Shown: positions 1 to 64,000 of the stretch, in pieces
Position numbering within the stretch: the first letter of the stretch is position 1
Layout: every line of letters starts with the position of its first letter
Origin: a virus
Lineage: Duplodnaviria; Heunggongvirae; Uroviricota; Caudoviricetes
Virus record (IMG/VR): IMGVR_UViG_3300017565_000001
Span: 13,741-77,740 of that record
Reading direction: 5' to 3' (one strand)
Length of the DNA stretch: 64,000 bases
The notes under the pieces: generated by a model
What the model saw: only the letters and a program-made list of their open reading frames with translations
Databases searched by the model: none
Told to the model about the DNA's origin: nothing
Translations under genes and position numbers: made by a program

Positions 1-158
1 TGGAAATCATAGACTTGATGGCACTTGCAAATCAGATGTCAGTTGATTCAAATACTCATTGGGGTTTTAGTTACGAATATCACCATATGGGTTCCGCTAC
101 TCTATCCCTGCAAGTTGAGGATGATGCGTCGGCGGTCATGTTGAAAATGCTGATATGA
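1..158 (+). CDS. 5'-truncated small protein, 'FKL-motif' paralog family
   Basis: Frame 3 is open from the window edge and ends ...QVEDDASAVMLKMLI*; ATGA overlap with the next gene. Confidence 0.55.
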   Translation, partial: EIIDLMALANQMSVDSNTHWGFSYEYHHMGSATLSLQVEDDASAVMLKMLI

Positions 159-397
159 TTGAACTAGTAGTCCCCTGGTCCGCCATGTACCCCACTTATC
201 CCTCGTTTACGGTATATGCTATTAGGGATGCGGTTCCCGCACCTACTACCATGGATCAAATGAATATTTGGTTGAAAGAAGTAGTACCAGATGACTACCA
301 ATGGACCCTTGATTCGGATAATAGGATTGTACTCTTGCTGCCAAACGAAGAAACAGCTATAATGTTCAAGTTGGCTTTCGGCCATATATGGACTTGA
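155..397 (+). CDS. small FKL-motif family protein
   Basis: NIWLKEVV ... EETAIMFKLAF. Confidence 0.75.
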   Translation: MIELVVPWSAMYPTYPSFTVYAIRDAVPAPTTMDQMNIWLKEVVPDDYQWTLDSDNRIVLLLPNEETAIMFKLAFGHIWT

Positions 398-401
398 CCC
401 T

Positions 402-596
402 ATGATTACCTTCCTGTTGCCCAACAAACACAAATCAGTTGTGATCGAGTGGTTGAACACCAACTGCAAAGTGGGAACCTATGGGCTCACGCAATCTCAG
501 GAAGGTAGCATCATTGTGTCTCTGATGGATGAGCTTGATATCACCCACTTTCGCATCGCGTTCTGTGATGACCTTGATGGATTCCTGGAGCTATGA
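402..596 (+). CDS. small FKL-motif family protein
   Basis: VIEWLNTNC ... ELDITHFRIAF; coupled to neighbouring genes. Confidence 0.7.
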   Translation: MITFLLPNKHKSVVIEWLNTNCKVGTYGLTQSQEGSIIVSLMDELDITHFRIAFCDDLDGFLEL

Positions 597-847
597 AGGT
601 TCGAATCGTAATATATGATGGCGTCGTTCAAGGCCATTCAAGCGCCGTCCTGAGGTTTGTATTTCATTCGAGAGTAATCACAGAATGGTTACTTGACAAC
701 AAGTATGAATTTGAGGCAGTACCGAATGATCAGATTCTTCAGTGGCATTTTATCGTCGATGAAGAAATCGCCATGGCGATGAAACTTCGCTATGGCGATT
801 TAACTGAAATCAAGGTATATCCAGTCACATGCGACGAACCAGTGTGA
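593..847 (+). CDS. small FKL-motif family protein
   Basis: ITEWLLDN ... EEIAMAMKLRY. Confidence 0.7.
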   Translation: MKVRIVIYDGVVQGHSSAVLRFVFHSRVITEWLLDNKYEFEAVPNDQILQWHFIVDEEIAMAMKLRYGDLTEIKVYPVTCDEPV

Positions 848-1196
848 TCTGGCGTTTGCGAATACGGCGACTGATAGTTTCCTGAAGGCTTACGGCGTGG
901 CCGGCCTTCAGATCAAAGTCCTTACGGTTGAAGTGCTTGATGTACGGACGGAATGCAAGGAATTGTTCCTTGAAGAAAATGTTGATGGGGATTTGGCGGT
1001 TGCTACCCCACCACCACTCGTCACCAAATTTTAGGAATTGAGCACGCAGCTCTTCCGTGGGGATCATCTCCAGAACATACATGGACAACAGGCTATTGTC
1101 TGAATTCTGGATGATGCCCAGATACTCCTTGCCATCAAAAATGCCATAGCTAAGGAAAGGGAAGGTTTCGAGGATTTTTTCGATTTGTTCGTTCAT
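825..1196 (-). CDS. hypothetical phage protein
   Basis: Open frame; start placed at ATG 1196 (MNEQIEKILETFPFLSY), divergent from the 1283 gene. Confidence 0.65.
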   Translation of the reverse strand: MNEQIEKILETFPFLSYGIFDGKEYLGIIQNSDNSLLSMYVLEMIPTEELRAQFLKFGDEWWWGSNRQIPINIFFKEQFLAFRPYIKHFNRKDFDLKAGHAVSLQETISRRIRKRQITLVRRM

Positions 1197-1282
1197 GAAA
1201 ACGGTATTTTCATTTTGGTTACGTGGATATTTAGTTTCGTAAAAATCACATGAGCTAAATATAGGCATCGTGAGGATTAAAG

Positions 1283-2068
1283 ATGCCAAGCGTAACTCTT
1301 TATAAGATGCCGCAAGTGATCCAAATTTCAGAATCTGGTCTAAGCGTTCACGCCGTGGTAAACAGAACCGATTTCAATCTGTTCCGTGGCGTAACCAATG
1401 AAATCGAATTTCTGCTGAAAAATGCGGATCGTAAACCATCAAACCTGTTGGGTAAAACCTTGTCCATATTCATTGTGGATGAGCGAACCAATACGGTTGT
1501 AGTCCAAACGGGGTTGACTACAATTAGTGAAACCCGTGGACATTGCCGTCTCACGTTGAGCCCTAGCGATGTGGCTGGTCTAGATAATGGCTCATATCGC
1601 TATTCCATTACCGAAACTGTCGGTGACAAACAGACGATTGTCTTTACAGACCAGAATCGTTCATTCAAAGGCTATCTGGAAATGTTTGATGGCCCTATTC
1701 CTAACCCCAACCCATCGCTTGAGATCTCCAAGAACCAGTTTGTATCTGAAACTTGGGGTAATCCTCTCCTGACCTATTACGTGGCAGGACCCTTCCCAGG
1801 GGCGGCACAAGTCGATAACCGTTCGGGTCAGCACACACTAGCACTCTACTGTGATAACTTCTCAGGGCAGTTCTGGGTTGAAGCCAGCCTGGAAAGTGGT
1901 GTGCCAAATAACGATGCCGATTGGTTCCCAGTCATGGATTTTGAAATGACTGAACAGAATGGCATCAAGAGCGTGCAATTCACTGGTTCATACATGTGGG
2001 TTCGCTTCTATTATCAACCAGCTGTCGATAACGACGGTGAAATCACAAAAGCATTGTTGAAGAATTGA
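1283..2068 (+). CDS. probable virion structural protein with Ig-like (BppU N-terminal-like) domain
   Basis: Beta-rich pattern IEFLLKNADRKP..GHCRLTLSPSDVAGLDNGSYRYSI; preceded by CTAAATA late-type promoter. Confidence 0.5.
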   Translation: MPSVTLYKMPQVIQISESGLSVHAVVNRTDFNLFRGVTNEIEFLLKNADRKPSNLLGKTLSIFIVDERTNTVVVQTGLTTISETRGHCRLTLSPSDVAGLDNGSYRYSITETVGDKQTIVFTDQNRSFKGYLEMFDGPIPNPNPSLEISKNQFVSETWGNPLLTYYVAGPFPGAAQVDNRSGQHTLALYCDNFSGQFWVEASLESGVPNNDADWFPVMDFEMTEQNGIKSVQFTGSYMWVRFYYQPAVDNDGEITKALLKN

Positions 2069-2084
2069 TAGCTGGAAAGGTGGT

Positions 2085-3134
2085 ATGTACAATACTACCA
2101 AGAAGGCTATAACAACAATGCAAAACGACTTCCTCAGCCAGAGGGTACTCAGTGCCCTCCCCGCCAAAAGACGGCGATCACCCAACGGTTCTGTCAACTT
2201 CAACTGCCCCATGTGCTTATCAAGAGGTCAGTCAAGACCTGACACCAAACAGCGATGTGGTTTCGCTACCGATCCATTGGGTGCCATCCGTATTAACTGT
2301 TTCAACTGCGGATTTTCCACTAGGTGGGCACCCGGTAACCTGTTGAACAAAAATGTCCGTGAGTTCTTGAAGAACTTGGGGGTGAATGAACTTGAAATCA
2401 AGAAGCTCAACTTCACTGCCTGGCAATTGACTCACAGTGTTGAAGGTGTGGCGAACCTCACCCCCAGTGCTGTATTTGCTCCCAAGTTTGATGTTCGGGA
2501 GCTACCCAAAGACGCCCTGCCATTATCGGTATGGGCGGTGAATGACTGCGACGATCCTGACTTCCTAGCCGTATCGCAATATGCGATGTCGCGGGGAGAT
2601 GCTGTATTCGATAACTATGAGTTCTACTGGACTCCCGACCGTGAAAACGGCATGAATCGTCGCCTTATTGTCCCCTTCTTCTGGCGAGAAGATATCGTGG
2701 GATGGACTGGTCGGTCAGTAGATGCCGCTCGACAACCCAGATACTACACCGATACACCTGCTCACTTCTTGTTCAATAACGTGAACCTGTACCGTGATCG
2801 AAAATATGTGATATTGGTTGAAGGTATTTTTGATGCCCTGTCGATTGATGGCGTGGCAACACAAGGAGCAAAACTGTCAGAACAACAAGCCTATTGGTTA
2901 AAAGAAATAGGCAAGCAAGTAATCGTCCTACCTGACCGAGATGAGAAGGGTCAGCTTATGGTGGACATCGCGTTGAAACATGACTTTATGGTCAGCTTCC
3001 CGAATTGGGATGATGGCATAAAGGACGCAAACGACGCCATCAAGACTTATGGACGACTGTGGACTGTCAAAACCATTATTGACGGGGCAACTGACAACAA
3101 GCTAAAAATCAACCTTTCCCGCAAAAAGTGGTGA
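2085..3134 (+). CDS. DNA primase (T4 gp61/DnaG-like)
   Basis: Zn finger CPMC...CFNC; TOPRIM motifs VEGIFDA, PDRDEKG, KDAND; adjacent to helicase. Confidence 0.9.
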   Translation: MYNTTKKAITTMQNDFLSQRVLSALPAKRRRSPNGSVNFNCPMCLSRGQSRPDTKQRCGFATDPLGAIRINCFNCGFSTRWAPGNLLNKNVREFLKNLGVNELEIKKLNFTAWQLTHSVEGVANLTPSAVFAPKFDVRELPKDALPLSVWAVNDCDDPDFLAVSQYAMSRGDAVFDNYEFYWTPDRENGMNRRLIVPFFWREDIVGWTGRSVDAARQPRYYTDTPAHFLFNNVNLYRDRKYVILVEGIFDALSIDGVATQGAKLSEQQAYWLKEIGKQVIVLPDRDEKGQLMVDIALKHDFMVSFPNWDDGIKDANDAIKTYGRLWTVKTIIDGATDNKLKINLSRKKW

Positions 3135-3135
3135 T

Positions 3136-4605
3136 ATGCAAGAGACAAATAAAAACTACAATATCGATCTGCAAACCCTGTACCTGAACTTCATGTTGAG
3201 TGATCCCACGGGATTTACTCGCTGCCAGAATATCCTGGATCCCAATCATTGGCATGACCGATTGAAGCCAGCGGTCCGTTATGTGCTGGATTTTGCCAAC
3301 GAATATAAGGCACTGCCCACCGTTGAACAGATTAAGGCAGAAACTGGCATTACGACTGAAAAGATTGCTGATATTCAGCAACAACACACTGACTGGTTCT
3401 TACACGAAATCGAACAGTTTTGCCGCCACCGTGCGGTTGAGTTGGTTATGTTTGATGGCGCGGATGCTATCGCGGCAGGCAAATACAGCGAAGTCGAAGC
3501 CAAGCTGAAAGAAGCCCTCACCATCAGTCTACAAAATGATTTGGGTACTGGGTACTTCGATGACCCCAAGAAGCGCATCCAAGAGGTTCTGGACCGTCAG
3601 GACGTTGTTTCTACGGGTTGGAATGCACTTGATTCCAAGCTGTATGGTGGATTCACGAAGGGAACCCTGAACATCTTTGCTGGTGGTTCCGGTTCAGGTA
3701 AGAGCTTGTTCCTGCAGAACCTGGCATTGAACTGGGCGTTTATGGGTCACGACGTTATCTACATTACCCTGGAACTGAGTGAAAACTTGGTGGCAGCTCG
3801 TCTGGACTCAATGGTTACCAGTTATTCAACTAAGGATATTTTCCGCAAGATTGATGACGTTGACCTTAGAGTTCGTATGGCTGGTAAGAAGGCTGGTGAT
3901 CTAAAGATCAAGAAGTTTCCAGAAGCTGGTACTAGCGCTAATGATATCAGGGCGTATATCAAGGAATATGAGATTCAGACTGGCCGCAAGCCAACAGCCA
4001 TGTTGGTTGACTATCTGGACCTGATGTATCCTAATAATAAGAAAATCAATCCATCGGATATGTTCGTGAAAGATAAGTTTGTTTCGGAAGAGCTGCGCGC
4101 TCTGGCTTCTGAGTTCCATCTGTTGTTTGCTACCGCATCACAGTTGAATCGTGGTTCCGTGGAAGCTAACGGTGAATTTGACCATAGCCACATTGCTGGT
4201 GGTATCTCGAAAATCAACACGGCTGACAACGTGTTCGGTATCTTCACCACTATGGCAATGCGCGAACGTGGTGAATATCGGTTGCAGATGTTGAAAACTC
4301 GTAGCTCGAGTTCGGTCGGCCAGCACATTGAACTGGGGTATGATCCGCAATCACTGCGTATTCGTGACCCGGATCTAAATGCTGATATGTTGCAAAAGAA
4401 TGATGCTGCTACGATTGGCAACCAGATTAAGGCGGCAGCTAAGGCAGCCAATAATACAGCCAATAATGTACCAGGACAGGGATATCAACCAGTTGCGCCC
4501 AAGGGTGGAATGCCACCGCCCCCACCGCCAGCACCCCCATCTGCTTCTCCTACGAGAAGGAATATGATGGACATTCTCAACAAGGTTAAAAAGAACATGG
4601 ATTAA
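3136..4605 (+). CDS. replicative DNA helicase (DnaB/T4 gp41-like)
   Basis: Walker A GGSGSGKS, ITLELSE, Walker B VDYLDLM, ATASQLNR, LKTR; Pro-rich C-terminal tail. Confidence 0.92.
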   Translation: MQETNKNYNIDLQTLYLNFMLSDPTGFTRCQNILDPNHWHDRLKPAVRYVLDFANEYKALPTVEQIKAETGITTEKIADIQQQHTDWFLHEIEQFCRHRAVELVMFDGADAIAAGKYSEVEAKLKEALTISLQNDLGTGYFDDPKKRIQEVLDRQDVVSTGWNALDSKLYGGFTKGTLNIFAGGSGSGKSLFLQNLALNWAFMGHDVIYITLELSENLVAARLDSMVTSYSTKDIFRKIDDVDLRVRMAGKKAGDLKIKKFPEAGTSANDIRAYIKEYEIQTGRKPTAMLVDYLDLMYPNNKKINPSDMFVKDKFVSEELRALASEFHLLFATASQLNRGSVEANGEFDHSHIAGGISKINTADNVFGIFTTMAMRERGEYRLQMLKTRSSSSVGQHIELGYDPQSLRIRDPDLNADMLQKNDAATIGNQIKAAAKAANNTANNVPGQGYQPVAPKGGMPPPPPPAPPSASPTRRNMMDILNKVKKNMD

Positions 4606-4666
4606 CAGCAAAGTTATTGTGAATTCACCTTCACTAAATAGGATAATAAACTTTGCTTTTAATTCG

Positions 4667-4942
4667 ATGAGTCAAGATCTGATCCGTGAATATATCGAAA
4701 TAACTGAGTCCATGTTCGTGGGGCCATTACCCCAACCAGAAATCCTCACAGAGGAGGTGCTGGTCGAACATGTGGACCCAGTTCTCGATCCTGCCATCCA
4801 GCAAAAGCTGGAGGATCTCATCTTCAAACTCAGAAACTACCAGGACCCTGAAGTCGGTGAATATGCCGCCGGAATGGAAGCCGGTATGAGTCAAGCTGCT
4901 GATATGCTAGAAAATTTGATTACAAGAATAAAGGGCGAGTAA
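4667..4942 (+). CDS. acidic late protein, possible head-core protein
   Basis: CTAAATA at 4634 favours ATG 4667 as start; I-T-E-S and L-T-E motifs. Confidence 0.6.
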   Translation: MSQDLIREYIEITESMFVGPLPQPEILTEEVLVEHVDPVLDPAIQQKLEDLIFKLRNYQDPEVGEYAAGMEAGMSQAADMLENLITRIKGE

Positions 4943-5211
4943 TGGATAACAAACTGAAAAGTATCGTGGACGAGCTGAGCTCATATGTCCCACCCAAGAA
5001 CAAGGAAGCGGTTATTGAGGGCCGCGCCTTACAAGTTATCGCAAGCGCTCGCAATCTCATTAAATTGGTAGAGGCCAATTTCCCACCAGAAGTTTCAGAA
5101 GACTTGACTAAGCGTCTGCTGTCTGCCATCAAGAATGATGACAGTGAGAAGTTCTGCCGCCGCATTAGGAAAGCAGGTCAACTTAGAGAGCAAAAAGATG
5201 TCAAGAAGTAA
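4942..5211 (+). CDS. hypothetical helical phage protein
   Basis: TAATG coupling; open frame of 89 aa. Confidence 0.7.
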   Translation: MDNKLKSIVDELSSYVPPKNKEAVIEGRALQVIASARNLIKLVEANFPPEVSEDLTKRLLSAIKNDDSEKFCRRIRKAGQLREQKDVKK

Positions 5212-6637
5212 TATAAATGAAGGGTTTTGGGATTCACTCATCACACAAGCCAAGCGTGGCGCTCTGGCTGCTAGTGGTGCTGCTGGTAATAAGAATTCCC
5301 AAGGTAAGCTTTCGGCACTAAACCTGTCTACCGCGCTGTATGATGCGTTCAAGCATTATCAAGGTGAGACTGGAGCTGAGCAGAATGAACAAGATATGAT
5401 GGATTTCTTGTCCAAGAATCTGGGGTTCAGTGATAAGTTTGCTGAGGATCAAGCACGTCGTTTCGAGAACGTCGTTAATGGCTACGATTATGAAGATCCG
5501 GCCGACGACACAAACGATGAACAGGGTTCTGAACAGGGTGACGAATCGACTGATGGGGCTGCGGGCGGCGACGAACGTAAAGAACCAACACTTGATACCA
5601 AGGAGCAACCAGCCGAACAACCAAAGGCCGAAGCTCAACCCGAAGCCGAAGCGAAATCGCAATCAGAAGCCAAGCCCGAAGAAGCAGAACCCGCCGCAGA
5701 GAAGCAAGCCGATGAACAACCGGCTGACACCAAGCAAGATGGTGAGCAAGGAAAATCTGAGGGTGGTGACGCTGAAGCAAAGGAAAAACGCGAAGACAGC
5801 ACTGAACGTTTCATGCAAACAGAAATGTACAATGAAATGTCTATGCAAATTCGTGGTAATGGTGGTCGAACACCTAACTTGATTTTGGTCACTCCCCAAA
5901 ATGCAACTAAGGTCAAGAGTCTGCTAGACGCTGCAAAAGCTGACAAAAAATGGGGAACATTCATAAACAGTCTTGAAGGCATGGGTGCCATGACCTCCTG
6001 GGCAAATCTTCAAGAATTGCTGATGGATAAAGGTGTTGAAATCCCCAAGTCCAAGGTTGGTATGGCGGAAATCATGAAGGATGCATTGAACCAAGCTGGT
6101 AAGTTGGTTGGTTCCAATTATGTACGCAAGGCTGATACCTTTATTGTTGGTGTTCCAGACAAGCCTACTGGTCAAGAATTCAAACTGCGTGAAAGCGTTC
6201 AGTTGAATGAAGATCTGAATGATAAGGAATTGCGTGACTTCTTCCTGAAAGTATCTCAAAGTGCTTTGAAGTCGGGTGAAGCTAAATCAACAGCCAAGCG
6301 CCAGATCAGCAGTGTCAAGAATCGTATCAACAAGAATGGTGCATATCGTGCTCCTGGTGCAAAGACCGCTGCTCCACAAGCTCAGCAGTCTAGCCAACAG
6401 ACCACGCAATCGACACCTTCGGCACAGACTACCAAACAAGGCCAGCCAGCTCAAGCATCATCAACCGCAGTACCAAGTGGTTTGAATGTTAAACTCACCA
6501 AGGCGGATAAGCAGTTGATTGATGATCTGGACGGAACTGATATCGTCGATGCCGTTGATAGTGACATTCCAGATGTGAAGGCCCTGGCCCGCCGCATTAT
6601 TGGTAACGCGATCAACGATTACAAGAACAAAAAGTAA
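5198..6637 (+). CDS. large low-complexity late protein, probable prohead core/internal protein
   Basis: Acidic E/Q/P/A-rich linkers; INEG, LRES and LNED putative protease sites. Confidence 0.6.
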   Translation: MSRSNINEGFWDSLITQAKRGALAASGAAGNKNSQGKLSALNLSTALYDAFKHYQGETGAEQNEQDMMDFLSKNLGFSDKFAEDQARRFENVVNGYDYEDPADDTNDEQGSEQGDESTDGAAGGDERKEPTLDTKEQPAEQPKAEAQPEAEAKSQSEAKPEEAEPAAEKQADEQPADTKQDGEQGKSEGGDAEAKEKREDSTERFMQTEMYNEMSMQIRGNGGRTPNLILVTPQNATKVKSLLDAAKADKKWGTFINSLEGMGAMTSWANLQELLMDKGVEIPKSKVGMAEIMKDALNQAGKLVGSNYVRKADTFIVGVPDKPTGQEFKLRESVQLNEDLNDKELRDFFLKVSQSALKSGEAKSTAKRQISSVKNRINKNGAYRAPGAKTAAPQAQQSSQQTTQSTPSAQTTKQGQPAQASSTAVPSGLNVKLTKADKQLIDDLDGTDIVDAVDSDIPDVKALARRIIGNAINDYKNKK

Positions 6638-6727
6638 GTTCGTAGTTTCTTCTCCCTCCCCCATGGTGCCAAGATATCTTGGCACCATTATTTTGACGTG
6701 GCCAAATGTGAAGCGTATTCTGGTGAT

Positions 6728-7708
6728 ATGAGCATAAAACACTTCGCCAATCTATCCCAAAAACGCCGAACTGAATTCTTGGATCACCCCGAGAGGTTCA
6801 TGTATCAGGAGAAAATTGATGGTTCCAATTTCATAGTTGGCATGACTGATGGGCAATTGTGGACCTCTCGAAAGAGTGGTACCCAACGATATTATGATAT
6901 TGATGACTGGCCCAATCTGCCATGGACCAGACAATTCAGGGCAGTTCATTGGACGTGTTCTGAAATCTTCAAAATGCGCAAAAGTCTTGGCACTGCTCCA
7001 ACTGATGATTTCGTTCTAAATTGTGAAATTCTGAGTCGTGATTATCCCAATACAGTGAAATACTACCACTCGATAAAATCAAAACACCCAGGAACGGACC
7101 ATTTAACCTTAGTCGCATTTGATGCCACGGAAGATCATGACTGGTTGGTACAATCGTCAGCCGGTGCATGTATTTCGTCAATGAGTACCCAAGATGGTAT
7201 TTCGTTGACAGCATATCAGTATGCGTTTGACATATTCGTGACCACCCTTGCCACCAAGTGGTGTGTCCATGCGGCGGGTGATCTTGATGATAGAACGGTA
7301 GAAGAACAGGAACGATTGCTACTTGACCTATATCTTGTCCCATTGGAACGTGGGCAATTTTCTGCCGATCGAATCGAAGGGTTGGTGTTCAAGCACATTA
7401 CTGATGGCTGGATGGTGAAGCTAGTTGATCGCGCAGATTTCACAGCCAGAAATAAAGACAACAACAGCTTCAACACACAGATATTCAGAACCCCTAGAAG
7501 GCTCTCCAACAGCGTGGCGGATCAACTTGAACGCGACTTGTTTGATGGTATGGAAACGCGCAAAGCCGTCGATATAGCCCGTTCTAGGGCTTATTCGATA
7601 CTGGAAAACTATCTCGCCAATCCATCAACTGAATATTCAAGGCATATGCGAAATATGGAGGCTATGGCTTCCTTCTTAACCGAATTGGAAAAGAAAAATG
7701 GGCGGTAA
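6728..7708 (+). CDS. Rnl2-like RNA ligase / covalent nucleotidyltransferase domain protein
   Basis: Motif I EKIDGSN, CEIL, AFD, motif IV EGLVFK, motif V VKLVD; sigma70 promoter TTGACG-17-TATTCT at 6693. Confidence 0.65.
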   Translation: MSIKHFANLSQKRRTEFLDHPERFMYQEKIDGSNFIVGMTDGQLWTSRKSGTQRYYDIDDWPNLPWTRQFRAVHWTCSEIFKMRKSLGTAPTDDFVLNCEILSRDYPNTVKYYHSIKSKHPGTDHLTLVAFDATEDHDWLVQSSAGACISSMSTQDGISLTAYQYAFDIFVTTLATKWCVHAAGDLDDRTVEEQERLLLDLYLVPLERGQFSADRIEGLVFKHITDGWMVKLVDRADFTARNKDNNSFNTQIFRTPRRLSNSVADQLERDLFDGMETRKAVDIARSRAYSILENYLANPSTEYSRHMRNMEAMASFLTELEKKNGR

Positions 7709-8567
7709 AGCCTTTGATGATACAAAACCAGTAGCTAGGGATCGCATCATACCTATCATCGAATGGTATCTGAAGGCGTTGGGTGGTTTTCGTTTCACTA
7801 CTCTGGGTAGTACCGGTAAGAAGGATATGAGTGGTGACATTGATTTGGCCGTACAATCGATAAATGGATTCACATTTGATTTCGGCGCCTTGAGTGGTTT
7901 TGCCCATGAAGCTGCACTGCGTGTTATGGTTCTGAAACTTGAGAAGATCTTGGGTGTGGACAATGTCAAACCCAATATTCGCTTCAGTCAAATATATACT
8001 CGATGGCATGATCCACAGGGCGGCGATCCTGTTCAGGTGGACTTCATGCTAGGTGACATGGCTTTGTTAGCATTCACTCACTGGTCGCCAGAACCACATA
8101 CTAGCCAGTATTCAGGAGCACATAGGACTGAATATTTGAAAGCTGTGGCAAAGTCACTCAGCAGGGTAGAATCAGTGGATGGGCGAGTTGTGGCAAGAGT
8201 TGGCTATACTCTGCATCATGATCGAGGCCTTGAATACAGCCCTAGGTGGTGCAAACCACGGCAAGACGGTGAAGGATATACGGTCAAAATGGTAAAGGTT
8301 AGTGATGCTGATATCGAGTTGTTTGAAGCCACCTTTCCGTTGTTAGTCAGCAAGAAAGAATCACACGGATTTACTACTGATCCCAGGATTATCTGTGAGC
8401 GGTTGTTTGATACCGGAGTCACTCCCGATATGGTAAATAGTTACGAACAAATTGCTGATTTGGTCAAAAACAGCCATCATCTTTATATCAACCGGGATTT
8501 AATCTGGCAGCTTTATGTAGAGCGATTGGTGGAGATCAAACAGCCTATACCAAAGAGGTTTGTATGA
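7698..8567 (+). CDS. Pol-beta superfamily nucleotidyltransferase
   Basis: LGSTGKKDMSGDIDLAV signature and a third acidic residue in VQVDFM. Confidence 0.7.
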   Translation: MGGKAFDDTKPVARDRIIPIIEWYLKALGGFRFTTLGSTGKKDMSGDIDLAVQSINGFTFDFGALSGFAHEAALRVMVLKLEKILGVDNVKPNIRFSQIYTRWHDPQGGDPVQVDFMLGDMALLAFTHWSPEPHTSQYSGAHRTEYLKAVAKSLSRVESVDGRVVARVGYTLHHDRGLEYSPRWCKPRQDGEGYTVKMVKVSDADIELFEATFPLLVSKKESHGFTTDPRIICERLFDTGVTPDMVNSYEQIADLVKNSHHLYINRDLIWQLYVERLVEIKQPIPKRFV

Positions 8568-8719
8568 GATATCGTGAACTCATTGAAACAAAGCTGAAAG
8601 AATGTGATGCCGGTACAACTACGGCTTCAAACGTGGCTACAGTTGTGGCTCCCTTGGGTGCCCAACCCGCTGTCACAAAGAAGAAAAAGAAGACCAAGCC
8701 AGTTCTTCTCCGTAGATGA
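8564..8719 (+). CDS. 51-aa basic protein (MRYRELIETKLKE...KKKKKTKPVLLRR), below the ORF-track cutoff
   Basis: ATGA overlap; N-terminus resembles the MRYxE starts at 10476 and 12574. Confidence 0.55.
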   Translation: MRYRELIETKLKECDAGTTTASNVATVVAPLGAQPAVTKKKKKTKPVLLRR

Positions 8720-8769
8720 AGATTCGTAATAAATACGGCAAACAACAGCCTAAAGGCTAAGGAACTATC

Positions 8770-9168
8770 ATGTCATATACACTCAACTCCACTGAAACAC
8801 TGGGCCGCAAACAGCGTGCCGGTGAAGGCGAATACCTGGGTCGTAACCTGGACTTCTATACCGTCCGCACATTGCTGGATATCAGCCGTGGTGCTTCGGA
8901 ATCAGAATCCCAAGCCCGCCTGAATGCTCTGATTCAAATCATCGGCACTCGCGCACAGCCCATCATCGTCAACATCGAACCTGTTGCTACGGAAACCGAC
9001 CCAGAGGACCTGCCAGGCGGTTCTGGCGCAGTTTCTGTTTATACCCTGAAGTTTGCTATTGAACACGAAGGCGCATGGGAAACCACTCCTTCGTTGGCTC
9101 AGTCCCTGGTGGGCGTTGCTGGTTTTACTGCCGACAACGTTTCGGTTACCTACCACGCTGAACTGTAA
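8770..9168 (+). CDS. abundant virion protein, possible capsid decoration (paralog 1)
   Basis: ATAAATA promoter, AAGGA SD; GEGEYLGRNLDFYTV shared with the next gene. Confidence 0.6.
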   Translation: MSYTLNSTETLGRKQRAGEGEYLGRNLDFYTVRTLLDISRGASESESQARLNALIQIIGTRAQPIIVNIEPVATETDPEDLPGGSGAVSVYTLKFAIEHEGAWETTPSLAQSLVGVAGFTADNVSVTYHAEL

Positions 9169-9253
9169 AAGCTAGTGTTAACGGGGATTTTAGTTCCCCG
9201 TTCGCACAAAGAACATAAATACATTACAAAACCAATTCCTTAGGAGAATTACA

Positions 9254-9589
9254 ATGGTTGCACCCGTAAATGCAAAGGTTGGTTCCGGCGAATTCGTCGG
9301 CCGTAACCTGGATTTCTACACTGTTACTACTTCGGTCAACATCACCCCTGGTGCCGTTGGTTCCGCTTCGCAAATCGCTCTGGACACTCTGAACCAGACC
9401 ATCGCTCTGAACGGCCAAACCGTTCTGTTCCAACTGGAAGGCGCTGGTGTTGTTAAGTTCGCCATCGAACACACTCTGTCGTGGGGCGTGGACGCCGCCG
9501 CTTCCGAAGCCGCCCTGTTGGCTGCTCTGGTTGCTACTGGCCTGTTCACCGCTGAAAACACTGAAGTGGTTTACGCCGCTGCTCTGTAA
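9254..9589 (+). CDS. abundant virion protein, possible capsid decoration (paralog 2)
   Basis: ATAAATA promoter, AGGAG SD; GSGEFVGRNLDFYTV; UUCG-loop terminator follows. Confidence 0.6.
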   Translation: MVAPVNAKVGSGEFVGRNLDFYTVTTSVNITPGAVGSASQIALDTLNQTIALNGQTVLFQLEGAGVVKFAIEHTLSWGVDAAASEAALLAALVATGLFTAENTEVVYAAAL

Positions 9590-9611
9590 TCTGCGAAAGC
9601 AGTAGTCCAAA

Positions 9612-9633
9612 AGAGGCCTTCGGGCCTCTTTTT
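9612..9633 (+). terminator. intrinsic terminator with UUCG loop
   Basis: AGAGGCC-TTCG-GGCCTCT-TTTT. Confidence 0.85.
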
Positions 9634-9672
9634 CATTTGTCGTATAAATATTCAACACACTGAAGGTGAGTT

Positions 9673-10476
9673 ATGAATTCCGATATCATCAATAAGCTGG
9701 TTGAACTTACCGGCAAAACCGAAGAAGAAATTAACGAATTGGTTGACGATTTGACTATGGATCAAATGTATACCATCATTGATGCCATGTCGAAAAAGGA
9801 TGATGCCAAACTACTAGACACCTTCAATCAAATCACCAACACAGTGGAAGAAGCCATGGGTAAGAAAACTACCATCAAGGGTAAGCTTCCAAAGCCTCGC
9901 GATCCTATCGCAAAGGCATTGGCACTACCTCAGAATCAACCCAAGCAAACCCCTAACAAGAAGGGCAAGCTTGAGAAAATGGATCGTAAGCATAAGGGAC
10001 GTACCGGTGATGACGCCGGTACGTCTTTTTCCATTGAATCTGTCGTGACTGAAGGTGTGGTTAGCGCAGTACCTGAAATCAAACGTATGTTGGCTCTAGC
10101 CGGTCAACCATCTGATACTGATGCCATCAATAAAACGATGGAAGACATGTTTGATATCAAGGTGTCAGACCTACCAGACTTTGGTCGCTTTGGTGTGGAA
10201 ACAACCCCACTGGGTCTCAAATTGACGCCTGGTGTTGTTTCTATGGATGATCCGGAAGACTTGTCAGATCTCATCGTTGATCCCGTAGATCCCCAAGTAG
10301 ACAATGTATCTACTGAGGAACCAGAATCTGAAGAATTTGCTTGGATCCGATCCAATCTGGAGTCAATCTGCTTGCGTTTGGAAAATGTCACCGTAGCCGA
10401 ACTCGCCAAAGTAAAAGAGCTTATCGCTGAATTGAATTCATGGTTTGACAAGCTCCGCAATCAAGTGAGTAAGTAA
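9673..10476 (+). CDS. late acidic protein, probable head-core protein
   Basis: Perfect TATAAATA at 9643; VEEA, SIES, VTEG motifs. Confidence 0.6.
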   Translation: MNSDIINKLVELTGKTEEEINELVDDLTMDQMYTIIDAMSKKDDAKLLDTFNQITNTVEEAMGKKTTIKGKLPKPRDPIAKALALPQNQPKQTPNKKGKLEKMDRKHKGRTGDDAGTSFSIESVVTEGVVSAVPEIKRMLALAGQPSDTDAINKTMEDMFDIKVSDLPDFGRFGVETTPLGLKLTPGVVSMDDPEDLSDLIVDPVDPQVDNVSTEEPESEEFAWIRSNLESICLRLENVTVAELAKVKELIAELNSWFDKLRNQVSK

Positions 10477-10703
10477 TGCGATACTTTGAGATTCTGGGCG
10501 GGATCCGTATGGAAGTGGATCAAGAAGAGCGTGACATGCTGGAGGCGTATAATCACGTTGGTATGATTCCTGATGAGGAATTGAATGAACGTGGGCAGGA
10601 AGTTGCCAGAAAAATGGTATCAAGGGGCCTCCTAAATAGACTTTCAAAAGATGGCAAGATATACTATGAGCCTAATGGTCTTGAGGAAGTTTGGAGAATT
10701 TAA
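10476..10703 (+). CDS. small late protein, possible winged helix
   Basis: TAATG coupling; QEVARKMVSRGLLNRLSKDGKIYY pattern. Confidence 0.6.
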   Translation: MRYFEILGGIRMEVDQEERDMLEAYNHVGMIPDEELNERGQEVARKMVSRGLLNRLSKDGKIYYEPNGLEEVWRI

Positions 10704-11308
10704 TGACAACAGATCCCCGTGAAATTGAAGCAATGGCCCGTTTGAATCGCATCATGAATGGTGAGATTCTTGAAAGTGATGAGTCAGGAGTTGATCCGAC
10801 TCAGGGTGTGGCACCGAGTGCTATTGAGGATATGAAGAATATCTTGAAAGCATTTGGCGGTGCAAGCGCAGTTCAAGAACAAGTAAAGGAAAGTCCACGG
10901 TTCCGCGAAGCAATTGCCACCCATAAAACGGCCCAAGGGGTCCAAATTGGATCATGGGAAATCAAAGTGAATGAAGACTCGACGGGTAAAACCTATGACG
11001 TCATCAACATTCACACGAGTGAAGCTATCGCTCTGGATTTGACTCTATATGAGTCGGCAGTTGGGTTGACCAAATTGCTGAATTTCCACGTGGGCATCAA
11101 CGACCCCAAGATCAAGAAGCTTCTGGCTCTTGAAGAAGAATATGCTCGCTATCGCCAGGATGCGGCAGTATTCAAGGTGCGCGCCAAACAGCGTACCCAA
11201 GCTGGTGATAGTTTCCGAGCAGCGGTTGCTGAGGATCGATTCAAAGAGAATCGAGACCACGCGATCAGGCTACGGGAAGAAATCGTGTCCTACACCAGGA
11301 CGTTGTGA
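10703..11308 (+). CDS. late protein, probable head-core protein
   Basis: TAATG coupling; ILES, VKES, VNED, LYES motifs. Confidence 0.65.
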   Translation: MTTDPREIEAMARLNRIMNGEILESDESGVDPTQGVAPSAIEDMKNILKAFGGASAVQEQVKESPRFREAIATHKTAQGVQIGSWEIKVNEDSTGKTYDVINIHTSEAIALDLTLYESAVGLTKLLNFHVGINDPKIKKLLALEEEYARYRQDAAVFKVRAKQRTQAGDSFRAAVAEDRFKENRDHAIRLREEIVSYTRTL

Positions 11309-11309
11309 T

Positions 11310-11335
11310 AAAAGGGGAGCATTAGCTCCCCTTTT
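11310..11335. terminator. bidirectional terminator, GGGGAG/CTCCCC family
   Basis: AAAAGGGGAGC-ATTA-GCTCCCCTTTT between convergent genes. Confidence 0.85.
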
Positions 11336-11343
11336 CCATGAGT

Positions 11344-11529
11344 TCAAAGAGTAAACTTGGATGCCATCAGTGCCAACAGCGCCATACCAACCACTACCGG
11401 TAATACAAAAACCATAAATGCGACAATTCGCCGCGCCAAGGTTTGAGCCATCATATGCAGGATCAAGCCCACAATAGAAAGCATCCAACATAGCATGACT
11501 ATGCACAAGACCGCGAGATTGCTTGACAT
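11344..11529 (-). CDS. small two-TM membrane protein
   Basis: GGAGG SD; two hydrophobic segments; minus-strand TTGACT upstream. Confidence 0.6.
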   Translation of the reverse strand: MSSNLAVLCIVMLCWMLSIVGLILHMMAQTLARRIVAFMVFVLPVVVGMALLALMASKFTL

Positions 11530-11627
11530 TGTTCCCTCCAATGAATGCTTATGATGATAATATTGTTAAACCAAACGAACTGAAAGTCAAGCAGATACAT
11601 AAATAACTGATACTATTGGCTGGTAAC

Positions 11628-11912
11628 ATGAAAGTATCAGACTTCAAAACATCATCAGAGCAAAAGCTGGCAAAACTGGCTGAAATGCTCAACCAAATGT
11701 ACGGTATCCAGATTGATTGGGAATCCCCTGAACAAGAACTGGAGAGCGTTCTATCACACTACGGGGACAAGAGAGCCGCAATTATGGCCGAAGCCTCGAA
11801 TGTAAATATGAATGCTGATTACACCAAAAGCGTACTCATAACAGAAGCTATCCGCATCTATCTGCGCGAAATTGCTCCAGTACGCAAAAAGAAAACCCGG
11901 AGAACCCAATGA
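11628..11912 (+). CDS. late protein
   Basis: ATAAATA at 11599; open frame. Confidence 0.65.
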   Translation: MKVSDFKTSSEQKLAKLAEMLNQMYGIQIDWESPEQELESVLSHYGDKRAAIMAEASNVNMNADYTKSVLITEAIRIYLREIAPVRKKKTRRTQ

Positions 11913-12577
11913 GAATTAATCTGATTGAAAACGAAATGGATCGCGCCTCGTTGATCCTGGCAGCCAAGGCTGTCGTAGACGACCTGCAAGATATGGCTGA
12001 AAAAGTCGCCAAGATGGAAGCAGAAGGTATCATGCCTTTGCTGGACGGTATTCGTACCAGCTTTGGTCCTGAATTTGCCGATCGCTTCAGTGATGTTTCC
12101 ACCCAAGCCCTGCGCGGTGCCTTGGAGTCCCTGAAGGGCGCAAAGGAACAAATTGGTTCCAATATCGACAACATGGAACAACTCGTCACCGGTGAAGGTC
12201 CAGGTAACGATATGTCCAACAACCTGGGTGTTCCTGCTGAAGCAGAAGTTGCCCCTGAAAACGATGACCAATCGGCTGCTGAAGTGGAAGGCGATGCCGC
12301 TGCAGAACCCGCCGATGATGGTGCAACAGAAGATGACGTAGAGGACGTGTTTGGTGATGAAGCTCCCGTGGGCCGTGCTCAAAAGGAAAGCGTCGCCAAG
12401 GATCCAATCAACATGCTGCGTGAAAGCAAGGATCCAGATACCTTCCTGTTGACCGAAACATTCAAGCGCATGAAGAAGGGCATGAAGGGTCTGGAAGCTG
12501 TAAATGAGACCGCTGCTCTTTATGGTGTTGATGCTGAAGACATCATCGCTATCGTCAAGGAACGCCAGAAGAAATGA
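11909..12577 (+). CDS. probable prohead core/scaffold protein
   Basis: Helical N-terminus and very acidic linker; LIEN, LRES, LTET, VNET motifs. Confidence 0.6.
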   Translation: MRINLIENEMDRASLILAAKAVVDDLQDMAEKVAKMEAEGIMPLLDGIRTSFGPEFADRFSDVSTQALRGALESLKGAKEQIGSNIDNMEQLVTGEGPGNDMSNNLGVPAEAEVAPENDDQSAAEVEGDAAAEPADDGATEDDVEDVFGDEAPVGRAQKESVAKDPINMLRESKDPDTFLLTETFKRMKKGMKGLEAVNETAALYGVDAEDIIAIVKERQKK

Positions 12578-13110
12578 GATACAGTGAACTGGTCGAAAGT
12601 GCCGGTAAGCGTAAGTTTGCCGTCACTGTCAGTTATGATAAGGCGGAAGGTAGAGTTTCAAAGACCTTCAACATCAGCTCGGTTACTGATGCGAATCATG
12701 CCAAAAGAATAACAAAAGACAAACACTTCCAAGGTTTGACAAACCCAAAGATCACTAGAACTGTTGAAATTAAGGCGGTGAACGAAAGTGAAGCGACTGA
12801 CAACTTGATCAGTTCAGTATTGGATCTCCTCACTCCCCTCGCCAGCAATGGCGTTGAATACGTCACCGTGGACAACCTTATCAATCGTATGAGTAGAATT
12901 CCCTCGGGATTCCATGTTGATCGCGAAATGGTTATGGATCTTTTGAGCCCAGATCACTTCCCTATCATCAAAAGCATCGAGGGTGACAAACTGTATTTGA
13001 AAACACCAGTTGCACCAGAACGTTCAGTATCAAGTGACCAAAAGGACAAAGAAGCTGAAAAGATTAAGGACACCGCAGCAAAACAGGCAATCAAAGCTAC
13101 CAAGGATTAA
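12574..13110 (+). CDS. late protein, probable head-core protein
   Basis: MRYSELVES N-terminus; VNES motif. Confidence 0.6.
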   Translation: MRYSELVESAGKRKFAVTVSYDKAEGRVSKTFNISSVTDANHAKRITKDKHFQGLTNPKITRTVEIKAVNESEATDNLISSVLDLLTPLASNGVEYVTVDNLINRMSRIPSGFHVDREMVMDLLSPDHFPIIKSIEGDKLYLKTPVAPERSVSSDQKDKEAEKIKDTAAKQAIKATKD

Positions 13111-13219
13111 GCTCTGATAAACTTGTCAAGTGCAGAACACTTGTCTTGGCACCTTAGTAAATACGATGGCTAGATTAATTTCTAGCCATCTTTTTACACC
13201 AAGACAACGGCACCCTATA

Positions 13220-13927
13220 ATGACCACGATGAAGATTAATAACCAATTCTCCTATACTCCCCTGGAGCGAGACACTAAGCCTACTGGTGAACGCGTCTAC
13301 CGCACACCTGGCGGGGATCTCCCAAGCGTCACCACTATCCTTAGCGCTACCTCTTACAAGCCTGAACTAGAAGCTTGGCGGGCGTTTGTGGGTGAAGCCA
13401 AAGCAAATAAGATTCGTGATGAAGCAACAGGTCTTGGTACACTGATGCATGAACATTTGGAAAATCATATGCTGGGTGTTGAACGCCCACGTGGTTCAAA
13501 CCTAGTGCGGCAAATGGCTAAGAACATGGCCGACCAAGTCATTAATCAGGGTCTAGTCAACGTTGATGAAATCTGGGGCATTGAAGCTCCCCTGTACATG
13601 CCAGAACAATACGCTGGTACTGCTGACTTGATCGGTGTGTATCAGGGTAGTCCGGCTCTAATGGACTTCAAGACAACGAACAAGATGAAAACTGAAGAAA
13701 TGATCAGTGATTATTTCTGCCAGTGTGCTGCATACGCTGACGCACATAATCATCTGTTTGGCACAAACATTCGCACCATCGTTATTTTCATGGTGAGTAG
13801 AGATCTAAAGTTCAAGGACTTTATTATCTATGACGAAGAGTTTGACAAGTACCTTGCACAATGGAAGGAACGCGTCGTCCAATACCAGGAAATGGCTGCT
13901 GCTGGAACGTTGCCTCAGAAAAGCTGA
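13220..13927 (+). CDS. PD-(D/E)xK exonuclease (Cas4/lambda-exo/MGME1-like fold)
   Basis: PSVTTIL, GT..HE, AGTADL, DFKT, QCAAY motifs. Confidence 0.85.
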   Translation: MTTMKINNQFSYTPLERDTKPTGERVYRTPGGDLPSVTTILSATSYKPELEAWRAFVGEAKANKIRDEATGLGTLMHEHLENHMLGVERPRGSNLVRQMAKNMADQVINQGLVNVDEIWGIEAPLYMPEQYAGTADLIGVYQGSPALMDFKTTNKMKTEEMISDYFCQCAAYADAHNHLFGTNIRTIVIFMVSRDLKFKDFIIYDEEFDKYLAQWKERVVQYQEMAAAGTLPQKS

Positions 13928-14208
13928 AGTCCTAACTTCGCATACATGATCATGTCAGTAAAGACTTCGTTTGCGAGGTCTTCACCGTTTAGAAGCACTA
14001 TACCAGGGTTGAGATGAGTTGCTTGACGTTGCGTTCTTGAAGCTGCGGCTGTAGAGAACGCATCGTATCCAGAAGATTGCAACTTCCAGTCAACACCTTC
14101 CTGGCCTATATTGGTTCTACACCATTCACATAAGTTCAACCAAAACGTTCGTTGTTGGTCCTTGTTCCATTGATTCATATCTTCAATGGAAATTTCGTAT
14201 ACTTTCAT
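13915..14208 (-). CDS. small FKL-motif family protein
   Basis: LCEWCRTNIG ... TDMIMYAKL. Confidence 0.65.
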   Translation of the reverse strand: MKVYEISIEDMNQWNKDQQRTFWLNLCEWCRTNIGQEGVDWKLQSSGYDAFSTAAASRTQRQATHLNPGIVLLNGEDLANEVFTDMIMYAKLGLQLF

Positions 14209-14444
14209 TTGATATCCCAAGTCAGTTTGAACATAGTAGCGACCATGGGATCTTTGAAGTAATAGATCACATAACCGGCATCGGTCCAGTGATCATAGTG
14301 ATACAGGGTCTTCCATGAATAGTTCACCAGGCCTGCATTGTCCATGCACCATTCATTCGCCAAACATTCATCGCCGGCGAACTGTCTGGGCCGCTTGCCC
14401 TTGTATTTGATTAGAACTGTATGGTTGAGTGTAGGTAAAGTCAT
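14205..14444 (-). CDS. small FKL-motif family protein
   Basis: AAGGA SD; ANEWCMDNAG ... FKDPMVATMFKLTW. Confidence 0.75.
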   Translation of the reverse strand: MTLPTLNHTVLIKYKGKRPRQFAGDECLANEWCMDNAGLVNYSWKTLYHYDHWTDAGYVIYYFKDPMVATMFKLTWDIK

Positions 14445-14558
14445 CGCTATTCCTTTGTGCCAGTTTAGCATCAGGAGCCAGAAGCGCAAGGTACTAAATA
14501 ACCTTGCCACCCACCTTAAACTCCCTCAGGGTGGCATCGCTTCTTAAAAGGAATTGAG

Positions 14559-15011
14559 ATGAACCCTTTTATGCTTTCTTCATCTGAAAGGCTTGAGGCC
14601 TGGGGTGTCTTCCGTGATGGACTCCCTGAGATGAACGAGTCTGAGCAATTGTCTAAGGTTGCTCACTTTTGGTCCCAATGCCCATATTCAAATTGGACAA
14701 TGGATCCCGAAAACACTAAGGAATGGTTGTCCGTGTGGGAAATTTTGTATGAAGGCGAATACTGCAAGAATGCAATTGCCCTGGGTATGGAAGCCACTCT
14801 GCGCTTTGCTGGATGGAATCCAGAACGTCTTAAGCTCGCAATGAACAAGAACACCGAAGATGGTGAGGAATTTTTCGTTCTGATAATTGATGACCAACAT
14901 GTTCTTAACTATAGTCATGGTGAAGTAGAAAAAGTTGATGACATTAAAGAATGCATCAACACACTTTACTCTTACCAATGGCGTGGTCGCTCATTTAAAC
15001 GAGCAACATAA
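14559..15011 (+). CDS. conserved protein with possible transglutaminase-like (BTLCP-type) fold
   Basis: GEYCKNAIALGMEATLRFAGWNPERLKL resembles the BTLCP Cys helix. Confidence 0.4.
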   Translation: MNPFMLSSSERLEAWGVFRDGLPEMNESEQLSKVAHFWSQCPYSNWTMDPENTKEWLSVWEILYEGEYCKNAIALGMEATLRFAGWNPERLKLAMNKNTEDGEEFFVLIIDDQHVLNYSHGEVEKVDDIKECINTLYSYQWRGRSFKRAT

Positions 15012-15052
15012 ATAACCACCCAAACAACAATAAGAAAAGAGAAGAGAGAAGT

Positions 15053-17494
15053 ATGCAAGTTCGCAAACGCAATGGCGATCTTGAGCCAGTAGATATGGAC
15101 AAGATCGTAAACAGTATTGAACGAGTTTGCGGCAACTTGGATGGTTTCGACCATACCAAAATTGCTGTCAAGACTGTTGGTGGCCTCTATGATGGGGTCT
15201 CGACTCGTGAGCTAGATGAGCTCAGCATCAAGACCGCAGTGGGATTCATTATCGAGGATCCCGTTTACAGCAAGGGCGCCGCCCAGCTGATGGCCAACTT
15301 CATCGAGAAGGAAGTGGCCGAACAAGAAATTCACAGCTTCAGCCAATCAATCCAGCGCTCCTTTGACGAAGGTTTGACCAGCCAGAAGACTTTGGATTTG
15401 GTTATGTCCAACAAGCGCAAGCTGAATGCCGCTATCAAGCCTAAGCGCGATGAACAGTTTGAATACTTTGGCATCAAGACGATCTATGATCGTTATCTGC
15501 TCAAGCATCCCCAAACGCGCCAAGTATTGGAAACTCCCCAGTATTTCTTGATGCGTGTTGCGGCAGGTTTGTCCGAGAATGCACAAGAAGTGGTTGAATT
15601 GTATGACTTGCTGTCAAGCCTGGAATACATGACCTCGACCCCCACCCTGTTCAACTCGGGCACCAAGCACACTCAGATGAGCTCCTGCTACCTGTTGGAT
15701 TCCAGCTTGGATGATCTGCGTGACATCTACAAGCGTTATCAGGATATCGCACTGATGTCCAAGTTCGCTGGTGGTATCGGTGTGTCAGCATCGCGCATTC
15801 GTTCAAGCGGTGCTCTGATCAAGGGCACGAACGGCAAGTCGAACGGTATTGTGCCATGGTTGCACACACTGAGTGGTAGCGTTGCCGCCGTTAACCAAGG
15901 CGGCAAGCGCAAGGGTGCCGCATGTGTGTATCTGGAAACGCATCACCCTGACATCATGGAGTTCCTGGAACTGCGTGACAACGTGGGTGAAAAGGAAAAG
16001 CGTGCGTACAACCTGAACGTCGCTAACTGGATTCCTGACTTGTTCATGAAGCGCGTCAAGGAAGGTGGTGTGTGGTCGATGTTTGATCCTGCCGTTGCTC
16101 CCGAACTGACCGATCTGTTTGGTGCCGCATACGAAGCTCGTTATCTGGAGCTGGAAGCTGCTGGTAAGTTCCAAGCACAACTGCCCGCACAAAAGATCTA
16201 TGCCCGCATGATGAAGACGCTGGCTGAAACTGGTAATGGTTGGATGTGCTGGAAGGATGCAAGCAATATTCGTTGCAACAGCGCAGTCAATGGTTCCGTT
16301 GTTCACTTGTCAAACCTTTGCACCGAAATTATCGAGCCCACCAACGCTGGTACTTACGTGCATTTGACTCGTGAAGAAGTCGCTGCTCTGACCCCAGAAG
16401 ATTTCGTTGCTCGTAGCATCAACATTCTGGACTACAATCCAGAAACCGATTTGTTCCTGGCTATTGAGAACGGTGAGACTGCCGTATGTAACTTGGGTTC
16501 GATCAACATCGGCCGTGGTTATGTCAAGAACGGCAAGCTAGATGTGGCTAAGCTGCACAAGAACGTCGCCATTGCTGTCAAGTATTTGGACCGCGTTATC
16601 GACCGCAACTTCTACCCCATTCACGAAGCAAAGGCTTCCAACATGCGCCTGCGTCCTATTGGACTGGGTCTGATGGGCTTGCAAGACTTGTTCTTCCAAT
16701 TGCGTTTGCCTTTTGAATCTGATGAAGCTATCAAGCTGTCGGCTCAAATCAGCGAAGAAATTTACTACCAGGCTCTCAAGACTTCTTGTGAACTGGCTAA
16801 GGTTTCTGGTCCTCACCGTGACTTTGAACATACTCACGCCGCTAAGGGTCTTTTGCAGTTTGATCTGGCTGGTGTCGTTCCCTCGGATGTCACTCGTTGG
16901 GATGCACTGAAGGAAGAAATCAAGACGCATGGTCTGCGCAACAGTCTGACTATTGCTATCGCTCCCACAGCTACCATTGCTCATATCTCTGGTGCTGAAG
17001 AGTGCATTGAACCTCAGAAGGCAAACCTGTTGAAGCGTGAAACCCTCAGTGGTGAATTTATTGCAGTCAACAAGTACCTGGTTGCTGATCTGAAGAAGTT
17101 GGGTCGTTGGGATGCAACCACGATTAACCAGCTGAAGCAGAGTGAAGGCTCTCTGGCTAGTGTTCCTGGCTTGCCTGCCGAACTGTATGAACTGTACAAG
17201 ACGGTTTGGGAAATTTCGCAGAAGAAGACTATCGAACATGCTGCTGCTCGCGGCGCGTATATCGACCAGTCACAGAGCTTGAATCTGTTCTTGGACCTGA
17301 ACAAGTTCCCTGAAGACAAGCGTACCGCAGTTCTGTCCAGCATGTACATGTATGCTTGGGAGAAGGGTCTGAAGACAACTTACTATCTGCGTGGTCGTTC
17401 GGCAACGAAGATCAACAAGGTAACGGTTGACAATCAGGCAGGAGCACCAGCAATGGCTCCTGAGAACCCTGAAATTTGCGATTCCTGCACCTAA
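15053..17494 (+). CDS. nrdA: ribonucleotide reductase class Ia alpha subunit with ATP cone
   Basis: VRKRNG ATP cone, TPTLFNSG, SSCY, NLCTE, CNLGS, APTAT, KTTYYLR, C-terminal CDSC. Confidence 0.97.
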   Translation: MQVRKRNGDLEPVDMDKIVNSIERVCGNLDGFDHTKIAVKTVGGLYDGVSTRELDELSIKTAVGFIIEDPVYSKGAAQLMANFIEKEVAEQEIHSFSQSIQRSFDEGLTSQKTLDLVMSNKRKLNAAIKPKRDEQFEYFGIKTIYDRYLLKHPQTRQVLETPQYFLMRVAAGLSENAQEVVELYDLLSSLEYMTSTPTLFNSGTKHTQMSSCYLLDSSLDDLRDIYKRYQDIALMSKFAGGIGVSASRIRSSGALIKGTNGKSNGIVPWLHTLSGSVAAVNQGGKRKGAACVYLETHHPDIMEFLELRDNVGEKEKRAYNLNVANWIPDLFMKRVKEGGVWSMFDPAVAPELTDLFGAAYEARYLELEAAGKFQAQLPAQKIYARMMKTLAETGNGWMCWKDASNIRCNSAVNGSVVHLSNLCTEIIEPTNAGTYVHLTREEVAALTPEDFVARSINILDYNPETDLFLAIENGETAVCNLGSINIGRGYVKNGKLDVAKLHKNVAIAVKYLDRVIDRNFYPIHEAKASNMRLRPIGLGLMGLQDLFFQLRLPFESDEAIKLSAQISEEIYYQALKTSCELAKVSGPHRDFEHTHAAKGLLQFDLAGVVPSDVTRWDALKEEIKTHGLRNSLTIAIAPTATIAHISGAEECIEPQKANLLKRETLSGEFIAVNKYLVADLKKLGRWDATTINQLKQSEGSLASVPGLPAELYELYKTVWEISQKKTIEHAAARGAYIDQSQSLNLFLDLNKFPEDKRTAVLSSMYMYAWEKGLKTTYYLRGRSATKINKVTVDNQAGAPAMAPENPEICDSCT

Positions 17495-17499
17495 GTAGT

Positions 17500-17525
17500 A
17501 AAAGGGGAGTATAGCTCCCCTTTTT
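17500..17525 (+). terminator. terminator after nrdA, GGGGAG/CTCCCC family
   Basis: AAAAGGGGAGT-ATA-GCTCCCCTTTTT. Confidence 0.85.
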
Positions 17526-17539
17526 AACCACCAAAATAT

Positions 17540-18085
17540 ATGGCAACCATAGAAATCATTAACTCGCCACATGAGGCGCAAGACCCCAACCATGGTCTAA
17601 ACATTTTCCTAGCTGGTCCTATCCTGGGTACTGGTGATTGGCAGAACGAGGCTGGAGAAATTCTCACTCGATTGGCTGGTATGGATCTGGATCCAGCTCG
17701 TCATATCAATGTGTTCAATCCACGTCGTCCTGAATTCACCGATCTCAAGGATTTTTCTGATGACACATTCTATGAACAAGTTGATTGGGAACATGAACAC
17801 TTGGCTAGAACCAAGGCACTTGGCATTATGGTGTTCTGGTTGGCGAACAAAACCATAGAGATGCCGCATCGCAACTTCGGTCTCACGACATTGTTTGAGC
17901 TGGGCGAAGCAATCGCTCCGCTGGCGATTAGCGGAGCGAATCCGATCGTTGTGGGCATAGAACCAGGTTTCACCAACGAAAAGTATCTGCGCTATACTAT
18001 TGAAAAGAAGGCACCAAATGTCACGTTGACTTCTGATTTGGAAGCAACTTGTATGGCAGCATACCAACACATCATGGCCTTTTAA
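17540..18085 (+). CDS. nucleoside 2-deoxyribosyltransferase-like protein
   Basis: IFLAGPI..GDWQ, FNPRR, EQVDWE, VFW, TLFELG. Confidence 0.75.
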   Translation: MATIEIINSPHEAQDPNHGLNIFLAGPILGTGDWQNEAGEILTRLAGMDLDPARHINVFNPRRPEFTDLKDFSDDTFYEQVDWEHEHLARTKALGIMVFWLANKTIEMPHRNFGLTTLFELGEAIAPLAISGANPIVVGIEPGFTNEKYLRYTIEKKAPNVTLTSDLEATCMAAYQHIMAF

Positions 18086-18188
18086 TATTGGTCAAAAGGG
18101 GGTGACTGGTTCACCCCTTCTTTATTGCAGATACGGCAATAAAAGCTATCATGTCTGATAGCAAATAAGCACATTATAAGAATAAGAA

Positions 18189-18653
18189 ATGCTTGATGAA
18201 TACGCCGATTCAACATCGGAGTCTGGACTCTTCGTAGCCGGATTCTTTGATGCTGATACGAATCAACGATTGACTGAATACCTTAAAGTCAACAACATTC
18301 CGAATCCAACCGCAGAGGGAAGCTTTCACGTAACTATCGTGAACAGTGTTGACCCGGTTGACTTCCCAGAAAATCACACGGTGGACATCTACATTCCCAA
18401 GGATCTTAATTTCTTGGATTGTTGGCCTACTCCCATGGGAAGGACCCTAGTGTTGCGATTGTTCAGCCCCTACTTGCACTTTCGATTTAGTGAATCGATC
18501 GCGGCAGGAGCCACATATGACTATCCAGTCTATAACCCGCACATCACGCTAAGTCCTGACATTGGGGATTGGGATTATTCCCACCTAGTGAAACCAGATT
18601 TTGATATTCACCTCATTGGTGAATATGGTACATATCACAATAACCACCACTAA
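18189..18653 (+). CDS. acb1: 2H phosphodiesterase, T4 gp57B/Acb1-like anti-CBASS nuclease
   Basis: Two HxT motifs (FHVTI, PHITLS); GLFVA..F, IPNP, W.T..G.TLVL...S.YL, GAT.DY match T4 57B as recalled. Confidence 0.8.
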   Translation: MLDEYADSTSESGLFVAGFFDADTNQRLTEYLKVNNIPNPTAEGSFHVTIVNSVDPVDFPENHTVDIYIPKDLNFLDCWPTPMGRTLVLRLFSPYLHFRFSESIAAGATYDYPVYNPHITLSPDIGDWDYSHLVKPDFDIHLIGEYGTYHNNHH

Positions 18654-18680
18654 ATAAAGCTTTTAAGGAGTATAAGACGA

Positions 18681-19688
18681 ATGGGAATTTTGAATCCCGG
18701 GTTCAATCTGACATTGCGCCCAATGAAGTATCCGCAGTTTTTCCAATTCTTCCGTGACGCACAGAAGAATAACTGGAACGTTCAAGAAATCAGTTTCAAC
18801 ACCGATATTGCCGACTTGCGCGACAAGATCCTCCCAGCTGAAAAACACATTGTGAATCGCATTGTTGCGTTCTTCGCCACTGGCGACAGCATTGTGGCAA
18901 ACAACTTGGTGTTGAGTCTGTACAAGCACGTGAACTCCCCAGAAGCTCGTATGTATTACGGTCGCCAACTGTTTGAAGAACAGCTTCACGTTGAGTTCTA
19001 CCTGACCCTCCTGGATGAATACATCAAGGATCCCGATGAACGTGCTGCTGCGTTTGATGCCATCAACAACATCCCATCGATCAAACAAAAGGCTGACTTC
19101 TGCTTTAAGTGGATCGACTCAGTCATGGACCTTGATGAGTGCCGTACTGAAGAAGATCGCCGCACCTTCCTGTTGAACCTGATTACGTTCGCAGCCGTTA
19201 TCGAAGGTCTGTTCTTCTTTGGCGCATTCGCCTATGTGTATTACCTGCGTTCGCGTGGACTGCTGCATGGTCTGGCAAGCGGCACCAACTGGGTGTTCCG
19301 TGATGAATCCATGCACATGAACGTGGCATTCGAAATCGTTGATACAGTGCGCGCCGAATATCCTGAACTATGGGATGACAGCATGGAAAGCCGTGTGCGC
19401 GAAATGATCAAGGAAGCAGTTGAATGCGAAATGCAATTCGCTGACGACGTTCTGGATCTGGGTGTTGCTGGTATGAGCAAGGAAAACATGCGCGAGTATC
19501 TGCAATTCGTTGCAGACATGCGTTTCACTCGTCTGGGCATGGAAAAGGAATACGGTTCTACCAACCCGTTCGCTTTCATGGAACTGCAAGACTTGCAATC
19601 ACTGACCAACTTCTTCGAGCGCACGGTCGCTGAATACACGGTTGGTATTGGTGGCAATGTTGATTTCGACAACAACTTGGATTTCTAA
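18681..19688 (+). CDS. nrdB: ribonucleotide reductase class Ia beta subunit
   Basis: FFATGDSIV, EEQLHVEFY, IEGLFF, RDESMH, NFFER di-iron ligands. Confidence 0.97.
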   Translation: MGILNPGFNLTLRPMKYPQFFQFFRDAQKNNWNVQEISFNTDIADLRDKILPAEKHIVNRIVAFFATGDSIVANNLVLSLYKHVNSPEARMYYGRQLFEEQLHVEFYLTLLDEYIKDPDERAAAFDAINNIPSIKQKADFCFKWIDSVMDLDECRTEEDRRTFLLNLITFAAVIEGLFFFGAFAYVYYLRSRGLLHGLASGTNWVFRDESMHMNVAFEIVDTVRAEYPELWDDSMESRVREMIKEAVECEMQFADDVLDLGVAGMSKENMREYLQFVADMRFTRLGMEKEYGSTNPFAFMELQDLQSLTNFFERTVAEYTVGIGGNVDFDNNLDF

Positions 19689-19703
19689 ACAAATCTAGTT
19701 ACA

Positions 19704-19728
19704 AATTGGGGAGCATTGCTCCCCAATT
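19704..19728 (+). terminator. hairpin after nrdB, GGGGAG/CTCCCC family
   Basis: AATTGGGGAGC-ATT-GCTCCCCAATT. Confidence 0.75.
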
Positions 19729-19779
19729 CTATTTTGACGTCAAGTAAAGCCACTCCTAGAATGTTCACAAAGGAGAGTC

Positions 19780-20283
19780 ATGATGGCTTTTACAAAAGAA
19801 CAACAAGAAGAACACGAAGACCAGATGATGCAGTCCAAATTGTCTGGGTCTCTGCCTTTTAAAGTGACATTTGATGTTGATTGGACCTCGTTTGATGCAT
19901 TCGCTGAAAACGTGTTGGACTATTTGAAATCCAACCACGAACATATCAAGCTGACAAAGCAAGAAGTTCTCAACAATATCGATGTTTACGAATACTTCAA
20001 ACAGCAAATAGAAACCATGTACACCAACACTATCAATTACAACATTGATGAAGACGACATGGAATGGTACAACAGTGAACGCTTCTTCCGTCCACAAGTA
20101 CAAGCGGCCAAAGCTGAAGAACTTCGAATCAGAGAAGAAGAAAATAAGGCCAAAAGAGAACATGAAGAAAAGCGACTTGCTGAACAGAAAGCATTGGAAG
20201 CAAATGGCATGACTATCACTGTTGATCCAAAGAAACACAAGATGGCAGTCGCAATTCTCAAAGCCGCAGGATTGATCAAATGA
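19780..20283 (+). CDS. hypothetical protein with coiled coil
   Basis: TTGACG-17-TAGAAT promoter at 19734; AGGAG SD. Confidence 0.75.
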   Translation: MMAFTKEQQEEHEDQMMQSKLSGSLPFKVTFDVDWTSFDAFAENVLDYLKSNHEHIKLTKQEVLNNIDVYEYFKQQIETMYTNTINYNIDEDDMEWYNSERFFRPQVQAAKAEELRIREEENKAKREHEEKRLAEQKALEANGMTITVDPKKHKMAVAILKAAGLIK

Positions 20284-20822
20284 GCAAGAAGACCTACACC
20301 CAACAGGAACTTGACGAATTCAACCAGCACCTGGTGGCTGCCAAACTGGGGGCAGACTTCTTCACCATGCAAGTTCCCATTTCCTTCGAAGAATACAAGG
20401 ATCACCTCGAACAAGGTGTCAGCTATTTGAAATATCGCCATCAAAACCTAACGGTCGATGTTTCAAAATTGGTTTCAAACATCGCAACGTTTGAAGCATT
20501 GAAGCAAGCCATTGATAAGTCATTCAAACAACTTATGGATGATGGTGACTTCGATCTGTTTGATTACATTGATGTCGAGTATCTGGAAGGCTTGCTGAAG
20601 GAAGAAATCAAAGAAGCCCGGGAAATCACCCAGCGTAAGAATGCCGAAGCTGCGGCAAAACGTAAGGCGACCATGGAAGCTAATAAGGCCAAAAAGCTGG
20701 CGAATAAAGCCGCAGAAGATGCCAAACGAGCCGCGGTTGCAAATCAAGCGTCCATCGTAGTGCCTTTGGACAAGAAGGAAAAAGCGGAAGAAGCCCTCCG
20801 CAAATTGGGCCTACTCTATTAA
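20280..20822 (+). CDS. hypothetical protein with coiled coil; C-terminus similar to the preceding gene
   Basis: ATGA coupling; VPLDKKEKAEEALRKLGL versus VDPKKHKMAVAILKAAGL. Confidence 0.75.
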   Translation: MSKKTYTQQELDEFNQHLVAAKLGADFFTMQVPISFEEYKDHLEQGVSYLKYRHQNLTVDVSKLVSNIATFEALKQAIDKSFKQLMDDGDFDLFDYIDVEYLEGLLKEEIKEAREITQRKNAEAAAKRKATMEANKAKKLANKAAEDAKRAAVANQASIVVPLDKKEKAEEALRKLGLLY

Positions 20823-20859
20823 TCAACGTGATAAGTAATCACACAACAGGAAATACAAA

Positions 20860-21183
20860 ATGCTAATCAATACCAACAAAACCGTTGCCGCTGGTGACAT
20901 CGTCGCAGTCAAGCTGACCAGTGGTGAAGAAATCTTGGCCAAGCTGGTTAAGGTCGAAGGCGAAACCTACACGTTCAGCAAGCCCGTTATTCTGACTCTT
21001 GTTCCTACTGGTAACGGTCAGGCTGGTGTCAGCTTTGCTCCGTTCATGATGGGTCTGGACGATGACACGGAAGTCACTATCGAATATCACAAGATGCTCA
21101 TGAAGCCGATCGTCGCCCGCAAGGATGCCGCAACCCAATACGTCAAGTCCACCACTGGACTTGACCTCAGCGCCAGTCTGTAA
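20860..21183 (+). CDS. Sm/LSm-like fold protein
   Basis: GDIVAVKLTSGEEILAKL...KPVIL...FAPFM pattern of phage Sm-like proteins. Confidence 0.55.
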   Translation: MLINTNKTVAAGDIVAVKLTSGEEILAKLVKVEGETYTFSKPVILTLVPTGNGQAGVSFAPFMMGLDDDTEVTIEYHKMLMKPIVARKDAATQYVKSTTGLDLSASL

Positions 21184-21185
21184 TC

Positions 21186-22205
21186 ATGCCCAGCGTAGCG
21201 AGATTAAATGATGCGATCTCTCATGGCGGCCGTATTATTTCTGCCAGTGCTGATACTCAGGCTAACGGTCTTGGTGTTGCTCGTATTGGTGATCTCGCTT
21301 ACTGTGACAAACACGGAACGGTAACAATCGTTGGTGGCGCTCAAACCACATCCACCAACGGTCCCCTGACTGCTAGGGTTGGCGATCTATGCTCATGCGG
21401 TGCCACTATTGTCGGTGGCTCCCCTAACCGTATTGTGGGATACGAGGGCGGTAGCAGTGGCCCAGCAATCAAATTCACATTCCCGGATGGGACTCCTGCA
21501 GAGCTCAATGAGGCTGATTTGGGTTCTTGGGATGATGAGGTTGATACGCAAAACCCAGGTGTAGTCGTTTATCCTAAAATTCAAGGTCGTCCTGCTACCA
21601 GTCGTGAGATTGAACGCAGTAAAGAATTGGGGTATGATCCCGCGGCACCTACTCCGCCAGCTGAAGATAAAGTCACAGAAGCGAAACCTACACCAACGAC
21701 TCCAGTTGATTGTGGTGAGTTTCCAAACCACATTGACTACGGTATGTTTTTGAGCCCTAATTTCAAATTGGAAACTGTAAGCAGCAAGGCAGTCGTTTCC
21801 CCCACTAGGGTGAAGGCACAACGAGGGTTGTCTGAACTTCAAATCATATGCAACCTGAAGGCTGTATGTGTGAACGTTCTAGAGCCTGTTGCAAGACGAT
21901 ATGGGCGTCAGGTCATTGGTATCACTAGCGGCTTCAGACTACAGAAAAACGGTAGCTCCCAGCATGAAATAGGGCAAGCCATCGACCTTCAGTTTAGTGA
22001 TCAGTGGTCAGGTGCTTTGAGCAAACAAGGATGGTGGGAACGAGTTCAATGGATCAAGGACAACGTGCCCTTTGATCAAATGATTCTTGAATATATTGGC
22101 AACAAGCCATGGATTCATCTTTCATACAGTGAAACTGGAAATCGTAAACAACTTCTGACAACGACAAAGAACGGTAAGTACGATCCAGGTTTGATTTTGG
22201 TGTAA
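21186..22205 (+). CDS. PAAR spike-tip protein fused to M15-family Zn peptidase
   Basis: Three PAAR repeats (VARLND, VARIGD..C..HG, TARVGD.CSCG); C-terminal ITSGFR, SQH..GQAID, WIHLS. Confidence 0.85.
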   Translation: MPSVARLNDAISHGGRIISASADTQANGLGVARIGDLAYCDKHGTVTIVGGAQTTSTNGPLTARVGDLCSCGATIVGGSPNRIVGYEGGSSGPAIKFTFPDGTPAELNEADLGSWDDEVDTQNPGVVVYPKIQGRPATSREIERSKELGYDPAAPTPPAEDKVTEAKPTPTTPVDCGEFPNHIDYGMFLSPNFKLETVSSKAVVSPTRVKAQRGLSELQIICNLKAVCVNVLEPVARRYGRQVIGITSGFRLQKNGSSQHEIGQAIDLQFSDQWSGALSKQGWWERVQWIKDNVPFDQMILEYIGNKPWIHLSYSETGNRKQLLTTTKNGKYDPGLILV

Positions 22206-22206
22206 C

Positions 22207-23343
22207 ATGACAATTAATCAAGACGCAATCAACGCAGCAATCAACAAGCTGCCCAAACCAGCATTTGACTCTCAGTATTTGAATGAGGGTCTGGACCTGA
22301 TTAAGCAGGGTAAGGCACTAGTCGATCCTATTGGTGGAGCTATCAGTAGTTTGACATCGCAAATGTCATCCTTGGGTAGCCATATCAGCTCATCTTTGGG
22401 TATCGGGAATGCTCCAGATCCCAGCAATCCACAGGGATCCTTGGATTCGCTCATCAGTGAACAATTGTTCGGTGGTCTACAATCAGGCATCGAATCTGTG
22501 GCGAGTATCGGAGCAAGCGTAGCGAGTGTGACATCAAAAATGTTCACAGACATTCATCCCTTTTCAGGTAGAATGAACATTCCTGACAACATGATCACAT
22601 GGTCTAGGAAATATGTGAAATTGAATGGCGATGACGATGACGGGAATGATCCCAATGGGCAGTATTTGAAAGATGCACATGGTAATAAAGTCATATCGAA
22701 CCCCAATAATGTTGATGGTTTGGGTGTTCCGCAAGTTACCACGTTGTTCAACGTAACGGCAAGCCAACAAGCCCTTGACGCGGCACTAGGTCGTAATCAA
22801 GACAATCCCTGCTCATCATTCATGGATGGAGTATCGGGAATGATTGCTAGTGTGAAAGAAACGATCGGCGAAGTTCAGGATTGGATTGGTGGGATTGTTG
22901 ACGACATTAACGGCATGGTATCAGATGTAATCAGTGGTGCGCAAAGTGCCATTGGCGATATCTATAAGCAAATCCGAGAAACGGTTGGTGACATAATTGA
23001 CTGGACGACCGAAGGTATTGCACAAGTCAAAGCCATGATTGGTGAAGCCATCTCAGGAGCACAAGAAGCCATTGGATTGGTGTTTGACACTGTTTCTGGC
23101 GGCATCGCGGATGCGATCTCAGCTGTTCAAGATGTTGCGAGCGATGTCATTGGTACTATCACGGATACCGCAGCAGCAATCGTGGAACAAGTGCAAGCTG
23201 GCTTTGCATCCATGATCAAGAGCCTGAGCAGCATGAATCCTTGCGCCCAAGATGTCATCATTGGTGAAAACTCGGTGTTGACTCAAGACATGAGCGATCT
23301 AGTTAGAGCCAATATGCCACCAGGTTCAGAGATTCCATTCTAA
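22207..23343 (+). CDS. probable baseplate/tail-associated protein with amphipathic helical repeats
   Basis: Directly follows PAAR gene; repeated I/V-G/S-D/E-I/V helical segments in the C-terminal half. Confidence 0.5.
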   Translation: MTINQDAINAAINKLPKPAFDSQYLNEGLDLIKQGKALVDPIGGAISSLTSQMSSLGSHISSSLGIGNAPDPSNPQGSLDSLISEQLFGGLQSGIESVASIGASVASVTSKMFTDIHPFSGRMNIPDNMITWSRKYVKLNGDDDDGNDPNGQYLKDAHGNKVISNPNNVDGLGVPQVTTLFNVTASQQALDAALGRNQDNPCSSFMDGVSGMIASVKETIGEVQDWIGGIVDDINGMVSDVISGAQSAIGDIYKQIRETVGDIIDWTTEGIAQVKAMIGEAISGAQEAIGLVFDTVSGGIADAISAVQDVASDVIGTITDTAAAIVEQVQAGFASMIKSLSSMNPCAQDVIIGENSVLTQDMSDLVRANMPPGSEIPF

Positions 23344-23539
23344 ACAAAAGCCACCGGGTCTCGGTGGCTTTTCCATACCTGGTTCCCTTTGGTTTGCCCG
23401 TGGTATGTCTCCAGCTATCCTGTCTGACCTCGCAGATAAGTTCATATTCTGATCCCATGGTGACTGAATTCTAGGTTATTGACAGTCTGGTGGCTTGATG
23501 CCATAAATAACTTTGTAAACACTCTACTCTTAGGAGATT

Positions 23540-23869
23540 ATGATGCGATACAAGTTTACGGCTGAACAGATCTTTGCAGATACGGATCTGGAGAATGACA
23601 GAACAGCATTCTTGGAGGCGTTGGACAGACACCACACATGGTTGAAACAACAAGCTGAATCAGTTTTGGGCACACGAGTTTATCAAGTGCTTCCTTGTGG
23701 CGACATCATAAATCCAGTCAAGTTCCACGAAGAAAGTGACATCGTGGTATCGTTTCATCTAGGCACTGAGGGTTCCATTTGTCTAGAATCCACTCGAATC
23801 CTGCAAGAATATTTTCAGGATATTGATCTGGAAAGCATTGGCGCCATTGTACCAATCGTGTACAATTGA
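23540..23869 (+). CDS. hypothetical protein
   Basis: ATAAATA at 23503; AGGAG SD. Confidence 0.7.
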   Translation: MMRYKFTAEQIFADTDLENDRTAFLEALDRHHTWLKQQAESVLGTRVYQVLPCGDIINPVKFHEESDIVVSFHLGTEGSICLESTRILQEYFQDIDLESIGAIVPIVYN

Positions 23870-23872
23870 GCA

Positions 23873-24094
23873 ATGCACAGAAAACTCAGACGACTTTTCA
23901 CACTTCTGAATCTCAGATTAGTCCTAGGCGGTGCCATGTTCGGCACCTGCTTGGGTGGTATCATTTGGGGATTCTACCAGAACGTCATTAGTAAATCCAC
24001 TATGGATCTCTGGGGTGCCGTGCTGGGCGCGATACTCATCGCGATCTGGGTTGTTTGGCGTTGGTGGAAAGGCAATGAAATTAGAGTGGATTAA
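23873..24094 (+). CDS. small two-TM membrane protein
   Basis: Two hydrophobic helices. Confidence 0.6.
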   Translation: MHRKLRRLFTLLNLRLVLGGAMFGTCLGGIIWGFYQNVISKSTMDLWGAVLGAILIAIWVVWRWWKGNEIRVD

Positions 24095-24323
24095 ACCCTT
24101 CAGAACTCACAGCGCGAAGAGGCTTGCTGAGTTCCCCGATCGGGTGTCGTTCATGATGAGCTTTAGCGATGTTGCGGAACGAGACCACTTGATTGAGTTC
24201 CTGTCGCCGATGGTCGCCGATACCATCATCATGGCGCAGAATGGAGCTATGGTGTTGGTTAACTTTGACACACCTCAGGAAGTCCTTGTATTCAAACTGC
24301 AATATTCGGAGTTCATGCGATGA
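24075..24323 (+). CDS. small FKL-motif family protein
   Basis: LIEFLSP ... FDTPQEVLVFKLQY. Confidence 0.7.
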   Translation: MKLEWIKPFRTHSAKRLAEFPDRVSFMMSFSDVAERDHLIEFLSPMVADTIIMAQNGAMVLVNFDTPQEVLVFKLQYSEFMR

Positions 24324-24685
24324 GAATTTGGCGATGTCAGAAAACTCCAGTTGAGAAAAAGCAAGCACCCCTTATTGAATCATCCAATTTGTGTCAGGAA
24401 ATCACTCAACCTGTCACGGCGCACGACACGCAAATTGATATCACGTATCAAAGGCTAGTATCAGAACCTGGTTGGTTGATCGGGGTAATGTGGCCCAAAA
24501 ATCCCAAACCGTCGTCGAGTGACGAACTGGTTGAATGGTTGTTTGATGAAATAGGCGGTCGATATGAGGTCGTGCGGTTTTATCAGTTCTCGTTCTACGA
24601 CAGTTTCGAACTAAAGTTGAGCAATGACGAAGACATGGCGTTGTTTAAACTGAAGTTTAGTGAATATTTTGATCTTTTGACTTGA
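24320..24685 (+). CDS. FKL-motif family protein
   Basis: LVEWLFDEIG ... NDEDMALFKLKF. Confidence 0.75.
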   Translation: MRIWRCQKTPVEKKQAPLIESSNLCQEITQPVTAHDTQIDITYQRLVSEPGWLIGVMWPKNPKPSSSDELVEWLFDEIGGRYEVVRFYQFSFYDSFELKLSNDEDMALFKLKFSEYFDLLT

Positions 24686-24700
24686 TTTAAGGAAATAACT

Positions 24701-24967
24701 TTGGAAACTCATGTAATTGTTTGCGCTTGCAGTTCAGATGAACATCAACTCATCTATCGTTACGATCCCGAAGATCAAGAAATCTACACCAGCGTTTATC
24801 TACATCAGTACCGTGGATTCTGGAAGCGCGTATGGGTGGGTATCCGTTATATGTTTGGCTATCAGAGCAAATACGGCGCTTGGGATTGCGTTGAAATGAA
24901 CCGCGATCAGATCAAAATCCTCCACGAACTTACTCGGCGAGCACTGGAAGATCAAGACCAAAACTGA
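24701..24967 (+). CDS. hypothetical phage protein
   Basis: AAGGA SD with TTG start; CACSSDEH and FWKRVWVGIRYMFG. Confidence 0.7.
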   Translation: METHVIVCACSSDEHQLIYRYDPEDQEIYTSVYLHQYRGFWKRVWVGIRYMFGYQSKYGAWDCVEMNRDQIKILHELTRRALEDQDQN

Positions 24968-25083
24968 TCCCAAATGATCGAACTTGATGGGGTGGCAAAT
25001 GCCACCCCATCAACCATTTCAAATTTCCATCACCTTTTGAATTCCAGTCAAGTACAATATGGCATCATAAGGATTGGACTCGT

Positions 25084-25458
25084 ATGCACTACTACGAATG
25101 GGATGGTGTAACCAAACTGGGTGATGTTTGGCTACGTGATTGGGATCAGGATCGTTGCCTGGCTAGTAGGTTGATTACTGAATTGAATGACCAAGAACGC
25201 ATGTTGCGTGATGCCTTCCAAAGATTGGTCGACATGCTGGATCTCAGGAAACCATACTACGATATGATCGAACGTCATGTGCCAATCCGGTTCAAATTCT
25301 CACAAGATGGTGAAACAACTTTCAAGGTCTTGATGGTTCTAGCCGAGATCAAATTCATATGTGAATTAACTGATGAACAAACCATCATATTGAAATTACG
25401 GGTTCCAGAACTTGCTGGTAAGGAACAGATGAATTTGGATGAAAAATGTCCGCTATGA
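25084..25458 (+). CDS. divergent FKL-motif family protein
   Basis: LTDEQTIILKLR. Confidence 0.65.
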   Translation: MHYYEWDGVTKLGDVWLRDWDQDRCLASRLITELNDQERMLRDAFQRLVDMLDLRKPYYDMIERHVPIRFKFSQDGETTFKVLMVLAEIKFICELTDEQTIILKLRVPELAGKEQMNLDEKCPL

Positions 25459-25640
25459 TTCGTAGATTTATTCAGCCCATGGAGGACTGGCCTCGTCAGT
25501 TTTCAATTGGATGTTTTCTCACCACCTGGGGAATAATTGGCTGGAATCATGGCCCCACTTTTCCCCTGGGTCCTGCGGCTTTGGGTGCAGGACTGGCCCT
25601 AGTAGTCTTATGCTGGATCCTGCCGGATTATCACCTATGA
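25446..25640 (+). CDS. small membrane protein
   Basis: Two hydrophobic segments; coupled to the next gene. Confidence 0.5.
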   Translation: MSAMIRRFIQPMEDWPRQFSIGCFLTTWGIIGWNHGPTFPLGPAALGAGLALVVLCWILPDYHL

Positions 25641-25951
25641 TCCCAGTAACCAAAATACGCAAATTACCACCATTCACCATAGATCACATGCAAGCAATAG
25701 TTGACAACAGAATAAAGAACGACGACTGCACCTCAACGATGCGGGTTCTAATTCGCGGAAAGAGTCAGGAATCCAGATCGGCGTGGGCTGACGACCTTAT
25801 TGCCACTCTGGGATTATCAATTGAACAATACACGATGGTTTCGTTTGGTGTCTCCTGGAATTCCACCCTGGAATTGTTTGTGACTCTGAGTGAAGAACAG
25901 GAGGTATTGATGCGACTGAAATACAGTGAATTGTTTGGTGATCACCTATGA
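25637..25951 (+). CDS. divergent FKL-motif family protein
   Basis: LSEEQEVLMRLKY. Confidence 0.65.
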   Translation: MIPVTKIRKLPPFTIDHMQAIVDNRIKNDDCTSTMRVLIRGKSQESRSAWADDLIATLGLSIEQYTMVSFGVSWNSTLELFVTLSEEQEVLMRLKYSELFGDHL

Positions 25952-26247
25952 GCTACGATCTACTACCTGATGGTCGTGTTCAGTGGACATCAACTTTTCG
26001 AATCAGGAAAAGGTATTTGAGCGATTTCTACGATCAAATGGACGAAAGCCAGTTCGAATGGTGCCGAGACAACAGCGATCAGTTGATGGAACCCATACAA
26101 GAAATAATAGACGAGTTGGTTCTTGTTGATTACCAGATCACCAACACTACTCATACGGAAAAAGGTATCGAGTTTGTGGACAGCTTGGTACTAACGGCCA
26201 GATTATCAGATAGTCAAATGTTGATGCTGAGGCTTATGGAATCATGA
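25948..26247 (+). CDS. divergent FKL-motif family protein
   Basis: QFEWCRDNS ... LSDSQMLMLRL. Confidence 0.65.
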   Translation: MSYDLLPDGRVQWTSTFRIRKRYLSDFYDQMDESQFEWCRDNSDQLMEPIQEIIDELVLVDYQITNTTHTEKGIEFVDSLVLTARLSDSQMLMLRLMES

Positions 26248-26627
26248 GTAAACGCTTTTACGTGGACGTTGATGGCCGATATGTGTGGTCATACCAGATA
26301 ACTATCAGGAATGGTGAGTTCATTATGGACGAGAAGTTGGAAGAGTGGGAACTCCGAGACCTGAGAATTATCATTAATGAACGAGTCCAAGCAGGTTTGG
26401 TCGATAGTTTGATGGCAGTTGTGGAGACCATGAATATGGAACCTCACCAATACCAGCTAGATAAAACCTATATGGATGTTCTGGGTTCCAAAGTTTTAGT
26501 GCGAACAGAATTGAAAGCTCAGTTGACTGATGAACAAAAGGTCATATTGGAACTAGCTGACCCTACCTCAGAACATTTGGCTCGACGAATACTCGAAAGG
26601 CCAGAAGAACTCCAGGATATTACCTGA
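26244..26627 (+). CDS. divergent FKL-motif family protein
   Basis: LTDEQKVILEL. Confidence 0.6.
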   Translation: MSKRFYVDVDGRYVWSYQITIRNGEFIMDEKLEEWELRDLRIIINERVQAGLVDSLMAVVETMNMEPHQYQLDKTYMDVLGSKVLVRTELKAQLTDEQKVILELADPTSEHLARRILERPEELQDIT

Positions 26628-26971
26628 TGGACTTTGTTTACACGGTGTCAGGCAACAAAGCCATGATACTGTTCCTGGCAGTGATCCCAAATACTGGGTG
26701 GAAGTCCAGAATCAATACCATGACAGCACCAAATACATTCGTGGATATAAGGGTCGCAGAAGCGTGGGAAGAATTCCAGCATCAGGTAAGAACGTTCATG
26801 TACGGACATGGTCTTGATGGAGAACCCATATTCAGGGTTGATAACAACTGGATGACAGCCAGTATAGATGACGTCCAGTTGACTGATGAACAGGTATTGG
26901 CATTTAAACTCAGGAAGGAACCAGTGAGTAGACTGGTTCTCATTAATCTATTAACTGGGGCAATGATGTGA
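26627..26971 (+). CDS. FKL-motif family protein
   Basis: LTDEQVLAFKLR. Confidence 0.65.
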   Translation: MDFVYTVSGNKAMILFLAVIPNTGWKSRINTMTAPNTFVDIRVAEAWEEFQHQVRTFMYGHGLDGEPIFRVDNNWMTASIDDVQLTDEQVLAFKLRKEPVSRLVLINLLTGAMM

Positions 26972-26985
26972 GTATGTGGCGATAC

Positions 26986-27025
26986 TTCACGAGTATTCAC
27001 GAGTATTCACGAGTATTCACGGTCA
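26986..27025. repeat. tandem 10-bp repeat GAGTATTCAC x3 plus partial copies
   Basis: TTCAC-GAGTATTCAC-GAGTATTCAC-GAGTATTCAC-GG read directly. Confidence 0.9.
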
Positions 27026-27206
27026 TTCTTACTTGGCACTATGCTGATACTACGTGAATGTCGTAGAACTCCAGGTAGACATATGGGAATTCACCATTAT
27101 TCACGGATAGTAGGGCAATAACTCAATGGGATTTGGTAATCGACCTACTAACGATAGGGGAATCTCCAGGTAGATATTCGCAAACTTGATAACAACTAAA
27201 ACCAAA

Positions 27207-27638
27207 ATGACACAACTACAACAATTCAACACACGCATCGCCAATCTGAATGAACTCCAAAAGAAGGTGGATGAAGAATCATCTGCCATGAAAGCGGACT
27301 TTCAAATACTGATCAAGAACAAAACCATTCCTTTGGTGGAACGATGGGACTTCTGGATTTTCGCTCCGTCTTCGCTTAAAGAAAACCATGACTGGTTGCC
27401 CCAATATGGAACAATCCAGAATCGATATGTAAAGTTCTACTGTGATGCTCCTGAGGTTTATGGACGAGGACGCCAAGTGGATTGGGCTGAAATTTTGGAT
27501 GATGCTTTTACGGAAGATGGTACGGTTGAAGCCTGTACTCGTTATACGGGCGAGGTTATGTTCACTCAAGAAGAGATGACAGAGCTTCTGGAATCCATCC
27601 TGGCTGATAATGTGGCATCTTTTAAGTTCGATTGGTAA
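27207..27638 (+). CDS. hypothetical protein
   Basis: Open frame with N-terminal coiled coil. Confidence 0.7.
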   Translation: MTQLQQFNTRIANLNELQKKVDEESSAMKADFQILIKNKTIPLVERWDFWIFAPSSLKENHDWLPQYGTIQNRYVKFYCDAPEVYGRGRQVDWAEILDDAFTEDGTVEACTRYTGEVMFTQEEMTELLESILADNVASFKFDW

Positions 27639-27880
27639 TGATGTCTTTTGCCTACATGGACAAATGTGACGTTGTAAAATTCATACAACTGAATGACACC
27701 AGATATTTGGTTGTCCTTCAAGTTAATTTCAGTCACGCAAACAAACAGATCGTCGAAGAGGTAACGGCTAGTTGGGAATGTGCAAACTACACTGCCGATT
27801 ACACGAGTTGGGCGTTTTACACCACATTGACTATGATTGTTTCAGATCATGTAGCCGTAAGATACAAACTGTCACTTTGA
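27638..27880 (+). CDS. divergent FKL-motif family protein
   Basis: TAATG coupling; SDHVAVRYKLSL*. Confidence 0.55.
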   Translation: MMSFAYMDKCDVVKFIQLNDTRYLVVLQVNFSHANKQIVEEVTASWECANYTADYTSWAFYTTLTMIVSDHVAVRYKLSL

Positions 27881-27885
27881 TCTTG

Positions 27886-27913
27886 TTGACTTTCATAACC
27901 AGATCAGTACAAT
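27886..27913 (+). promoter_or_regulatory. sigma70-type promoter for tmRNA gene
   Basis: TTGACT-16-TACAAT just upstream of the acceptor piece. Confidence 0.7.
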
Positions 27914-27919
27914 TGACTG

Positions 27920-28250
27920 TATTGCTGTAGGGGAAGAAATTCCCCAGACTGTGAAGCAAAGGCGTTCTGGACGCGGGTTCGACTCCCGCCAGCTCCACCA
28001 CCCACACATTGGTCGCGAAAGGGGAAGGTAAAACCTCCGTATCGCAAGGCGTAAGCCCTAGACCCGGTTTGGTGCCAGTGTGTGGATGATGGGGCTGACA
28101 TGGTTTCGACAGGGCGAGATAGTGGAAGATGACAGCACGGTAGGCGATGACCGTAAATCAAGCAAAAACCACAAACGCAAACGACAACGTTTACGCTGCC
28201 GCAGCCTAAGGGCTAAGGCGGGGCAGGAAATGCCTAGCAACAGAAACAAC
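27920..28250 (+). ncRNA. ssrA: circularly permuted (two-piece) tmRNA: acceptor piece ~27920-28000, IVS 28001-28090, coding piece 28091-~28250; tag (A)ANDNVYAAAA*
   Basis: T-arm and CCA end (GGACGCGGGTTCGACTCCCGCCAGCTCCACCA) lie upstream of the 5' end (GGGGCTGACATGGTTTCGAC at 28091); acceptor stem pairs with a G3:U wobble; tag ORF 28177-28209. Confidence 0.95.
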
Positions 28251-28251
28251 C

Positions 28252-28282
28252 AAACGGCCTCCTAGTGGGGCCGTTTTCTTTT
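28252..28282 (+). terminator. intrinsic terminator after tmRNA
   Basis: AAACGGCCTC-CTAGT-GGGGCCGTTT followed by a T-rich tract. Confidence 0.8.
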
Positions 28283-28343
28283 GGCTGTTGACTTTGTATT
28301 CATTTGGTATCATAATACGCTCATCAAAAACACGGAGGTCAAC

Positions 28344-28781
28344 ATGGGATTCAATGTTTGCGGGGTCTGCGGAGCTTGTGATGGACGTGCGGGGATGTTG
28401 ATTCAAGAGGGCGATCGCCCCGCTTGCTGCCAGAACTGCAACGATTCGTTCAAACAAGGAGCATTCGTGATCCATGCTCATTTACGACGAACCCAAGAGG
28501 AACTTGAACGTCAGGGCAAGGCTCTCGATGCCCATCTGCTTCAGAACGATGCGGAGAACCTGATGAAAGAACTGAAGGGTGACAAGAAGGACGTTCAAGG
28601 GAAATACTTGGACCTTCATCAAAAGGTTCTGTGTGCTGACCAGTTTCAGACCACTTCCGGCATTCAAAAACTCGTGTTCGCAAAAGTCGTGGCGTTCACT
28701 GATACGCATGTTCGTATTCGCATTGAAGGCCATAAGAACACCGTGCTGCGGTTACCTGAGCAACTTTGCGTGATTATGTAA
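28344..28781 (+). CDS. Zn-ribbon-containing hypothetical protein
   Basis: TTGACT-17-CATAAT promoter at 28288, GGAGG SD; CGVCGAC...CCQNC. Confidence 0.7.
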   Translation: MGFNVCGVCGACDGRAGMLIQEGDRPACCQNCNDSFKQGAFVIHAHLRRTQEELERQGKALDAHLLQNDAENLMKELKGDKKDVQGKYLDLHQKVLCADQFQTTSGIQKLVFAKVVAFTDTHVRIRIEGHKNTVLRLPEQLCVIM

Positions 28782-28888
28782 GCGCTCTGTTTACGTTCAT
28801 GTCTTGTCGCTGTAGCATAGTCTGTACTTTAAGTTCATATGGTAGTTTCATTTGACCTTAGAGTATGGTCCTAACTTGGAGGTGAAGA

Positions 28889-29233
28889 ATGACGAAGGCG
28901 AATTGGCAAGTCCGAGAGGACGAGCAGAACCTGAGCAAGTTCGAAACCGATGCTCAGGTCGACACGAATGGAATCGTTCGTTGGAAATCCAACGGTCGCA
29001 TCCCATTCAGTGACATGTTGGTCCTGTGGCACCAGAGTGGCAAGAAGTTCAATCTGGAACTCAGCATCCTGGTGCGAAAAGCGGAGGATGCTCAAATCAT
29101 CAACCGGTTCCGAGCAAAGCAAGCCGCTCGTACTCCGGAACAAATCCGAGAAGAACGCGCTCAAGCAAGAGCCGCGTTTGGTCCCGGTACAACTGTTGTG
29201 AATGCGCTTACTGGTGAACGCTACACGACATGA
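28889..29233 (+). CDS. hypothetical phage protein
   Basis: GGAGG SD; VRWKSNGRIP; C-terminal EERAQARAAFGPGTTVVNALTGE. Confidence 0.8.
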   Translation: MTKANWQVREDEQNLSKFETDAQVDTNGIVRWKSNGRIPFSDMLVLWHQSGKKFNLELSILVRKAEDAQIINRFRAKQAARTPEQIREERAQARAAFGPGTTVVNALTGERYTT

Positions 29234-30014
29234 TTTTCAATTGGCCACATACGACGGTGTGAAATATCTCGCCGTCGTATCGTGGTTGGTTGAACACAAA
29301 ATAGACTACACGATCGAGCATCGTGGCTGGTCGATACCTGACGGTGTCCTAATCACCATAATGGATACCCAACAGGCACTTCATTTCAAACTCGCAAACT
29401 CAGACAGGGTGATCCATTTGGATTATCCTCAGGAGCAAGGCATGAAAAAGCGTTCTGAAGAAAATATTCGAGCACGAGTAGTCGATGCGATTCATCATCT
29501 ACTTGATGAACATCCTGGGGCCGTCTTTACGGCATTAAAGAAGCATGACATCCTGAGTATCCCTGAAGGAGATGGCATGGAGATCGTGTTTCACTACAGG
29601 CAAGACAGTCTTTTGCCTTCATGCGAAACCAGATATCGCGCTCGTGGTGAGTGGTTCTCATTGAATCGCTTGGGTGTATCGGACAGTTTTTACCTGGACG
29701 AAGTTGATGACATCCGTCAAGCGATTGTGGATCAACGGTTGGTGGTTATGGGCCATCAAGAACATATGCGCAACACGCAACCCTTCAATCTGGGGCCTAT
29801 CACGTTATTTCTGACTGAGCAACGTAAACAAGCCATTATTGATGACTTGAAAGCTGGCAAAACTTTCACTTACCATCCGAATGGATTCGGCACTGGGTAC
29901 AACTTCAGCAGGAGCCCCAAAGTCAGAGCCAAGTGGGATCTTGCGCAACCGTCATCGACACTTGTTGAACTTGTCGGACACCCCGTCTTTGTTGGTGAAT
30001 TTGATGCTGATTGA
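29202..30014 (+). CDS. composite ORF: N-terminal FKL-motif domain in frame with a second protein (internal ATG 29441)
   Basis: VVSWLVEH ... DTQQALHFKL, then AGGAG-N6-ATG MKKRSEE; true start unclear. Confidence 0.55.
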   Translation: MRLLVNATRHDFQLATYDGVKYLAVVSWLVEHKIDYTIEHRGWSIPDGVLITIMDTQQALHFKLANSDRVIHLDYPQEQGMKKRSEENIRARVVDAIHHLLDEHPGAVFTALKKHDILSIPEGDGMEIVFHYRQDSLLPSCETRYRARGEWFSLNRLGVSDSFYLDEVDDIRQAIVDQRLVVMGHQEHMRNTQPFNLGPITLFLTEQRKQAIIDDLKAGKTFTYHPNGFGTGYNFSRSPKVRAKWDLAQPSSTLVELVGHPVFVGEFDAD

Positions 30015-30237
30015 CGGGCACCAGAGCCCCACCAAGCGTCTTGTTGCCCTTTAACGCAATATGTTTGCAACTTTGCATTAAGATGCTATAACACTCATTG
30101 GTACGTCCACGCATGTACGTACTGCGACACACTTAATGGTTACAAGGGGAACCCCTCCTTGTAACCATCTTTTTCATCTACTTGCAAAATCCGCCATATG
30201 AACTTATACTAGTTGGGTTAAAACAGTGAGGTGAACG

Positions 30238-30474
30238 ATGAGCACACAACCTATCATTTTCCTTAAGGTGCGTGGCGCCAGCAGGGAAGAACTTGTGACC
30301 TGGTTCAAGAAGAACGGTACCACTCGTTGGTCTGTTTCGTCTGACTTGGAGTCGAGAAATTCTCGCTTCGCCGCCCGTCCCCCACATTCATCTACTTTCA
30401 CTGTTACGGTTCGTGGGGAAGAATTGGCCATGTTGGTTAAACTTTCCTTTCAAGCTGAAATCATCCAACACTAG
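30238..30474 (+). CDS. small FKL-motif family protein
   Basis: TTGCAA-17-TATACT promoter; LVTWFKKNG ... EELAMLVKLSF; TAG stop. Confidence 0.7.
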   Translation: MSTQPIIFLKVRGASREELVTWFKKNGTTRWSVSSDLESRNSRFAARPPHSSTFTVTVRGEELAMLVKLSFQAEIIQH

Positions 30475-30482
30475 GAGAACAT

Positions 30483-30899
30483 ATGGCACTCGACAGCTAC
30501 ACCATTCGTTTCTTTGCATGGTGCAAAACGGACAAGAACGACAAAGTCTGGGGATACGTGGAATTCAACAATGGTCCCGAAATGACAGAAATGCAGAAGC
30601 GCAATCCGCGCTGGTATCCGCCAGAGCCGGGTTCCCTGTACAACTTCTGGGGTCGTCGTGGTAAAACATACAGCTTCAAACGCCATTATGGTGGCAGTGG
30701 TCTCTATGACCTTCGTCATCTGGCTGAAAAGAAGCTGTATCCGAGTGGTGACAAGCCGCCCTATGTGGAAGTCAGCATCTCGGAGATCGAAAAGATCTGC
30801 CCGGGTTTCGCCGAAGAATTCGAGAACCAATTGTTGATGGCAAAGTTTGGCAATCAGGTTCGCAATGACGACACTGACGGCGAAGCCTCGTTCATCTAA
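30483..30899 (+). CDS. WGR-domain-like protein
   Basis: DKVWG ... LYNFWGRRG ... EKK; AGGAG SD. Confidence 0.6.
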   Translation: MALDSYTIRFFAWCKTDKNDKVWGYVEFNNGPEMTEMQKRNPRWYPPEPGSLYNFWGRRGKTYSFKRHYGGSGLYDLRHLAEKKLYPSGDKPPYVEVSISEIEKICPGFAEEFENQLLMAKFGNQVRNDDTDGEASFI

Positions 30900-30917
30900 A
30901 GCGTCAAAAATATTTTG

Positions 30918-30966
30918 AAATGGCATGCCAAATTTGCTTGACAATTGGCATGCCATTTCCCATAAT
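30918..30966 (+). promoter_or_regulatory. sigma70 promoter TTGACA-17-CATAAT overlapped by two TGGCATGCCA palindromes
   Basis: AAATGGCATGCCAA-atttgc-TTGACA-ATTGGCATGCCATTT read directly. Confidence 0.75.
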
Positions 30967-31038
30967 GCGGTCTATGGCAACGTTGCCAAAACTCCGCGAT
31001 AACAAAAGTCGCAAAAACAAACCAAGGTAAAAGTACAA

Positions 31039-31593
31039 ATGAGCACCAACACCCAGAAGATGTTTGCATTCTTGGCCACGAATCCTCGTTCGACTGCTCG
31101 CAAAGCCGCAGCTGGTTTTCCCACCATGACGTTGGCTGCCGTACGCAGCACCATCAACACGCTGCTCGCATCGGGCCAGATCGTCGCTCGTGATGGTCGC
31201 GCCGGCAAGGAATACTCGACCGCAGCTACCAATTACGATGTCTCTGCTGTTCGCCAGTTCTACAACCTGAACAACGCCGCTCAACGTGCCCGCGCCAAGG
31301 CCCGCAAGGTTAAGGCAAAAGCCCGTGCTTCCGCTAAGGGCGCCGTCAAGTCGGTTGCAACTCCCCAACAACTGGCCAATCTGGCCAAGGCCCGCGCAGC
31401 TCGTGCCGCCAATATGGCTGCTCGCCAAACGATCTCGCGTACGGTTCGCACTGCTGGTGCCGTTGATGGTCTGGAACACGCTTTCCGCCTGCGTGAAGAT
31501 TTGACCATCACCCTGAACCTCCCCAAAGATCTGACCGCCGCTGAAGCGGCGCGCATCGGCCAGTACGTGGCTACGCTGCCCCTGAACGGCTGA
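31039..31593 (+). CDS. putative DNA-binding protein: winged helix, Ala/Lys/Arg-rich histone-H1-like linker, C-terminal LPKDLT domain
   Basis: TLAAVRSTINTLLASGQI wHTH pattern; KARKVKAKARASAKGAVK. Confidence 0.6.
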   Translation: MSTNTQKMFAFLATNPRSTARKAAAGFPTMTLAAVRSTINTLLASGQIVARDGRAGKEYSTAATNYDVSAVRQFYNLNNAAQRARAKARKVKAKARASAKGAVKSVATPQQLANLAKARAARAANMAARQTISRTVRTAGAVDGLEHAFRLREDLTITLNLPKDLTAAEAARIGQYVATLPLNG

Positions 31594-31640
31594 TCCAATG
31601 GGGCGGCTTGCCGCCCCATTAAACCCCCAAGGAAAGAAAT

Positions 31641-31829
31641 ATGTCGACGCTTGAAGTTCTGATCGAACTGGAAGAAAAGAACCTGTCTTACGCCCAACGA
31701 AGCTTGGCTGCTGTTGAACGTGAAGGTCAGCATGGTGCCACTGCTCATTACAAAAACCAAATCGCCGGCTACGAAACCAAGCTGGCATACATGAAGGCCG
31801 TTCTGGCCAGTGTTCCCCAAGCAGAATGA
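31641..31829 (+). CDS. small helical protein
   Basis: AAGGA SD; open frame. Confidence 0.7.
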   Translation: MSTLEVLIELEEKNLSYAQRSLAAVEREGQHGATAHYKNQIAGYETKLAYMKAVLASVPQAE

Positions 31830-32065
31830 GTGGATTCGGCAATCCCGACGAGGAAGCCGAAAACGCGATGGCTATCGTAGACAATGCGATAGCCATCGCT
31901 CGTATGATGAAACATACGGGTGAATCGTCGAAGGTGTGTTTGGATTGTGGTGATCCCATTCCAGAAGCACGACGCATCGCAGCTCGAGGTTGCAAGTTCT
32001 GTATTGATTGCCAACCAGCCCATGATCGTATGCCCAATGTCAGAGTAGTGACTAAAATGCTTTGA
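31826..32065 (+). CDS. traR: TraR/DksA C4-type zinc finger protein
   Basis: D.A......D acidic tip; CLDCGDPIPEARR...GCKFCIDCQ. Confidence 0.88.
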   Translation: MSGFGNPDEEAENAMAIVDNAIAIARMMKHTGESSKVCLDCGDPIPEARRIAARGCKFCIDCQPAHDRMPNVRVVTKML

Positions 32066-32114
32066 CCCCGTATTCATTTGGTGTTAAACTGGCGAAAACA
32101 TTCTGGGAGCTACC

Positions 32115-32783
32115 ATGGAAGATATCATTCGTTTTGCCGTATCTTTGGGTTATTCGATAACGGTCGGTCCCAACAACAAACCAGATAAGAGTGGTCAATA
32201 CTATTTGGGTAAGGTGATCACGTTGATCAAGGATGCTGACGTGATGTTCTTCAGCGTCCCGGCGTACGGTGACATGCGGGTAGTGATGATGAATACCTTC
32301 ATGAAAGAACGCATCGATCATCCATTGTATCAAGCCATCCTTGAAAATCGTGGTTCTAAGACCACGGTAAATCTCAACCAGGAAATGATCGAAAATGTAA
32401 GTGAGCTCACCCATACAGCCTTGCGCAAGGTGGGTGATTCTGGTGACATAGCTATGTTGTATAGCGCGATTCAATCGTTACCAAACCCAGTTTGGACATA
32501 CATCGTGAATGCAACCAAGGCCGCACTCACAAACGTATGGCAGTCACCCAGGCCCTACACTCGTTACCAGTTGGGGATGATCCTCAAGCAACGTTGGACA
32601 AACGCGATTGAAGCATTCGAACAAGAAGAGTTCAATCGCACCGCTCAACGCTATACCTTCTTGGATTTTGGCAAGGAAGATGAGCAGAAACTCGCAATGT
32701 TGGTCTTCAACAAAAGCTGCGAGAATCTGAGCGATGAGGAATGGACGTTCTGTATTGGTGCATACCTGCACGAGTATGAATAA
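32115..32783 (+). CDS. hypothetical protein
   Basis: TTGACC-17-TAAACT promoter; GGGAG SD. Confidence 0.75.
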   Translation: MEDIIRFAVSLGYSITVGPNNKPDKSGQYYLGKVITLIKDADVMFFSVPAYGDMRVVMMNTFMKERIDHPLYQAILENRGSKTTVNLNQEMIENVSELTHTALRKVGDSGDIAMLYSAIQSLPNPVWTYIVNATKAALTNVWQSPRPYTRYQLGMILKQRWTNAIEAFEQEEFNRTAQRYTFLDFGKEDEQKLAMLVFNKSCENLSDEEWTFCIGAYLHEYE

Positions 32784-32857
32784 TAGTTCATTTGGTGCTT
32801 GACTTGATGTTGAACCATGTTTATCATTTGATACATGGTAAACAACAGCAAGGAGAA

Positions 32858-33271
32858 ATGAACATGGCAAAGCAAACCGCAGCTCAACGTCGCGAAGCCG
32901 AAGAACTGGCCCGTCAAGAACGTATCGCGGCAGCCGAAAAGTTCAAGCGCGAAGAAGCGCCCATGCTTCTTCTGACCACGATGGCTCGAGCCAATGAACT
33001 CGGAGTGGATTACAACTTCCGCGGTCCGGCGACGAACATGAAGCTCACGCTGAAATTCAGCCGATACGACGAGCGGGAGGAAAATTGGATCGACGAAGAA
33101 GAACTGACGCTCGACAGCGAAAAGTGGACTTTCGAACGGGTTGACGGTTTGTTCGACGAGATCGTGCGCGACCGCGAAGAGAAGGCACGCAAGCTGGAAC
33201 TGGCCCGTCAGACTTACGACAAGCTGAGCCCCGAAGAGCGTGAAGCGCTGGGTCTGAAGTACCGCCCGTAA
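32858..33271 (+). CDS. hypothetical early protein
   Basis: TTGACT-17-TATCAT promoter, AGGAG SD; C-terminal KLSPEEREALGL. Confidence 0.8.
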   Translation: MNMAKQTAAQRREAEELARQERIAAAEKFKREEAPMLLLTTMARANELGVDYNFRGPATNMKLTLKFSRYDEREENWIDEEELTLDSEKWTFERVDGLFDEIVRDREEKARKLELARQTYDKLSPEEREALGLKYRP

Positions 33272-33311
33272 GTAGCAACAACGTGATGGCCCCACTAAGT
33301 GGGGCCATCAT

Positions 33312-33923
33312 TTATTCCGCTGTCAATGTGTTGTCGTATTGTTCAACAAAGTTGAAATTGTCACCACCTTGAGATAGACGACCCATGACGCATTCGTCAA
33401 CAATTCGTTGTTCCATGTTGGGGAAGTCAGCCAGAAACAGAGTAATACCATAACTGTACTTTGCGACTTTGCCATTGAAGCCCCCACCGCCACTGCCGGT
33501 ATTGAATGCGGTGTTATTCACGGCATCCCGAAATCCGGCCCGTTTTGGATCGCAATCTAGTACCGCCCTGATGTCACCAATGAAGCCAGGATAGTGTTTG
33601 GGGATCCCTGCTTGTTGTCCAAAATTCTGTGGGAATCCCTTGGGTGACGAATGAGTATTTGAGCATCGTGGTGAATACCACATGCGATATGACAAAGAGA
33701 TCAGATTAGGAATGGTGTCTTGTAAAACTTTGGGCTTAAACACATCCCCGTAAACCCCTGCCCAGCCAATAATATTCCATTGCTTAAAGAATTCCTGCAT
33801 GATGTCAGGCAGGTTATTGTGGGCTTGAATCTTCGCCCAAGCGTCAGTGATAGCCAGACGCAAATCTTTTGGCATTTCGTGGTGATAAAAATCGGGCTCT
33901 TGCCTAACAGGTTTGCGTTTCAA
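33312..33923 (-). CDS. hypothetical protein
   Basis: GGAG SD with TTG start; converges on the hairpin at 33285-33311. Confidence 0.65.
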   Translation of the reverse strand: MKRKPVRQEPDFYHHEMPKDLRLAITDAWAKIQAHNNLPDIMQEFFKQWNIIGWAGVYGDVFKPKVLQDTIPNLISLSYRMWYSPRCSNTHSSPKGFPQNFGQQAGIPKHYPGFIGDIRAVLDCDPKRAGFRDAVNNTAFNTGSGGGGFNGKVAKYSYGITLFLADFPNMEQRIVDECVMGRLSQGGDNFNFVEQYDNTLTAE

Positions 33924-34105
33924 CTCAATGACTCCATTATTCGATAGCCATATGATACAGCGAATTGCCTATTCAGCACAACACCAATATTGCAAGGAAG
34001 CCAGAAACCCGTATACTAAATAGAAACGTGGCAATGATGCCATGTCAAACAGCAAGCAGAAGTCGTCGCAAGAAGGTGACGCAGAAGACTTGCAAGGAAA
34101 TCATT

Positions 34106-34768
34106 ATGTCTCAAGCATACGAGATCGTTCAATCTCAAACTCCCACCACCTCAACCCTCATCGAGTTTCTCCTGGATGAAACCGGTTCAATGGGCCATGT
34201 CCGTAAAGCCACCATTGACAGTTTCAATGAATATGTAAACGGTCAACGTTCGCAACCTGGTGAATGTTTCTTGACTCTGACTAAGTTCGATGATCGCGGT
34301 ATTCGCACTCAATATCTGGATGCGGCTATTTCGACAGTTCAAGACCTCAACGAGGCCACCTACAATCCCACTGGTATGACCAACCTGTACGATGCCATCG
34401 GCACACGTATCAAGGCCCTGGAAGCTCGCACCAATAAGGATGATGGCAAAGCAAAGCTGATCGTCATCATGACGGACGGCCAGGACAATGTGAGTCGTGA
34501 ATACTCGCCCAGCATGTTGTCGCAACTGATCAAGGCTAAGGAAGCAGAGGGTTGGACCTTCGTGTTCCTGGGTGCTAACCAGGATGCATGGCAAGTGGGT
34601 CAAACATTCGGTATGTCTAAGGGTAATACCATGACGTACGACACGAACAACATGCACGACACTATGGCTACTCTGAGTGCTGCAACTTCTTCCTACCGCT
34701 CGGTTCGCTCGAAGGGTATTGTTGGTTCCACGGAAGCGGCGACCGACTTCTTCGGCAACGTCAAGTAA
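34106..34768 (+). CDS. von Willebrand factor A (vWA) domain protein
   Basis: MIDAS LDETGSM, TNLYDAIG, IMTDGQDN, FLGANQDA. Confidence 0.88.
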   Translation: MSQAYEIVQSQTPTTSTLIEFLLDETGSMGHVRKATIDSFNEYVNGQRSQPGECFLTLTKFDDRGIRTQYLDAAISTVQDLNEATYNPTGMTNLYDAIGTRIKALEARTNKDDGKAKLIVIMTDGQDNVSREYSPSMLSQLIKAKEAEGWTFVFLGANQDAWQVGQTFGMSKGNTMTYDTNNMHDTMATLSAATSSYRSVRSKGIVGSTEAATDFFGNVK

Positions 34769-34779
34769 GGAGATCGATC

Positions 34780-35583
34780 ATGCAAGGTACGAAAGCTTCG
34801 GTGTCAATCACCGTGAATGGGCGCACTACGGCTACCGAATATAAGAGCGGCGATAATACCTTCATTGAAGGTCGAGCTGGTTCTGAATTCGAAATCGAGG
34901 TTAGAAATCATACGCCTAACCGCGTTATGGCAATCATAAGCGTTGATGGTTTAAGCGTCATCAATGGTAACGCAGCAAGCCCTGATAGCCCTGGTTATGT
35001 GATCGCTGGTTTTGGTTCAATCAAGATTCCTGGGTGGAAACTAAACGGACAAAGTGCCGCAAAGTTCACATTCTCGGGCAAGCGTGACAGCTATTCACAA
35101 TTGTCAAGTGGTACCAGTCACAATTGTGGAGTCATCGGTGTGATGGTGTGGTCGGAGAAACCAGCGGTGATCCCGCAGTTCAGCCTCAATGACACTTTAC
35201 CGTCACCTTGGGGTGGTGCAATCCCTAAGGGTCCCATTATGCGTAATGGTGCATCAAATACGTTCAATGACGTAACACTCAACGGCTACACGTCGTCTGT
35301 TAATTCTGCTCAACTCAGTACAGACAACGGTTTGACTCGAGCTGTAGCTCAAGCAGCCACATTGAACAATTTGGGCACTGGGTTTGGTAAGCCCACTGAC
35401 TTTCAAACTGTGTCAACCATGTTTGAAAAGAATCAGGTGCTGGAAACGCTCGTCATGTATTATGACGATGCAAGGGGTCTCAAGGCTCGTGGGATTGAAG
35501 TAACTCGAGAGCGTTCTCGCTCTTTGGAAACCCCAGATCCCTTCCCAGGCATGTCATGCACGCCACCTAAAAATTGGCGATAA
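34780..35583 (+). CDS. conserved hypothetical protein, partner of vWA
   Basis: AGGAG SD; SVDGLSVING...GYV...IPGW...GVIG...GTGFG. Confidence 0.75.
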   Translation: MQGTKASVSITVNGRTTATEYKSGDNTFIEGRAGSEFEIEVRNHTPNRVMAIISVDGLSVINGNAASPDSPGYVIAGFGSIKIPGWKLNGQSAAKFTFSGKRDSYSQLSSGTSHNCGVIGVMVWSEKPAVIPQFSLNDTLPSPWGGAIPKGPIMRNGASNTFNDVTLNGYTSSVNSAQLSTDNGLTRAVAQAATLNNLGTGFGKPTDFQTVSTMFEKNQVLETLVMYYDDARGLKARGIEVTRERSRSLETPDPFPGMSCTPPKNWR

Positions 35584-35649
35584 CAGGATAAGCTTGTAAG
35601 ATATGGTCGATGATGTTACTATCATCGACCATATCCATAGTGAAGCGAA

Positions 35650-35931
35650 ATGACACTTAACCCGTTCAAAATCATCAAATCCATCTTGAGGGGTATTTTT
35701 AGCCACTCCCACAAGGGGATTATGCGGTTTAGCGGTGGTATGATAGTCGTCGCCATATTCTTCTGTGCCATATTCGCCCTTCAGGGAAGTTGGTTCAACA
35801 TGTCATTATGGATCGTGAACCTAGCAATCTATGGGCGGCTCTTTAAAGTTACGCGCAGACGCCACAAAGTAGCCTTGGAGAATTATTATGCTATGGAAGA
35901 TATGATTTGGGAAATCATAGAAAAGAAATAG
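35650..35931 (+). CDS. membrane protein
   Basis: Two hydrophobic segments; TAG stop. Confidence 0.6.
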   Translation: MTLNPFKIIKSILRGIFSHSHKGIMRFSGGMIVVAIFFCAIFALQGSWFNMSLWIVNLAIYGRLFKVTRRRHKVALENYYAMEDMIWEIIEKK

Positions 35932-36011
35932 TTCTTGCACAATCATTTCGTCCGTGCTTAAATACATGTGTGGCGAAATTATTCCCACACCCAACTTTAC
36001 AGGAGTTCCAA

Positions 36012-36440
36012 ATGAAAGAATTGTAGGTTGACGAACTGCTCAACACCTCGCGGTCTGAATTCGAAGAAGACCCGTATCGCCTGTACGCAATTGTACGCGG
36101 CGACCTTGAAATGCCCCCTGGCAAGCTTTCTAGCCAGAGCGGTCATGCGTATCTCAACGCATATCTCCAAGCACAACAGCAACGACCTGAAGCAGCGGCT
36201 CATTACCAACGCGATGGTATCGGCACGAAGGTTTGCCTCAAAGCCAAGAATCAAGAACAGATTCTGAAGGCTTACGAAGCAGCCCAGGCGCAAGGTATTC
36301 CCTGCTCCCTGATCATCGACCAGCATCACGTTATGCCACCCCACTTCACCGGTGAACCTATCATCACCGCATTGGGTATTGGTCCTGCCCGCAAGGACGA
36401 AATTCGCAACATCACTAAGAGGTTCAGTCTATGTCAATGA
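36012..36440 (+). CDS. pth2: peptidyl-tRNA hydrolase type II (PTH2) with in-frame amber codon at codon 5
   Basis: AGGAG-N6-ATG AAA GAA TTG TAG GTT...; YRLYAIVRGDLEMPPGKLSSQSGHA, TKVCLK, TALGIGP. Confidence 0.8.
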
Positions 36441-36685
36441 ACCTGTACGATGCTTGGGAAGTCCGAGTTCCTGTCCACCCTGACGACACCTTCAACCAAG
36501 CAAAAGCTCGCGTTCAAAATCACGTAGAGCAAATGAACCTGGACGCCAGGTTCCGCAAGGGCAAAGGCCGTCGTGAAAAACATGTCACCCGTTACCACTT
36601 CTGGGAAGCAAAGACTGAGGCCGACGCAATGGCCCTGTACCTAGCTTACGGTGACTCAATCAAAACCCACAAATACCCTGTCTAA
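36437..36685 (+). CDS. divergent FKL-motif family protein
   Basis: FWEAKTEADAMALYLAY. Confidence 0.55.
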   Translation: MNLYDAWEVRVPVHPDDTFNQAKARVQNHVEQMNLDARFRKGKGRREKHVTRYHFWEAKTEADAMALYLAYGDSIKTHKYPV

Positions 36686-36697
36686 ACTTTAGGAGAT

Positions 36698-36970
36698 ATG
36701 ACAATGAACGCAATCAATTTCAACACCCGTGAAGAATACCTGGTCTGGGCCACCGAATGGAAGGCCGAATACAAGGAACTGTCCACCAAGATCCGTGAAG
36801 CGAAGCACGCATACAAGGCTGCTCAACGCTCTGACATCTACAACGACATTCAGAGTACCCGTGTTGCTCTGGGCCGTCTCAAGTACGAGGCCAATCAAAT
36901 GATCGAATTGCGTGGCCGATCCAAGTTCGAAGCACAACGTCAATACCTGGCGCAGAAGGAGGCCGCATAA
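36698..36970 (+). CDS. hypothetical helical protein
   Basis: AGGAG SD; FNTREEYLVWATEWKAEY. Confidence 0.8.
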   Translation: MTMNAINFNTREEYLVWATEWKAEYKELSTKIREAKHAYKAAQRSDIYNDIQSTRVALGRLKYEANQMIELRGRSKFEAQRQYLAQKEAA

Positions 36971-37230
36971 TGGAAAATCAATTCTGCAAGGTGGTTGACT
37001 TTCACTTCAACAAGGGCCACTTCCAAGATCCTCAGATTCCCATGTGGGTTTTGAAGACCAAGGGCGAAACGCATTACGTCCATCATCTGGATTCCACGGC
37101 ACCATGGTCTACCCGTGAAACGCCCGATCATCCGTCCACCAAGGGTAGTATTAGATTCCGAAATGTCTACCTGACGATCCGTGATGGAAACGCTATCCTC
37201 AGCCCCCAGGAGGAGATGGCTTTCGCCTAA
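36970..37230 (+). CDS. hypothetical phage protein
   Basis: TAATG coupling; FHFNKGH...PMW...TKG.T.YV.H. Confidence 0.8.
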   Translation: MENQFCKVVDFHFNKGHFQDPQIPMWVLKTKGETHYVHHLDSTAPWSTRETPDHPSTKGSIRFRNVYLTIRDGNAILSPQEEMAFA

Positions 37231-37321
37231 ACTGGCAAGGCTTTGTTACAAAATGGCAAGTTGGGAAACCAACTTTGCCATTTCTTTTTGTGCCATAATA
37301 GTGACATAACGGGACACAACA

Positions 37322-37480
37322 ATGACATTTATAACTCCCCTGCTGTTCAGTCTTGGCCTCACCGTGGGCAACTTCATATATCAAGTATTCACAACCCAGG
37401 ATTGGGGCGCGGCGTGTGAACGTTCGTACTTCCAAACCTTCGGGATCATGTTGTTCTACTTTGTGTTGGTTCGGGAATGA
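37322..37480 (+). CDS. 52-aa membrane protein, below the ORF-track cutoff
   Basis: MTFITPLLFSLGLTVGNFIYQVF...; ATGA overlap with the next gene. Confidence 0.55.
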   Translation: MTFITPLLFSLGLTVGNFIYQVFTTQDWGAACERSYFQTFGIMLFYFVLVRE

Positions 37481-37821
37481 AGCTGATCGAACCATCAGTC
37501 GTATCATACGACCCAGTCATATTTTACGAGCGTGTTCCGTTGAGTTTGCTTGACTACGGACGAATGCTGATTGGTACGTTTGACCCTCGCGACCGCAAAC
37601 CAATCAAACACGAGTACGCGGGGAGAATCATATACTCAAAGTGCATTATTGATTTTGAGGATACTCCACCATCTTTGTATTCCGATGGTAAGATGCCCAG
37701 TCCCATGAACCTTGATTTCGGTGACGTTCAGTATCAAGGGGTCTATGTTGTTGAGTACACTGATTCACCAACTGTTTTTGTTTGTAGCGTTTCCCATATC
37801 ATCTATAAGGATAATCCATGA
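37477..37821 (+). CDS. hypothetical protein
   Basis: Coupled open frame. Confidence 0.6.
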   Translation: MKLIEPSVVSYDPVIFYERVPLSLLDYGRMLIGTFDPRDRKPIKHEYAGRIIYSKCIIDFEDTPPSLYSDGKMPSPMNLDFGDVQYQGVYVVEYTDSPTVFVCSVSHIIYKDNP

Positions 37822-38102
37822 ACACCATCATCACCCAAGCAATCAACAACAAGCAACGCCTGAAGGTCACGTACAACGGTACCGAGCGTCTGGTCGAACC
37901 CCACACCTATGGCCTTGACAAGCACGGTAAGGGCAAGGTGCGGGTGTATCAGATCGCTGAATCTGCTGACCACCAAGGTTGGCGTCTCCTGAACGAGAGC
38001 GAAATCACAGAAGTGGAACTCGCTGGTGATACGTTTGTCACTCCGCAGACCGGATACCAGGCTGACGACAAGCACATCCCCACGATCATCGCCCAGCTGT
38101 GA
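37818..38102 (+). CDS. stand-alone WYL-like domain protein
   Basis: LKVTYNGTERLVEPHTYG...GWRLL..SEI..V. Confidence 0.7.
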   Translation: MNTIITQAINNKQRLKVTYNGTERLVEPHTYGLDKHGKGKVRVYQIAESADHQGWRLLNESEITEVELAGDTFVTPQTGYQADDKHIPTIIAQL

Positions 38103-38299
38103 ACAATCGGGTTGAACTAGTTGGCTCGTATTCTCTACTTAGAGAAGCCGCTGAATGGTGCCGTGAAGTTGTTGGTCCCATAGACCAAAACTGGTGTTGG
38201 ACGTTTGAAACCACCAAATTCGCCGACCGCGCTTACGATGTGACATTCCGCTTCAGAGATCCGAGCACAGCAGTTCAATTCAAACTACTTTTCACATAA
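38099..38299 (+). CDS. small FKL-motif family protein
   Basis: AAEWCREVVG...W...FRFRDPSTAVQFKLLF. Confidence 0.75.
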   Translation: MNNRVELVGSYSLLREAAEWCREVVGPIDQNWCWTFETTKFADRAYDVTFRFRDPSTAVQFKLLFT

Positions 38300-38300
38300 C

Positions 38301-38669
38301 ATGAAGCCATATCTACACGCCAAGATCTCAGCCAAGAAGTTCGGTGGTGTCCCAGAGGATTACATGGACATTCACAACTTCATTGACTCCAGCAAGGCTT
38401 GCATGCCTGACATTCGGCATCGCGCAATCCTGCACAGCGCCTTTGGCTGCTTTCTGGTCGAGCAGATGTATGGTGCAACTCGTGTGAACTCCGAGGGGCG
38501 GGAATACAGCCCCAGGGATGTGGCAGAAGCACACATCATTGAAGACCTGGGGTTCATTCCCACAGTCGAGAAGTATCTGAACAACATGACTCTGCAGCCT
38601 TGGATGTCAGGTACCGAAAAGAAAAATAAAACAAAAACCATGTCAATTCCCTTTGGAGCAGACGACTGA
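38301..38669 (+). CDS. His-rich conserved phage protein (DUF6915-like)
   Basis: HA....KFGG..EDY..IH.FID.SK....D.RHRAILH...G...AEAHI.EDLG.IP. Confidence 0.65.
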   Translation: MKPYLHAKISAKKFGGVPEDYMDIHNFIDSSKACMPDIRHRAILHSAFGCFLVEQMYGATRVNSEGREYSPRDVAEAHIIEDLGFIPTVEKYLNNMTLQPWMSGTEKKNKTKTMSIPFGADD

Positions 38670-39115
38670 TGTCAGACTTTCAAGCCACCATCACAGCCCT
38701 TGAACAAACCATGCAAGAGGCTCGCAATACAGCCCGTAATGCATTCTTGGGCGAACTCAAGAAAGTGTTCGCGAACCACCCAGAACTTAAGGTCATGACC
38801 TGGGCGCAATATACGCCGTACTTCAATGACGGTGACACTTGCGAATTTAGTGTCCATGACGCTTATGTGAGCAACTATGAAACGATCTCGCCATGGGGTG
38901 AATGGGACGATGATGAGGACGAAGAGCCCGATGATCTCGTTACTATTGACTTGGGCTATGGCCGTGAAGCCAAGCAATATCCTGACCTAATGGCACTGAA
39001 TACCTTCATGAAGAGCCAGCTTGGTCGAGACGTTTTGCAGTTTGCATTTGGCGACCACGTTCAAATCAAAGTTACGGCAACCGGTATCACGGTTGACGAA
39101 TACGATCACGATTAA
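38669..39115 (+). CDS. conserved phage protein
   Basis: WAQYTPYFNDGDTCEFSV motif; coupled to the previous gene. Confidence 0.75.
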   Translation: MSDFQATITALEQTMQEARNTARNAFLGELKKVFANHPELKVMTWAQYTPYFNDGDTCEFSVHDAYVSNYETISPWGEWDDDEDEEPDDLVTIDLGYGREAKQYPDLMALNTFMKSQLGRDVLQFAFGDHVQIKVTATGITVDEYDHD

Positions 39116-39174
39116 CGCTTGACTTTGCCATTATGGCAACTTATCATTTAAACATGATGAATACGGAGGCAAAT

Positions 39175-39381
39175 ATGCAACTCAACGACATTCTGCAGAA
39201 ACACGCTGAAGAGGTAGCTGAGTTCCGCACATCAGCCTTGCTGGATCCGGATTCCGAACTGTACGGAGACTTGTTCGTCTTCTACATGGAATCCCGTCAA
39301 ATGCCCTATAGTGTTGCCAAGGGGCGAGATGAAGATCCGCTGGTCTGGGTTCGCCAACGCCTCCGTAAAGATCTTCACTGA
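39175..39381 (+). CDS. small conserved phage protein
   Basis: TTGACT-17-TATCAT promoter, GGAGG SD; MPYSVAKGRDEDP. Confidence 0.7.
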   Translation: MQLNDILQKHAEEVAEFRTSALLDPDSELYGDLFVFYMESRQMPYSVAKGRDEDPLVWVRQRLRKDLH

Positions 39382-39388
39382 TCAAATC

Positions 39389-39463
39389 GGCCACGTAGCT
39401 TAATGGTGAAGCGGCGGTCTCTAAAACTGACGATCGTGGGTTCGATTCCCACCGTGGCCACCA
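39389..39463 (+). tRNA. amber suppressor tRNA (anticodon CUA)
   Basis: Acceptor GGCCACG/CGTGGCC-A-CCA; D arm GCTT/AAGC; anticodon loop CT-CTA-AA (CTA at 39421-39423); T arm GTGGG-TTCGATT-CCCAC. Confidence 0.9.
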
Positions 39464-39482
39464 AATTACACAAGGGAGTCAT

Positions 39483-39707
39483 ATGAAACTTGCACTGTGG
39501 TTCGTCCTCCTCGTAATAGGAGTCGTTTGTGCATTCGCATATGATGAAAATCATCCTTGGGAGTGTGTTGACTCGGGCACCATCAAAGAAATCCTCGCAG
39601 TCAACTACCGCACGGCGACTTTCCTGCTCGAGGACGGTCGAATAGTTGATTTCAACCAAGCTATCCTCAAACCTGGTGATACCGTCTGCCTGAAGCGCGA
39701 GCGGTGA
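39483..39707 (+). CDS. small exported/membrane protein with OB-like C-terminus
   Basis: GGGAG SD; hydrophobic N-terminus. Confidence 0.65.
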   Translation: MKLALWFVLLVIGVVCAFAYDENHPWECVDSGTIKEILAVNYRTATFLLEDGRIVDFNQAILKPGDTVCLKRER

Positions 39708-39769
39708 TTTGAATCTCATCACCTTGCATTTTCACGACATGGTGCTACACTTGGTGAAAAGGAGGGCAT

Positions 39770-40219
39770 ATGAATCACTGTGAAGAATTCGTCCGTTCCA
39801 TGTATGACATGGCCCAACGAAGCAATTGCGATCATCCGTGGTTGCGTATCCTGTGCGAACATGGTCGAGTGATGACTCCCAAGATCGTCCACGATATCAG
39901 CGGCACCCAGGAGATGGGGCAATGCTATCGCAACTCAGCCTTGCTGATGATGAGCGACGAATTCACCTACTGTGAAGGCTATGCCCTGAAACCAGGTTTG
40001 ATTCCCCTGGAACATGCGTGGTTGCTGGATCGTGATGGTCTGGTGATCGATCCTACGTGGCCTGAAGAATGTGAATACTTTGGTGTTCCCATGAAAGAAG
40101 AGTTTGTTCTAGACATGGCCACCTCCATTCAACATTACGGTATCGGAACCAACTTGTTCATGCTGCGGCAGAGTGTTGATCACATTTACAAGCGATTGCA
40201 AGCCGGAATTCACGTTTAA
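39770..40219 (+). CDS. transglutaminase/papain-like fold protein
   Basis: QCYRNS, YCEGYA, EHAW, IDPTW give a putative C-H-D triad. Confidence 0.6.
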   Translation: MNHCEEFVRSMYDMAQRSNCDHPWLRILCEHGRVMTPKIVHDISGTQEMGQCYRNSALLMMSDEFTYCEGYALKPGLIPLEHAWLLDRDGLVIDPTWPEECEYFGVPMKEEFVLDMATSIQHYGIGTNLFMLRQSVDHIYKRLQAGIHV

Positions 40220-40297
40220 GTGTACCGTTTAACTGACGCGATTTCACCATAAATATTGATGGGTTCTGGGGAGAACCCATCATAATGGGAGAACGCT

Positions 40298-40447
40298 ATG
40301 ATGATCATTACTATCATCAAGTACGGCGTAAAGTTGGCAACAACTGCCGCATCGGTACTGGAAGCTTACAAGTTTTATCTTGAATACCAGGTAGGCGAAC
40401 GCATCAAGAACGGTTGGAAAAAGCTGAAGTCCAAGTTCAGCAAGTAA
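40298..40447 (+). CDS. 49-aa basic amphipathic late protein, below the ORF-track cutoff
   Basis: ATAAATA at 40249, GGAG SD; MMIITIIKYGVKLATTAASV...KKLKSKFSK. Confidence 0.55.
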   Translation: MMIITIIKYGVKLATTAASVLEAYKFYLEYQVGERIKNGWKKLKSKFSK

Positions 40448-40542
40448 GAAGCAAAGTTGTAAAATGGCGAGTCAATAACCTTGACTCGCCATTCATTTGG
40501 CTATAGAATCTCCTACATGGTAAACAAAACGGAGTTTCGCAA

Positions 40543-40749
40543 ATGATCACTGACGTTCTGACCAAAGAAGACCTGAAGACTGTAGCCTTTGGTAAGTGGG
40601 CTTGCGTTGAAACTGGCGAGGTTGCTACTGTGACCGGTTATGTGTGCGATAACAACATTGGCAAGATGGAAATGTTGTTCAACTACGACGATGGCATTCA
40701 ACATGCTGTAGACTGGTTCGATTTCCAGAACGACTTCGTGAAGCTGTGA
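40543..40749 (+). CDS. hypothetical protein
   Basis: TTGACT-17-TAGAAT promoter at 40481; GGAG SD. Confidence 0.7.
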   Translation: MITDVLTKEDLKTVAFGKWACVETGEVATVTGYVCDNNIGKMEMLFNYDDGIQHAVDWFDFQNDFVKL

Positions 40750-41063
40750 CCGAACTCCCGCCACTCGTTTATACCCCTGAGAGCTTCGAAGAGCACAATC
40801 GCCTCTATGAGGCGCTGCATGATATCTTTGTGCCCTCGCGATTGTGTGACGAAGTTTTGTTCTCAGACCTCCCCAAGGAGGCAGCCACCGCTAAGACTCT
40901 TGGCTATCATCGGGTTAGTATCCCCAACGAAACCTTCAGAGCCTTCTGTGCCGAACATGATATCAAGTTCATCATTTACGCACTATGGAGCGATGGCGCG
41001 AGTGTGATGATTGACGAGTCGGATGCCGTGTTCGTTAAACTGACATTCGACCTAAAAGAATAG
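40746..41063 (+). CDS. FKL-motif family protein
   Basis: IDESDAVFVKLTF; TAG stop. Confidence 0.65.
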   Translation: MTELPPLVYTPESFEEHNRLYEALHDIFVPSRLCDEVLFSDLPKEAATAKTLGYHRVSIPNETFRAFCAEHDIKFIIYALWSDGASVMIDESDAVFVKLTFDLKE

Positions 41064-41082
41064 CTAATTGAGGATATTCGGT

Positions 41083-41250
41083 ATGACGACCAAACTCACC
41101 CAAGCCCAAAAGATCACAAATTGGTTGGATGAACCCATGGACCTTGATGAAGCTTTTGGTGGCCCGTTCTATCGCCGCCGAAAGCGCCAACGTAAAGTGG
41201 CTCGCGAAAAGTTTCTTCGTAAGATTAAGGAATTTTTGAAATTCACTTGA
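41083..41250 (+). CDS. small basic protein
   Basis: GAGG SD; RRRKRQRKVAREKF. Confidence 0.5.
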   Translation: MTTKLTQAQKITNWLDEPMDLDEAFGGPFYRRRKRQRKVAREKFLRKIKEFLKFT

Positions 41251-41305
41251 CTGATCTGGTAGGTGAATATACCATATGAACAACTTAATTCAGGAGAGCC
41301 CGCAA

Positions 41306-41662
41306 ATGTTCACGAAGATATATGACAAGACGTATCAGGAACTCACCTTTGAAGAAGTGGTGAAATTCCTGACTGAACGCACGTTTTTCTTGTTCATGGA
41401 TCGTGGACGTGGGGGCATCGAACAAGCTGCGCAAGACATCGTCAATACGATGGGTCAATTCATGATCGTCAAGAACGTCAGCAAGCGCTTCGGCAAGATG
41501 GACAATGTGAATGACCTGCTGACGCAAGACCAATATCGTCGCCTCACGGCCATGATTTCCCTGGACCTGGTCGACACTGCAATCACGGAAGGCTTCCGAA
41601 AGCTGAGTGCAAACATCACTCAAGTGCCCACGCTGATCATCAATATTCGCGAGACCGCATGA
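41306..41662 (+). CDS. hypothetical protein
   Basis: TTGACT-17-TACCAT promoter at 41247; AGGAG SD favours ATG 41306. Confidence 0.7.
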   Translation: MFTKIYDKTYQELTFEEVVKFLTERTFFLFMDRGRGGIEQAAQDIVNTMGQFMIVKNVSKRFGKMDNVNDLLTQDQYRRLTAMISLDLVDTAITEGFRKLSANITQVPTLIINIRETA

Positions 41663-41929
41663 AGTAAAGAAATTCATTTGTGGCGAAACAACATTCAGTA
41701 GATTGACTTACGTTTTGCTTGATTATTTTCGCAAGGTAGATTAACATCTGTTACCGCTTAAATGATGAACTTGCAACAAGTCGTAGTTATAGCAATGTAG
41801 CAAGTCTAGCACTTACGCGAAGCAGTTGATAATCAATTTTTCGTGAACACCCGTAAGGGTGGGTTTTAGATGTACCTGTCCTGGCGGGTTTCACCAGGTG
41901 TTTCACTTTTCTCTCGGAGACTTTCAAAA

Positions 41930-42490
41930 ATGCGTAAATCCATCATGTCCCTGGCCCTGTCGGCCGCTCTGTTCGCAACCATGGGCGTCGCCCAAGCCCA
42001 CAACGGTGGCCAATCGTCCAACGCTGGCGGCACCGTCGTCGGTGGCGGTCTGGCAATCGGCGGTGCCGCTTCCGGCTACGCGGGTTCGGTCGTGGGTTCC
42101 GCCCAATCGATCTCGAATGGCCAAGCCACCAGCGCGTCCATGGTCGAAGGCAACGGCACGTCCTTCCAGCAAGCCACGTCGCTGACCGGCGGCACCGCAA
42201 CGATCGGCAGCGTGATCAATTCCCAGGGCGCGCAGGTCGTGACCGGCACCACGTCGTTCGCACAAACCACGGGCGCTGGCACCACGACCGGCTCGGCTCC
42301 CACCTATGTGGGCGCCCAAGGTGCCCAGTCGATCGCCAACGGCAACCAGGCTTTCGGTGACACCAAGGTCAAGGCCGAAGGCAACGCGACCTGGAACGCC
42401 GGCGCAATCGGCGGTGGCATCGCGATCGGCGGTATCGCCGGCATCGGTGGCGCCAGCTTCAACCAGTGGTCGAACTTCGGCCCCCGTTAA
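41930..42490 (+). CDS. GC-rich secreted Gly/Ala/Ser-rich protein
   Basis: Signal peptide MRKSIMSLALSAALFATMGVAQA; repetitive beta-prone body. Confidence 0.75.
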   Translation: MRKSIMSLALSAALFATMGVAQAHNGGQSSNAGGTVVGGGLAIGGAASGYAGSVVGSAQSISNGQATSASMVEGNGTSFQQATSLTGGTATIGSVINSQGAQVVTGTTSFAQTTGAGTTTGSAPTYVGAQGAQSIANGNQAFGDTKVKAEGNATWNAGAIGGGIAIGGIAGIGGASFNQWSNFGPR

Positions 42491-42563
42491 GCTGTAAGCA
42501 ATGCCCTGTAGCGGGGTGGCCAGAAATCACCCCGCTATTTTCATGATAAAAACACGGAGGTAC

Positions 42564-43172
42564 ATGATGAAGAACCGCTTCGCTACCCTTTTTGCTGTCA
42601 CCGCCATGGCGGCTTCGTTCGGTGCTTTCGCGCAAACGATCCCCGCGTCACACTCGTCGTCCACTGCGACCGCTGACACGCAATCCAACGCTTCCAACAA
42701 CGGCAACGCGCAGGTCATCCAGTTCCAATCCAACGGCGACGGCAAAAGCACGACGACGGTGAAAACGGCGCCCAGCATCGGTGGGCAATCGTTCCCCGGC
42801 AGCTTCTCGCCTGACTCCTGCGTCACTGGCGCGGGCGGTGGTGCGTCCTTCCTGCCTGGTATCGCAGTCCAGGGCGTGGTTCCCGTGAGCGACAAGCATT
42901 GTATGAGCTTGCGCGCTTACGAACGTACCATGCAAGGTGCGGCAGTGGAACAGAATCCGGAACGTCGCCAACGTCGTGTGCAAGCGGCCGACGACATCAT
43001 GTGCCAGAGCTCGCCCGAAACCCGCGCCGCTTACACGGCCGCCGGTTTGTGCAGCGAAGACTTCAGCGAAACGGCTGAAGCCCGTGAAGAACGTCTGGAA
43101 AAGCGTGCTGGTTCCACCAGCCGGACTCGCACGTCGCGTCAGAGCATCGACAGCTTTTACGGTCCGGGCTAA
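42564..43172 (+). CDS. GC-rich secreted Cys-containing protein
   Basis: GGAGG SD; signal peptide MMKNRFATLFAVTAMAASFGAFA; four Cys. Confidence 0.75.
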   Translation: MMKNRFATLFAVTAMAASFGAFAQTIPASHSSSTATADTQSNASNNGNAQVIQFQSNGDGKSTTTVKTAPSIGGQSFPGSFSPDSCVTGAGGGASFLPGIAVQGVVPVSDKHCMSLRAYERTMQGAAVEQNPERRQRRVQAADDIMCQSSPETRAAYTAAGLCSEDFSETAEAREERLEKRAGSTSRTRTSRQSIDSFYGPG

Positions 43173-43253
43173 TCGCTACGTTCGGTAACAGTTCGCTCAA
43201 GCACGAACGTTACAATATCCAGTACACTAGGCCTCTAACAAGAGGCCTAATTC

Positions 43254-43616
43254 ATGGACGCAAATGCTATATCAGCTTCACTGACCAGCTTTCTATCAAG
43301 CCCAATAAATTCAGTGTGGTTGCATGACGACAACAAAATATTCCAAGTATATGTGCGAAAAAGTCGTCGTCTTATTGGATACTCAATCATGCATCCAGTT
43401 TTTGATGTTAGCAATGTCAACGTTGCGCGTGAACATCAACAACAAGGCCTCTTTAAATCCTGGTTGAAAACCGCTGAACTGATAGCCAAGCAACATGGCT
43501 TCGTTGGTGTATATGTTGAATCCATCCTGAATCCACACCTAGTAGCATTCTTGCTGCGAGAAGGTTACGTGGTTGTTGGTGATCTCCTTCCGCCAAATAT
43601 GTACAAGCATCTATGA
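43254..43616 (+). CDS. GNAT-fold acetyltransferase-like protein
   Basis: NVNVAREHQQQGLF motif A; VESILN..L..FL.REGY. Confidence 0.6.
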   Translation: MDANAISASLTSFLSSPINSVWLHDDNKIFQVYVRKSRRLIGYSIMHPVFDVSNVNVAREHQQQGLFKSWLKTAELIAKQHGFVGVYVESILNPHLVAFLLREGYVVVGDLLPPNMYKHL

Positions 43617-43675
43617 ATATGTCGTGACTTCTTGCCAGATTGGCAGTAATATTTGCCATCTGAAAAGAAGGAGTC

Positions 43676-44884
43676 ATGATGAAGGTATTGAAGCAGGAAG
43701 GTTTGTCTCTCATCCGTGCATGGGTGGGTGATCTCTCGGAAATCGAAGACCAGGCACTCAAGCAGGCGAAGAATCTCGCCCGCCTGCCCTTCATCGCAAA
43801 CAACGGCGTCGCCCTGATGCCTGACGTTCACGCTGGTAAGGGTTCCACGGTAGGTTCCGTTATCGCAACCGAACGTGCAATCATTCCCGCTGCCGTGGGT
43901 GTTGACATCGGCTGTGGTATGGTTGCCGTGCGCACCAGCATGAAGGCCAGCGACCTGCCTGAATCCCTGGCGAATATCCGCCATCAAATTGAACGCGATG
44001 TGCCGCTGGGCAACAGCAAGCACGAACGCGACGATCTGGTGAGCGCTCACTGGTCTGGTCGCCAAGACTTGCTTGGTCGCATCAACGAATTGCTGAAGAA
44101 GCATCCGCAACTGGAACAGCGTGGTGAGGCCTATCTGGGCCAACTTGGTTCCCTGGGATCTGGTAACCACTTCATCGAACTGTGTCTGGATGAAAACCAG
44201 GATGTGTGGGTGATGCTGCATTCGGGATCGCGTGGCTTCGGCAACAAGATCGGTACGTTCTTCATTGAACAGGCCATGACCGAAATGAACCGCTACTTCA
44301 TCAAGCTTGACGATCCGGACCTGGCGTATCTGCCTGAAGGTACGCAAAGCTTCGATGACTACGTGGCGGCTGTGAGCATCGGGCAGGACTACGCGATGCA
44401 AAACCGCAAGCAGATGCTGGAGCTCACGATCGCTGCATTGCGTCGTCACATTCCGATCGAATTCACGTTGACTGAAGAAGCGATCAACTGCCACCACAAC
44501 TATGTGGTTCGCGAGAATCACTTCGGCCAGAACATGTGGATCACCCGTAAGGGCGCAATCCAGGCCCGCGCAGGTTCGCTGGGCATCATCCCCGGTTCGA
44601 TGGGGCAGAAGAGCTACATCGTTCGTGGCAAGGGCAATGCTCACTCCTACTGCTCGTGTTCGCACGGTGCAGGGCGTATGTATTCGCGTACGAAGGCCAA
44701 GGCACTGTTCACTCTGAAGGATCTGGCGGACCAAACGCAAGGTGTGGAATGCCGCAAGGATGCTGACGTGCTGGATGAAATTCCGTCCGCATATAAGAAC
44801 ATCGACCATGTTATGGAAAACCAACGGGATCTGGTAGATGTGGTCCACACGCTTAAGGCAGTTCTTTGTGTAAAGGGGTCGTGA
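43676..44884 (+). CDS. rtcB: RtcB 3'-phosphate/5'-OH RNA ligase
   Basis: MPDVHAGKG, VGVDIGCG, GSLGSGNHFIE, HSGSRG, NCHHNY, PGSMG, SHGAGR, DEIPSAYK. Confidence 0.97.
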   Translation: MMKVLKQEGLSLIRAWVGDLSEIEDQALKQAKNLARLPFIANNGVALMPDVHAGKGSTVGSVIATERAIIPAAVGVDIGCGMVAVRTSMKASDLPESLANIRHQIERDVPLGNSKHERDDLVSAHWSGRQDLLGRINELLKKHPQLEQRGEAYLGQLGSLGSGNHFIELCLDENQDVWVMLHSGSRGFGNKIGTFFIEQAMTEMNRYFIKLDDPDLAYLPEGTQSFDDYVAAVSIGQDYAMQNRKQMLELTIAALRRHIPIEFTLTEEAINCHHNYVVRENHFGQNMWITRKGAIQARAGSLGIIPGSMGQKSYIVRGKGNAHSYCSCSHGAGRMYSRTKAKALFTLKDLADQTQGVECRKDADVLDEIPSAYKNIDHVMENQRDLVDVVHTLKAVLCVKGS

Positions 44885-44886
44885 TC

Positions 44887-45120
44887 ATGGTCAGCATAGC
44901 ATTCAATACGTGGTTCGTTTTGGTGTGGGCATTGGTCTATTTGGCGGCCGACTACTACCAGTATACCATTCAATATGGGGCCATTTCCAGGCTATTCAAG
45001 ATGGTATCGATCATCCTGTTCTTTACTGTCGTGGTTGTCATCCTGTTGGTTGGTGGTGAACTGAGTCTGACGACTGCTTGGAATTCACCGTTCGTAAACA
45101 TCACCACAACGGCCAAATAA
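44887..45120 (+). CDS. small membrane protein
   Basis: Two hydrophobic segments. Confidence 0.6.
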   Translation: MVSIAFNTWFVLVWALVYLAADYYQYTIQYGAISRLFKMVSIILFFTVVVVILLVGGELSLTTAWNSPFVNITTTAK

Positions 45121-45356
45121 TGATCAACATCACACTCAATTTGTGGTACTTCTTTGCCATGTATTCGGCGATGCTCGTGGGGATATTCGTATTTCCACGC
45201 CCATTTAAATGGGTGGCATACGGTGTCATCCTGGCCTGGACTATATTTGCGTTGATTTGGGCAACAGTTGGTGGGTCAATGACTATCGTCACATTTGACG
45301 CCGTTATTGGGACCACCCATCTTAACGGATTGATGTCTCTGTTCAATGCTCAATAA
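45120..45356 (+). CDS. small membrane protein
   Basis: TAATG coupling; two hydrophobic segments. Confidence 0.6.
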   Translation: MINITLNLWYFFAMYSAMLVGIFVFPRPFKWVAYGVILAWTIFALIWATVGGSMTIVTFDAVIGTTHLNGLMSLFNAQ

Positions 45357-45381
45357 ACTTTTCAAACGTCTAGGAATCAAT

Positions 45382-45696
45382 ATGGGAACGATTGTCATCA
45401 ACGGCCAGACTTTCACTGGCAACAATGTGGACATCGTTGGTGGTCGAGTCATCATTGACGGTGTTGAACAAATGAGTGGCCAGTCTGGCATTCTGGAGAT
45501 TCGTGTCACCGAAGGAACCATTCACAACCTGAAGGCTGATGGTTCCGTGAATTGCCTGAATGTCACGGGTAACGTGTCAGCAGGTGGGAGCGTCAATTGC
45601 AACGACGTGGGTGGGAATGTGGCTGCTGGTGGTTCGGTCAACTGTGATGACGTGAGCGGAAAAGTCACCGCTGGTGGCAGTGTGAGGATGGGATGA
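45382..45696 (+). CDS. beta-helix repeat protein (bactofilin/adhesin-like)
   Basis: Repeats V.GNV.AGGSVNC.D. Confidence 0.65.
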   Translation: MGTIVINGQTFTGNNVDIVGGRVIIDGVEQMSGQSGILEIRVTEGTIHNLKADGSVNCLNVTGNVSAGGSVNCNDVGGNVAAGGSVNCDDVSGKVTAGGSVRMG

Positions 45697-45980
45697 CGAC
45701 TCACAAAGAGCGGGCGCGCAAGGCTGCTGATGCCATGTTTGCGGCTTTACCTGCCAACATTCGGGACTGTGACATAGGTGAGGCAATCGACTGGGCTCGA
45801 AAGACTCTCACCAATCACGAAGGGTCGGGGCATTATTTCTATCTGCACTCTGACAAGCCTGGTCTCTTCTGTTGCTCATTCGCAAAGCCAGAATGGGCCG
45901 GTGATCATTGCAGTGATCATTACGATTCAGCCAATGAAGCCATTGTGATGGCCGTATGCGAATATTTGTCAGGATGCTGA
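45693..45980 (+). CDS. hypothetical protein
   Basis: ATGA coupling. Confidence 0.6.
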   Translation: MTTHKERARKAADAMFAALPANIRDCDIGEAIDWARKTLTNHEGSGHYFYLHSDKPGLFCCSFAKPEWAGDHCSDHYDSANEAIVMAVCEYLSGC

Positions 45981-45993
45981 TATCGGAGATGTC

Positions 45994-46254
45994 ATGTGTA
46001 GAGTTTGTGTGAAATGTGGTTCCACCACGACGATGCAAGTTCAGGCATTGCTTCAAGCTCCAGGGTCATCGTATCACAACATTCGATTGAGCGACAGCGA
46101 TGTTGAATGCCTGAGCGTTGATTGGCGGACCGCTGACTTCATATGTCACAATCCCGATTGTCGATATGTAGATGACGGGTTTGGTAAATTAGTGAAGGAT
46201 CTCCGTTCAGAAATCCAAGAGCTAAAGCGCCAGTTGGCAGATAAAAATTCGTAA
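45994..46254 (+). CDS. Zn-ribbon protein
   Basis: CVKC ... CHNPDC. Confidence 0.6.
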   Translation: MCRVCVKCGSTTTMQVQALLQAPGSSYHNIRLSDSDVECLSVDWRTADFICHNPDCRYVDDGFGKLVKDLRSEIQELKRQLADKNS

Positions 46255-46314
46255 ATTCACTTGAGTATTGCCACTGGTTATGCAAGAATGGTGGCAATAT
46301 ATCAAGAGGATAAT

Positions 46315-46875
46315 ATGAACATCATCATCACCGGCAACATTGGTTGCGGCAAATCCACCATCGTGCAGCGTCTCAAGGAGATGCTCGTTGGCTACGAATT
46401 TCACGACATCGACCAGTTGGTCCGCGACTGGTATACGACTCCCGAAGCTGAAGCTTTTCTGATGGCAACGTGCGGCACTACTGACCGTTCCATCATCAGT
46501 GACATGGCCTTCGCCAATCCCTCTCTGCGTAAGAGCCTGGAAGAGCGAACCATGCGAGACCTGCATGACAAGGTGATCGAACTGTTCGCACTCCCGAACG
46601 CAATCATCGAATTCCCGCTCTACTTTGAGATGGGATGTCATATCAACCGACATGATCGACATCAACGTGTCATCACCGTCGCTTGCCCCGAGGAATCGCA
46701 GAACCGTCGCATCAAGGAACGCAACGGCTTCACTGACGAGAAAATCGCCAAGATCCGCGCCATCCAGTACCCGGCTTCCGTTAAGGAAAACCTGGCTGAC
46801 TACGTGATCAACAATCTGGACTTCAAAGACACCAGGCCTCAACTGGAAGAACTTATCAACCTGTGGGGTATCTGA
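46315..46875 (+). CDS. coaE: dephospho-CoA kinase
   Basis: ITGNIGCGKST, HDID, IEFPLYFE, VITVAC, R..R...RNG, ADYVINN. Confidence 0.85.
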   Translation: MNIIITGNIGCGKSTIVQRLKEMLVGYEFHDIDQLVRDWYTTPEAEAFLMATCGTTDRSIISDMAFANPSLRKSLEERTMRDLHDKVIELFALPNAIIEFPLYFEMGCHINRHDRHQRVITVACPEESQNRRIKERNGFTDEKIAKIRAIQYPASVKENLADYVINNLDFKDTRPQLEELINLWGI

Positions 46876-46876
46876 C

Positions 46877-47389
46877 ATGATGACCATTGGCGTTTACGCA
46901 GGCTCATTCGATCCAATCACCAATGGTCACATGAGTGTCATCAAGCAATCTTTGAACTTGTTTGATGAAGTGATTGTGGCAATTGGTATCAATCCTGCGA
47001 AGAAATACTTCATGGGCTCACAAGAAGATCGGCGCAAGCTGGTCGAAGATGTGGTTATGAACGAGCTCATGGATGGTGAATCAAGTCGCGTCAGAGTGTG
47101 CAACATCGACAATCAATTCCTGATCAAGTATGCAGCCAGCATGTCTGCCACTCACTTAATTCGTGGGTTGCGTGACTCGACCGATTTCATTTACGAATCA
47201 GGCATTCAGGAAGTCAATCGCGAAATCGATTCCTCGATTGAAACTGTATACCTGGTTTGTCCGCCTCATCTTCGCACGGTCAGTTCTTCTATCGTGAAGG
47301 GCTTTGTGGGATTTGAGGGTTGGGAAGAGCAAATCGCCAAGAAGGTCAATCCCTTGGTGGTGCAGGCGATCAAACAACGGACGGCTTGA
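46877..47389 (+). CDS. coaD: phosphopantetheine adenylyltransferase
   Basis: YAGSFDPITNGH, N..KKY, IRGLR...DF.YE, N, VSSS.VK. Confidence 0.93.
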   Translation: MMTIGVYAGSFDPITNGHMSVIKQSLNLFDEVIVAIGINPAKKYFMGSQEDRRKLVEDVVMNELMDGESSRVRVCNIDNQFLIKYAASMSATHLIRGLRDSTDFIYESGIQEVNREIDSSIETVYLVCPPHLRTVSSSIVKGFVGFEGWEEQIAKKVNPLVVQAIKQRTA

Positions 47390-47443
47390 CTTTGTTCATT
47401 TGATTGTGTATCATTTGGTATAGAGTCAACAAGGAGAACGACT

Positions 47444-47914
47444 ATGAAACGAATTCTCGTCGCAGTCACCGCCGCAATGATCACATCAACAGCTCACGCT
47501 CAGTTCAGTGCCGGTGAAATCGCCGGCATCATTCTGGGTGGGGCAGCGGGCGGAGCAGGTTGTTCTCAGTTTGGTGGTGGCACTGGTCGAACCGCAGCGA
47601 TCATTGGTTGTTCGACCCTGGGTGCAATCGTGGGGCAACAACTGACCAAGCCCCCGCAACCTCGATACCAACAGTATCAAAACCCATACACGCAGAATCC
47701 CGGCTATGTATTTCAGGGCAATCCTTACAGCCAGGGGTTCCAGCAATCGCCCATCGTTATCACCCGTGGGCCCGACTACCAACGCAATAGCTGTCAGATC
47801 GTCACTCGATCCATGCAAACTATTACCAACCAGGTTACAGTTGAATCGTGTGCCTGTTGGAATGCTCAACGTGGCGCGTTGGTTGAGACTGAGATGGCAT
47901 ATTGCCGTAATTAA
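47444..47914 (+). CDS. exported glycine-zipper protein (17-kDa surface antigen-like)
   Basis: Signal peptide; GIILGGAAGGAG...GGGTGR.AA..G..LGA.VG. Confidence 0.75.
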   Translation: MKRILVAVTAAMITSTAHAQFSAGEIAGIILGGAAGGAGCSQFGGGTGRTAAIIGCSTLGAIVGQQLTKPPQPRYQQYQNPYTQNPGYVFQGNPYSQGFQQSPIVITRGPDYQRNSCQIVTRSMQTITNQVTVESCACWNAQRGALVETEMAYCRN

Positions 47915-47992
47915 ACAACAGGTGTCAATTAACACTTGACGTCCGGTTGCCATTCCGTTTAAATCACATACCTTAACATTTTGGAGTTTTCC

Positions 47993-48631
47993 ATGGAATT
48001 CGTCAATGGCATCCTGACCGGATTGGTTGCCTCAATCTTTTTCTGGCCCGTCGTCATCGGTGCCTTTGTCTGGCTCATGTACGCCGTCGATGGTGCGAAG
48101 GGTGGGCAAACCCTCATCACCACGGTGTTGGTGTTGGGTCTGTCATTCCTGAAGTGGCCTGAAGTCGGCACGTTCGTCAAAGACCACACGTTCATGGCCA
48201 TTGGCATTTATGTAGCTGTGGGTGTGGTGTGGTCCCTGGTGAAATGGATGATTACCGTTAACAAAATGGTTCGCCAATTCCGTGTGATCAAGGATACGTA
48301 TTCCACCACCAACCAGTTGGATGGCGCGTATTTCAAAACCAACCCCAGTACCAGCCACATTGAGGGTTTGGTGCGCGCCCTAAACCAGTCGAAGTCTTTC
48401 AATATGATCGACTGGCACAATGTGCAATCCATGGAACGTGTTGTCCGCTACATCACACCGCAAGTCAACAGCAACAAGTACAAACTGTTCACGTGGGGTC
48501 TTTACTGGCCGGCGTCGGTTGTGTGGTTCCTGGTTGCCGATGCCATCACTACGTTCGGCGAGTTCCTGTACGCTCGCTTCGGCAACATCTTCCAAGCCAT
48601 TGCTGACCGCATGGTGAAGAAGGCACTGTAA
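47993..48631 (+). CDS. membrane protein
   Basis: Three N-terminal TM segments; C-terminal WGLYWP.SVVW. Confidence 0.75.
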   Translation: MEFVNGILTGLVASIFFWPVVIGAFVWLMYAVDGAKGGQTLITTVLVLGLSFLKWPEVGTFVKDHTFMAIGIYVAVGVVWSLVKWMITVNKMVRQFRVIKDTYSTTNQLDGAYFKTNPSTSHIEGLVRALNQSKSFNMIDWHNVQSMERVVRYITPQVNSNKYKLFTWGLYWPASVVWFLVADAITTFGEFLYARFGNIFQAIADRMVKKAL

Positions 48632-48730
48632 GTCCTCCAGTGCTAAGAGCCGGGAATTCCCGGCTCTTTTTACGAATGGCGCTTGATTGTGCTACGCAAT
48701 ATGCCATACAATAATTAAAAGGAAATTGGC

Positions 48731-49621
48731 ATGACTTCTATAATAAAAGAGCTCACTGAACAAAAGCTCATCAATCCACCCGACTTTGTTAATTCGGGCA
48801 TTCAATATGAAACCATCATGGGTTCAGTGTCATATGGCGTAAGCAATGACGCAAGTGACGTTGACGTTTATGGCTTCTGCATTCCACCGCGTGACATCGT
48901 GTTCCCGCACGTGAAAGGTGAGATTCAGGGCTTCGGCCGTCAAATCCAACGGTTTGAACAATTTCAGCAGCATCACATCAAAAGCCTGGATGGCCAGAAA
49001 GAGTACGATGTTAGTGTCTACAACATCGTTAAGTTCTTTCAGCTCTGTATGGAAAACAACCCCAACATGGTCGACAGTCTGTACACGCCAGACCGCTGCG
49101 TTCTGTATAAGAGCAAAGTGGGTGGTATGGTGCGCGACAGTCGTGATCTGTTTCTGCACAAGGGTTCGTGGCACAAATTTAAGGGCTATGCTTACGCCCA
49201 GATGAGTAAGATCAAGAACAAGACCAATCGTGAAAATCCCAAACGAGCTGAAAGCATTGAAAAGTTTGGATACGATGTCAAGTTTGCATATCACGTTGTT
49301 CGATTGATTGATGAAGTGGAACAGATCCTCATGCATGGTACGCTGGATCTGGAGCGCAATCGCGAACAGCTTAAGAGCATTCGGCGCGGTGAATGGACGT
49401 TTGAAGAAATTGAACAGTTCTTCAACAACAAGGAAGCGCAACTGGAGGCCCTTTATACGACGTCCACGCTACGCCATTCTCCGGATGAAGATCAGATCAA
49501 AGCCCTCCTGCTTAATTGCTTGGAAGAGCATTACGGCAGTCTGGACAATATGATTGCAAAGACCGATCGTTCACCACAATTGATTGCCGACCTGTTGTCA
49601 GTAATCTCTCAATATCGATAA
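48731..49621 (+). CDS. RlaP/YcgL-type Pol-beta nucleotidyltransferase
   Basis: GSVSYG.....SDVDVYG, NNPNMVDSL, KFAYHVVRL. Confidence 0.85.
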   Translation: MTSIIKELTEQKLINPPDFVNSGIQYETIMGSVSYGVSNDASDVDVYGFCIPPRDIVFPHVKGEIQGFGRQIQRFEQFQQHHIKSLDGQKEYDVSVYNIVKFFQLCMENNPNMVDSLYTPDRCVLYKSKVGGMVRDSRDLFLHKGSWHKFKGYAYAQMSKIKNKTNRENPKRAESIEKFGYDVKFAYHVVRLIDEVEQILMHGTLDLERNREQLKSIRRGEWTFEEIEQFFNNKEAQLEALYTTSTLRHSPDEDQIKALLLNCLEEHYGSLDNMIAKTDRSPQLIADLLSVISQYR

Positions 49622-49624
49622 GGA

Positions 49625-50110
49625 ATGAAAATGACCGTGACGCCGTGGATAAATGTTGGTGAATCCGAATACAGCAAGGTGTTCGACATCAAGAAGGTTG
49701 AGCAGATTCGCAACGCCAAATACGTGGGTGATTTCTGCATCAAGGGTTCAAACAGTAATTGGTCGGATATGCCGGTCGCTGTGTTCTACCAGGCAACTCC
49801 ACCCGAGGGTTACGGTCACTACTTTGGTTTGTTTACTCGAGCTGGCAGTGTTCTGATTTGCGACGCATCTTCAACGGTTGGCATCCCAATTATGGGAGTG
49901 CAAGCTCAGAACGGAGAAATCATCTATAGTCGTTATCGTCATGATTATCGAGTTAGTCAAGATGGCACGGTGACTATTGATGGTGGCCGAGACTATATGA
50001 AAGTAAGTGGCGGTGTTGATATGGTCGTTCTCACCATTGAGGACGGTGAAGTCGTCATTGTGGAAAATCCTGATTTGTTGTTTGTTGCCAACAAATTGAA
50101 GGAAGAATAA
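49625..50110 (+). CDS. conserved phage hypothetical protein
   Basis: YSRYRHDY...IDGGRDY. Confidence 0.75.
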   Translation: MKMTVTPWINVGESEYSKVFDIKKVEQIRNAKYVGDFCIKGSNSNWSDMPVAVFYQATPPEGYGHYFGLFTRAGSVLICDASSTVGIPIMGVQAQNGEIIYSRYRHDYRVSQDGTVTIDGGRDYMKVSGGVDMVVLTIEDGEVVIVENPDLLFVANKLKEE

Positions 50111-50421
50111 TGGCCTTGATTCAATTTCCCACCTTGACGGAATTGAACCCCAGACTGGCTGACATGGCGAATTTTACTTCTCCCAGGAAATGGCTATCCG
50201 AGGCAGTAAAAACAAAGTTGACAGCGCTGTCCCCTACAGAATGGGCTGAATGCCCATTCCCCAAAGTCAAGTTGGATCGAAGCAATTTGCATGTGTTGAT
50301 ATGGGCACGAGAATTCTTTGGAGCCGATCAAATCATGCTGGCATCTTCGGCTAATTTGTTCTTGTCAACCACCGATCAAGTGGCAATACTCAAATTGAGA
50401 TTCCCGGAGATATTCCATTGA
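50110..50421 (+). CDS. FKL-motif family protein
   Basis: LIWAREFFG ... TDQVAILKLRF. Confidence 0.7.
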   Translation: MALIQFPTLTELNPRLADMANFTSPRKWLSEAVKTKLTALSPTEWAECPFPKVKLDRSNLHVLIWAREFFGADQIMLASSANLFLSTTDQVAILKLRFPEIFH

Positions 50422-50762
50422 AGTTTGAAAACACGAAGCATTTCTCTGAGGTTATACCTGACTACCTAATATCACCAATCCCGGTAATATCAGGTGAGTG
50501 CGTGGGTGATTGGGTACATCGATTCACCGTCCACGAAGGTCGTGTACCAAACCGACTAGATTTTGCCAAACATCAAGGGTTCCATAAATTCCGTTTCATT
50601 GATCCATATGCGAATAAATGGGAAGGCGTCGTAGCCAAATTGGATCGGGCCAAAGAAATTTGTACCAACCATTATGACGTCAAAGATTGGTTCATCACGG
50701 CGGAAGGGACCGTGTGGATGGCAAGTGAAGAAGAAATCCTTTTGTTTAAATTGTACTGGTAA
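50418..50762 (+). CDS. FKL-motif family protein
   Basis: SEEEILLFKLYW*. Confidence 0.7.
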   Translation: MKFENTKHFSEVIPDYLISPIPVISGECVGDWVHRFTVHEGRVPNRLDFAKHQGFHKFRFIDPYANKWEGVVAKLDRAKEICTNHYDVKDWFITAEGTVWMASEEEILLFKLYW

Positions 50763-50765
50763 ATC

Positions 50766-51212
50766 ATGTCTAAGTTCACAAACAAAGTTGTCATGCCTGT
50801 GGTCAGAAAAGTGGTACCCAATCTGATTGCCAACCAACTGGTGAGTGTCCAACCACTAAGTGGCGCGACAGGACACATATTTCCTACTCGATTTTCTTTT
50901 AACGACTTCGATTTCATCTACCCAGATTTGTCCCGTAAAGGTAATCTGGATTACAGCAATAAGAAAGCCAGGAATGGAAATCCCCATTGGCGGGCGACTA
51001 CCATTCTTGTGGGTGATCCCAAATACAAACAATTGTTCAAGAATATGATTGGCGACAGTGACAAAACATTCACCAAGCCATGTCAATGGTTGGTCGATGC
51101 CGTGCTAGAATTTAATGGTCGCGTAAACCTTAACGATTGTCAGTTCGACACCATATGTCTAATTTTTTCGAACCCGGAAGATCATTTAGCGTTCATCCTG
51201 AAATGGGGTTGA
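50766..51212 (+). CDS. FKL-motif family protein
   Basis: FSNPEDHLAFILKWG*. Confidence 0.7.
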   Translation: MSKFTNKVVMPVVRKVVPNLIANQLVSVQPLSGATGHIFPTRFSFNDFDFIYPDLSRKGNLDYSNKKARNGNPHWRATTILVGDPKYKQLFKNMIGDSDKTFTKPCQWLVDAVLEFNGRVNLNDCQFDTICLIFSNPEDHLAFILKWG

Positions 51213-51460
51213 TCATTGATTCGTTTGATTTGTCGTATCCGGTATATGACGCCTTGTCAAACGAATATTTGGCCGTTCACGAATATAGAAGTTCCGATTG
51301 GCTTAAATTTATAGAAACAGAAAATTGTCGACCGCTCAGTTTCTTGAAACCACCAAAAGGCTCTCAGCCATCAGTACGCGCATCACAAGCTTTTATATGG
51401 CCGAAGTTCATATTTGATGACGAAGAAAGTCTCATCGCATTCATGTTGAAATGGGGTTGA
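51203..51460 (+). CDS. FKL-motif family protein
   Basis: FDDEESLIAFMLKWG*. Confidence 0.7.
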   Translation: MGLIIDSFDLSYPVYDALSNEYLAVHEYRSSDWLKFIETENCRPLSFLKPPKGSQPSVRASQAFIWPKFIFDDEESLIAFMLKWG

Positions 51461-51493
51461 TTCACTGAGGCCATAAATAGGCAAGTTGAATTC

Positions 51494-51757
51494 TTGCCGG
51501 AGCCTCAGATGTATTGGTTTAAGGGTGACGACCCGCTAGTGGTGCGGGTAATTGACAGATTGTATGTGGACCTGGTGAGAAGCCGGGAACTCTGTGATCC
51601 AGATGAGATTTTGGCGCCAATAGCCGCTCAGTGCAATGCTCTTTATGGCAAAGTATCTGAGCGGTTTGGACCATCTGAAGAGTACGAATGTTTGGTATGC
51701 GCGTTTCGGTTCAAGACTGAAATGGACATGCTTGCGTTCATACTTCGATATCAATAG
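51494..51757 (+). CDS. FKL-motif family protein
   Basis: FRFKTEMDMLAFILRY; TAG stop. Confidence 0.65.
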   Translation: MPEPQMYWFKGDDPLVVRVIDRLYVDLVRSRELCDPDEILAPIAAQCNALYGKVSERFGPSEEYECLVCAFRFKTEMDMLAFILRYQ

Positions 51758-51788
51758 AATGCCAATCCGTTTAGGAGCCAAATAGTAA

Positions 51789-52706
51789 ATGGAAAAACCG
51801 TTTCAGGGTCTTCGTACTTTTCTGAAGGCCACGACCGATGTCAGCAACCTCAAGGACAAACTATGTGTCGTGGGGATCCCCTTTGATTGTGCGACTACCA
51901 ATAGGCCAGGAGCAAGGTTTGGCCCCGCTGGGGTTCGTGATGCTTCCTTGATGCTCACCGATGGTGTTCATCCACTATGGAACATCGATCCGACCCGTCA
52001 CCTCGTAGACTTGGGTGATATTCCAGTCAGCAACACGAACATCAGCAAGTCCTTGGAACAAATAACAGGCTTCTTGGACCACTATGTCTATGGGGCTACG
52101 GATCAACGCCAGTCGCTCTGTATTGGTGGAGATCATGCAGTTACGCTTGGTATTTTGCGCAGCGTGGCGAAGCGCCACGGTCCCTTGGCTATGATTCATT
52201 TCGACGCTCATAGTGACACTTCGATCGATCACATGGGTGATCCTGTGGGTCATGGCACATGGCTCCGCAATGCCATCGACGAAGGTTTGGTTAATCCAGA
52301 AAAGACAATCAGCATCGGTGTAAGAGCTCCCGGGGGTGAAACTTCCAGGCACTATTTGGCAGAACGAGGTGGTCGAACAATTTCAGCCCGAGACGCCATG
52401 CGTGGGGATTTCAAGAAACTGATGTTTGAATGCTGGGATATCATTGGTGAAACTCCCACGTATCTGTCTCTGGATATCGACAGCCTGGATCCCAGCATGG
52501 CTCCTGGTACTGGAACCCCTGAAATTGCAGGCCTGACTACCGCTTGGGTCCTCGATGCCATGGAAGAAATGGGAGAACTCTCATTCAACTGGGCGGGGAT
52601 GGATGTTGTTGAAGTTGCTCCAGCATATGATAACAGCCAGATTACTGCTCTTGCCGCAGCAACGTTCGCTTGGACGTATGCCTGCATGATTGCAAAGGAC
52701 AAATGA
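51789..52706 (+). CDS. speB: agmatinase (ureohydrolase family)
   Basis: GIPFD, RPGARFGP, GGDHAVT, HFDAHSD, HGT, SLDIDSLDP..APGTGTPE, DVVEVAPAYD. Confidence 0.92.
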   Translation: MEKPFQGLRTFLKATTDVSNLKDKLCVVGIPFDCATTNRPGARFGPAGVRDASLMLTDGVHPLWNIDPTRHLVDLGDIPVSNTNISKSLEQITGFLDHYVYGATDQRQSLCIGGDHAVTLGILRSVAKRHGPLAMIHFDAHSDTSIDHMGDPVGHGTWLRNAIDEGLVNPEKTISIGVRAPGGETSRHYLAERGGRTISARDAMRGDFKKLMFECWDIIGETPTYLSLDIDSLDPSMAPGTGTPEIAGLTTAWVLDAMEEMGELSFNWAGMDVVEVAPAYDNSQITALAAATFAWTYACMIAKDK

Positions 52707-53134
52707 ATCCTAACATTCACACCATGTACCATTCCGCTGGCGCGAGATTTCATGGTATTCAATTGACTGACTACGCCAAACCCCACGAATCGTTAATGTG
52801 GGAACCTGACGTCAAGCTGATTCACACTCGTGCTGAACTCTATACTAAGGTTGTGAGCTTGTGGGCTCGTCCATTCTCTACTGATGAAACAGTGTCAGTA
52901 GAAGAATGGTTGCATAATTACGAAAGCGTTAGTGGGGAGTTCAGCGTCCCATGTAGGGCTATGATTGCCGCCGGCAGATTCTACATGGTAAATTGTGGCA
53001 ACTACTACGATGAATGGACTCATTGGTTGGACGACAATGTACCCGCAGCCGATTGTACATGGTGGGGAGGTCTGGTATTCTTCACCAGAGAGGCTGACGC
53101 CATAATATTCAAATTGCACTTTGGTGAACAATGA
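52703..53134 (+). CDS. FKL-motif family protein
   Basis: WTHWLDDNV...W...FFTREADAIIFKLHF. Confidence 0.75.
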   Translation: MNPNIHTMYHSAGARFHGIQLTDYAKPHESLMWEPDVKLIHTRAELYTKVVSLWARPFSTDETVSVEEWLHNYESVSGEFSVPCRAMIAAGRFYMVNCGNYYDEWTHWLDDNVPAADCTWWGGLVFFTREADAIIFKLHFGEQ

Positions 53135-53439
53135 CCGTCTATTCGTATGCCCCTGAGGCCCAACAATTCAAGGATGAAAGCATATCGATATCCAAACGAG
53201 TGCTTGACTATTCTCGCCTAATCAATTCCCCACTCGACACATATGATGCGGTGAAGCTTGGTGCTCCGTATGCGAAGTTCCCACCAGGTACTGACCCCGA
53301 AGTCAGAGCAAAGGCCCTTCTTTGGGCCCTGGAAGAATTCGGGAAGGAACATGTGATGAGCGACATGCTGGGAGCCAGCTATGTGTTGTTCAGTACTTGG
53401 AACCAAGCCATGATGTTTAAGCTCAGGTGGGCGCCTTGA
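53131..53439 (+). CDS. FKL-motif family protein
   Basis: LLWALEEFG ... FSTWNQAMMFKLRW. Confidence 0.75.
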   Translation: MTVYSYAPEAQQFKDESISISKRVLDYSRLINSPLDTYDAVKLGAPYAKFPPGTDPEVRAKALLWALEEFGKEHVMSDMLGASYVLFSTWNQAMMFKLRWAP

Positions 53440-53494
53440 CTTACATGGCATAACTTTGTATCATTTGGTACATGAAATATCACAAGGAAGACAG

Positions 53495-53689
53495 ATGAAG
53501 ATCCCCAAGACAAAAATCAAGTGTACGGACAATGGCAGGGAAATGGATGTCGTGGTCTACAGCAAGACTGATGAACGTCTGGTCGTGGTGGTTGGCGAAA
53601 GCCGTATCACGCTGGTCAAGAAGAACAACCAGTACGTGGGCAACATGGCTGGTCTGGAGTTCACGAGCTTTGGTAAGGAAACGTATTGA
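53495..53689 (+). CDS. small beta-rich protein
   Basis: TTGACT-17-TATCAT promoter at 53436; AAGGA SD. Confidence 0.7.
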   Translation: MKIPKTKIKCTDNGREMDVVVYSKTDERLVVVVGESRITLVKKNNQYVGNMAGLEFTSFGKETY

Positions 53690-54153
53690 TGCCACATCTG
53701 TTCTCTGATAACGACGGTGTACTGGCCGACTTTGAAACCGGCTTCGAGCAGGTGTTCGGTCGGAGCTTTTACGACACCCCAGCAAATGTGGCCTGGAAGC
53801 TGATCTACAAGGATCCTGACTTCTACTTCAAGCTGCCCATGATGGCCGGTGCTGAGAAATACTGGGCCACCATCTTACCCCAGAACCCAACCATCCTGAC
53901 TGGCTGCCCCACGGCGGGGTACGAAGCGGCTGCGGATGCAAAGCGTCGTTGGATCGCCAAGTACCTGGGTTCCGATGTTCCGGTTATCACCTGCTACTCG
54001 CGCAACAAGCCGGACCACATGACGGCGCCGGGTGACGTCCTGATCGATGACCACGAAAAGAACACAAGCAAGTGGGTGGCTCATGGTGGACATGGCATCC
54101 TGCTTGTCGATCATGATCAAGCACTTGCTGAGTTGGCTGAATATCTGAAATAA
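53689..54153 (+). CDS. HAD-family 5'(3')-deoxyribonucleotidase
   Basis: DNDGVLADF, ILTG, K..W, K, LIDD. Confidence 0.85.
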   Translation: MPHLFSDNDGVLADFETGFEQVFGRSFYDTPANVAWKLIYKDPDFYFKLPMMAGAEKYWATILPQNPTILTGCPTAGYEAAADAKRRWIAKYLGSDVPVITCYSRNKPDHMTAPGDVLIDDHEKNTSKWVAHGGHGILLVDHDQALAELAEYLK

Positions 54154-54212
54154 ATATCGTCGACACGAATGATGGTGCCATTAATGGCACCATCATTCAT
54201 TGGGGACATATT

Positions 54213-54842
54213 GTGAGTTTGGCGAAAAACCTTTTAATGGCCGCTGCATCCAAAGCAGAAATATCAACCGGATTATTAATTGATGGGTGGACGGGGATTC
54301 CCACAACATCAAGTGGCGTCACGGTATCGGGTGGAGTTTACAGTTTAGCTGGATCGAATCAGATAGACTATATTCGTATTCCATACCTTGGAACCCCAGA
54401 CATTTCGAGTACCGATTACGTTACTGAAATCACAATTGATTTCCAAGTCAATGCCATATCAAATGGCAGTGGTTCACCAAACATGGTGCTGGCGTCAAGG
54501 TACAAGCAAGGATCGACCAATGACCCGGCTTCTTGGTTGATTTTCATTGATTCAGCAACTAGAACAATTCGCTTCAGTTATAACAACCTGGGGGTTGTTT
54601 CATCTGGTGTTATAGCCTATGGAACTCGCCACATCCTAAAGTTGACTAGACTTGGTGGAGTCTACTATATGTACCTGGATGACTCATTGATTCTCACAAC
54701 CAACTATCCGGGAAATCGTTATGCCACCTGGGACTGGGTGCTTGGATCATATTTGACGCAAACCAATCAGGTCATCACAGCATCATTTGCCGCATGGGCT
54801 AATTGGCAGTTGTTCAGTTTTCGTGCTAAGAGAGTGACTTAA
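54213..54842 (+). CDS. ConA/LamG-like lectin-domain virion protein
   Basis: ATAAATA at 54150; beta-sandwich with RHILKLTRLGG..YMYLDD. Confidence 0.6.
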   Translation: MSLAKNLLMAAASKAEISTGLLIDGWTGIPTTSSGVTVSGGVYSLAGSNQIDYIRIPYLGTPDISSTDYVTEITIDFQVNAISNGSGSPNMVLASRYKQGSTNDPASWLIFIDSATRTIRFSYNNLGVVSSGVIAYGTRHILKLTRLGGVYYMYLDDSLILTTNYPGNRYATWDWVLGSYLTQTNQVITASFAAWANWQLFSFRAKRVT

Positions 54843-54953
54843 ATGAAATGGCTAGGCATCGTCCTAGCCATTCTTACATTTGGCATGTTGCTTTTCATCT
54901 GCTTTGCTGTAAATTGTTTGGCTAGAGTTTCTTACTTTGGCAAAACAATATGA
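54843..54953 (+). CDS. 36-aa membrane peptide
   Basis: [23 protein letters not shown]...; ATGA overlap with guaC. Confidence 0.45.
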
Positions 54954-56203
54954 AAATCGAAAACGAAATTAAGCTTGATTTCAAAGACGTTCTGTTCAAG
55001 CCCAAGCGTTCTGACCTTGATAGCCGTAAGGATGTTGATCTCATCCGCGAATTCACGTTTCCACACTCAGGCCATTACTGGCGTGGTGTTCCTATCATCG
55101 CTGCCAACATGGATACCGTCGGTACCTTGGATATGCACTATGCGCTATCCAAGCACCAGATGATGACCGCTTTGCACAAGCATCAATGGTCCCTAGAGGA
55201 TCACTTCATGGGTGGGCTGGTTCCACCCACCGACCCAAGCAAGTTTGCAGAATTCTACCTGGAGATTGAACAGCATCAAAGGAATGCTCTGGGAATCCCA
55301 TTGAGTAATCGTGGTGATTATGAGCCCAACAAGGCCACTAATAGCCAGTATTCCTTTTACTCCATGGGACGGACTCATGAGGACTATGCAAAGTTCCAAG
55401 CTCTTTATCTGTCCCTCATGCAGAAAACTGGCATCATCAAAACTGGTGATTTCCACTTACATCCGCTCAAATTCGTATGCATCGATGTCGCCAATGGATA
55501 CACGGCTTCCTTCTTGAAATTCGTTGAATCCTTCCGTAAGCAATTCCCCCATGTCACCCTCATGGCTGGCAATGTCGTGACTGCTGATGTCACCCACGAT
55601 CTCATCAGTGCTGGAGTGGACATCGTCAAGGTGGGCATCGGGCCTGGTTCTGTTTGCACGACTCGCAAGATGACCGGTGTTGGTTATCCCCAATTGTCTG
55701 CTGTCATTGAATGTGCGGAAGCCGCTCATGCGGCGGGTGGACTCATCTGTTCTGATGGTGGGTGTACAGTGCCTGGTGATGTCGCGAAAGCATTTGGGGC
55801 CGGTGCTGACTTCGTAATGCTGGGTGGTATGCTGGCTGGTCATGACCAATCGGGTGGAGACATCATTTCTGAATGGCATGAAACCACCCAGATCATTCGT
55901 GATAACGGGGCGGCTATTGGCAACCTTCACGAGGAACGTAAGTTCAAAGAGTTCTATGGTATGAGTTCTGACACTGCCATGAACAAGCACAATGGAGGGG
56001 TGGCAGAGTATCGTGCATCAGAGGGTAAGACCGTGAGGGTTCCTTATCGGGGAGACGTGCAGGCGACCATCCAGGGGATCCTAGGGGGTCTTCGCAGCAC
56101 TTGTACCTATGTGGGGGCTGCCAGACTCAAAGACCTCACGAAGGTCACCACATTCATTCGCGTCACCCAACAAATCAACGAAGTCTTCGGAAAGTCACAA
56201 TGA
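54950..56203 (+). CDS. guaC: GMP reductase
   Basis: [58 protein letters not shown]; no CBS domain. Confidence 0.93.
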
Positions 56204-56553
56204 TCCGCCTCCATGATGTAATCCCAGGTTTCGACTTTCACATCACGGGCGGTGGTTCCTACAACCAGGATTGTTTCCCTGGTGGTTGTTATTTGGATCT
56301 TTGTGATGGCTATGCTAATGTGGTGTATGAGCCAGATTCCAAACTTGTCTATTTGGTAAGTCTGGCCATTCATACGGACAACTATCTGATCTGGGTGAAT
56401 CCTGAGTATCAGGAAGCATGGCAGGCAATGATGGAGAATCCGGAAACCCGAATGGGTGATGAACACACAGTTGTCACTTACTGCGAACTTTCCAAAATCT
56501 GGGAAGTCGTTGAATTTGATCAAATGGCAAAACAACAACAATTAATCAAATGA
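56200..56553 (+). CDS. hypothetical protein
   Basis: ATGA coupling. Confidence 0.65.
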
Positions 56554-57026
56554 TCAATTTGAATGGAAAACAGCTGAAGGTTGGCTTCACTGCTTCAGCT
56601 TTTGACCTCCTGCATGCCGGCCATATCAGTATGCTGGAAGAAGCCAAACAGCGGTGCGATTACCTGATTGTCGCATTGCAAAACGATCCCACGCTGGATC
56701 GACCCGAGAAGAACAAACCCGTTCAAAGCATTGTGGAACGATTCCTGCAAGTTGAAGCGGTGAAATACGTGGATCGAGTTCTGGTCTACAACACCGAGAA
56801 AGACCTTGAGGATCTTCTGCTGATGTTGCCGATTGATGTCAGGATCCTGGGTGATGAATACCAGGACAAGGCGTTCACTGGGCGTGACATCTGCGTGAAA
56901 CGTGGTATTGAGCTTTACTTCAACAAGCGTGAGCACTCGTTCAGCACGAGCGACCTCCGCAAGCGGGTCGAACATGCGCAGAAAAACAAAACCAGTAAGG
57001 AAGCTGGTATTGGGGGAAATCTCTAA
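56550..57026 (+). CDS. TagD-like (glycerol-3-phosphate) cytidylyltransferase
   Basis: FTASAFDLLHAGH (HxGH), NKPVQS..ER, VKYVD, FSTSDLR. Confidence 0.88.
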   Translation: MINLNGKQLKVGFTASAFDLLHAGHISMLEEAKQRCDYLIVALQNDPTLDRPEKNKPVQSIVERFLQVEAVKYVDRVLVYNTEKDLEDLLLMLPIDVRILGDEYQDKAFTGRDICVKRGIELYFNKREHSFSTSDLRKRVEHAQKNKTSKEAGIGGNL

Positions 57027-57609
57027 GATTCAAGACTGGGTTGGTGATGCGTTAAAGAATCAAAAGGGGAAGACAGTTGGTAAGATCGTTCAATCCCTGA
57101 ACGAAACTTGCCAGCTTCCCTATATGAGCTTTCATCAACAAAGAGCTTCAAATCTTAGTGATGCGGTGCTTGTCGCCGGGCTATGCCAATATGAAAAACG
57201 GCAAGCTGAGATCGACATTTACCTGCAATACAGTGAGTCTGTGGTTTCTTTCACCACACCGTTCAATCAGGATTTTCCCGTAAGGGTGGTTGCTACAATC
57301 CTACATGAGCTTACCCACAGGAAACAGTTCGGTAAATGGTGTGGTGATGAGATAAACCGAGAATCAACTGACAACAAAACTTACCTGAACGAACACATCG
57401 AAGTTGATGCCTTTGCCCTGGAGATCGCATATGAACTGTGGACAAAGAATAAGACATCAATACTTCGTGACATCGATAATCTGGATCCATATACCTGTCC
57501 GCACCTCACGGAATACAGGATTGAGTTTGGTAAATATCATCCCACATACAAGCGACTTATTAAGAAAATCGTTTTGAACTTAGCTGAGCTTGGTGTGGAT
57601 AAATTTTGA
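56974..57609 (+). CDS. HExxH zinc-metalloprotease-like protein
   Basis: ILHELTHRKQ ... EVDAFALE; start uncertain. Confidence 0.65.
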   Translation: MRRKTKPVRKLVLGEISKIQDWVGDALKNQKGKTVGKIVQSLNETCQLPYMSFHQQRASNLSDAVLVAGLCQYEKRQAEIDIYLQYSESVVSFTTPFNQDFPVRVVATILHELTHRKQFGKWCGDEINRESTDNKTYLNEHIEVDAFALEIAYELWTKNKTSILRDIDNLDPYTCPHLTEYRIEFGKYHPTYKRLIKKIVLNLAELGVDKF

Positions 57610-57701
57610 CATGGTGGTGATGTTCCGCCATAGTAATAATCAAAGGTCTCTAAACTCGCTCATCCCTTCCAATTCTGCGCGAACCAACTACAAGAAAACA
57701 A

Positions 57702-58265
57702 ATGACTGAACGTAACGTTTACCAACTCGAACTGCCTGAGGGCATGACGCCTGAACAAGTAAGTGCTCTGATTGATGACGTCAAGACTCGTATGACCAAG
57801 AAACCAGCCAAGTACGTAAGTACAAAGACTTATGGTGCCGAACGTGGTTTTGCGGTTGCTTATCGCCAATGGCGAGCTGACAGCCACTGCAACCTGATTC
57901 ACGGTTACTCTATGGGCTTTCACTTTGAATTCCAGAGCGAAGAACTGGACGTCCGTAACTGGGTGGTGGATTTTGGTTCACTGAAGACTCTGAAGGAAAA
58001 GCTGGAAGACTGGTTTGATCATACTTGTTTGGTGGCACAAGACGATCCTGAATTTGCAACCTTTGAGGAACTGCACAAGAAGGGCTTGATCAAGATGGTT
58101 GTCGTCGAACGAACGGGCTGCGAAGGTCTGGCAACTTTCCTGGCTGAATACATCCAGGATATCTGGATGGAAGAAAACGGTTACAAGGGCCGGGTTGAAC
58201 TCCGTAAGGTTGAGGTACGGGAAACCCCCAGCAACTCTGCTATGTGGCTGAACCCCAACTTGTAA
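57702..58265 (+). CDS. queD: 6-carboxy-tetrahydropterin synthase
   Basis: SHCNLIHGYS, VVDFG.LK, FDH, E.LA, VRETPSN.A. Confidence 0.88.
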   Translation: MTERNVYQLELPEGMTPEQVSALIDDVKTRMTKKPAKYVSTKTYGAERGFAVAYRQWRADSHCNLIHGYSMGFHFEFQSEELDVRNWVVDFGSLKTLKEKLEDWFDHTCLVAQDDPEFATFEELHKKGLIKMVVVERTGCEGLATFLAEYIQDIWMEENGYKGRVELRKVEVRETPSNSAMWLNPNL

Positions 58266-58341
58266 TCATCACTTGACGCCACATGGGAATAATATACCAT
58301 GTGGCGTCTTTGTACATTCAACCCTATAAGGAGAACAACAC

Positions 58342-59019
58342 TTGTTCGCAAACACCTCTGACAGCCGTGCGGTGCAACTGAACACCGCAATGAGCAAGGT
58401 TTACGGCTACATGAGCTTTGGCCTGTTGGTCACTGCTCTCGTGGCTTTCATCACGTCGCAATCACCGGCCATGATGGCTGCGATCTTCGGTACTCCACTC
58501 AAGTGGGTGGTACTGTTGTCCCCGCTGGTCTTCATCCTGATCATGAGCTTCGCGCTGGAGAAGCTCAGCCGAACGGCCCTGCAACTGTTGTTCGTCGCAT
58601 TCAGCACTGTGATGGGTCTGAGTATGAGCACGTTGCCTCATATCTACACGGGACTCAGCTTGTTCAGTACGTTCCTACTCACGGGTGGCCTGTTTGGTGC
58701 CATGTCCTTCTACGGTTACTTCACCAAGAAAGACCTGACGTCCTGGGGTCAACTGTTGTTCTGGGCTCTGATCGGCATCATCATTGCCATGGTCGTGAAC
58801 ATTTTCCTGGGTAGCTCCATGCTCAGCACGATCATCAGCATGGTTGCCGTTGTGGTGTTCCTGGGCCTGACCGCCTATGACACCCAGAAGATCCGTGAAA
58901 TGATGTGGGATGGTGATTCCGACGGCAAGGTCGCAATCATGGGCGCAGTCACCCTGTACCTGGACTTCATCAACCTGTTCATCCACCTGCTGAATCTGAT
59001 CGGCGTCAAGAAGGACTAA
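58342..59019 (+). CDS. Bax inhibitor-1/YccA family membrane protein
   Basis: Seven TM segments; KVYGYM, TKKDLT, YDTQKIR, GAVTLYLDFINLFIHLL. Confidence 0.92.
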   Translation: MFANTSDSRAVQLNTAMSKVYGYMSFGLLVTALVAFITSQSPAMMAAIFGTPLKWVVLLSPLVFILIMSFALEKLSRTALQLLFVAFSTVMGLSMSTLPHIYTGLSLFSTFLLTGGLFGAMSFYGYFTKKDLTSWGQLLFWALIGIIIAMVVNIFLGSSMLSTIISMVAVVVFLGLTAYDTQKIREMMWDGDSDGKVAIMGAVTLYLDFINLFIHLLNLIGVKKD

Positions 59020-59020
59020 C

Positions 59021-59491
59021 ATGCGCGTCTTCCTGGATACGGAGTTCACTGACTTCATCAACATGGACTTGATTTCCCTGGGGATGGTCAGTGAAAGCGG
59101 GGAGACGTTCTACGCTGAACACCAGGGGTATGAACGCTCCTGGTGTTCAGATTTCGTCCGACAGATTGTTATCCCACTGTTGGGTAAAGACCCCAAAGCC
59201 CAGTATGCCACACTGACTCGCATCAGGGATGAAGTGTTGGCGTATCTGGGAAAGTGGAAGGACGAGGGCGTGATTATCAGCGTGGATTACGCGGGTGACT
59301 GGAATTTGTTCCTGGACGTATTGGGTGACAAGCTTCCGGAATGGGTGAAGGGTGAACTAATTCGCCACCAGCTTGATGACGTTGCTGTCCGGCAGTATTA
59401 CGAATTGACTGGACTGCCCAATCATCATGCACTCAATGATGCATTGGCTAACAAGATGGGTTGGCGTCCGCCACCACCCGAAGAGCAATAA
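59021..59491 (+). CDS. DEDDh 3'-5' exo(ribo)nuclease
   Basis: FLDTEFT, D.AGDW, HHALNDA. Confidence 0.85.
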   Translation: MRVFLDTEFTDFINMDLISLGMVSESGETFYAEHQGYERSWCSDFVRQIVIPLLGKDPKAQYATLTRIRDEVLAYLGKWKDEGVIISVDYAGDWNLFLDVLGDKLPEWVKGELIRHQLDDVAVRQYYELTGLPNHHALNDALANKMGWRPPPPEEQ

Positions 59492-59492
59492 C

Positions 59493-59520
59493 AAAAGGGG
59501 AGCATTTCTGCTCCCCTTTT
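59493..59520. terminator. bidirectional terminator, GGGGAG/CTCCCC family
   Basis: AAAAGGGGAGCA-TTTC-TGCTCCCCTTTT between convergent genes. Confidence 0.85.
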
Positions 59521-60090
59521 CTACGACCTCTCAGTAATCTCCACAATATCCTGCGAGTTCATGAGTCTGAATAACACCAGATCCCTTACCTCGTGACAAT
59601 AGAACAGGTTCTTGTTCACGAACCATTCTCCAATCATCAATCCCTTGTAGGGGCTGGTATCAATTGGTTCCTTTACTCGCACCCGGTGCTCAAACTTGTG
59701 GTAAAATGGCCCCTTGTTCTTGGGCTTCACATCGACGATATTCCAGCATGACTCGTGGATAACCCGGATGGATTGAAACTCCAGCTTGTCACTCATGTAT
59801 CTGCGAATCGTTCCCAAAAGGGCAGGGTCGTCAGAGTACAGGTTAAAGTACAGGCCCTGTTGGCTAGTCACCAGCCTATGATCCGTACCCTTGGTAAGGC
59901 TCTGTAGATCATTCAGTATGTCGCTGTACTCTGTCCATAACGAAACGTCAGGGCTGCATAGAAGGGCCCAACGATATTGTCCAAAATACAAAGCACGTTT
60001 CACCAATTGGACGTTGCCCTCATCAATCAATTCATGATTGATAAAAGTTCGTACCGCTTTGTAAGTTCGTTGATTCCAAGAGAATTTCAT
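59521..60090 (-). CDS. FKL-motif family protein, long form
   Basis: LFYCHEVRDLVLFRL; TAG stop followed by a bidirectional terminator. Confidence 0.65.
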   Translation of the reverse strand: MKFSWNQRTYKAVRTFINHELIDEGNVQLVKRALYFGQYRWALLCSPDVSLWTEYSDILNDLQSLTKGTDHRLVTSQQGLYFNLYSDDPALLGTIRRYMSDKLEFQSIRVIHESCWNIVDVKPKNKGPFYHKFEHRVRVKEPIDTSPYKGLMIGEWFVNKNLFYCHEVRDLVLFRLMNSQDIVEITERS

Positions 60091-60252
60091 AATTCATTTT
60101 AGCACGGAAAATATTTCTTTCAAAACTCTTGATTGCTTGCCACTTGTATGTATCATGACGATATGGCAACAAATGTTGTCACAGCTGACAAGGGTAATGC
60201 GTTCACCTTTCTCAGTTAATCTCAAGAACGTTAGCCTCAATTTCAAAAGAAA

Positions 60253-60582
60253 ATGGCAAAGAAATCGTCTGCTCGTGGTGAACTCGAAAACTTCCTGAAT
60301 GGTCTGGGTCTGGATACCAAGCCCGCCATCCATGTAAACGGCAAGGACCATCCGACCGCCCTGGTCGTGGTTGACTTCGGTTACCCCACTCCTCCCGTCC
60401 GTCTGTCCCAAGAACAAAGCCAAGAACTCGGCGCCAAGCTTCGTCGCTTTGCCCGTGAACTGGTGTCCGATCAAGCCATCCAGCGCCTGAACTCGGAACA
60501 ATCTGTTCTGCGTGTGAACTCGGACAACTACCTGGGCGTCGTGTACTGGGTTGCTCTGCAACACAACCGCGAAGAAGCCTAA
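60253..60582 (+). CDS. hypothetical early protein
   Basis: TTGATT-16-TATCAT promoter; terminator 60604-60632. Confidence 0.75.
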   Translation: MAKKSSARGELENFLNGLGLDTKPAIHVNGKDHPTALVVVDFGYPTPPVRLSQEQSQELGAKLRRFARELVSDQAIQRLNSEQSVLRVNSDNYLGVVYWVALQHNREEA

Positions 60583-60645
60583 GCTGTAAGCTGAAGCTGG
60601 TACGAAGGGCGATGACTAAGTCATCGCCCTTCGTTCTGTTCAAAT

Positions 60646-61002
60646 TCAAAAGGACAATTTGAACAGAACAACACTTTCAGGATCAATGATTGATATTACG
60701 GTTCTGGTGCCGTAGCTATATCCCCATTTGGGATTTTTGAACTCCTGACTCATCACACGGTTTTGTATATTCCGCTCTAGCAAGTGGGCAACGAAATCAC
60801 CAAGCACCTGATCGTTCTTTTCACCCCAAGCAACGGCCAACAATACCACATCTTGGTTTACTCCCACATCAATTAGGAGCAGATCCAATTTATGAAGATC
60901 ACGCAAACCATGTGAAAACTTTTCATTTGCTGTTTCAAACCCTTGAGGTCTTGTGATTTGAATCACGTGACCTTTGATTGTGAATACTAGATCGTTATTC
61001 AT
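60646..61002 (-). CDS. FKL-motif family protein
   Basis: IIDPESVVLFKLSF*. Confidence 0.7.
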   Translation of the reverse strand: MNNDLVFTIKGHVIQITRPQGFETANEKFSHGLRDLHKLDLLLIDVGVNQDVVLLAVAWGEKNDQVLGDFVAHLLERNIQNRVMSQEFKNPKWGYSYGTRTVISIIDPESVVLFKLSF

Positions 61003-61270
61003 AACCCAGAATGCTCGTGTCGTTATTCCATGTCAGCTTGAACATCATTGCATCTTCGTCATTTGCGAAAAACAAAATGACTTCGTATCGAGAAGAGGCC
61101 TGGACTAATGGTTCGTACTTGACGTCGTATGGTGCCATGATATTGTGTTCATGAAACCAGAACACCACTTCAGGTCGCAATATGAAAGTCTTTCTGGCAT
61201 AACCAGGTCGTTCGGGGTCGTTTATCCATTTTGGTTGGATGAATTTGGGATGAATAGTAGCTTTAGCCAT
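60995..61270 (-). CDS. FKL-motif family protein
   Basis: VFWFHEHN ... FFANDEDAMMFKLTW. Confidence 0.75.
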   Translation of the reverse strand: MAKATIHPKFIQPKWINDPERPGYARKTFILRPEVVFWFHEHNIMAPYDVKYEPLVQASSRYEVILFFANDEDAMMFKLTWNNDTSILGYE

Positions 61271-61625
61271 GTTTCAATTTCAACATCATGATTTCATTAG
61301 AATCGTCAACTACGAATGAAAGGATTGGGTTACTCGTAACACCTAAACCGTCATTGATTCCGGGAATCACCTCAGTGCGGCATTGAGCCCAATGTTCGGC
61401 TAATATGTTACCAACGGCAGTTTCTGAATAGTGCCGAGATTTCATTACCACATACCTGAGAATATTGGGATCATCGCTAACGTTCACGATACAGAATGAT
61501 GCCGCTGTCAATTGTCGATAACCGATATGACGTCGATAGGTGGACAACATTGTAATTCGATCTGCTGGTAGTGGATGACATACTAGCAGCACACCCTCGG
61601 GAGTATCAACCAGATAGAAAGTCAT
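61263..61625 (-). CDS. FKL-motif family protein
   Basis: VDDSNEIMMLKLK. Confidence 0.65.
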   Translation of the reverse strand: MTFYLVDTPEGVLLVCHPLPADRITMLSTYRRHIGYRQLTAASFCIVNVSDDPNILRYVVMKSRHYSETAVGNILAEHWAQCRTEVIPGINDGLGVTSNPILSFVVDDSNEIMMLKLKHG

Positions 61626-61882
61626 TCCAAATAATCCTCTGGGATCCATTTAAGTTTGAACATCATCGCATCAGTATCCGAGGCAAACAGGAAAGACACT
61701 TTCTCGTGCTTGCTCCATCGACCATTTCTTGGCATGTACATGACCGATGGCTTTTCAATACCATGCTCAATGAACCACGATTGCATGACTAAAGATAGAA
61801 TAAAGGTCTTTTCAAACTGACCTTCGCCACTAGTCATCCAATCATAAACGACGCAACGAGGATCTACTAATACTTCTACCAT
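61622..61882 (-). CDS. FKL-motif family protein
   Basis: QSWFIEHG ... FLFASDTDAMMFKLKW. Confidence 0.75.
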   Translation of the reverse strand: MVEVLVDPRCVVYDWMTSGEGQFEKTFILSLVMQSWFIEHGIEKPSVMYMPRNGRWSKHEKVSFLFASDTDAMMFKLKWIPEDYLE

Positions 61883-61923
61883 AGAAAGGGCCACCTTCTG
61901 TTATGGAAGGCAGCCCCGAGGTA

Positions 61924-63288
61924 TTACTTGAGCTTCTTGAGCGCTTCCAGTTCTGAACTGTAAATTTCCTTCATCTTGGTTGGCGACTTCAACGTGGCCT
62001 TGTATTCCTTGATGTTTGCCGTCAAGCGCGCGATGTTCTCCTTGACAGTACCCAGGAAGTCTTGGGCCCAACGATACGTGGGTAGGCTCACAATCTTGTC
62101 AATCTGATCGGTATCGAGGCCAATAGCGGAAGTCACGTTGGTAACGTCAGCCATAATTGCACTCTTGTCCGTCTGCTTGATAAGACGTCCAGGCAGCTTA
62201 TCATCAAAGCACGCCTTCACACCCTGCCAGTAACGCAGTTCGTATTCGTCATCGGCGAGCATTTTTGCATAACGTTTGGTATACCAGCTCAAACGCCATA
62301 CAACGAATTCCTTCACTACTGTTTCTGGATTTTCGTATTGCCGAATGCTCTTGCCATTCCAATCAATTACCACGATACGCTCTGTTTCGCGTTCGCGCAA
62401 CTTGAAATATTCGATCAGATCGTTTTCTGTCCAATCCTTCAGAGCGCCACGCTTGAATTTGACTTGTACGTGGATGGTATCAGTGCTTCGATCCGTATAA
62501 CTGTAGATCTTTTGCTCTTCTTCCATTTTGTTCAAACGCTTCTTGAACGATTCCAGATTCAGACCTGGCGGTAGTTCTGTGATGAGCGCCGTTGACGAGT
62601 CAACAACCTCAGCACGTCCACGGAACTCCCATACGTTGGGCTCCAGGGGATTTACCACGATATTCAGGTAATCGTAGCTGGGCTCTAGGCCCTTTGGTTC
62701 TTTCCCTTCTAGGGCAGCCTGCGTAGCCGTAATAAGCTTCTTGAGGTTGCGAGGCAAGATGTTGGTAGACCAACCCACAGCCAGACCCTCAACACCATTC
62801 AGCAACACCATGGGAATGAGTGGTAGGAAATGCTCAGGTTCCCAATTTGAACCGTCGTAGTTCTCTTTCATGGGAACCACGTCCAAGTCTGGATACAACA
62901 GCATTTCGCCAGCCTTGCTCTTCTTCACGTAGGTATAACGTGGAGCACCGATACCTTCCACTGGGGCAACACGGGTACCAAAAGCACCGATACCTTCCAG
63001 TAGGGGAACATTGTTGACATATGGAGCGGCAAGCATGGAGATGGCACCAGACGCAGATGCGTCACCGTGCATATAGAGTCCACTGCTGATCATTTCACCA
63101 GCAAGGGAAACCGTCTTGATCTTTTCACTCTTGGACTTGACTAGCCAGAGTGCTTTGCGGGGACCATCCTTTAGACCATCGGCGACTCTGGGAATCGCTC
63201 GTGACTGCGCCACATAGATCGAATAGTCTTTAGATGATTCATTGATATAATCACTAGCAGGAGTTTTTGATGTTTGTTTCGTTGACAT
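61924..63288 (-). CDS. type IIA DNA topoisomerase, breakage-reunion subunit (T4 gp52/GyrA-like)
   Basis: RAIP...DGLK..RK, YMHGDAS, APRYT catalytic Tyr, P..LLNG.EG.AVGW.T, ITELPP. Confidence 0.93.
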   Translation of the reverse strand: MSTKQTSKTPASDYINESSKDYSIYVAQSRAIPRVADGLKDGPRKALWLVKSKSEKIKTVSLAGEMISSGLYMHGDASASGAISMLAAPYVNNVPLLEGIGAFGTRVAPVEGIGAPRYTYVKKSKAGEMLLYPDLDVVPMKENYDGSNWEPEHFLPLIPMVLLNGVEGLAVGWSTNILPRNLKKLITATQAALEGKEPKGLEPSYDYLNIVVNPLEPNVWEFRGRAEVVDSSTALITELPPGLNLESFKKRLNKMEEEQKIYSYTDRSTDTIHVQVKFKRGALKDWTENDLIEYFKLRERETERIVVIDWNGKSIRQYENPETVVKEFVVWRLSWYTKRYAKMLADDEYELRYWQGVKACFDDKLPGRLIKQTDKSAIMADVTNVTSAIGLDTDQIDKIVSLPTYRWAQDFLGTVKENIARLTANIKEYKATLKSPTKMKEIYSSELEALKKLK

Positions 63289-63335
63289 TTTGGTTATTAT
63301 TGTTGTGATATGTCAGTTTACATCTGACTACCTAG

Positions 63336-63776
63336 TTATGCAAAAGTGAGTTTGAACATCACCATATCTTCGGCTCTGCTGAATGCCACCGTGACAATGC
63401 TGTCGAGTAACGGTGTGTCACTTACTGCCCAATACCCAGTCGCATGTTCCTTACACCAATTAACATAGTCGGTTTGTTTTGGATATTTGGGTGATTTTGT
63501 TCCAGTAACAGTGAACAGAATATCTTCCATATAATGTGGAACCTTGAATGTTCCATTATATGGAAGGAATTTTAATATTCTTTCTCGAATATTGTCTTGT
63601 TGTGTCACTTGCTTTGGTATAATGTCAATGAACCGCCAGTTGTAATACAGTTTGCTCAAATCATGCAGCTTGAAGTAATCCTCATGAAGTCTGAGTTGTT
63701 TGTCCTCCAAAATATGAGGTTCCAACCAGGCGATAAGGCGTGAATGCGTGAGTTTCTTTCGATTGCGGATTTTCAT
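63336..63776 (-). CDS. FKL-motif family protein
   Basis: VNWCKEHATG.W ... FSRAEDMVMFKLTF. Confidence 0.75.
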   Translation of the reverse strand: MKIRNRKKLTHSRLIAWLEPHILEDKQLRLHEDYFKLHDLSKLYYNWRFIDIIPKQVTQQDNIRERILKFLPYNGTFKVPHYMEDILFTVTGTKSPKYPKQTDYVNWCKEHATGYWAVSDTPLLDSIVTVAFSRAEDMVMFKLTFA

Positions 63777-63988
63777 ACATATTTCCGGATTGGTAGTTCT
63801 TCGGTGAGAGTCAGTGCCAAAAGATTCGCCATTGATGCGTCAGGCAATGTGTTGAGAATGAATTTGAAGCACGGAACTCCGTATTTGAATCTGGCTCTCT
63901 GCGCCATAACAAATTCCACGGTGACCATCACGTCAGGTCCAACATGTTGGACCGCTAAATCAAAGAACTTTTTCAAATCCCTGATCAT
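63773..63988 (-). CDS. divergent FKL-motif family protein
   Basis: LPDASMANLLALTL; the upstream gene at the window edge also ends ...LKLK*. Confidence 0.5.
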   Translation of the reverse strand: MIRDLKKFFDLAVQHVGPDVMVTVEFVMAQRARFKYGVPCFKFILNTLPDASMANLLALTLTEELPIRKYV

Positions 63989-64000
63989 TTCAGCTTCAAA

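Follow-up and report, generated by a model that had tools for sequence, protein, structure and literature searches.

Runs of small non-essential early ORFs make up the hyperplastic regions of T4-type phages, and bacteria carry tandem 'poly-immunity' arrays of diverged small α+β immunity proteins (SUKH, Imm), each of which is thought to neutralize a different partner. A lineage-specific expansion of one small domain has been described in Bacillus phage G, which carries a zinc-ribbon family of ∼35 copies (Iyer et al. 2021, PMC7824862). The family analyzed here is not mentioned in that review (PMC7824862). Its genes lie in a 64,000-nt window (the whole stretch of DNA that was analyzed) of a complete 424.5-kb jumbo phage genome from soil, which is Atu_ph07/Phosso-like and has its nearest cultured relatives in the Atu_ph07 group. 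We show that these genes encode a single phage domain of ∼55–65 residues, so far undescribed, in diverged copies.

Results

An iterative HMM search of the 991 stop-to-stop ORFs in the window gave 15 strong members (E<1e-3) and 6 probable members (E 2e-4 to 8e-3, at 402, 60646, 50766, 51137, 13915 and 51494). Five of the six probable members have hhalign probabilities of 57–89%, 51137-51460 being the one left out.

Strong members (coordinates, strand, description)
155..397 (+): 80 aa; HMM E 4e-18; tail AIMFKLAF; orthologue P0138
593..847 (+): 84 aa, with a 17-residue tail past the motif; HMM E 1e-9; hhalign 95.9%
14205..14510 (-): HMM E 8e-19; hhalign 98.3%; orthologue in L007
24320..24685 (+): 121 aa; HMM E 5e-15; hhalign 97.7%
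29202..30014 (+): 270-aa protein, domain N-terminal (residues ∼19–66); HMM E 4e-10; hhalign 92%
30238..30474 (+): 78 aa; HMM E 1e-12; hhalign 98.1%; orthologues P0012, P0121
38099..38299 (+): bare domain, 66 aa, modelled; HMM E 5e-17; AF2 pLDDT 89.8
40746..41063 (+): 105 aa; HMM E 2e-10; hhalign 84.6%
50418..50762 (+): 114 aa, FKLYW then stop codon; HMM E 3e-12; hhalign 83%
52670..53134 (+): 154 aa, long N-terminal extension; HMM E 2e-18; hhalign 98%
53131..53439 (+): 102 aa, start overlapping the upstream member's stop by 4 nt; HMM E 8e-18; hhalign 97.3%
60995..61270 (-): 91 aa; HMM E 2e-12; hhalign 99.1%; L004 orthologue 87% identical, dN/dS 0.12
61263..61625 (-): 120 aa (start as in P0005), end MMLKLKHG; HMM E 5e-14; L004 orthologue 73%, dN/dS 0.11
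61622..61894 (-): 85–90 aa; HMM E 2e-12; hhalign 98.3%; orthologue P0002 81%, dN/dS 0.03
63336..63776 (-): 146 aa; HMM E 1e-14; hhalign 98.5%; L004 orthologue 55%, dN/dS 0.21

Probable members
402..596 (+): 64 aa; HMM E 2.3e-4; hhalign 87.5%
13915..14220 (-): only the helix-1 signature EWCRTNIG scores; HMM E 5.7e-3; hhalign 56.7%; L007 orthologue E 1.2e-3
50766..51212 (+): end AFILKWG; HMM E 3.2e-3; hhalign 88.7%
51137..51460 (+): end AFMLKWG; HMM E 4.6e-3; AAATGGGGTTGAT at 51201 and 51449
51494..51757 (+): end AFILRYQ; HMM E 7.6e-3; hhalign 67%
60646..61002 (-): end VLFKLSF; HMM E 1.1e-3; hhalign 63.8%; L004 orthologue 82%, dN/dS 0.05

Possible members
3..158 (+): cut by the window edge, end AVMLKMLI; hhalign 54%; HMM E 0.36
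24075..26971 (+): subgroup of six genes with the last-helix motif only (24075-24323, 25084-25458, 25637-25951, 26017-26247, 26244-26627, 26627-26971)
36431..36685 (+): weak, contains EADAMALYLAYG; hhalign 34%; HMM E 1.3
50110..50421 (+): weak, contains TDQVAILKLRF; hhalign 38.9% over 37 columns; HMM E 5.9

The profile thus unites 21 of ∼123 genes (17% of those in the window), and hhalign supports the main group. The ∼9 genes with only the last-helix motif (3-158, 24075-24323 and those at 25084, 25637, 26017, 26244, 26627, 36431 and 50110) align with the family over 13–21 columns, at probabilities of 9–20% in profile-profile comparison. The expansion reported in the initial annotation is real, but its 'about 30 copies', a quarter of the genes, is an upper bound. 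The array positions given there were right, as were the singletons at 29202, 30238, 38099 and 40746 (all strong by HMM), while the one at 36437 is weak. Three further ORFs (27186-27638, 27632-27880 and 59521-60090) are unsupported as members, with hhalign below 20%. A tight regular expression for the C-terminal motif matched 12 ORFs, and a looser one for the tail matched 12 of the 123 gene-like ORFs; when these tails were shuffled 200 times, the expectation was 0.4 and the maximum 3.

The subgroup at 24075..26971 shares the motif T/S-D/E-E-Q-x-h-h-h-K/R-L; hhalign relates it to the family through the last helix only (probability 9–20%), and three of its six genes carry the loose tail motif, far above chance. 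For the 26244-26627 product, AF2 gave the order b-b-b-a-b-b-a (pLDDT 71), the C-terminal part of which fits b-a-b-b-a; the family's clusters were absent from the results of an Atlas shape search with this model. The same span also holds the strong member 24320-24685 and an unrelated ORF, 24701-24967.

Several details of gene arrangement were as first described: members lie on both strands, their N-termini are divergent, and two neighbors end in near-identical DNA, the 13-mer AAATGGGGTTGAT being exact at 51201 and 51449. Translational coupling holds for ∼1/3 of the genes, with stop/start overlaps of 4–16 nt, while most others are separated by gaps of 1–16 nt. An in-frame ATG of the 51137..51460 gene, with the frame worked out from coordinates, is at 51203, within the K-W codons (AAATGG) of the upstream gene. 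The true start of 14205..14510 is probably near 14444, judging from its orthologue P0007. In the 29202..30014 product the domain is N-terminal, an arrangement seldom met in the family, and the remaining 200 aa gave no Pfam match.

Three elements make up the domain signature: W-x-x-E-N in helix 1, F-x-F in strand 3 and D-A-x-x-F-K-L-x-W in helix 2, the last being nearly always C-terminal. The expected upstream EW helix is present, with the signature (E/D)-W-(C/L)-x-(E/D)-(N/H)-x-G and its W in 92% of 466 relatives. AF2 modelled the bare-domain product of 38099..38299 as β-α-β-β-α (pLDDT 89.8), with strands at residues 3–9, 32–37 and 46–52 and helices at 11–25 and 55–65, in keeping with the small α/β scaffold proposed at the outset. 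The family fold is predicted to be a two-layer α/β sandwich (strand, helix, hairpin, helix), which is the ferredoxin/ACT-like arrangement minus the last strand. Unrelated structures, raised earlier as a possibility, were not found in the main group, and no characterized domain was matched: sequence and profile searches of Pfam, PHROGs, NCBIfam, PADLOC and PDB returned no family match.

Proteins of the family are typically 57–150 aa long, with the domain nearly always at the extreme C-terminus. Among the 466 relatives, the domain ends within 2 residues of the C-terminus in 371 and within 10 in 444, and just 3 carry over 150 aa N-terminal of it. A stop 0–2 residues past the last helix is a near-absolute rule that goes beyond a purely structural role, and the free C-terminus could be functional. 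The variable parts proposed in the initial annotation are real: the N-terminal extension differs between copies, the β2-β3 hairpin varies in length, and variable strand positions alternate with conserved hydrophobic ones. In the 38099..38299 product, the side of the sheet that faces solvent rather than the helices is polar and varies, according to the sequence and the AF2 secondary structure.

The conserved residues of helix 2 (A, F, K, L and W) are spaced i, i+3, i+4, i+7, as in a helix packed on the sheet and against helix 1, and co-vary in conservation with the helix 1 W and the strand 3 F-x-F. Together, the spacing and the co-conservation point to the fold's core. The W, F-x-F and D-A-x-x-F-K-L-x-W residues would then make up the hydrophobic core and the contact between the helices, burial having been read from sequence periodicity. 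The conserved helix had been proposed as a dedicated docking surface, which is unsupported as stated. All synonymous codons are used at the invariant A, K and L, and this scatter indicates that the constraint acts on the protein.

The paralogues are ancient: their core identity has a median of 20% and a maximum of 52%, with no recent duplicates above that value. The family genes are collinear with those of one relative (L004), where they occupy the same positions and the housekeeping neighbors are 94–99% identical. In nine orthologue pairs, the parts outside the core are 66% identical, almost as much as the core itself (74%). Because the paralogue-specific parts are kept in this way, a separate function for each copy fits better than the one common partner suggested earlier. 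The dN/dS values of orthologue pairs (0.03–0.21) indicate purifying, not diversifying, selection, so that a fast arms race is not visible at this time scale. A pI below 6 was found for 22 of 33 family candidates, compared with 21 of 51 other small ORFs; this acidic bias argues against general nucleic-acid binding. The neighborhood consists of accessory gene runs and of genes for replication, nucleotide metabolism and RNA repair (RNR, RtcB, RlaP, IMPDH-like), and the 42-kb contig of one relative also carries genes for Gad1 and NinX.

The family is restricted to phages. It forms 480 clusters (E≤1e-3) in a library of 1.84 billion proteins; its Atlas clusters are 96–100% viral, its BFVD matches are phage proteins in every case, and motif matches occur in at least 118 stretches of IMG/VR contigs of 4 to 608 kb. 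The whole source genome holds 42–48 copies, the cultured Sinorhizobium phage Phosso 53, and five other IMG/VR records 76, 63, 63, 54 and 40, the four with 54–76 copies being phages of 416–608 kb. Atu_ph07 has 5 weak matches only, and the family profile finds nothing in T4.

Discussion

What do these proteins do? This functional step is the weakest of our explanation. The best fold match (Z 7.2) is at background level, so the fold matches carry no functional information. The explanation that we favor overall, tentatively and with somewhat less than even confidence, is that the diverged copies make up a panel of putative binders that would act stoichiometrically on factors of the host or of rivals. 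The proteins would work in the cytoplasm as mostly acidic binders without enzymatic activity, and each would hold one protein of the host or of a rival phage. Copies would differ in their N-terminal extension, in the β2-β3 hairpin and on the side of the sheet exposed to solvent, and the phage would thus carry a standing panel of takeover or counter-defense factors, not redundant copies of one activity. A putative host-interaction or anti-defense role is compatible with the accessory regions and with the Gad1 contig. Two observations count against this explanation: the near-absolute C-terminal stop, and the purifying rather than diversifying selection on orthologues.

An adaptor library, in which the conserved helix at the free C-terminus docks all copies on one hub and the variable parts bring cargo or specificity, would account for a domain that is nearly always last in its protein (the stop lies one residue past the conserved W in 176 of 365 ORFs with a recognized motif) and for N-terminal extensions that vary freely while C-terminal ones are rare. 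It would also suit a helix 2 whose hydrophobic residues occupy more than one face, with L or M between A and F in 71% of members, and that keeps K, not a core-type residue, in 76% of relatives. We nevertheless consider it unlikely: the core-packing periodicity and the co-conservation with the helix 1 W and the strand 3 F-x-F stand against it, the many members of 57–67 aa are the domain alone and so have no cargo, orthologues keep their paralogue-specific regions, and no candidate hub gene was found. It seems quite unlikely that each copy is an ACT- or RRM-like sponge or regulator, sequestering a small molecule (such as a metabolite or a nucleotide used in immune signalling) or binding RNA/DNA through the open face of its sheet. 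Among solved structures, ACT (TyrA, 5v0s/5uyy), RRM and KH domains are indeed closest in shape, ACT clusters appear at TM 0.59–0.70 in the Atlas search, and the genes lie among RNR, RtcB, RlaP and IMPDH-like genes; however, the Z-scores are at the level of unrelated small sandwiches, identity to these shapes is 3–17%, the last ACT/RRM strand is missing, Pfam gives no ACT, RRM or KH match, the proteins are mostly acidic, and in the modelled member the residues on the far side of the sheet from the helices are polar and vary.

The copies might instead be largely dispensable filler, a recombination-spread, self-propagating or neutral cassette whose conserved end reflects DNA-level signals for recombination or translational coupling. 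The arrays lie in plastic regions of many unrelated phages, copy number ranges from 5 weak matches in Atu_ph07 to 53 copies in Phosso, and the last codons can hold the next gene's start (as does AAATGG at 51203). We give this reading a slim chance, given the protein-level constraint seen in the scattered synonymous codons, the low dN/dS and retained positions beside housekeeping neighbors that are 94–99% identical, and the age of the paralogues. A very slim chance is left for structural or assembly parts, either small virion-decorating subunits of 'hairy' Atu_ph07-type phages or an oligomerizing scaffold. Virions of the Atu_ph07 group, to which the nearest cultured relatives belong, bear hair-like fibres (PMC7824862), and strand pairing could continue along the free edge of a three-stranded sheet, but Atu_ph07 itself has only its 5 weak matches, the family's neighbors are genes for replication and metabolism and not a structural module, and the copies are too diverged for one repetitive assembly.

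It is instructive to compare the family, read as a panel of binders, with known proteins and gene arrays. The model superimposes on the ACT regulatory domain of TyrA (5v0s/5uyy) with Z 7.2 and rmsd 2.1–2.2 Å over 59–60 residues, with the same order of elements and both helices on one face of the sheet. It differs in lacking the fourth strand and the ligand-loop motif, with 8% identity and no Pfam ACT match; the likeness is one of shape only, at a Z level reported for unrelated models. The best-fitting whole small proteins are VPA0419 (2jz5), VC_A0919 (2khd) and YiiS/DUF406 (2k3i), proteobacterial and of unassigned function (TM 0.70 and 0.61 by Foldseek, Z 6.3–6.7 by VIA, TM 0.69 for the DUF406 cluster in Atlas), but at 11–18% identity they share no common motif with the family, are cellular rather than viral, and are themselves uncharacterized. 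Like poly-immunity arrays, the present arrays consist of diverged small putative binders on one scaffold; unlike them, they have no adjoining toxin genes, show no sequence or profile relation, and stand in a phage rather than a cellular setting. With the T4-type hyperplastic regions they share small, tightly packed, often overlapping genes between replication and nucleotide-metabolism genes, but T4 has no match to the profile and here much of the filling comes from one family. The zinc ribbons of phage G offer the same picture of dozens of diverged small-domain copies in one huge phage, with a function that is only guessed; the present family, in contrast, has another fold without metal ligands and extends beyond one lineage, to at least 118 IMG/VR stretches and 76 copies in one record. 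In this stretch of a 424-kb soil phage, ∼1/5 of the genes are given to one tiny uncatalogued domain.

Results

Members of the family in the window

Starting from the obvious members, a profile hidden Markov model (HMM) was built and refined in repeated searches of all 991 stop-to-stop ORFs of the window. It converges on 15 ORFs (E<1e-3), and a relaxed threshold adds six more (E 2e-4 to 8e-3), with noise beginning only at E ~0.2. As an independent control, each of 123 greedy gene calls was compared by hhalign with a 70-sequence family alignment (A3): 11 calls fall at ≥90%, ten at 50-90%, three at 20-50% and 99 below 20%. The greedy gene call dropped the ORFs at 155-397 and 51137-51460, and counting both leaves the total at 21. 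In a direct search of the window, the tight pattern A-x-x-h-(K/R)-L-x-aromatic marks 12 true ORF tails, and a looser tail motif occurs in 12 of the 123 gene-like ORFs, against 0.4 expected from shuffled tails. The family signature residues are present in the alignments A1, A2 and A3; no conserved stretch of 7-10 columns occurs in A2.

HMM and hhalign together support 21 genes of the ~30 copies claimed by the initial annotation; most of the remainder share the last-helix motif and are possible members, and 27186-27638, 27632-27880 and 59521-60090, which had been listed as members, are without support. Members do lie on both strands, as described there, and the repeated 13-mer AAATGGGGTTGAT is present at 51201 and 51449. 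Translational coupling had been put forward for the family as a whole: about a third of the members share 4-16 nt with the beginning of the following gene. Candidates are mostly acidic (pI<6 in 22 of 33, versus 21 of 51 other small ORFs).

Source genome

The window lies on one 424,529-bp contig (bases 13741-77740), and IMG/VR lists the source record as that of a complete virus carrying direct terminal repeats. Genes are present for a Toprim primase, a DnaB-like helicase, an RNA ligase, a ribonucleotide reductase (RNR), a PAAR protein, RtcB, RlaP, a topoisomerase subunit, an arginase-family protein and an IMPDH/GMP-reductase-like protein. For the topoisomerase IV-A-like protein, identity is 58% with the counterpart in Sinorhizobium phage Phosso (469 kb), 53.5% with the one in Agrobacterium phage Atu_ph07 (490 kb) and ~40% with those of RaK2-type phages. 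Window DNA was found in soil metagenomes; for the span 59500-64000, the data sets listed are soil DNA metagenomes only, with no RNA data set among them. A megablast search of 1283-8567 against phages gave no match. Judging from the topoisomerase identities and the occurrence in soil metagenomes, the source is an uncultured Atu_ph07/Phosso-like jumbo phage. RNA-repair genes (RNA ligase, RtcB and RlaP nucleotidyltransferase; 6698-7708, 43676-44884, 48731-49621) are dispersed across the window. Further features are listed here.

Protein-coding and RNA features of the window
27872-28279, + strand: phage-encoded tmRNA (Rfam beta_tmRNA 128 bits, tmRNA_permuted 134 bits)
39389-39463, + strand: tRNA with anticodon CUA, amber suppressor type (Rfam tRNA 65.9 bits; ARAGORN label tRNA-Pyl(cta))
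51789-52706: arginase-family gene
54950-56203: IMPDH/GMP-reductase-like gene
57702-58265: PTPS/QueD
58342-59019: Bax1-I

The tmRNA, for which ARAGORN gives the tag peptide ANDNVYAAAA, directly follows the small-gene array at 24-28 kb, and the betaproteobacterial type of the matching model may hint at the host. Intergenic DNA was also scanned for promoters, terminators and k-mer enrichment. A T4-late-like word, CATAAATA, stands in intergenic DNA just 5' of several genes (9215, 11599, 15008, 23503, 40249, 51473 and 54150, + strand), preceding, among others, the RNR large subunit, the family member at 51494 and the operon that enters the 24-28 kb array; genome-wide, 35 of 68 ATAAATA sites are intergenic. 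A second intergenic word, TTCATTTG(G/A), with TAnAnT a few bases on, occurs at 28850-28880, 32075-32100, 40490-40512 and 47395-47430. TTCATTTG is 4.5-fold enriched in intergenic DNA, and the combined element may be a phage-specific promoter.

Fold and conserved residues

The member at 38099-38299 (66 aa) is close to the bare domain and was modelled by AF2 with 15 paralogues as alignment, reaching a pLDDT of 89.8. The model consists of a strand (residues 3-9), a helix (11-25), two further strands (32-37 and 46-52) and a last helix (55-65). Hydrophobic residues in its strands (V5, L7; W32, W34, F36; Y46, V48, F50, F52) alternate with polar ones (R4, E6; C33, T35, E37; D47, T49, R51), and the A, F, K and W positions of helix 2 are spaced i, i+3, i+4, i+7. 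Among 466 relatives, helix 1 carries W in 92%, followed by E/D-N/H; strand 3 carries F-x-F, with F in 89%; and helix 2 carries D-A-x-x-F-K-L-x-W, with D at 66%, A at 88%, F at 96%, K at 76%, L at 96% and W at 79%. From sequence and predicted secondary structure, we infer that the conserved residues build a hydrophobic core between the sheet and the two helices, leaving an open sheet face that is polar and variable.

All synonymous codons are used at the invariant A, K and L of helix 2. The constraint therefore lies at the protein level rather than in the DNA, and on this scatter a DNA-level cause of the conserved end was rejected. A homodimer co-fold of the 66-aa member with A3, run without controls, scored 0.00 and is evidence neither for nor against self-association.

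Position at the C-terminus

The domain occupies the extreme C-terminus in all but one of the 21 supported window members; the exception, 29202-30014, has it at the N-terminus of a 270-aa protein. The same rule holds among the 466 relatives: the chain ends at most 2 residues past the domain in 371 and at most 10 in 444, only three have more than 150 residues ahead of it, and three have two domains. N-terminal extensions range from none to ~100 residues. In a search for fusions to known domains, a long-query word search returned the query alone, and Pfam found nothing significant in 13 longer relatives. The 519-aa metagenomic protein P0011 has eight tandem repeats, each with a Q-K-W-C-I-E-N-N-I helix resembling family helix 1, and it lacks the FKL-W helix. 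Probably it is a repeat protein without relation to the family, matched by the profile through helix 1 alone.

The 24075-26971 subgroup

A T/S-D/E-E-Q-x-h-h-h-K/R-L helix is common to six genes at 24075-26971, which form a local subgroup of their own, with orthologues in close relatives only. Here too the loose tail motif is enriched above chance. In profile-profile comparison with the family (hhalign), the last helix alone aligned, at a probability of 9-20%. AF2 folds 26244-26627 (pLDDT 71) as three N-terminal strands followed by helices, a hairpin and a helix; the elements of its C-terminal part therefore come in the order seen in the family. When this model was used for a shape search of the Atlas, the family clusters were not returned. 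A 214-bp gap without genes (26972-27185) starts with three tandem copies of CACGAGTATT.

Distribution among phages

A search of 1.84 billion representatives with the 15-paralogue profile gave 480 clusters at E<=1e-3, of which nearly all are 57-150 aa long and unnamed. The whole 424.5-kb genome holds 42-48 copies. Among cultured relatives the family is patchy: Phosso has 53 matches and Atu_ph07 five weak ones. No profile match was obtained in T4, phiKZ, GAP32 or Vibrio phage 2.275.O. Against 50,697 phage records, tblastn of two single members returned no match, and the sole family match of the member P0043 was Phosso (E 0.02).

A degenerate DNA pattern for D-A-M-x-F-K-L-x-W, run on IMG/VR contigs, detected at least 118 stretches on contigs of 4 to 608 kb, and ~1 Mb surrounding these matches contains 466 members. 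Five IMG/VR records have 76, 63, 63, 54 and 40 matches, and on a 110-kb ENA contig ~27 of ~52 genes in 20 kb are members. A 42-kb phage contig carrying one relative also has Gad1 and NinX. A DUF7695 gene (49625-50110, + strand) lies directly upstream of a family array in the window, and the same arrangement is seen in an unrelated 35-kb metagenomic phage contig (L003, 8556-8879).

Evolution of the copies

A related phage is represented by an 11-kb contig (L004), collinear with the window at 57.7-64 kb. Between the two, housekeeping genes are 94-99% identical and family members 55-87%, all with dN/dS of 0.03-0.21. For nine orthologue pairs, identity is 74% in core columns and 66% elsewhere; the latter value indicates that the copy-specific parts are kept too. 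Paralogues have a median core identity of 20% (maximum 52%), and the nearest paralogue is often non-adjacent. Collinearity, dN/dS, conservation of orthologues and divergence of paralogues together indicate that the family expanded long ago, that its genes have kept their positions and that each copy has been maintained in its own right.

Searches for known relatives

By hmmscan, members and relatives gave only isolated, sub-threshold chance matches to Pfam-A, PHROGs v4, NCBIfam 20 and PADLOC-DB 2, and profile searches of PDB sequences gave no significant match. The phiKZ protein gp034 (PDB 9xps) matched a 15-sequence profile at E 1.2 through the stretch DELGAVIFKLSY; this match is gone with the 70-sequence profile, and the phiKZ genome has no family match. 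A literature search with the motif string FKLRW found no relevant paper. When the fold was searched in PDB, AFDB clusters, BFVD and the Atlas, the matches were either generic small sandwiches at background level or uncharacterised phage proteins. They include the TyrA ACT domain (Z 7.2), V-ATPase subunit a, designed ferredoxins, RRM, KH and Pcc1, together with VPA0419 and YiiS/DUF406, small proteins that are themselves uncharacterised; in the viral and Atlas searches, the top matches are phage proteins without a name.

Discussion

The family is an undescribed small domain confined to phages. Its fold is predicted with confidence, it is strongly constrained at the protein level and follows a C-terminal rule, and it has no catalytic or known binding motif. 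We tentatively regard it as a standing panel of small, non-enzymatic, stoichiometric putative binders of host or rival-phage proteins, a reading that is a serious possibility short of being probable. The conserved residues probably serve as fold core, and the variable N-terminus, the hairpin and the open sheet face would carry specificity. The main rival, advanced in the initial annotation, is an adaptor library in which the conserved helix docks the copies. It is sustained mainly by the otherwise unexplained rule that the chain ends right after that helix, the conserved residues of which are predicted to face the core, and we consider it unlikely. It is a longer shot that the invariant last helix and its obligatorily free C-terminus form a universal plug, with which huge phages would load dozens of different small 'heads' onto a single hub of the cell or the phage (for example RNA polymerase, the ribosome, a protease, a phage compartment).

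Ligand or nucleic-acid binding in the manner of ACT or RRM domains, to which the TyrA match might point, is quite doubtful. The ACT domain (PF01842) is a four-strand beta-alpha-beta-beta-alpha-beta unit, whereas the family model has three strands and ends with helix 2; relatives stop 0-2 residues past that helix, where the fourth ACT strand would follow. Pfam ACT matched none of 30 scanned members or relatives at E<=1 or E<=0.01. RRM and KH chains gave Foldseek E values of 0.1-0.35 and Z of 5-6.7, inside the background range, and the Pfam RRM and KH models matched none of the scanned members. That the genes are filler spread by recombination is improbable beside ancient copies that keep their positions, and structural roles are more improbable still.

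Huge phages carry many unexplained small genes, and here one uncatalogued domain makes up ~6-7% of a 424-kb genome and reaches up to 76 copies in large phages, related and unrelated. With a defined family, a fold, a C-terminal rule and a cultured carrier (Phosso, 53 copies), anonymous ORFs become a testable set. Should the copies bind host or defence proteins, they would constitute a large natural collection of small inhibitors; should they have one hub in common, they would represent a new way for phages to organise takeover. As a plug, the domain would provide a modular adaptor system with a logic like that of degron or capsid-targeting tags, yet built on a folded domain. A comparative review of 224 jumbo phages, in which the present family is absent, describes another expansion, the ~35-copy zinc-ribbon family of phage G (PMC7824862).

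What the first reader, a model, noticed from the sequence alone, without database searches (positions are those of the whole stretch)
27886..28282. Phage-encoded circularly permuted two-piece tmRNA with its own promoter and terminator
Seen: the order is promoter, acceptor piece ending ...CCAGCTCCACCA (28000), intervening sequence, then coding piece starting GGGGCTGAC (28091). The G3:U alanyl determinant and the P2 pairings (AGGGCG/CGTTCT, ATAGT/ACTGT, ACAGCA/TGCTGT) are intact. The tag reads ANDNVYAAAA*, followed by a GCAACAGAA-containing end and a terminator. Known: permuted ssrA genes are characteristic of alphaproteobacteria and some betaproteobacterial and cyanobacterial lineages. Inference: the phage acquired or independently evolved a two-piece tmRNA. 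It hints at the host lineage and could keep ribosome rescue running if host tmRNA or tRNAs are attacked.
Basis: partly seen in the sequence, partly recalled or inferred. Interest (0 to 1): 0.8.

Follow-up and report, generated by a model that had tools for sequence, protein, structure and literature searches.

The report
Two-piece tmRNA gene in giant phage
A 424-kb soil phage carries a real, selectively maintained, circularly permuted ("two-piece") gene for tmRNA, the RNA that frees stalled ribosomes; phages, including huge ones, are already known to carry such genes, so this is a well-supported new example and not a new kind of thing.

Summary
ARAGORN and two Rfam models (RF04321 134 bits; RF01850 beta-type 128 bits) call a permuted tmRNA. 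It runs from a sigma-70-like promoter (27886-27913) to an intrinsic terminator (28252-28276), with tag ANDNVYAAAA.

The gene is not an assembly artefact. Contigs from two soil samples span it unchanged. A roughly 95%-identical variant from a third study keeps the same order and carries three compensatory base-pair changes and two synonymous tag changes.

Across 16 phage and bacterial homologues, helix P2a and the spacer-closing stem covary, and the G3:U pair is invariant. The phage encodes no SmpB, AlaRS or SspB, so the RNA must work with host factors.

The nearest sequences are only 61-71% identical, so no recent donor or host can be named. The "host lineage" hint is weak, because Xanthomonas, Acinetobacter and Bordetella phages carry unannotated permuted tmRNAs of this general type.

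Phage two-piece tmRNAs (Melnitz and others, PMC9004378) and huge-phage tmRNAs (PMC7162821) are published, and this scan has noted the same kind of gene on much other DNA (804 notes). Verdict: real and probably functional, a new member of a known kind, low interest. The one mildly unusual feature is the AAA tag ending in place of LAA.

The parts
27886..27913 (+). Sigma-70-like promoter: -35 TTGACT (27886-27891), 16-nt spacer, -10 TACAAT (27908-27913). The transcription start is expected near 27920-27921.
   Evidence: Consensus scan, 10 of 12 matches. It aligns to the promoter-like 5' part of the RF01850 model. It shows no change from 27884 to 27931 in the ~95% variant contig, whereas the 80 nt upstream carry 16 changes. 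Function is inferred.
27920..28000 (+). Acceptor piece (the 3' part of a standard tmRNA). It holds the P2 5' strands (27923-27928, 27948-27952, 27963-27969), an inserted GNRA hairpin at 27930-27945, the T arm at 27973-27989, the acceptor 3' strand at 27990-27996, discriminator A27997 and an encoded CCA at 27998-28000.
   Evidence: The hairpin pair G27932:C27943 becomes A:U in the variant contig. The exact 5' end is inferred.
28001..28090 (+). Intervening spacer that is removed on maturation. It is closed by an 11-bp stem, CCACACAUUGG (28002-28012) with CCAGUGUGUGG (28075-28085), and has small hairpins inside, including GGC-GUAA-GCC.
   Evidence: Folding of the precursor. The closing stem covaries across 16 homologues, with 6-8 double changes per pair. 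The variant shows only one change, GUAA to GCAA, both of the GNRA loop type. The only ORF inside it is a 26-codon TTG frame without an ATG, and it gives no other Rfam match.
28091..28283 (+). Coding piece. It holds the acceptor 5' strand GGGGCUG (28091-28097), the D-loop-like UGGUUUCGAC, the P2 3' strands (28110-28116, 28119-28123, 28132-28137), a PK1-position hairpin at 28138-28153, the tag frame, the stop-codon helix, a hairpin at 28222-28234, the GCAACAGAA motif at 28237-28245 and the terminator.
28177..28209 (+). Tag reading frame: GCA AAC GAC AAC GUU UAC GCU GCC GCA GCC UAA, which reads ANDNVYAAAA*.
   Evidence: ARAGORN. Both changes in the variant contig fall on third codon positions and are synonymous (28200 GCC to GCU; 28203 GCA to GCG).
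28196..28221 (+). Helix-5-like stem-loop that holds the stop codon in its loop. The outer stem pairs 28196-28200 with 28217-28221; the inner stem pairs 28203-28206 with 28211-28214.
   Evidence: Fold. The variant contig has two compensatory double changes: C28200:G28217 becomes U:A and A28203:U28214 becomes G:C.
28252..28283 (+). Intrinsic terminator: a 10-bp stem with 6 G-C pairs, followed by a U tract.
   Evidence: It matches the terminal hairpin of RF01850. The variant contig diverges immediately after 28277.

Best explanation
This is a functional phage ssrA gene of the circularly permuted, beta-proteobacterial type. Inferred mechanism: host RNA polymerase transcribes one precursor of about 365 nt, from the sigma-70-like promoter to the terminator. 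The precursor folds so that the acceptor stem is extended by the 11-bp spacer stem. RNase P then cuts before G28091, and 3' trimming stops at the encoded CCA (28000), which releases the 90-nt spacer. The two pieces stay together through the 7-bp acceptor stem and about 18 bp of P2 helices. Host alanyl-tRNA synthetase charges the RNA through G3:U70. Host SmpB and EF-Tu bring it to ribosomes stalled on broken or stop-less mRNAs. Translation resumes at GCA, adds (A)ANDNVYAAAA and ends at UAA, so the ribosome is recycled and the product is marked for proteolysis. The likely benefit to the phage is that ribosome rescue keeps up during an infection that makes many truncated mRNAs, whether from host mRNA breakdown or from nuclease-type defences. 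Shown here: gene identity, architecture, structural covariation, purifying selection, and absence of phage SmpB, AlaRS and SspB. Inferred: transcription, processing, charging, tagging and the benefit.
For: ARAGORN calls a permuted tmRNA with this tag. RF04321 scores 134 bits and RF01850 128 bits, both full length. The promoter and terminator bracket the unit. The cofold reproduces the acceptor stem, T arm and P2 helices. RNAalifold on 16 homologues gives all 7 P2a pairs with compensatory changes, an invariant G:U at acceptor position 3, and a covarying spacer stem. An independent soil contig at about 95% identity keeps the gene order, has 7 changes in 364 nt of the gene against 16 in the 80 nt upstream, and shows three compensatory pairs plus two synonymous tag changes. 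Contigs from two further samples span the gene with no differences. The phage genome has 55 tRNA genes by ARAGORN, RtcB, a true ClpP and an RF1-like gene, so it invests heavily in translation. Twelve of 18 IMG/VR contigs sharing the acceptor 25-mer and five GenBank phages carry the same kind of gene.
Against: There are no expression, processing or tagging data; no RNA run holding this DNA was available. The phage has no SmpB, so activity depends on compatibility with an unknown host's SmpB and AlaRS. The tag ends AAAA where nearly all bacterial tags seen here end LAA, VAA, MAA or FAA, which might weaken ClpX recognition. The second stem of pseudoknot PK1 was not identified. The RF01850 score (128 bits) is well below those of bacterial members (169-296 bits).
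Confidence: 0.85

Rival explanations
1. The RNA is a working tmRNA whose tag has been retuned. It rescues ribosomes, but the AAA ending (no Leu at the third-from-last position) changes the fate of tagged proteins. They might be degraded more slowly by host ClpXP, or routed to another protease such as one built on the phage's own ClpP. On this reading the phage alters host protein quality control and does not merely top it up.
For: The tag keeps the ANDxxY part but ends AAAA. Three other phage permuted tmRNAs end RAAA: L003, L017 and Bordetella phage PHB04. None of about 70 bacterial tags seen here ends AAA. The tag is conserved through synonymous changes. The phage encodes a true ClpP-type subunit: NF001368 scores 249.9 bits against a cut-off of 249, while the head-maturation model falls below its cut-off. 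From memory of E. coli work (Flynn et al. 2001), ClpX reads the C-terminal LAA and SspB reads AANDxxY.
Against: This rests on the tag sequence alone. Ala-rich C-termini may still be good degrons. The sample of tags is small. No phage ClpX or SspB was found (a ClpX search was not run). The ClpP gene lies about 290 kb from the tmRNA gene.
Confidence: 0.1
2. The gene is a passenger or remnant: a host ssrA copy or attachment-site fragment picked up by the phage, with no function in infection.
For: tmRNA genes are common integration sites, and fragments of them occur in prophages (statement in PMC9004378).
Against: The gene is complete, with its own promoter and terminator. It is only 61-71% identical to the nearest bacterial genes sampled. 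It is much better conserved than its flanks and shows compensatory changes between variants. The same kind of gene recurs in many phages.
Confidence: 0.03
3. The RNA is a decoy that competes with host tmRNA for SmpB or AlaRS and so blocks host trans-translation, as reported for the tag-less tRNA-like RNA of mycobacteriophage DS6A (cited in PMC11915505).
For: The phage has no SmpB of its own, so the RNA must draw on the host pool.
Against: The tag frame, the resume codon and the stop-codon helix are intact and under purifying selection. A pure decoy would not need them.
Confidence: 0.02

Closest known systems
Betaproteobacterial two-piece tmRNA (Rfam RF01850 beta_tmRNA; Sharkady and Williams 2004, as cited in PMC9004378 and PMC11915505)
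   Same: The gene order is the same: promoter, acceptor piece, spacer, coding piece, terminator. The match is full length at 128 bits. It shares the PK1-position hairpin CGGUAGGCGAxGACCGUAAAUC and the GCAACAGAA tail with the bacterial gene in L150, and the tag has the ANDxxY/F form.
   Different: It lies in a phage. Identity to the sampled bacterial genes is only 61-71%. The spacer is 90 nt against 24-65 nt in 13 bacterial genes. There is an extra GNRA hairpin at 27930-27945. The 3' hairpin of the model is not conserved (non-standard pairs). The tag ends AAAA instead of ALAA or AIAA.
Phage-encoded two-piece tmRNAs of marine myophages (OM43 phage Melnitz, pelagimyophages, cyanophages; Buchholz et al. 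2022, PMC9004378)
   Same: These are complete permuted ssrA genes in lytic-type phages, lying behind an early-type promoter, with no stated phage SmpB. That paper counted 53 unique two-piece forms among 133 unique phage tmRNAs.
   Different: Melnitz's gene is alpha-type and has a glutamine riboswitch in its 3' part. Here the gene is beta-type, no riboswitch or other Rfam family is found, and the phage is a 424-kb soil phage.
tmRNAs of huge phages (Al-Shayeb et al. 2020, PMC7162821) and of megaphage G (PMC12484599)
   Same: A genome over 200 kb with many tRNAs plus a tmRNA and other translation genes.
   Different: Those papers report tmRNAs, and in some cases SmpB, without describing the gene form. 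This phage lacks SmpB.
Unannotated permuted tmRNA of Sinorhizobium phage Phosso (PV764938.1, 469 kb), the nearest cultured relative found by DnaB-like helicase (55.9% amino-acid identity)
   Same: A related jumbo phage from soil with a permuted tmRNA passing RF04321 at 113 bits.
   Different: Its gene is alpha-type (RF01849, 108 bits), the spacer is about 390 nt, and the flanking genes are unrelated. Three other relatives (Atu_ph07, PA5oct, XaC1) have none. The gene is therefore sporadic in this phage group and is probably acquired separately.
Unannotated permuted tmRNAs in Bordetella phage PHB04, Xanthomonas phages JGB6 and Rb1, and Acinetobacter phage BUCT628
   Same: They share the acceptor and T-arm sequence. 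All pass RF04321 at 103-124 bits, and two pass RF01850 at 94-95 bits. PHB04's tag, ANDDYIRAAA, also ends AAA.
   Different: These are small to medium phages (45-107 kb). Identity to this gene is only 51-59% over the mature parts.

Membership tests
tmRNA (SsrA), permuted two-piece form (Rfam RF04321 / RF01850) | Score above the curated threshold of the family covariance models, over their full length | tested here: met
   RF04321 scores 134.3 bits (cut-off 47), model positions 1-213. RF01850 scores 128.4 bits (cut-off 84), model positions 1-331.
tmRNA (SsrA), permuted two-piece form (Rfam RF04321 / RF01850) | tRNA-like domain: 7-bp acceptor stem with the G3:U70 alanine identity pair, T arm with a GGUUCGAnUCC loop, discriminator A and a 3' CCA | tested here: met
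   GGGGCUG (28091-28097) pairs with CAGCUCC (27990-27996). The G:U pair is invariant in all 16 homologues. The T arm lies at 27973-27989 and ACCA at 27997-28000.
tmRNA (SsrA), permuted two-piece form (Rfam RF04321 / RF01850) | Circular permutation: the acceptor (3') piece lies upstream of the coding (5') piece in one transcription unit, joined by a spacer that is removed | tested here: met
   The order is promoter, acceptor piece, 90-nt spacer, coding piece, terminator. The same order stands in independent contigs.
tmRNA (SsrA), permuted two-piece form (Rfam RF04321 / RF01850) | P2 helices that hold the two pieces together, supported by covariation | tested here: met
   All 7 pairs of P2a have compensatory changes among the 16 sequences. 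The two outer P2 helices are seen in this sequence and in the fold only.
tmRNA (SsrA), permuted two-piece form (Rfam RF04321 / RF01850) | Short tag reading frame that starts at an Ala resume codon and ends at a stop codon held in helix 5 | tested here: met
   The frame runs from GCA to UAA at 28177-28209 and reads ANDNVYAAAA. The variant shows synonymous changes in the tag and two compensatory pairs in the stop-codon helix. The C-terminal AAA departs from the usual LAA.
tmRNA (SsrA), permuted two-piece form (Rfam RF04321 / RF01850) | Pseudoknot PK1 upstream of the tag | tested here: inconclusive
   A hairpin at 28138-28153 matches the model's PK1-position stem and is shared with L150 and L014. 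I did not identify the second stem.
tmRNA (SsrA), permuted two-piece form (Rfam RF04321 / RF01850) | Maturation into two base-paired RNAs, alanylation, and tagging activity | not testable with these tools
   No RNA run holding this DNA was listed, and the contigs laid show no RNA ends.
tmRNA (SsrA), permuted two-piece form (Rfam RF04321 / RF01850) | SmpB available in the same cell | not testable with these tools
   The phage genome has no SmpB (PF01668: no match, while the controls rang). The host is unknown, though nearly all bacteria encode SmpB (statement in PMC11915505).

The most novel reading that the evidence does not exclude
A subset of phage two-piece tmRNAs (this one, IMG/VR contigs L003 and L017, and Bordetella phage PHB04) has replaced the universal ...LAA end of the tag with ...AAA while keeping the ANDxxY adaptor-binding part. 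On this reading the change is an adaptation that alters what happens to tagged proteins in the infected cell. It would work together with the phage's own ClpP and its other ribosome-rescue and RNA-repair genes (RtcB, a domain-1-less RF1-like factor, and a suppressor-gated Pth2-like gene noted by an earlier report). The gene would then be part of a phage-run translation quality-control kit, and more than a spare copy of a host function.
Probability: 0.12. Interest if true: 0.5.

Novelty: new member of a known kind. Interest (0 to 1): 0.22.

Why it matters
The finding adds a well-documented soil and huge-phage example to the published set of phage two-piece tmRNAs. It also gives unusually direct sequence evidence that such a gene is under selection as a structured, tag-encoding RNA: compensatory and synonymous changes between natural variants. 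In practice it shows that the form or type of a phage tmRNA is not a reliable host marker. It also shows that several GenBank phages (PHB04, JGB6, Rb1, BUCT628, Phosso) carry unannotated permuted tmRNA genes, in one case under a called 'hypothetical protein'. It opens no new question by itself.

Tried and rejected
(1) Host or donor from the acceptor 25-mer. The motif occurs in one-piece tmRNAs of many phyla, so it is not informative.

(2) Phylogeny of the mature parts against 13 bacterial and 15 phage genes. WIN sits on a long branch in an unresolved polytomy, so no donor can be named.

(3) Synteny with relatives. The upstream DUF7020 protein found no relatives in IMG/VR. The coding-piece 24-mer found only L014. 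The genes flanking the Phosso tmRNA are unrelated to those here. L014 shares only scattered genes with this phage.

(4) Expression. No RNA holder was listed among the public runs, and the only 'metatranscriptomic' run laid covered just the conserved 32-nt acceptor end, which comes from other organisms. This says nothing about expression.

(5) Riboswitch or another RNA family in the spacer or tail, as in Melnitz. Nothing scored below E=0.1.

(6) A protein gene in the spacer, a lead from earlier scan notes. The spacer holds only a 26-codon TTG frame without an ATG, and I saw no Shine-Dalgarno-like sequence before it in the raw sequence, so I treat it as not a gene.

(7) Antisense ORFs at 27904-28161 and 28206-28481. 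Neither has a Pfam match, and I treat them as spurious.

(8) Stop-codon recoding as an explanation for the nearby tRNA-CUA. The genome is 86% covered by ORFs of 300 nt or more under the standard code, and reading TAG through adds little.

(9) A tag census in the tmRNA database supplements. Nothing is held as text. The Sharkady and Williams paper is not held.

(10) The name of the bacterial family holding the nearest beta-type genes (G067) is withheld by the tool, so I name no host lineage.

Full report
**What is there.** The window is bases 13741-77740 of a 424,529-bp IMG/VR virus record with direct terminal repeats, estimated complete. Its large ORFs match phage primase, DnaB-like helicase, both ribonucleotide reductase subunits, a PAAR-lysozyme protein, a tape-measure-like protein, RtcB and topoisomerase II. 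By helicase, the nearest cultured relatives are jumbo phages: Sinorhizobium phage Phosso (469 kb), Agrobacterium phage Atu_ph07, Pseudomonas phage PA5oct and Xanthomonas phage XaC1. The finding therefore lies in a huge phage.

**Check of the observation.**
- ARAGORN reports a permuted tmRNA at 27908-28300 with tag ANDNVYAAAA*.
- Rfam gives RF04321 tmRNA_permuted at 134.3 bits (cut-off 47) and RF01850 beta_tmRNA at 128.4 bits (cut-off 84). Both match their models end to end.
The exact coordinates are in the parts list.
- A consensus scan finds TTGACT-16-TACAAT at 27886-27913 and a 10-bp terminator at 28252-28276.
- Folding the two pieces together reproduces the acceptor stem, the T arm and the P2 helices. 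Folding the precursor shows the spacer closed by an 11-bp stem that continues the acceptor stem.

**Is it an artefact?** No. Logan contigs from two soil samples, which may be the source of the record, span 27600-28600 or 27600-28475 with no differences. A contig from a different study (X5, 2025 soil) covers 27773-28277 without gaps and with 28 differences. That variant is informative in three ways.
- The 80 nt upstream of the promoter carry 16 changes, while the 364 nt from promoter to terminator carry 7.
- Six of those seven changes form three compensatory pairs. G27932:C27943 becomes A:U in the inserted hairpin. C28200:G28217 becomes U:A and A28203:U28214 becomes G:C in the helix that presents the stop codon.
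- Two of the six changes are also synonymous third-position changes in the tag (GCC to GCU, GCA to GCG). The seventh change turns a GUAA loop into GCAA, both of the GNRA loop type.
- The variant diverges completely just after the terminator.

The promoter-to-terminator unit is thus conserved as a block, both as a structured RNA and as a tag-coding frame.

**Comparative structure.** A 25-mer from the T arm and acceptor end occurs in 18 IMG/VR contigs, and 12 of them carry permuted tmRNAs by ARAGORN, several inside tRNA arrays. I aligned 12 of these with the window and with three bacterial beta-type genes found among 151 sampled genomes of the GTDB order of a Burkholderiaceae genome. RNAalifold recovered P2a, the T arm, the acceptor stem and the spacer-closing stem.
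- All seven P2a pairs show compensatory changes.
- The spacer stem has 6-8 double changes per pair.
- The G:U pair at acceptor position 3 is invariant in all 16 sequences.

**Relationships.** Over the mature parts, the gene is 71% identical to the nearest viral gene (L014) and 61-71% identical to bacterial beta-type genes. A maximum-likelihood tree leaves it on a long branch with no supported placement.
- In the family of genome G067, about 23 of 201 sampled genomes gave the two-part match expected of a permuted gene. The best matches were 78-86% identical over 80-140 nt. No recent donor is evident.
- The same 25-mer in bacterial genomes belongs to ordinary one-piece tmRNAs of many phyla.
- Four cultured phages carry permuted tmRNAs that pass RF04321: Bordetella PHB04, Xanthomonas JGB6 and Rb1, and Acinetobacter BUCT628. 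JGB6 and BUCT628 also pass RF01850. None of these genes is annotated.
- Pseudoxanthomonas genomes in my sample have one-piece genes, and only 3 of 151 sampled Burkholderiales passed RF01850. The form of a phage's tmRNA therefore does not tell us the form of its host's.
- Phosso, the closest cultured relative, has an alpha-type permuted gene with a spacer of about 390 nt and unrelated neighbours. Atu_ph07, PA5oct and XaC1 have none. The gene is sporadic in this phage group.

**How it most likely works.** The phage genome has no SmpB, no AlaRS and no SspB, and the control genomes rang in each of these searches. The RNA must therefore use host factors. The steps below are inferred from the established tmRNA pathway, not shown here.
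1. The precursor is transcribed from the sigma-70-like promoter.
2. RNase P cuts before G28091, and 3' trimming stops at the encoded CCA.
3. The two pieces stay base-paired.
4. The RNA is alanylated through G3:U70.
5. SmpB and EF-Tu deliver it to stalled ribosomes.
6. Translation resumes at GCA and ends at UAA.
7. The tagged product is degraded.

The phage's wider gene content fits a strategy of keeping translation running under stress. ARAGORN tRNA genes, including an amber suppressor at window 39389-39463. The genome also encodes RtcB, a true ClpP-type subunit and an RF1-like factor that lacks domain 1. It uses the standard genetic code.

**What is slightly unusual.** The tag ends AAAA. None of about 70 bacterial tags seen here ends AAA. 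Four of the 17 phage permuted tags do: this one, L003, L017 and PHB04. From memory of the E. coli literature, ClpX reads the terminal LAA and SspB reads AANDxxY, so the tag may have been retuned. This rests on sequence alone, and I give it low odds. The 90-nt spacer is longer than in the 13 bacterial beta-type genes (24-65 nt). It is almost unchanged in the variant contig and contains no convincing gene or known RNA family.

**Novelty.** Phage-encoded two-piece tmRNAs are published. Buchholz et al. 2022 (PMC9004378) describe Melnitz and count 53 unique two-piece forms among 133 unique phage tmRNAs. Al-Shayeb et al. 2020 (PMC7162821) report tmRNAs, and in some cases SmpB, in huge phages. The 2025 tmRNA database lists 79 phage sequences (PMC11915505). 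This scan's own notes list 804 earlier findings containing the search words, among them several follow-ups that describe phage two-piece tmRNAs.

Noticed in passing
G000:C1 about 282,006-282,674, minus strand (L189:1438-2106:-), outside the window: A release-factor-1-like gene that lacks domain 1 (about 222 codons; GGQ and a P-P-T motif present) carries an in-frame TGA. When TGA is read as W, the protein aligns without a break to RF1 residues 87-311 (2fvo, E=9e-41), and the TGA falls exactly on a conserved Trp. The genome otherwise uses the standard code, and ARAGORN found no tRNA with a UCA anticodon. This could be regulated readthrough, but that is unexplained.
   Followed up: partly
window 39389-39463 (+): tRNA with a CUA anticodon (amber suppressor; ARAGORN labels it 'Pyl'; Rfam tRNA 65.9 bits). 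TAG ends only 52 of 499 long ORFs, and reading TAG through hardly lengthens ORFs, so the code is standard. The IMG/VR contig L014 has a tRNA-CUA, a homologue of the window ORF at about 36985-37203 and a beta-type permuted tmRNA within 6 kb.
   Followed up: partly
window 43676-44884 (+): An RtcB RNA ligase (PF01139, 412 bits) lies 15 kb downstream of the tmRNA gene. Together with the RF1-like gene it recalls the bacterial RtcB-PrfH pairing, but the two genes here are about 225 kb apart.
   Followed up: no
G000:C1 329,203-329,799 (L188:1465-2061:+), outside the window: A true ClpP-type protease subunit: NF001368 scores 249.9 bits (cut-off 249), while the ClpP-related head-maturation model scores 78.7 bits (cut-off 120). 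It is followed by a metallophosphatase/Pnkp-like gene.
   Followed up: partly
GenBank phages: L190 (MF663786.1, about 46,100), L191 (OQ436456.1, about 52,700), L192 (MZ593728.1, about 39,450), L193 (PQ569993.1, about 16,300), L198 (PV764938.1, 349,596-350,198): Five cultured phages carry permuted tmRNA genes that pass the Rfam thresholds and are not annotated in their records: Bordetella PHB04, Xanthomonas JGB6 and Rb1, Acinetobacter BUCT628 and Sinorhizobium Phosso. In JGB6 a 'hypothetical protein' CDS is called over the gene on the opposite strand.
   Followed up: yes
window 28288-28316 (+): A second promoter-like site with the same -35 hexamer (TTGACT-17-CATAAT) starts 5 nt after the tmRNA terminator's U tract. 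It precedes a Cys-rich 145-codon gene (28344-28781, weak match to phrog_2251). In the X5 variant contig this 149-nt stretch is replaced by 158 unrelated bases.
   Followed up: no
run X5, loose end behind window position 28001: Another soil contig continues ...CCACCA(C)TGAGGGGCTGTACTGGTTTCGACAGGG. This is a tmRNA 3' end followed within about 4 nt by a tmRNA 5' end. It is either a permuted gene with almost no spacer or a pair of tandem tmRNA genes, and it comes from another organism.
   Followed up: no
window 21186-22205 (+): A protein that combines an N-terminal PAAR-like motif (phrog_281) with a C-terminal endolysin-like domain (phrog_894). In Phosso, a PAAR-domain gene lies about 560 bp from that phage's tmRNA gene. 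The immediate neighbours of the two tmRNA genes are unrelated.
   Followed up: partly
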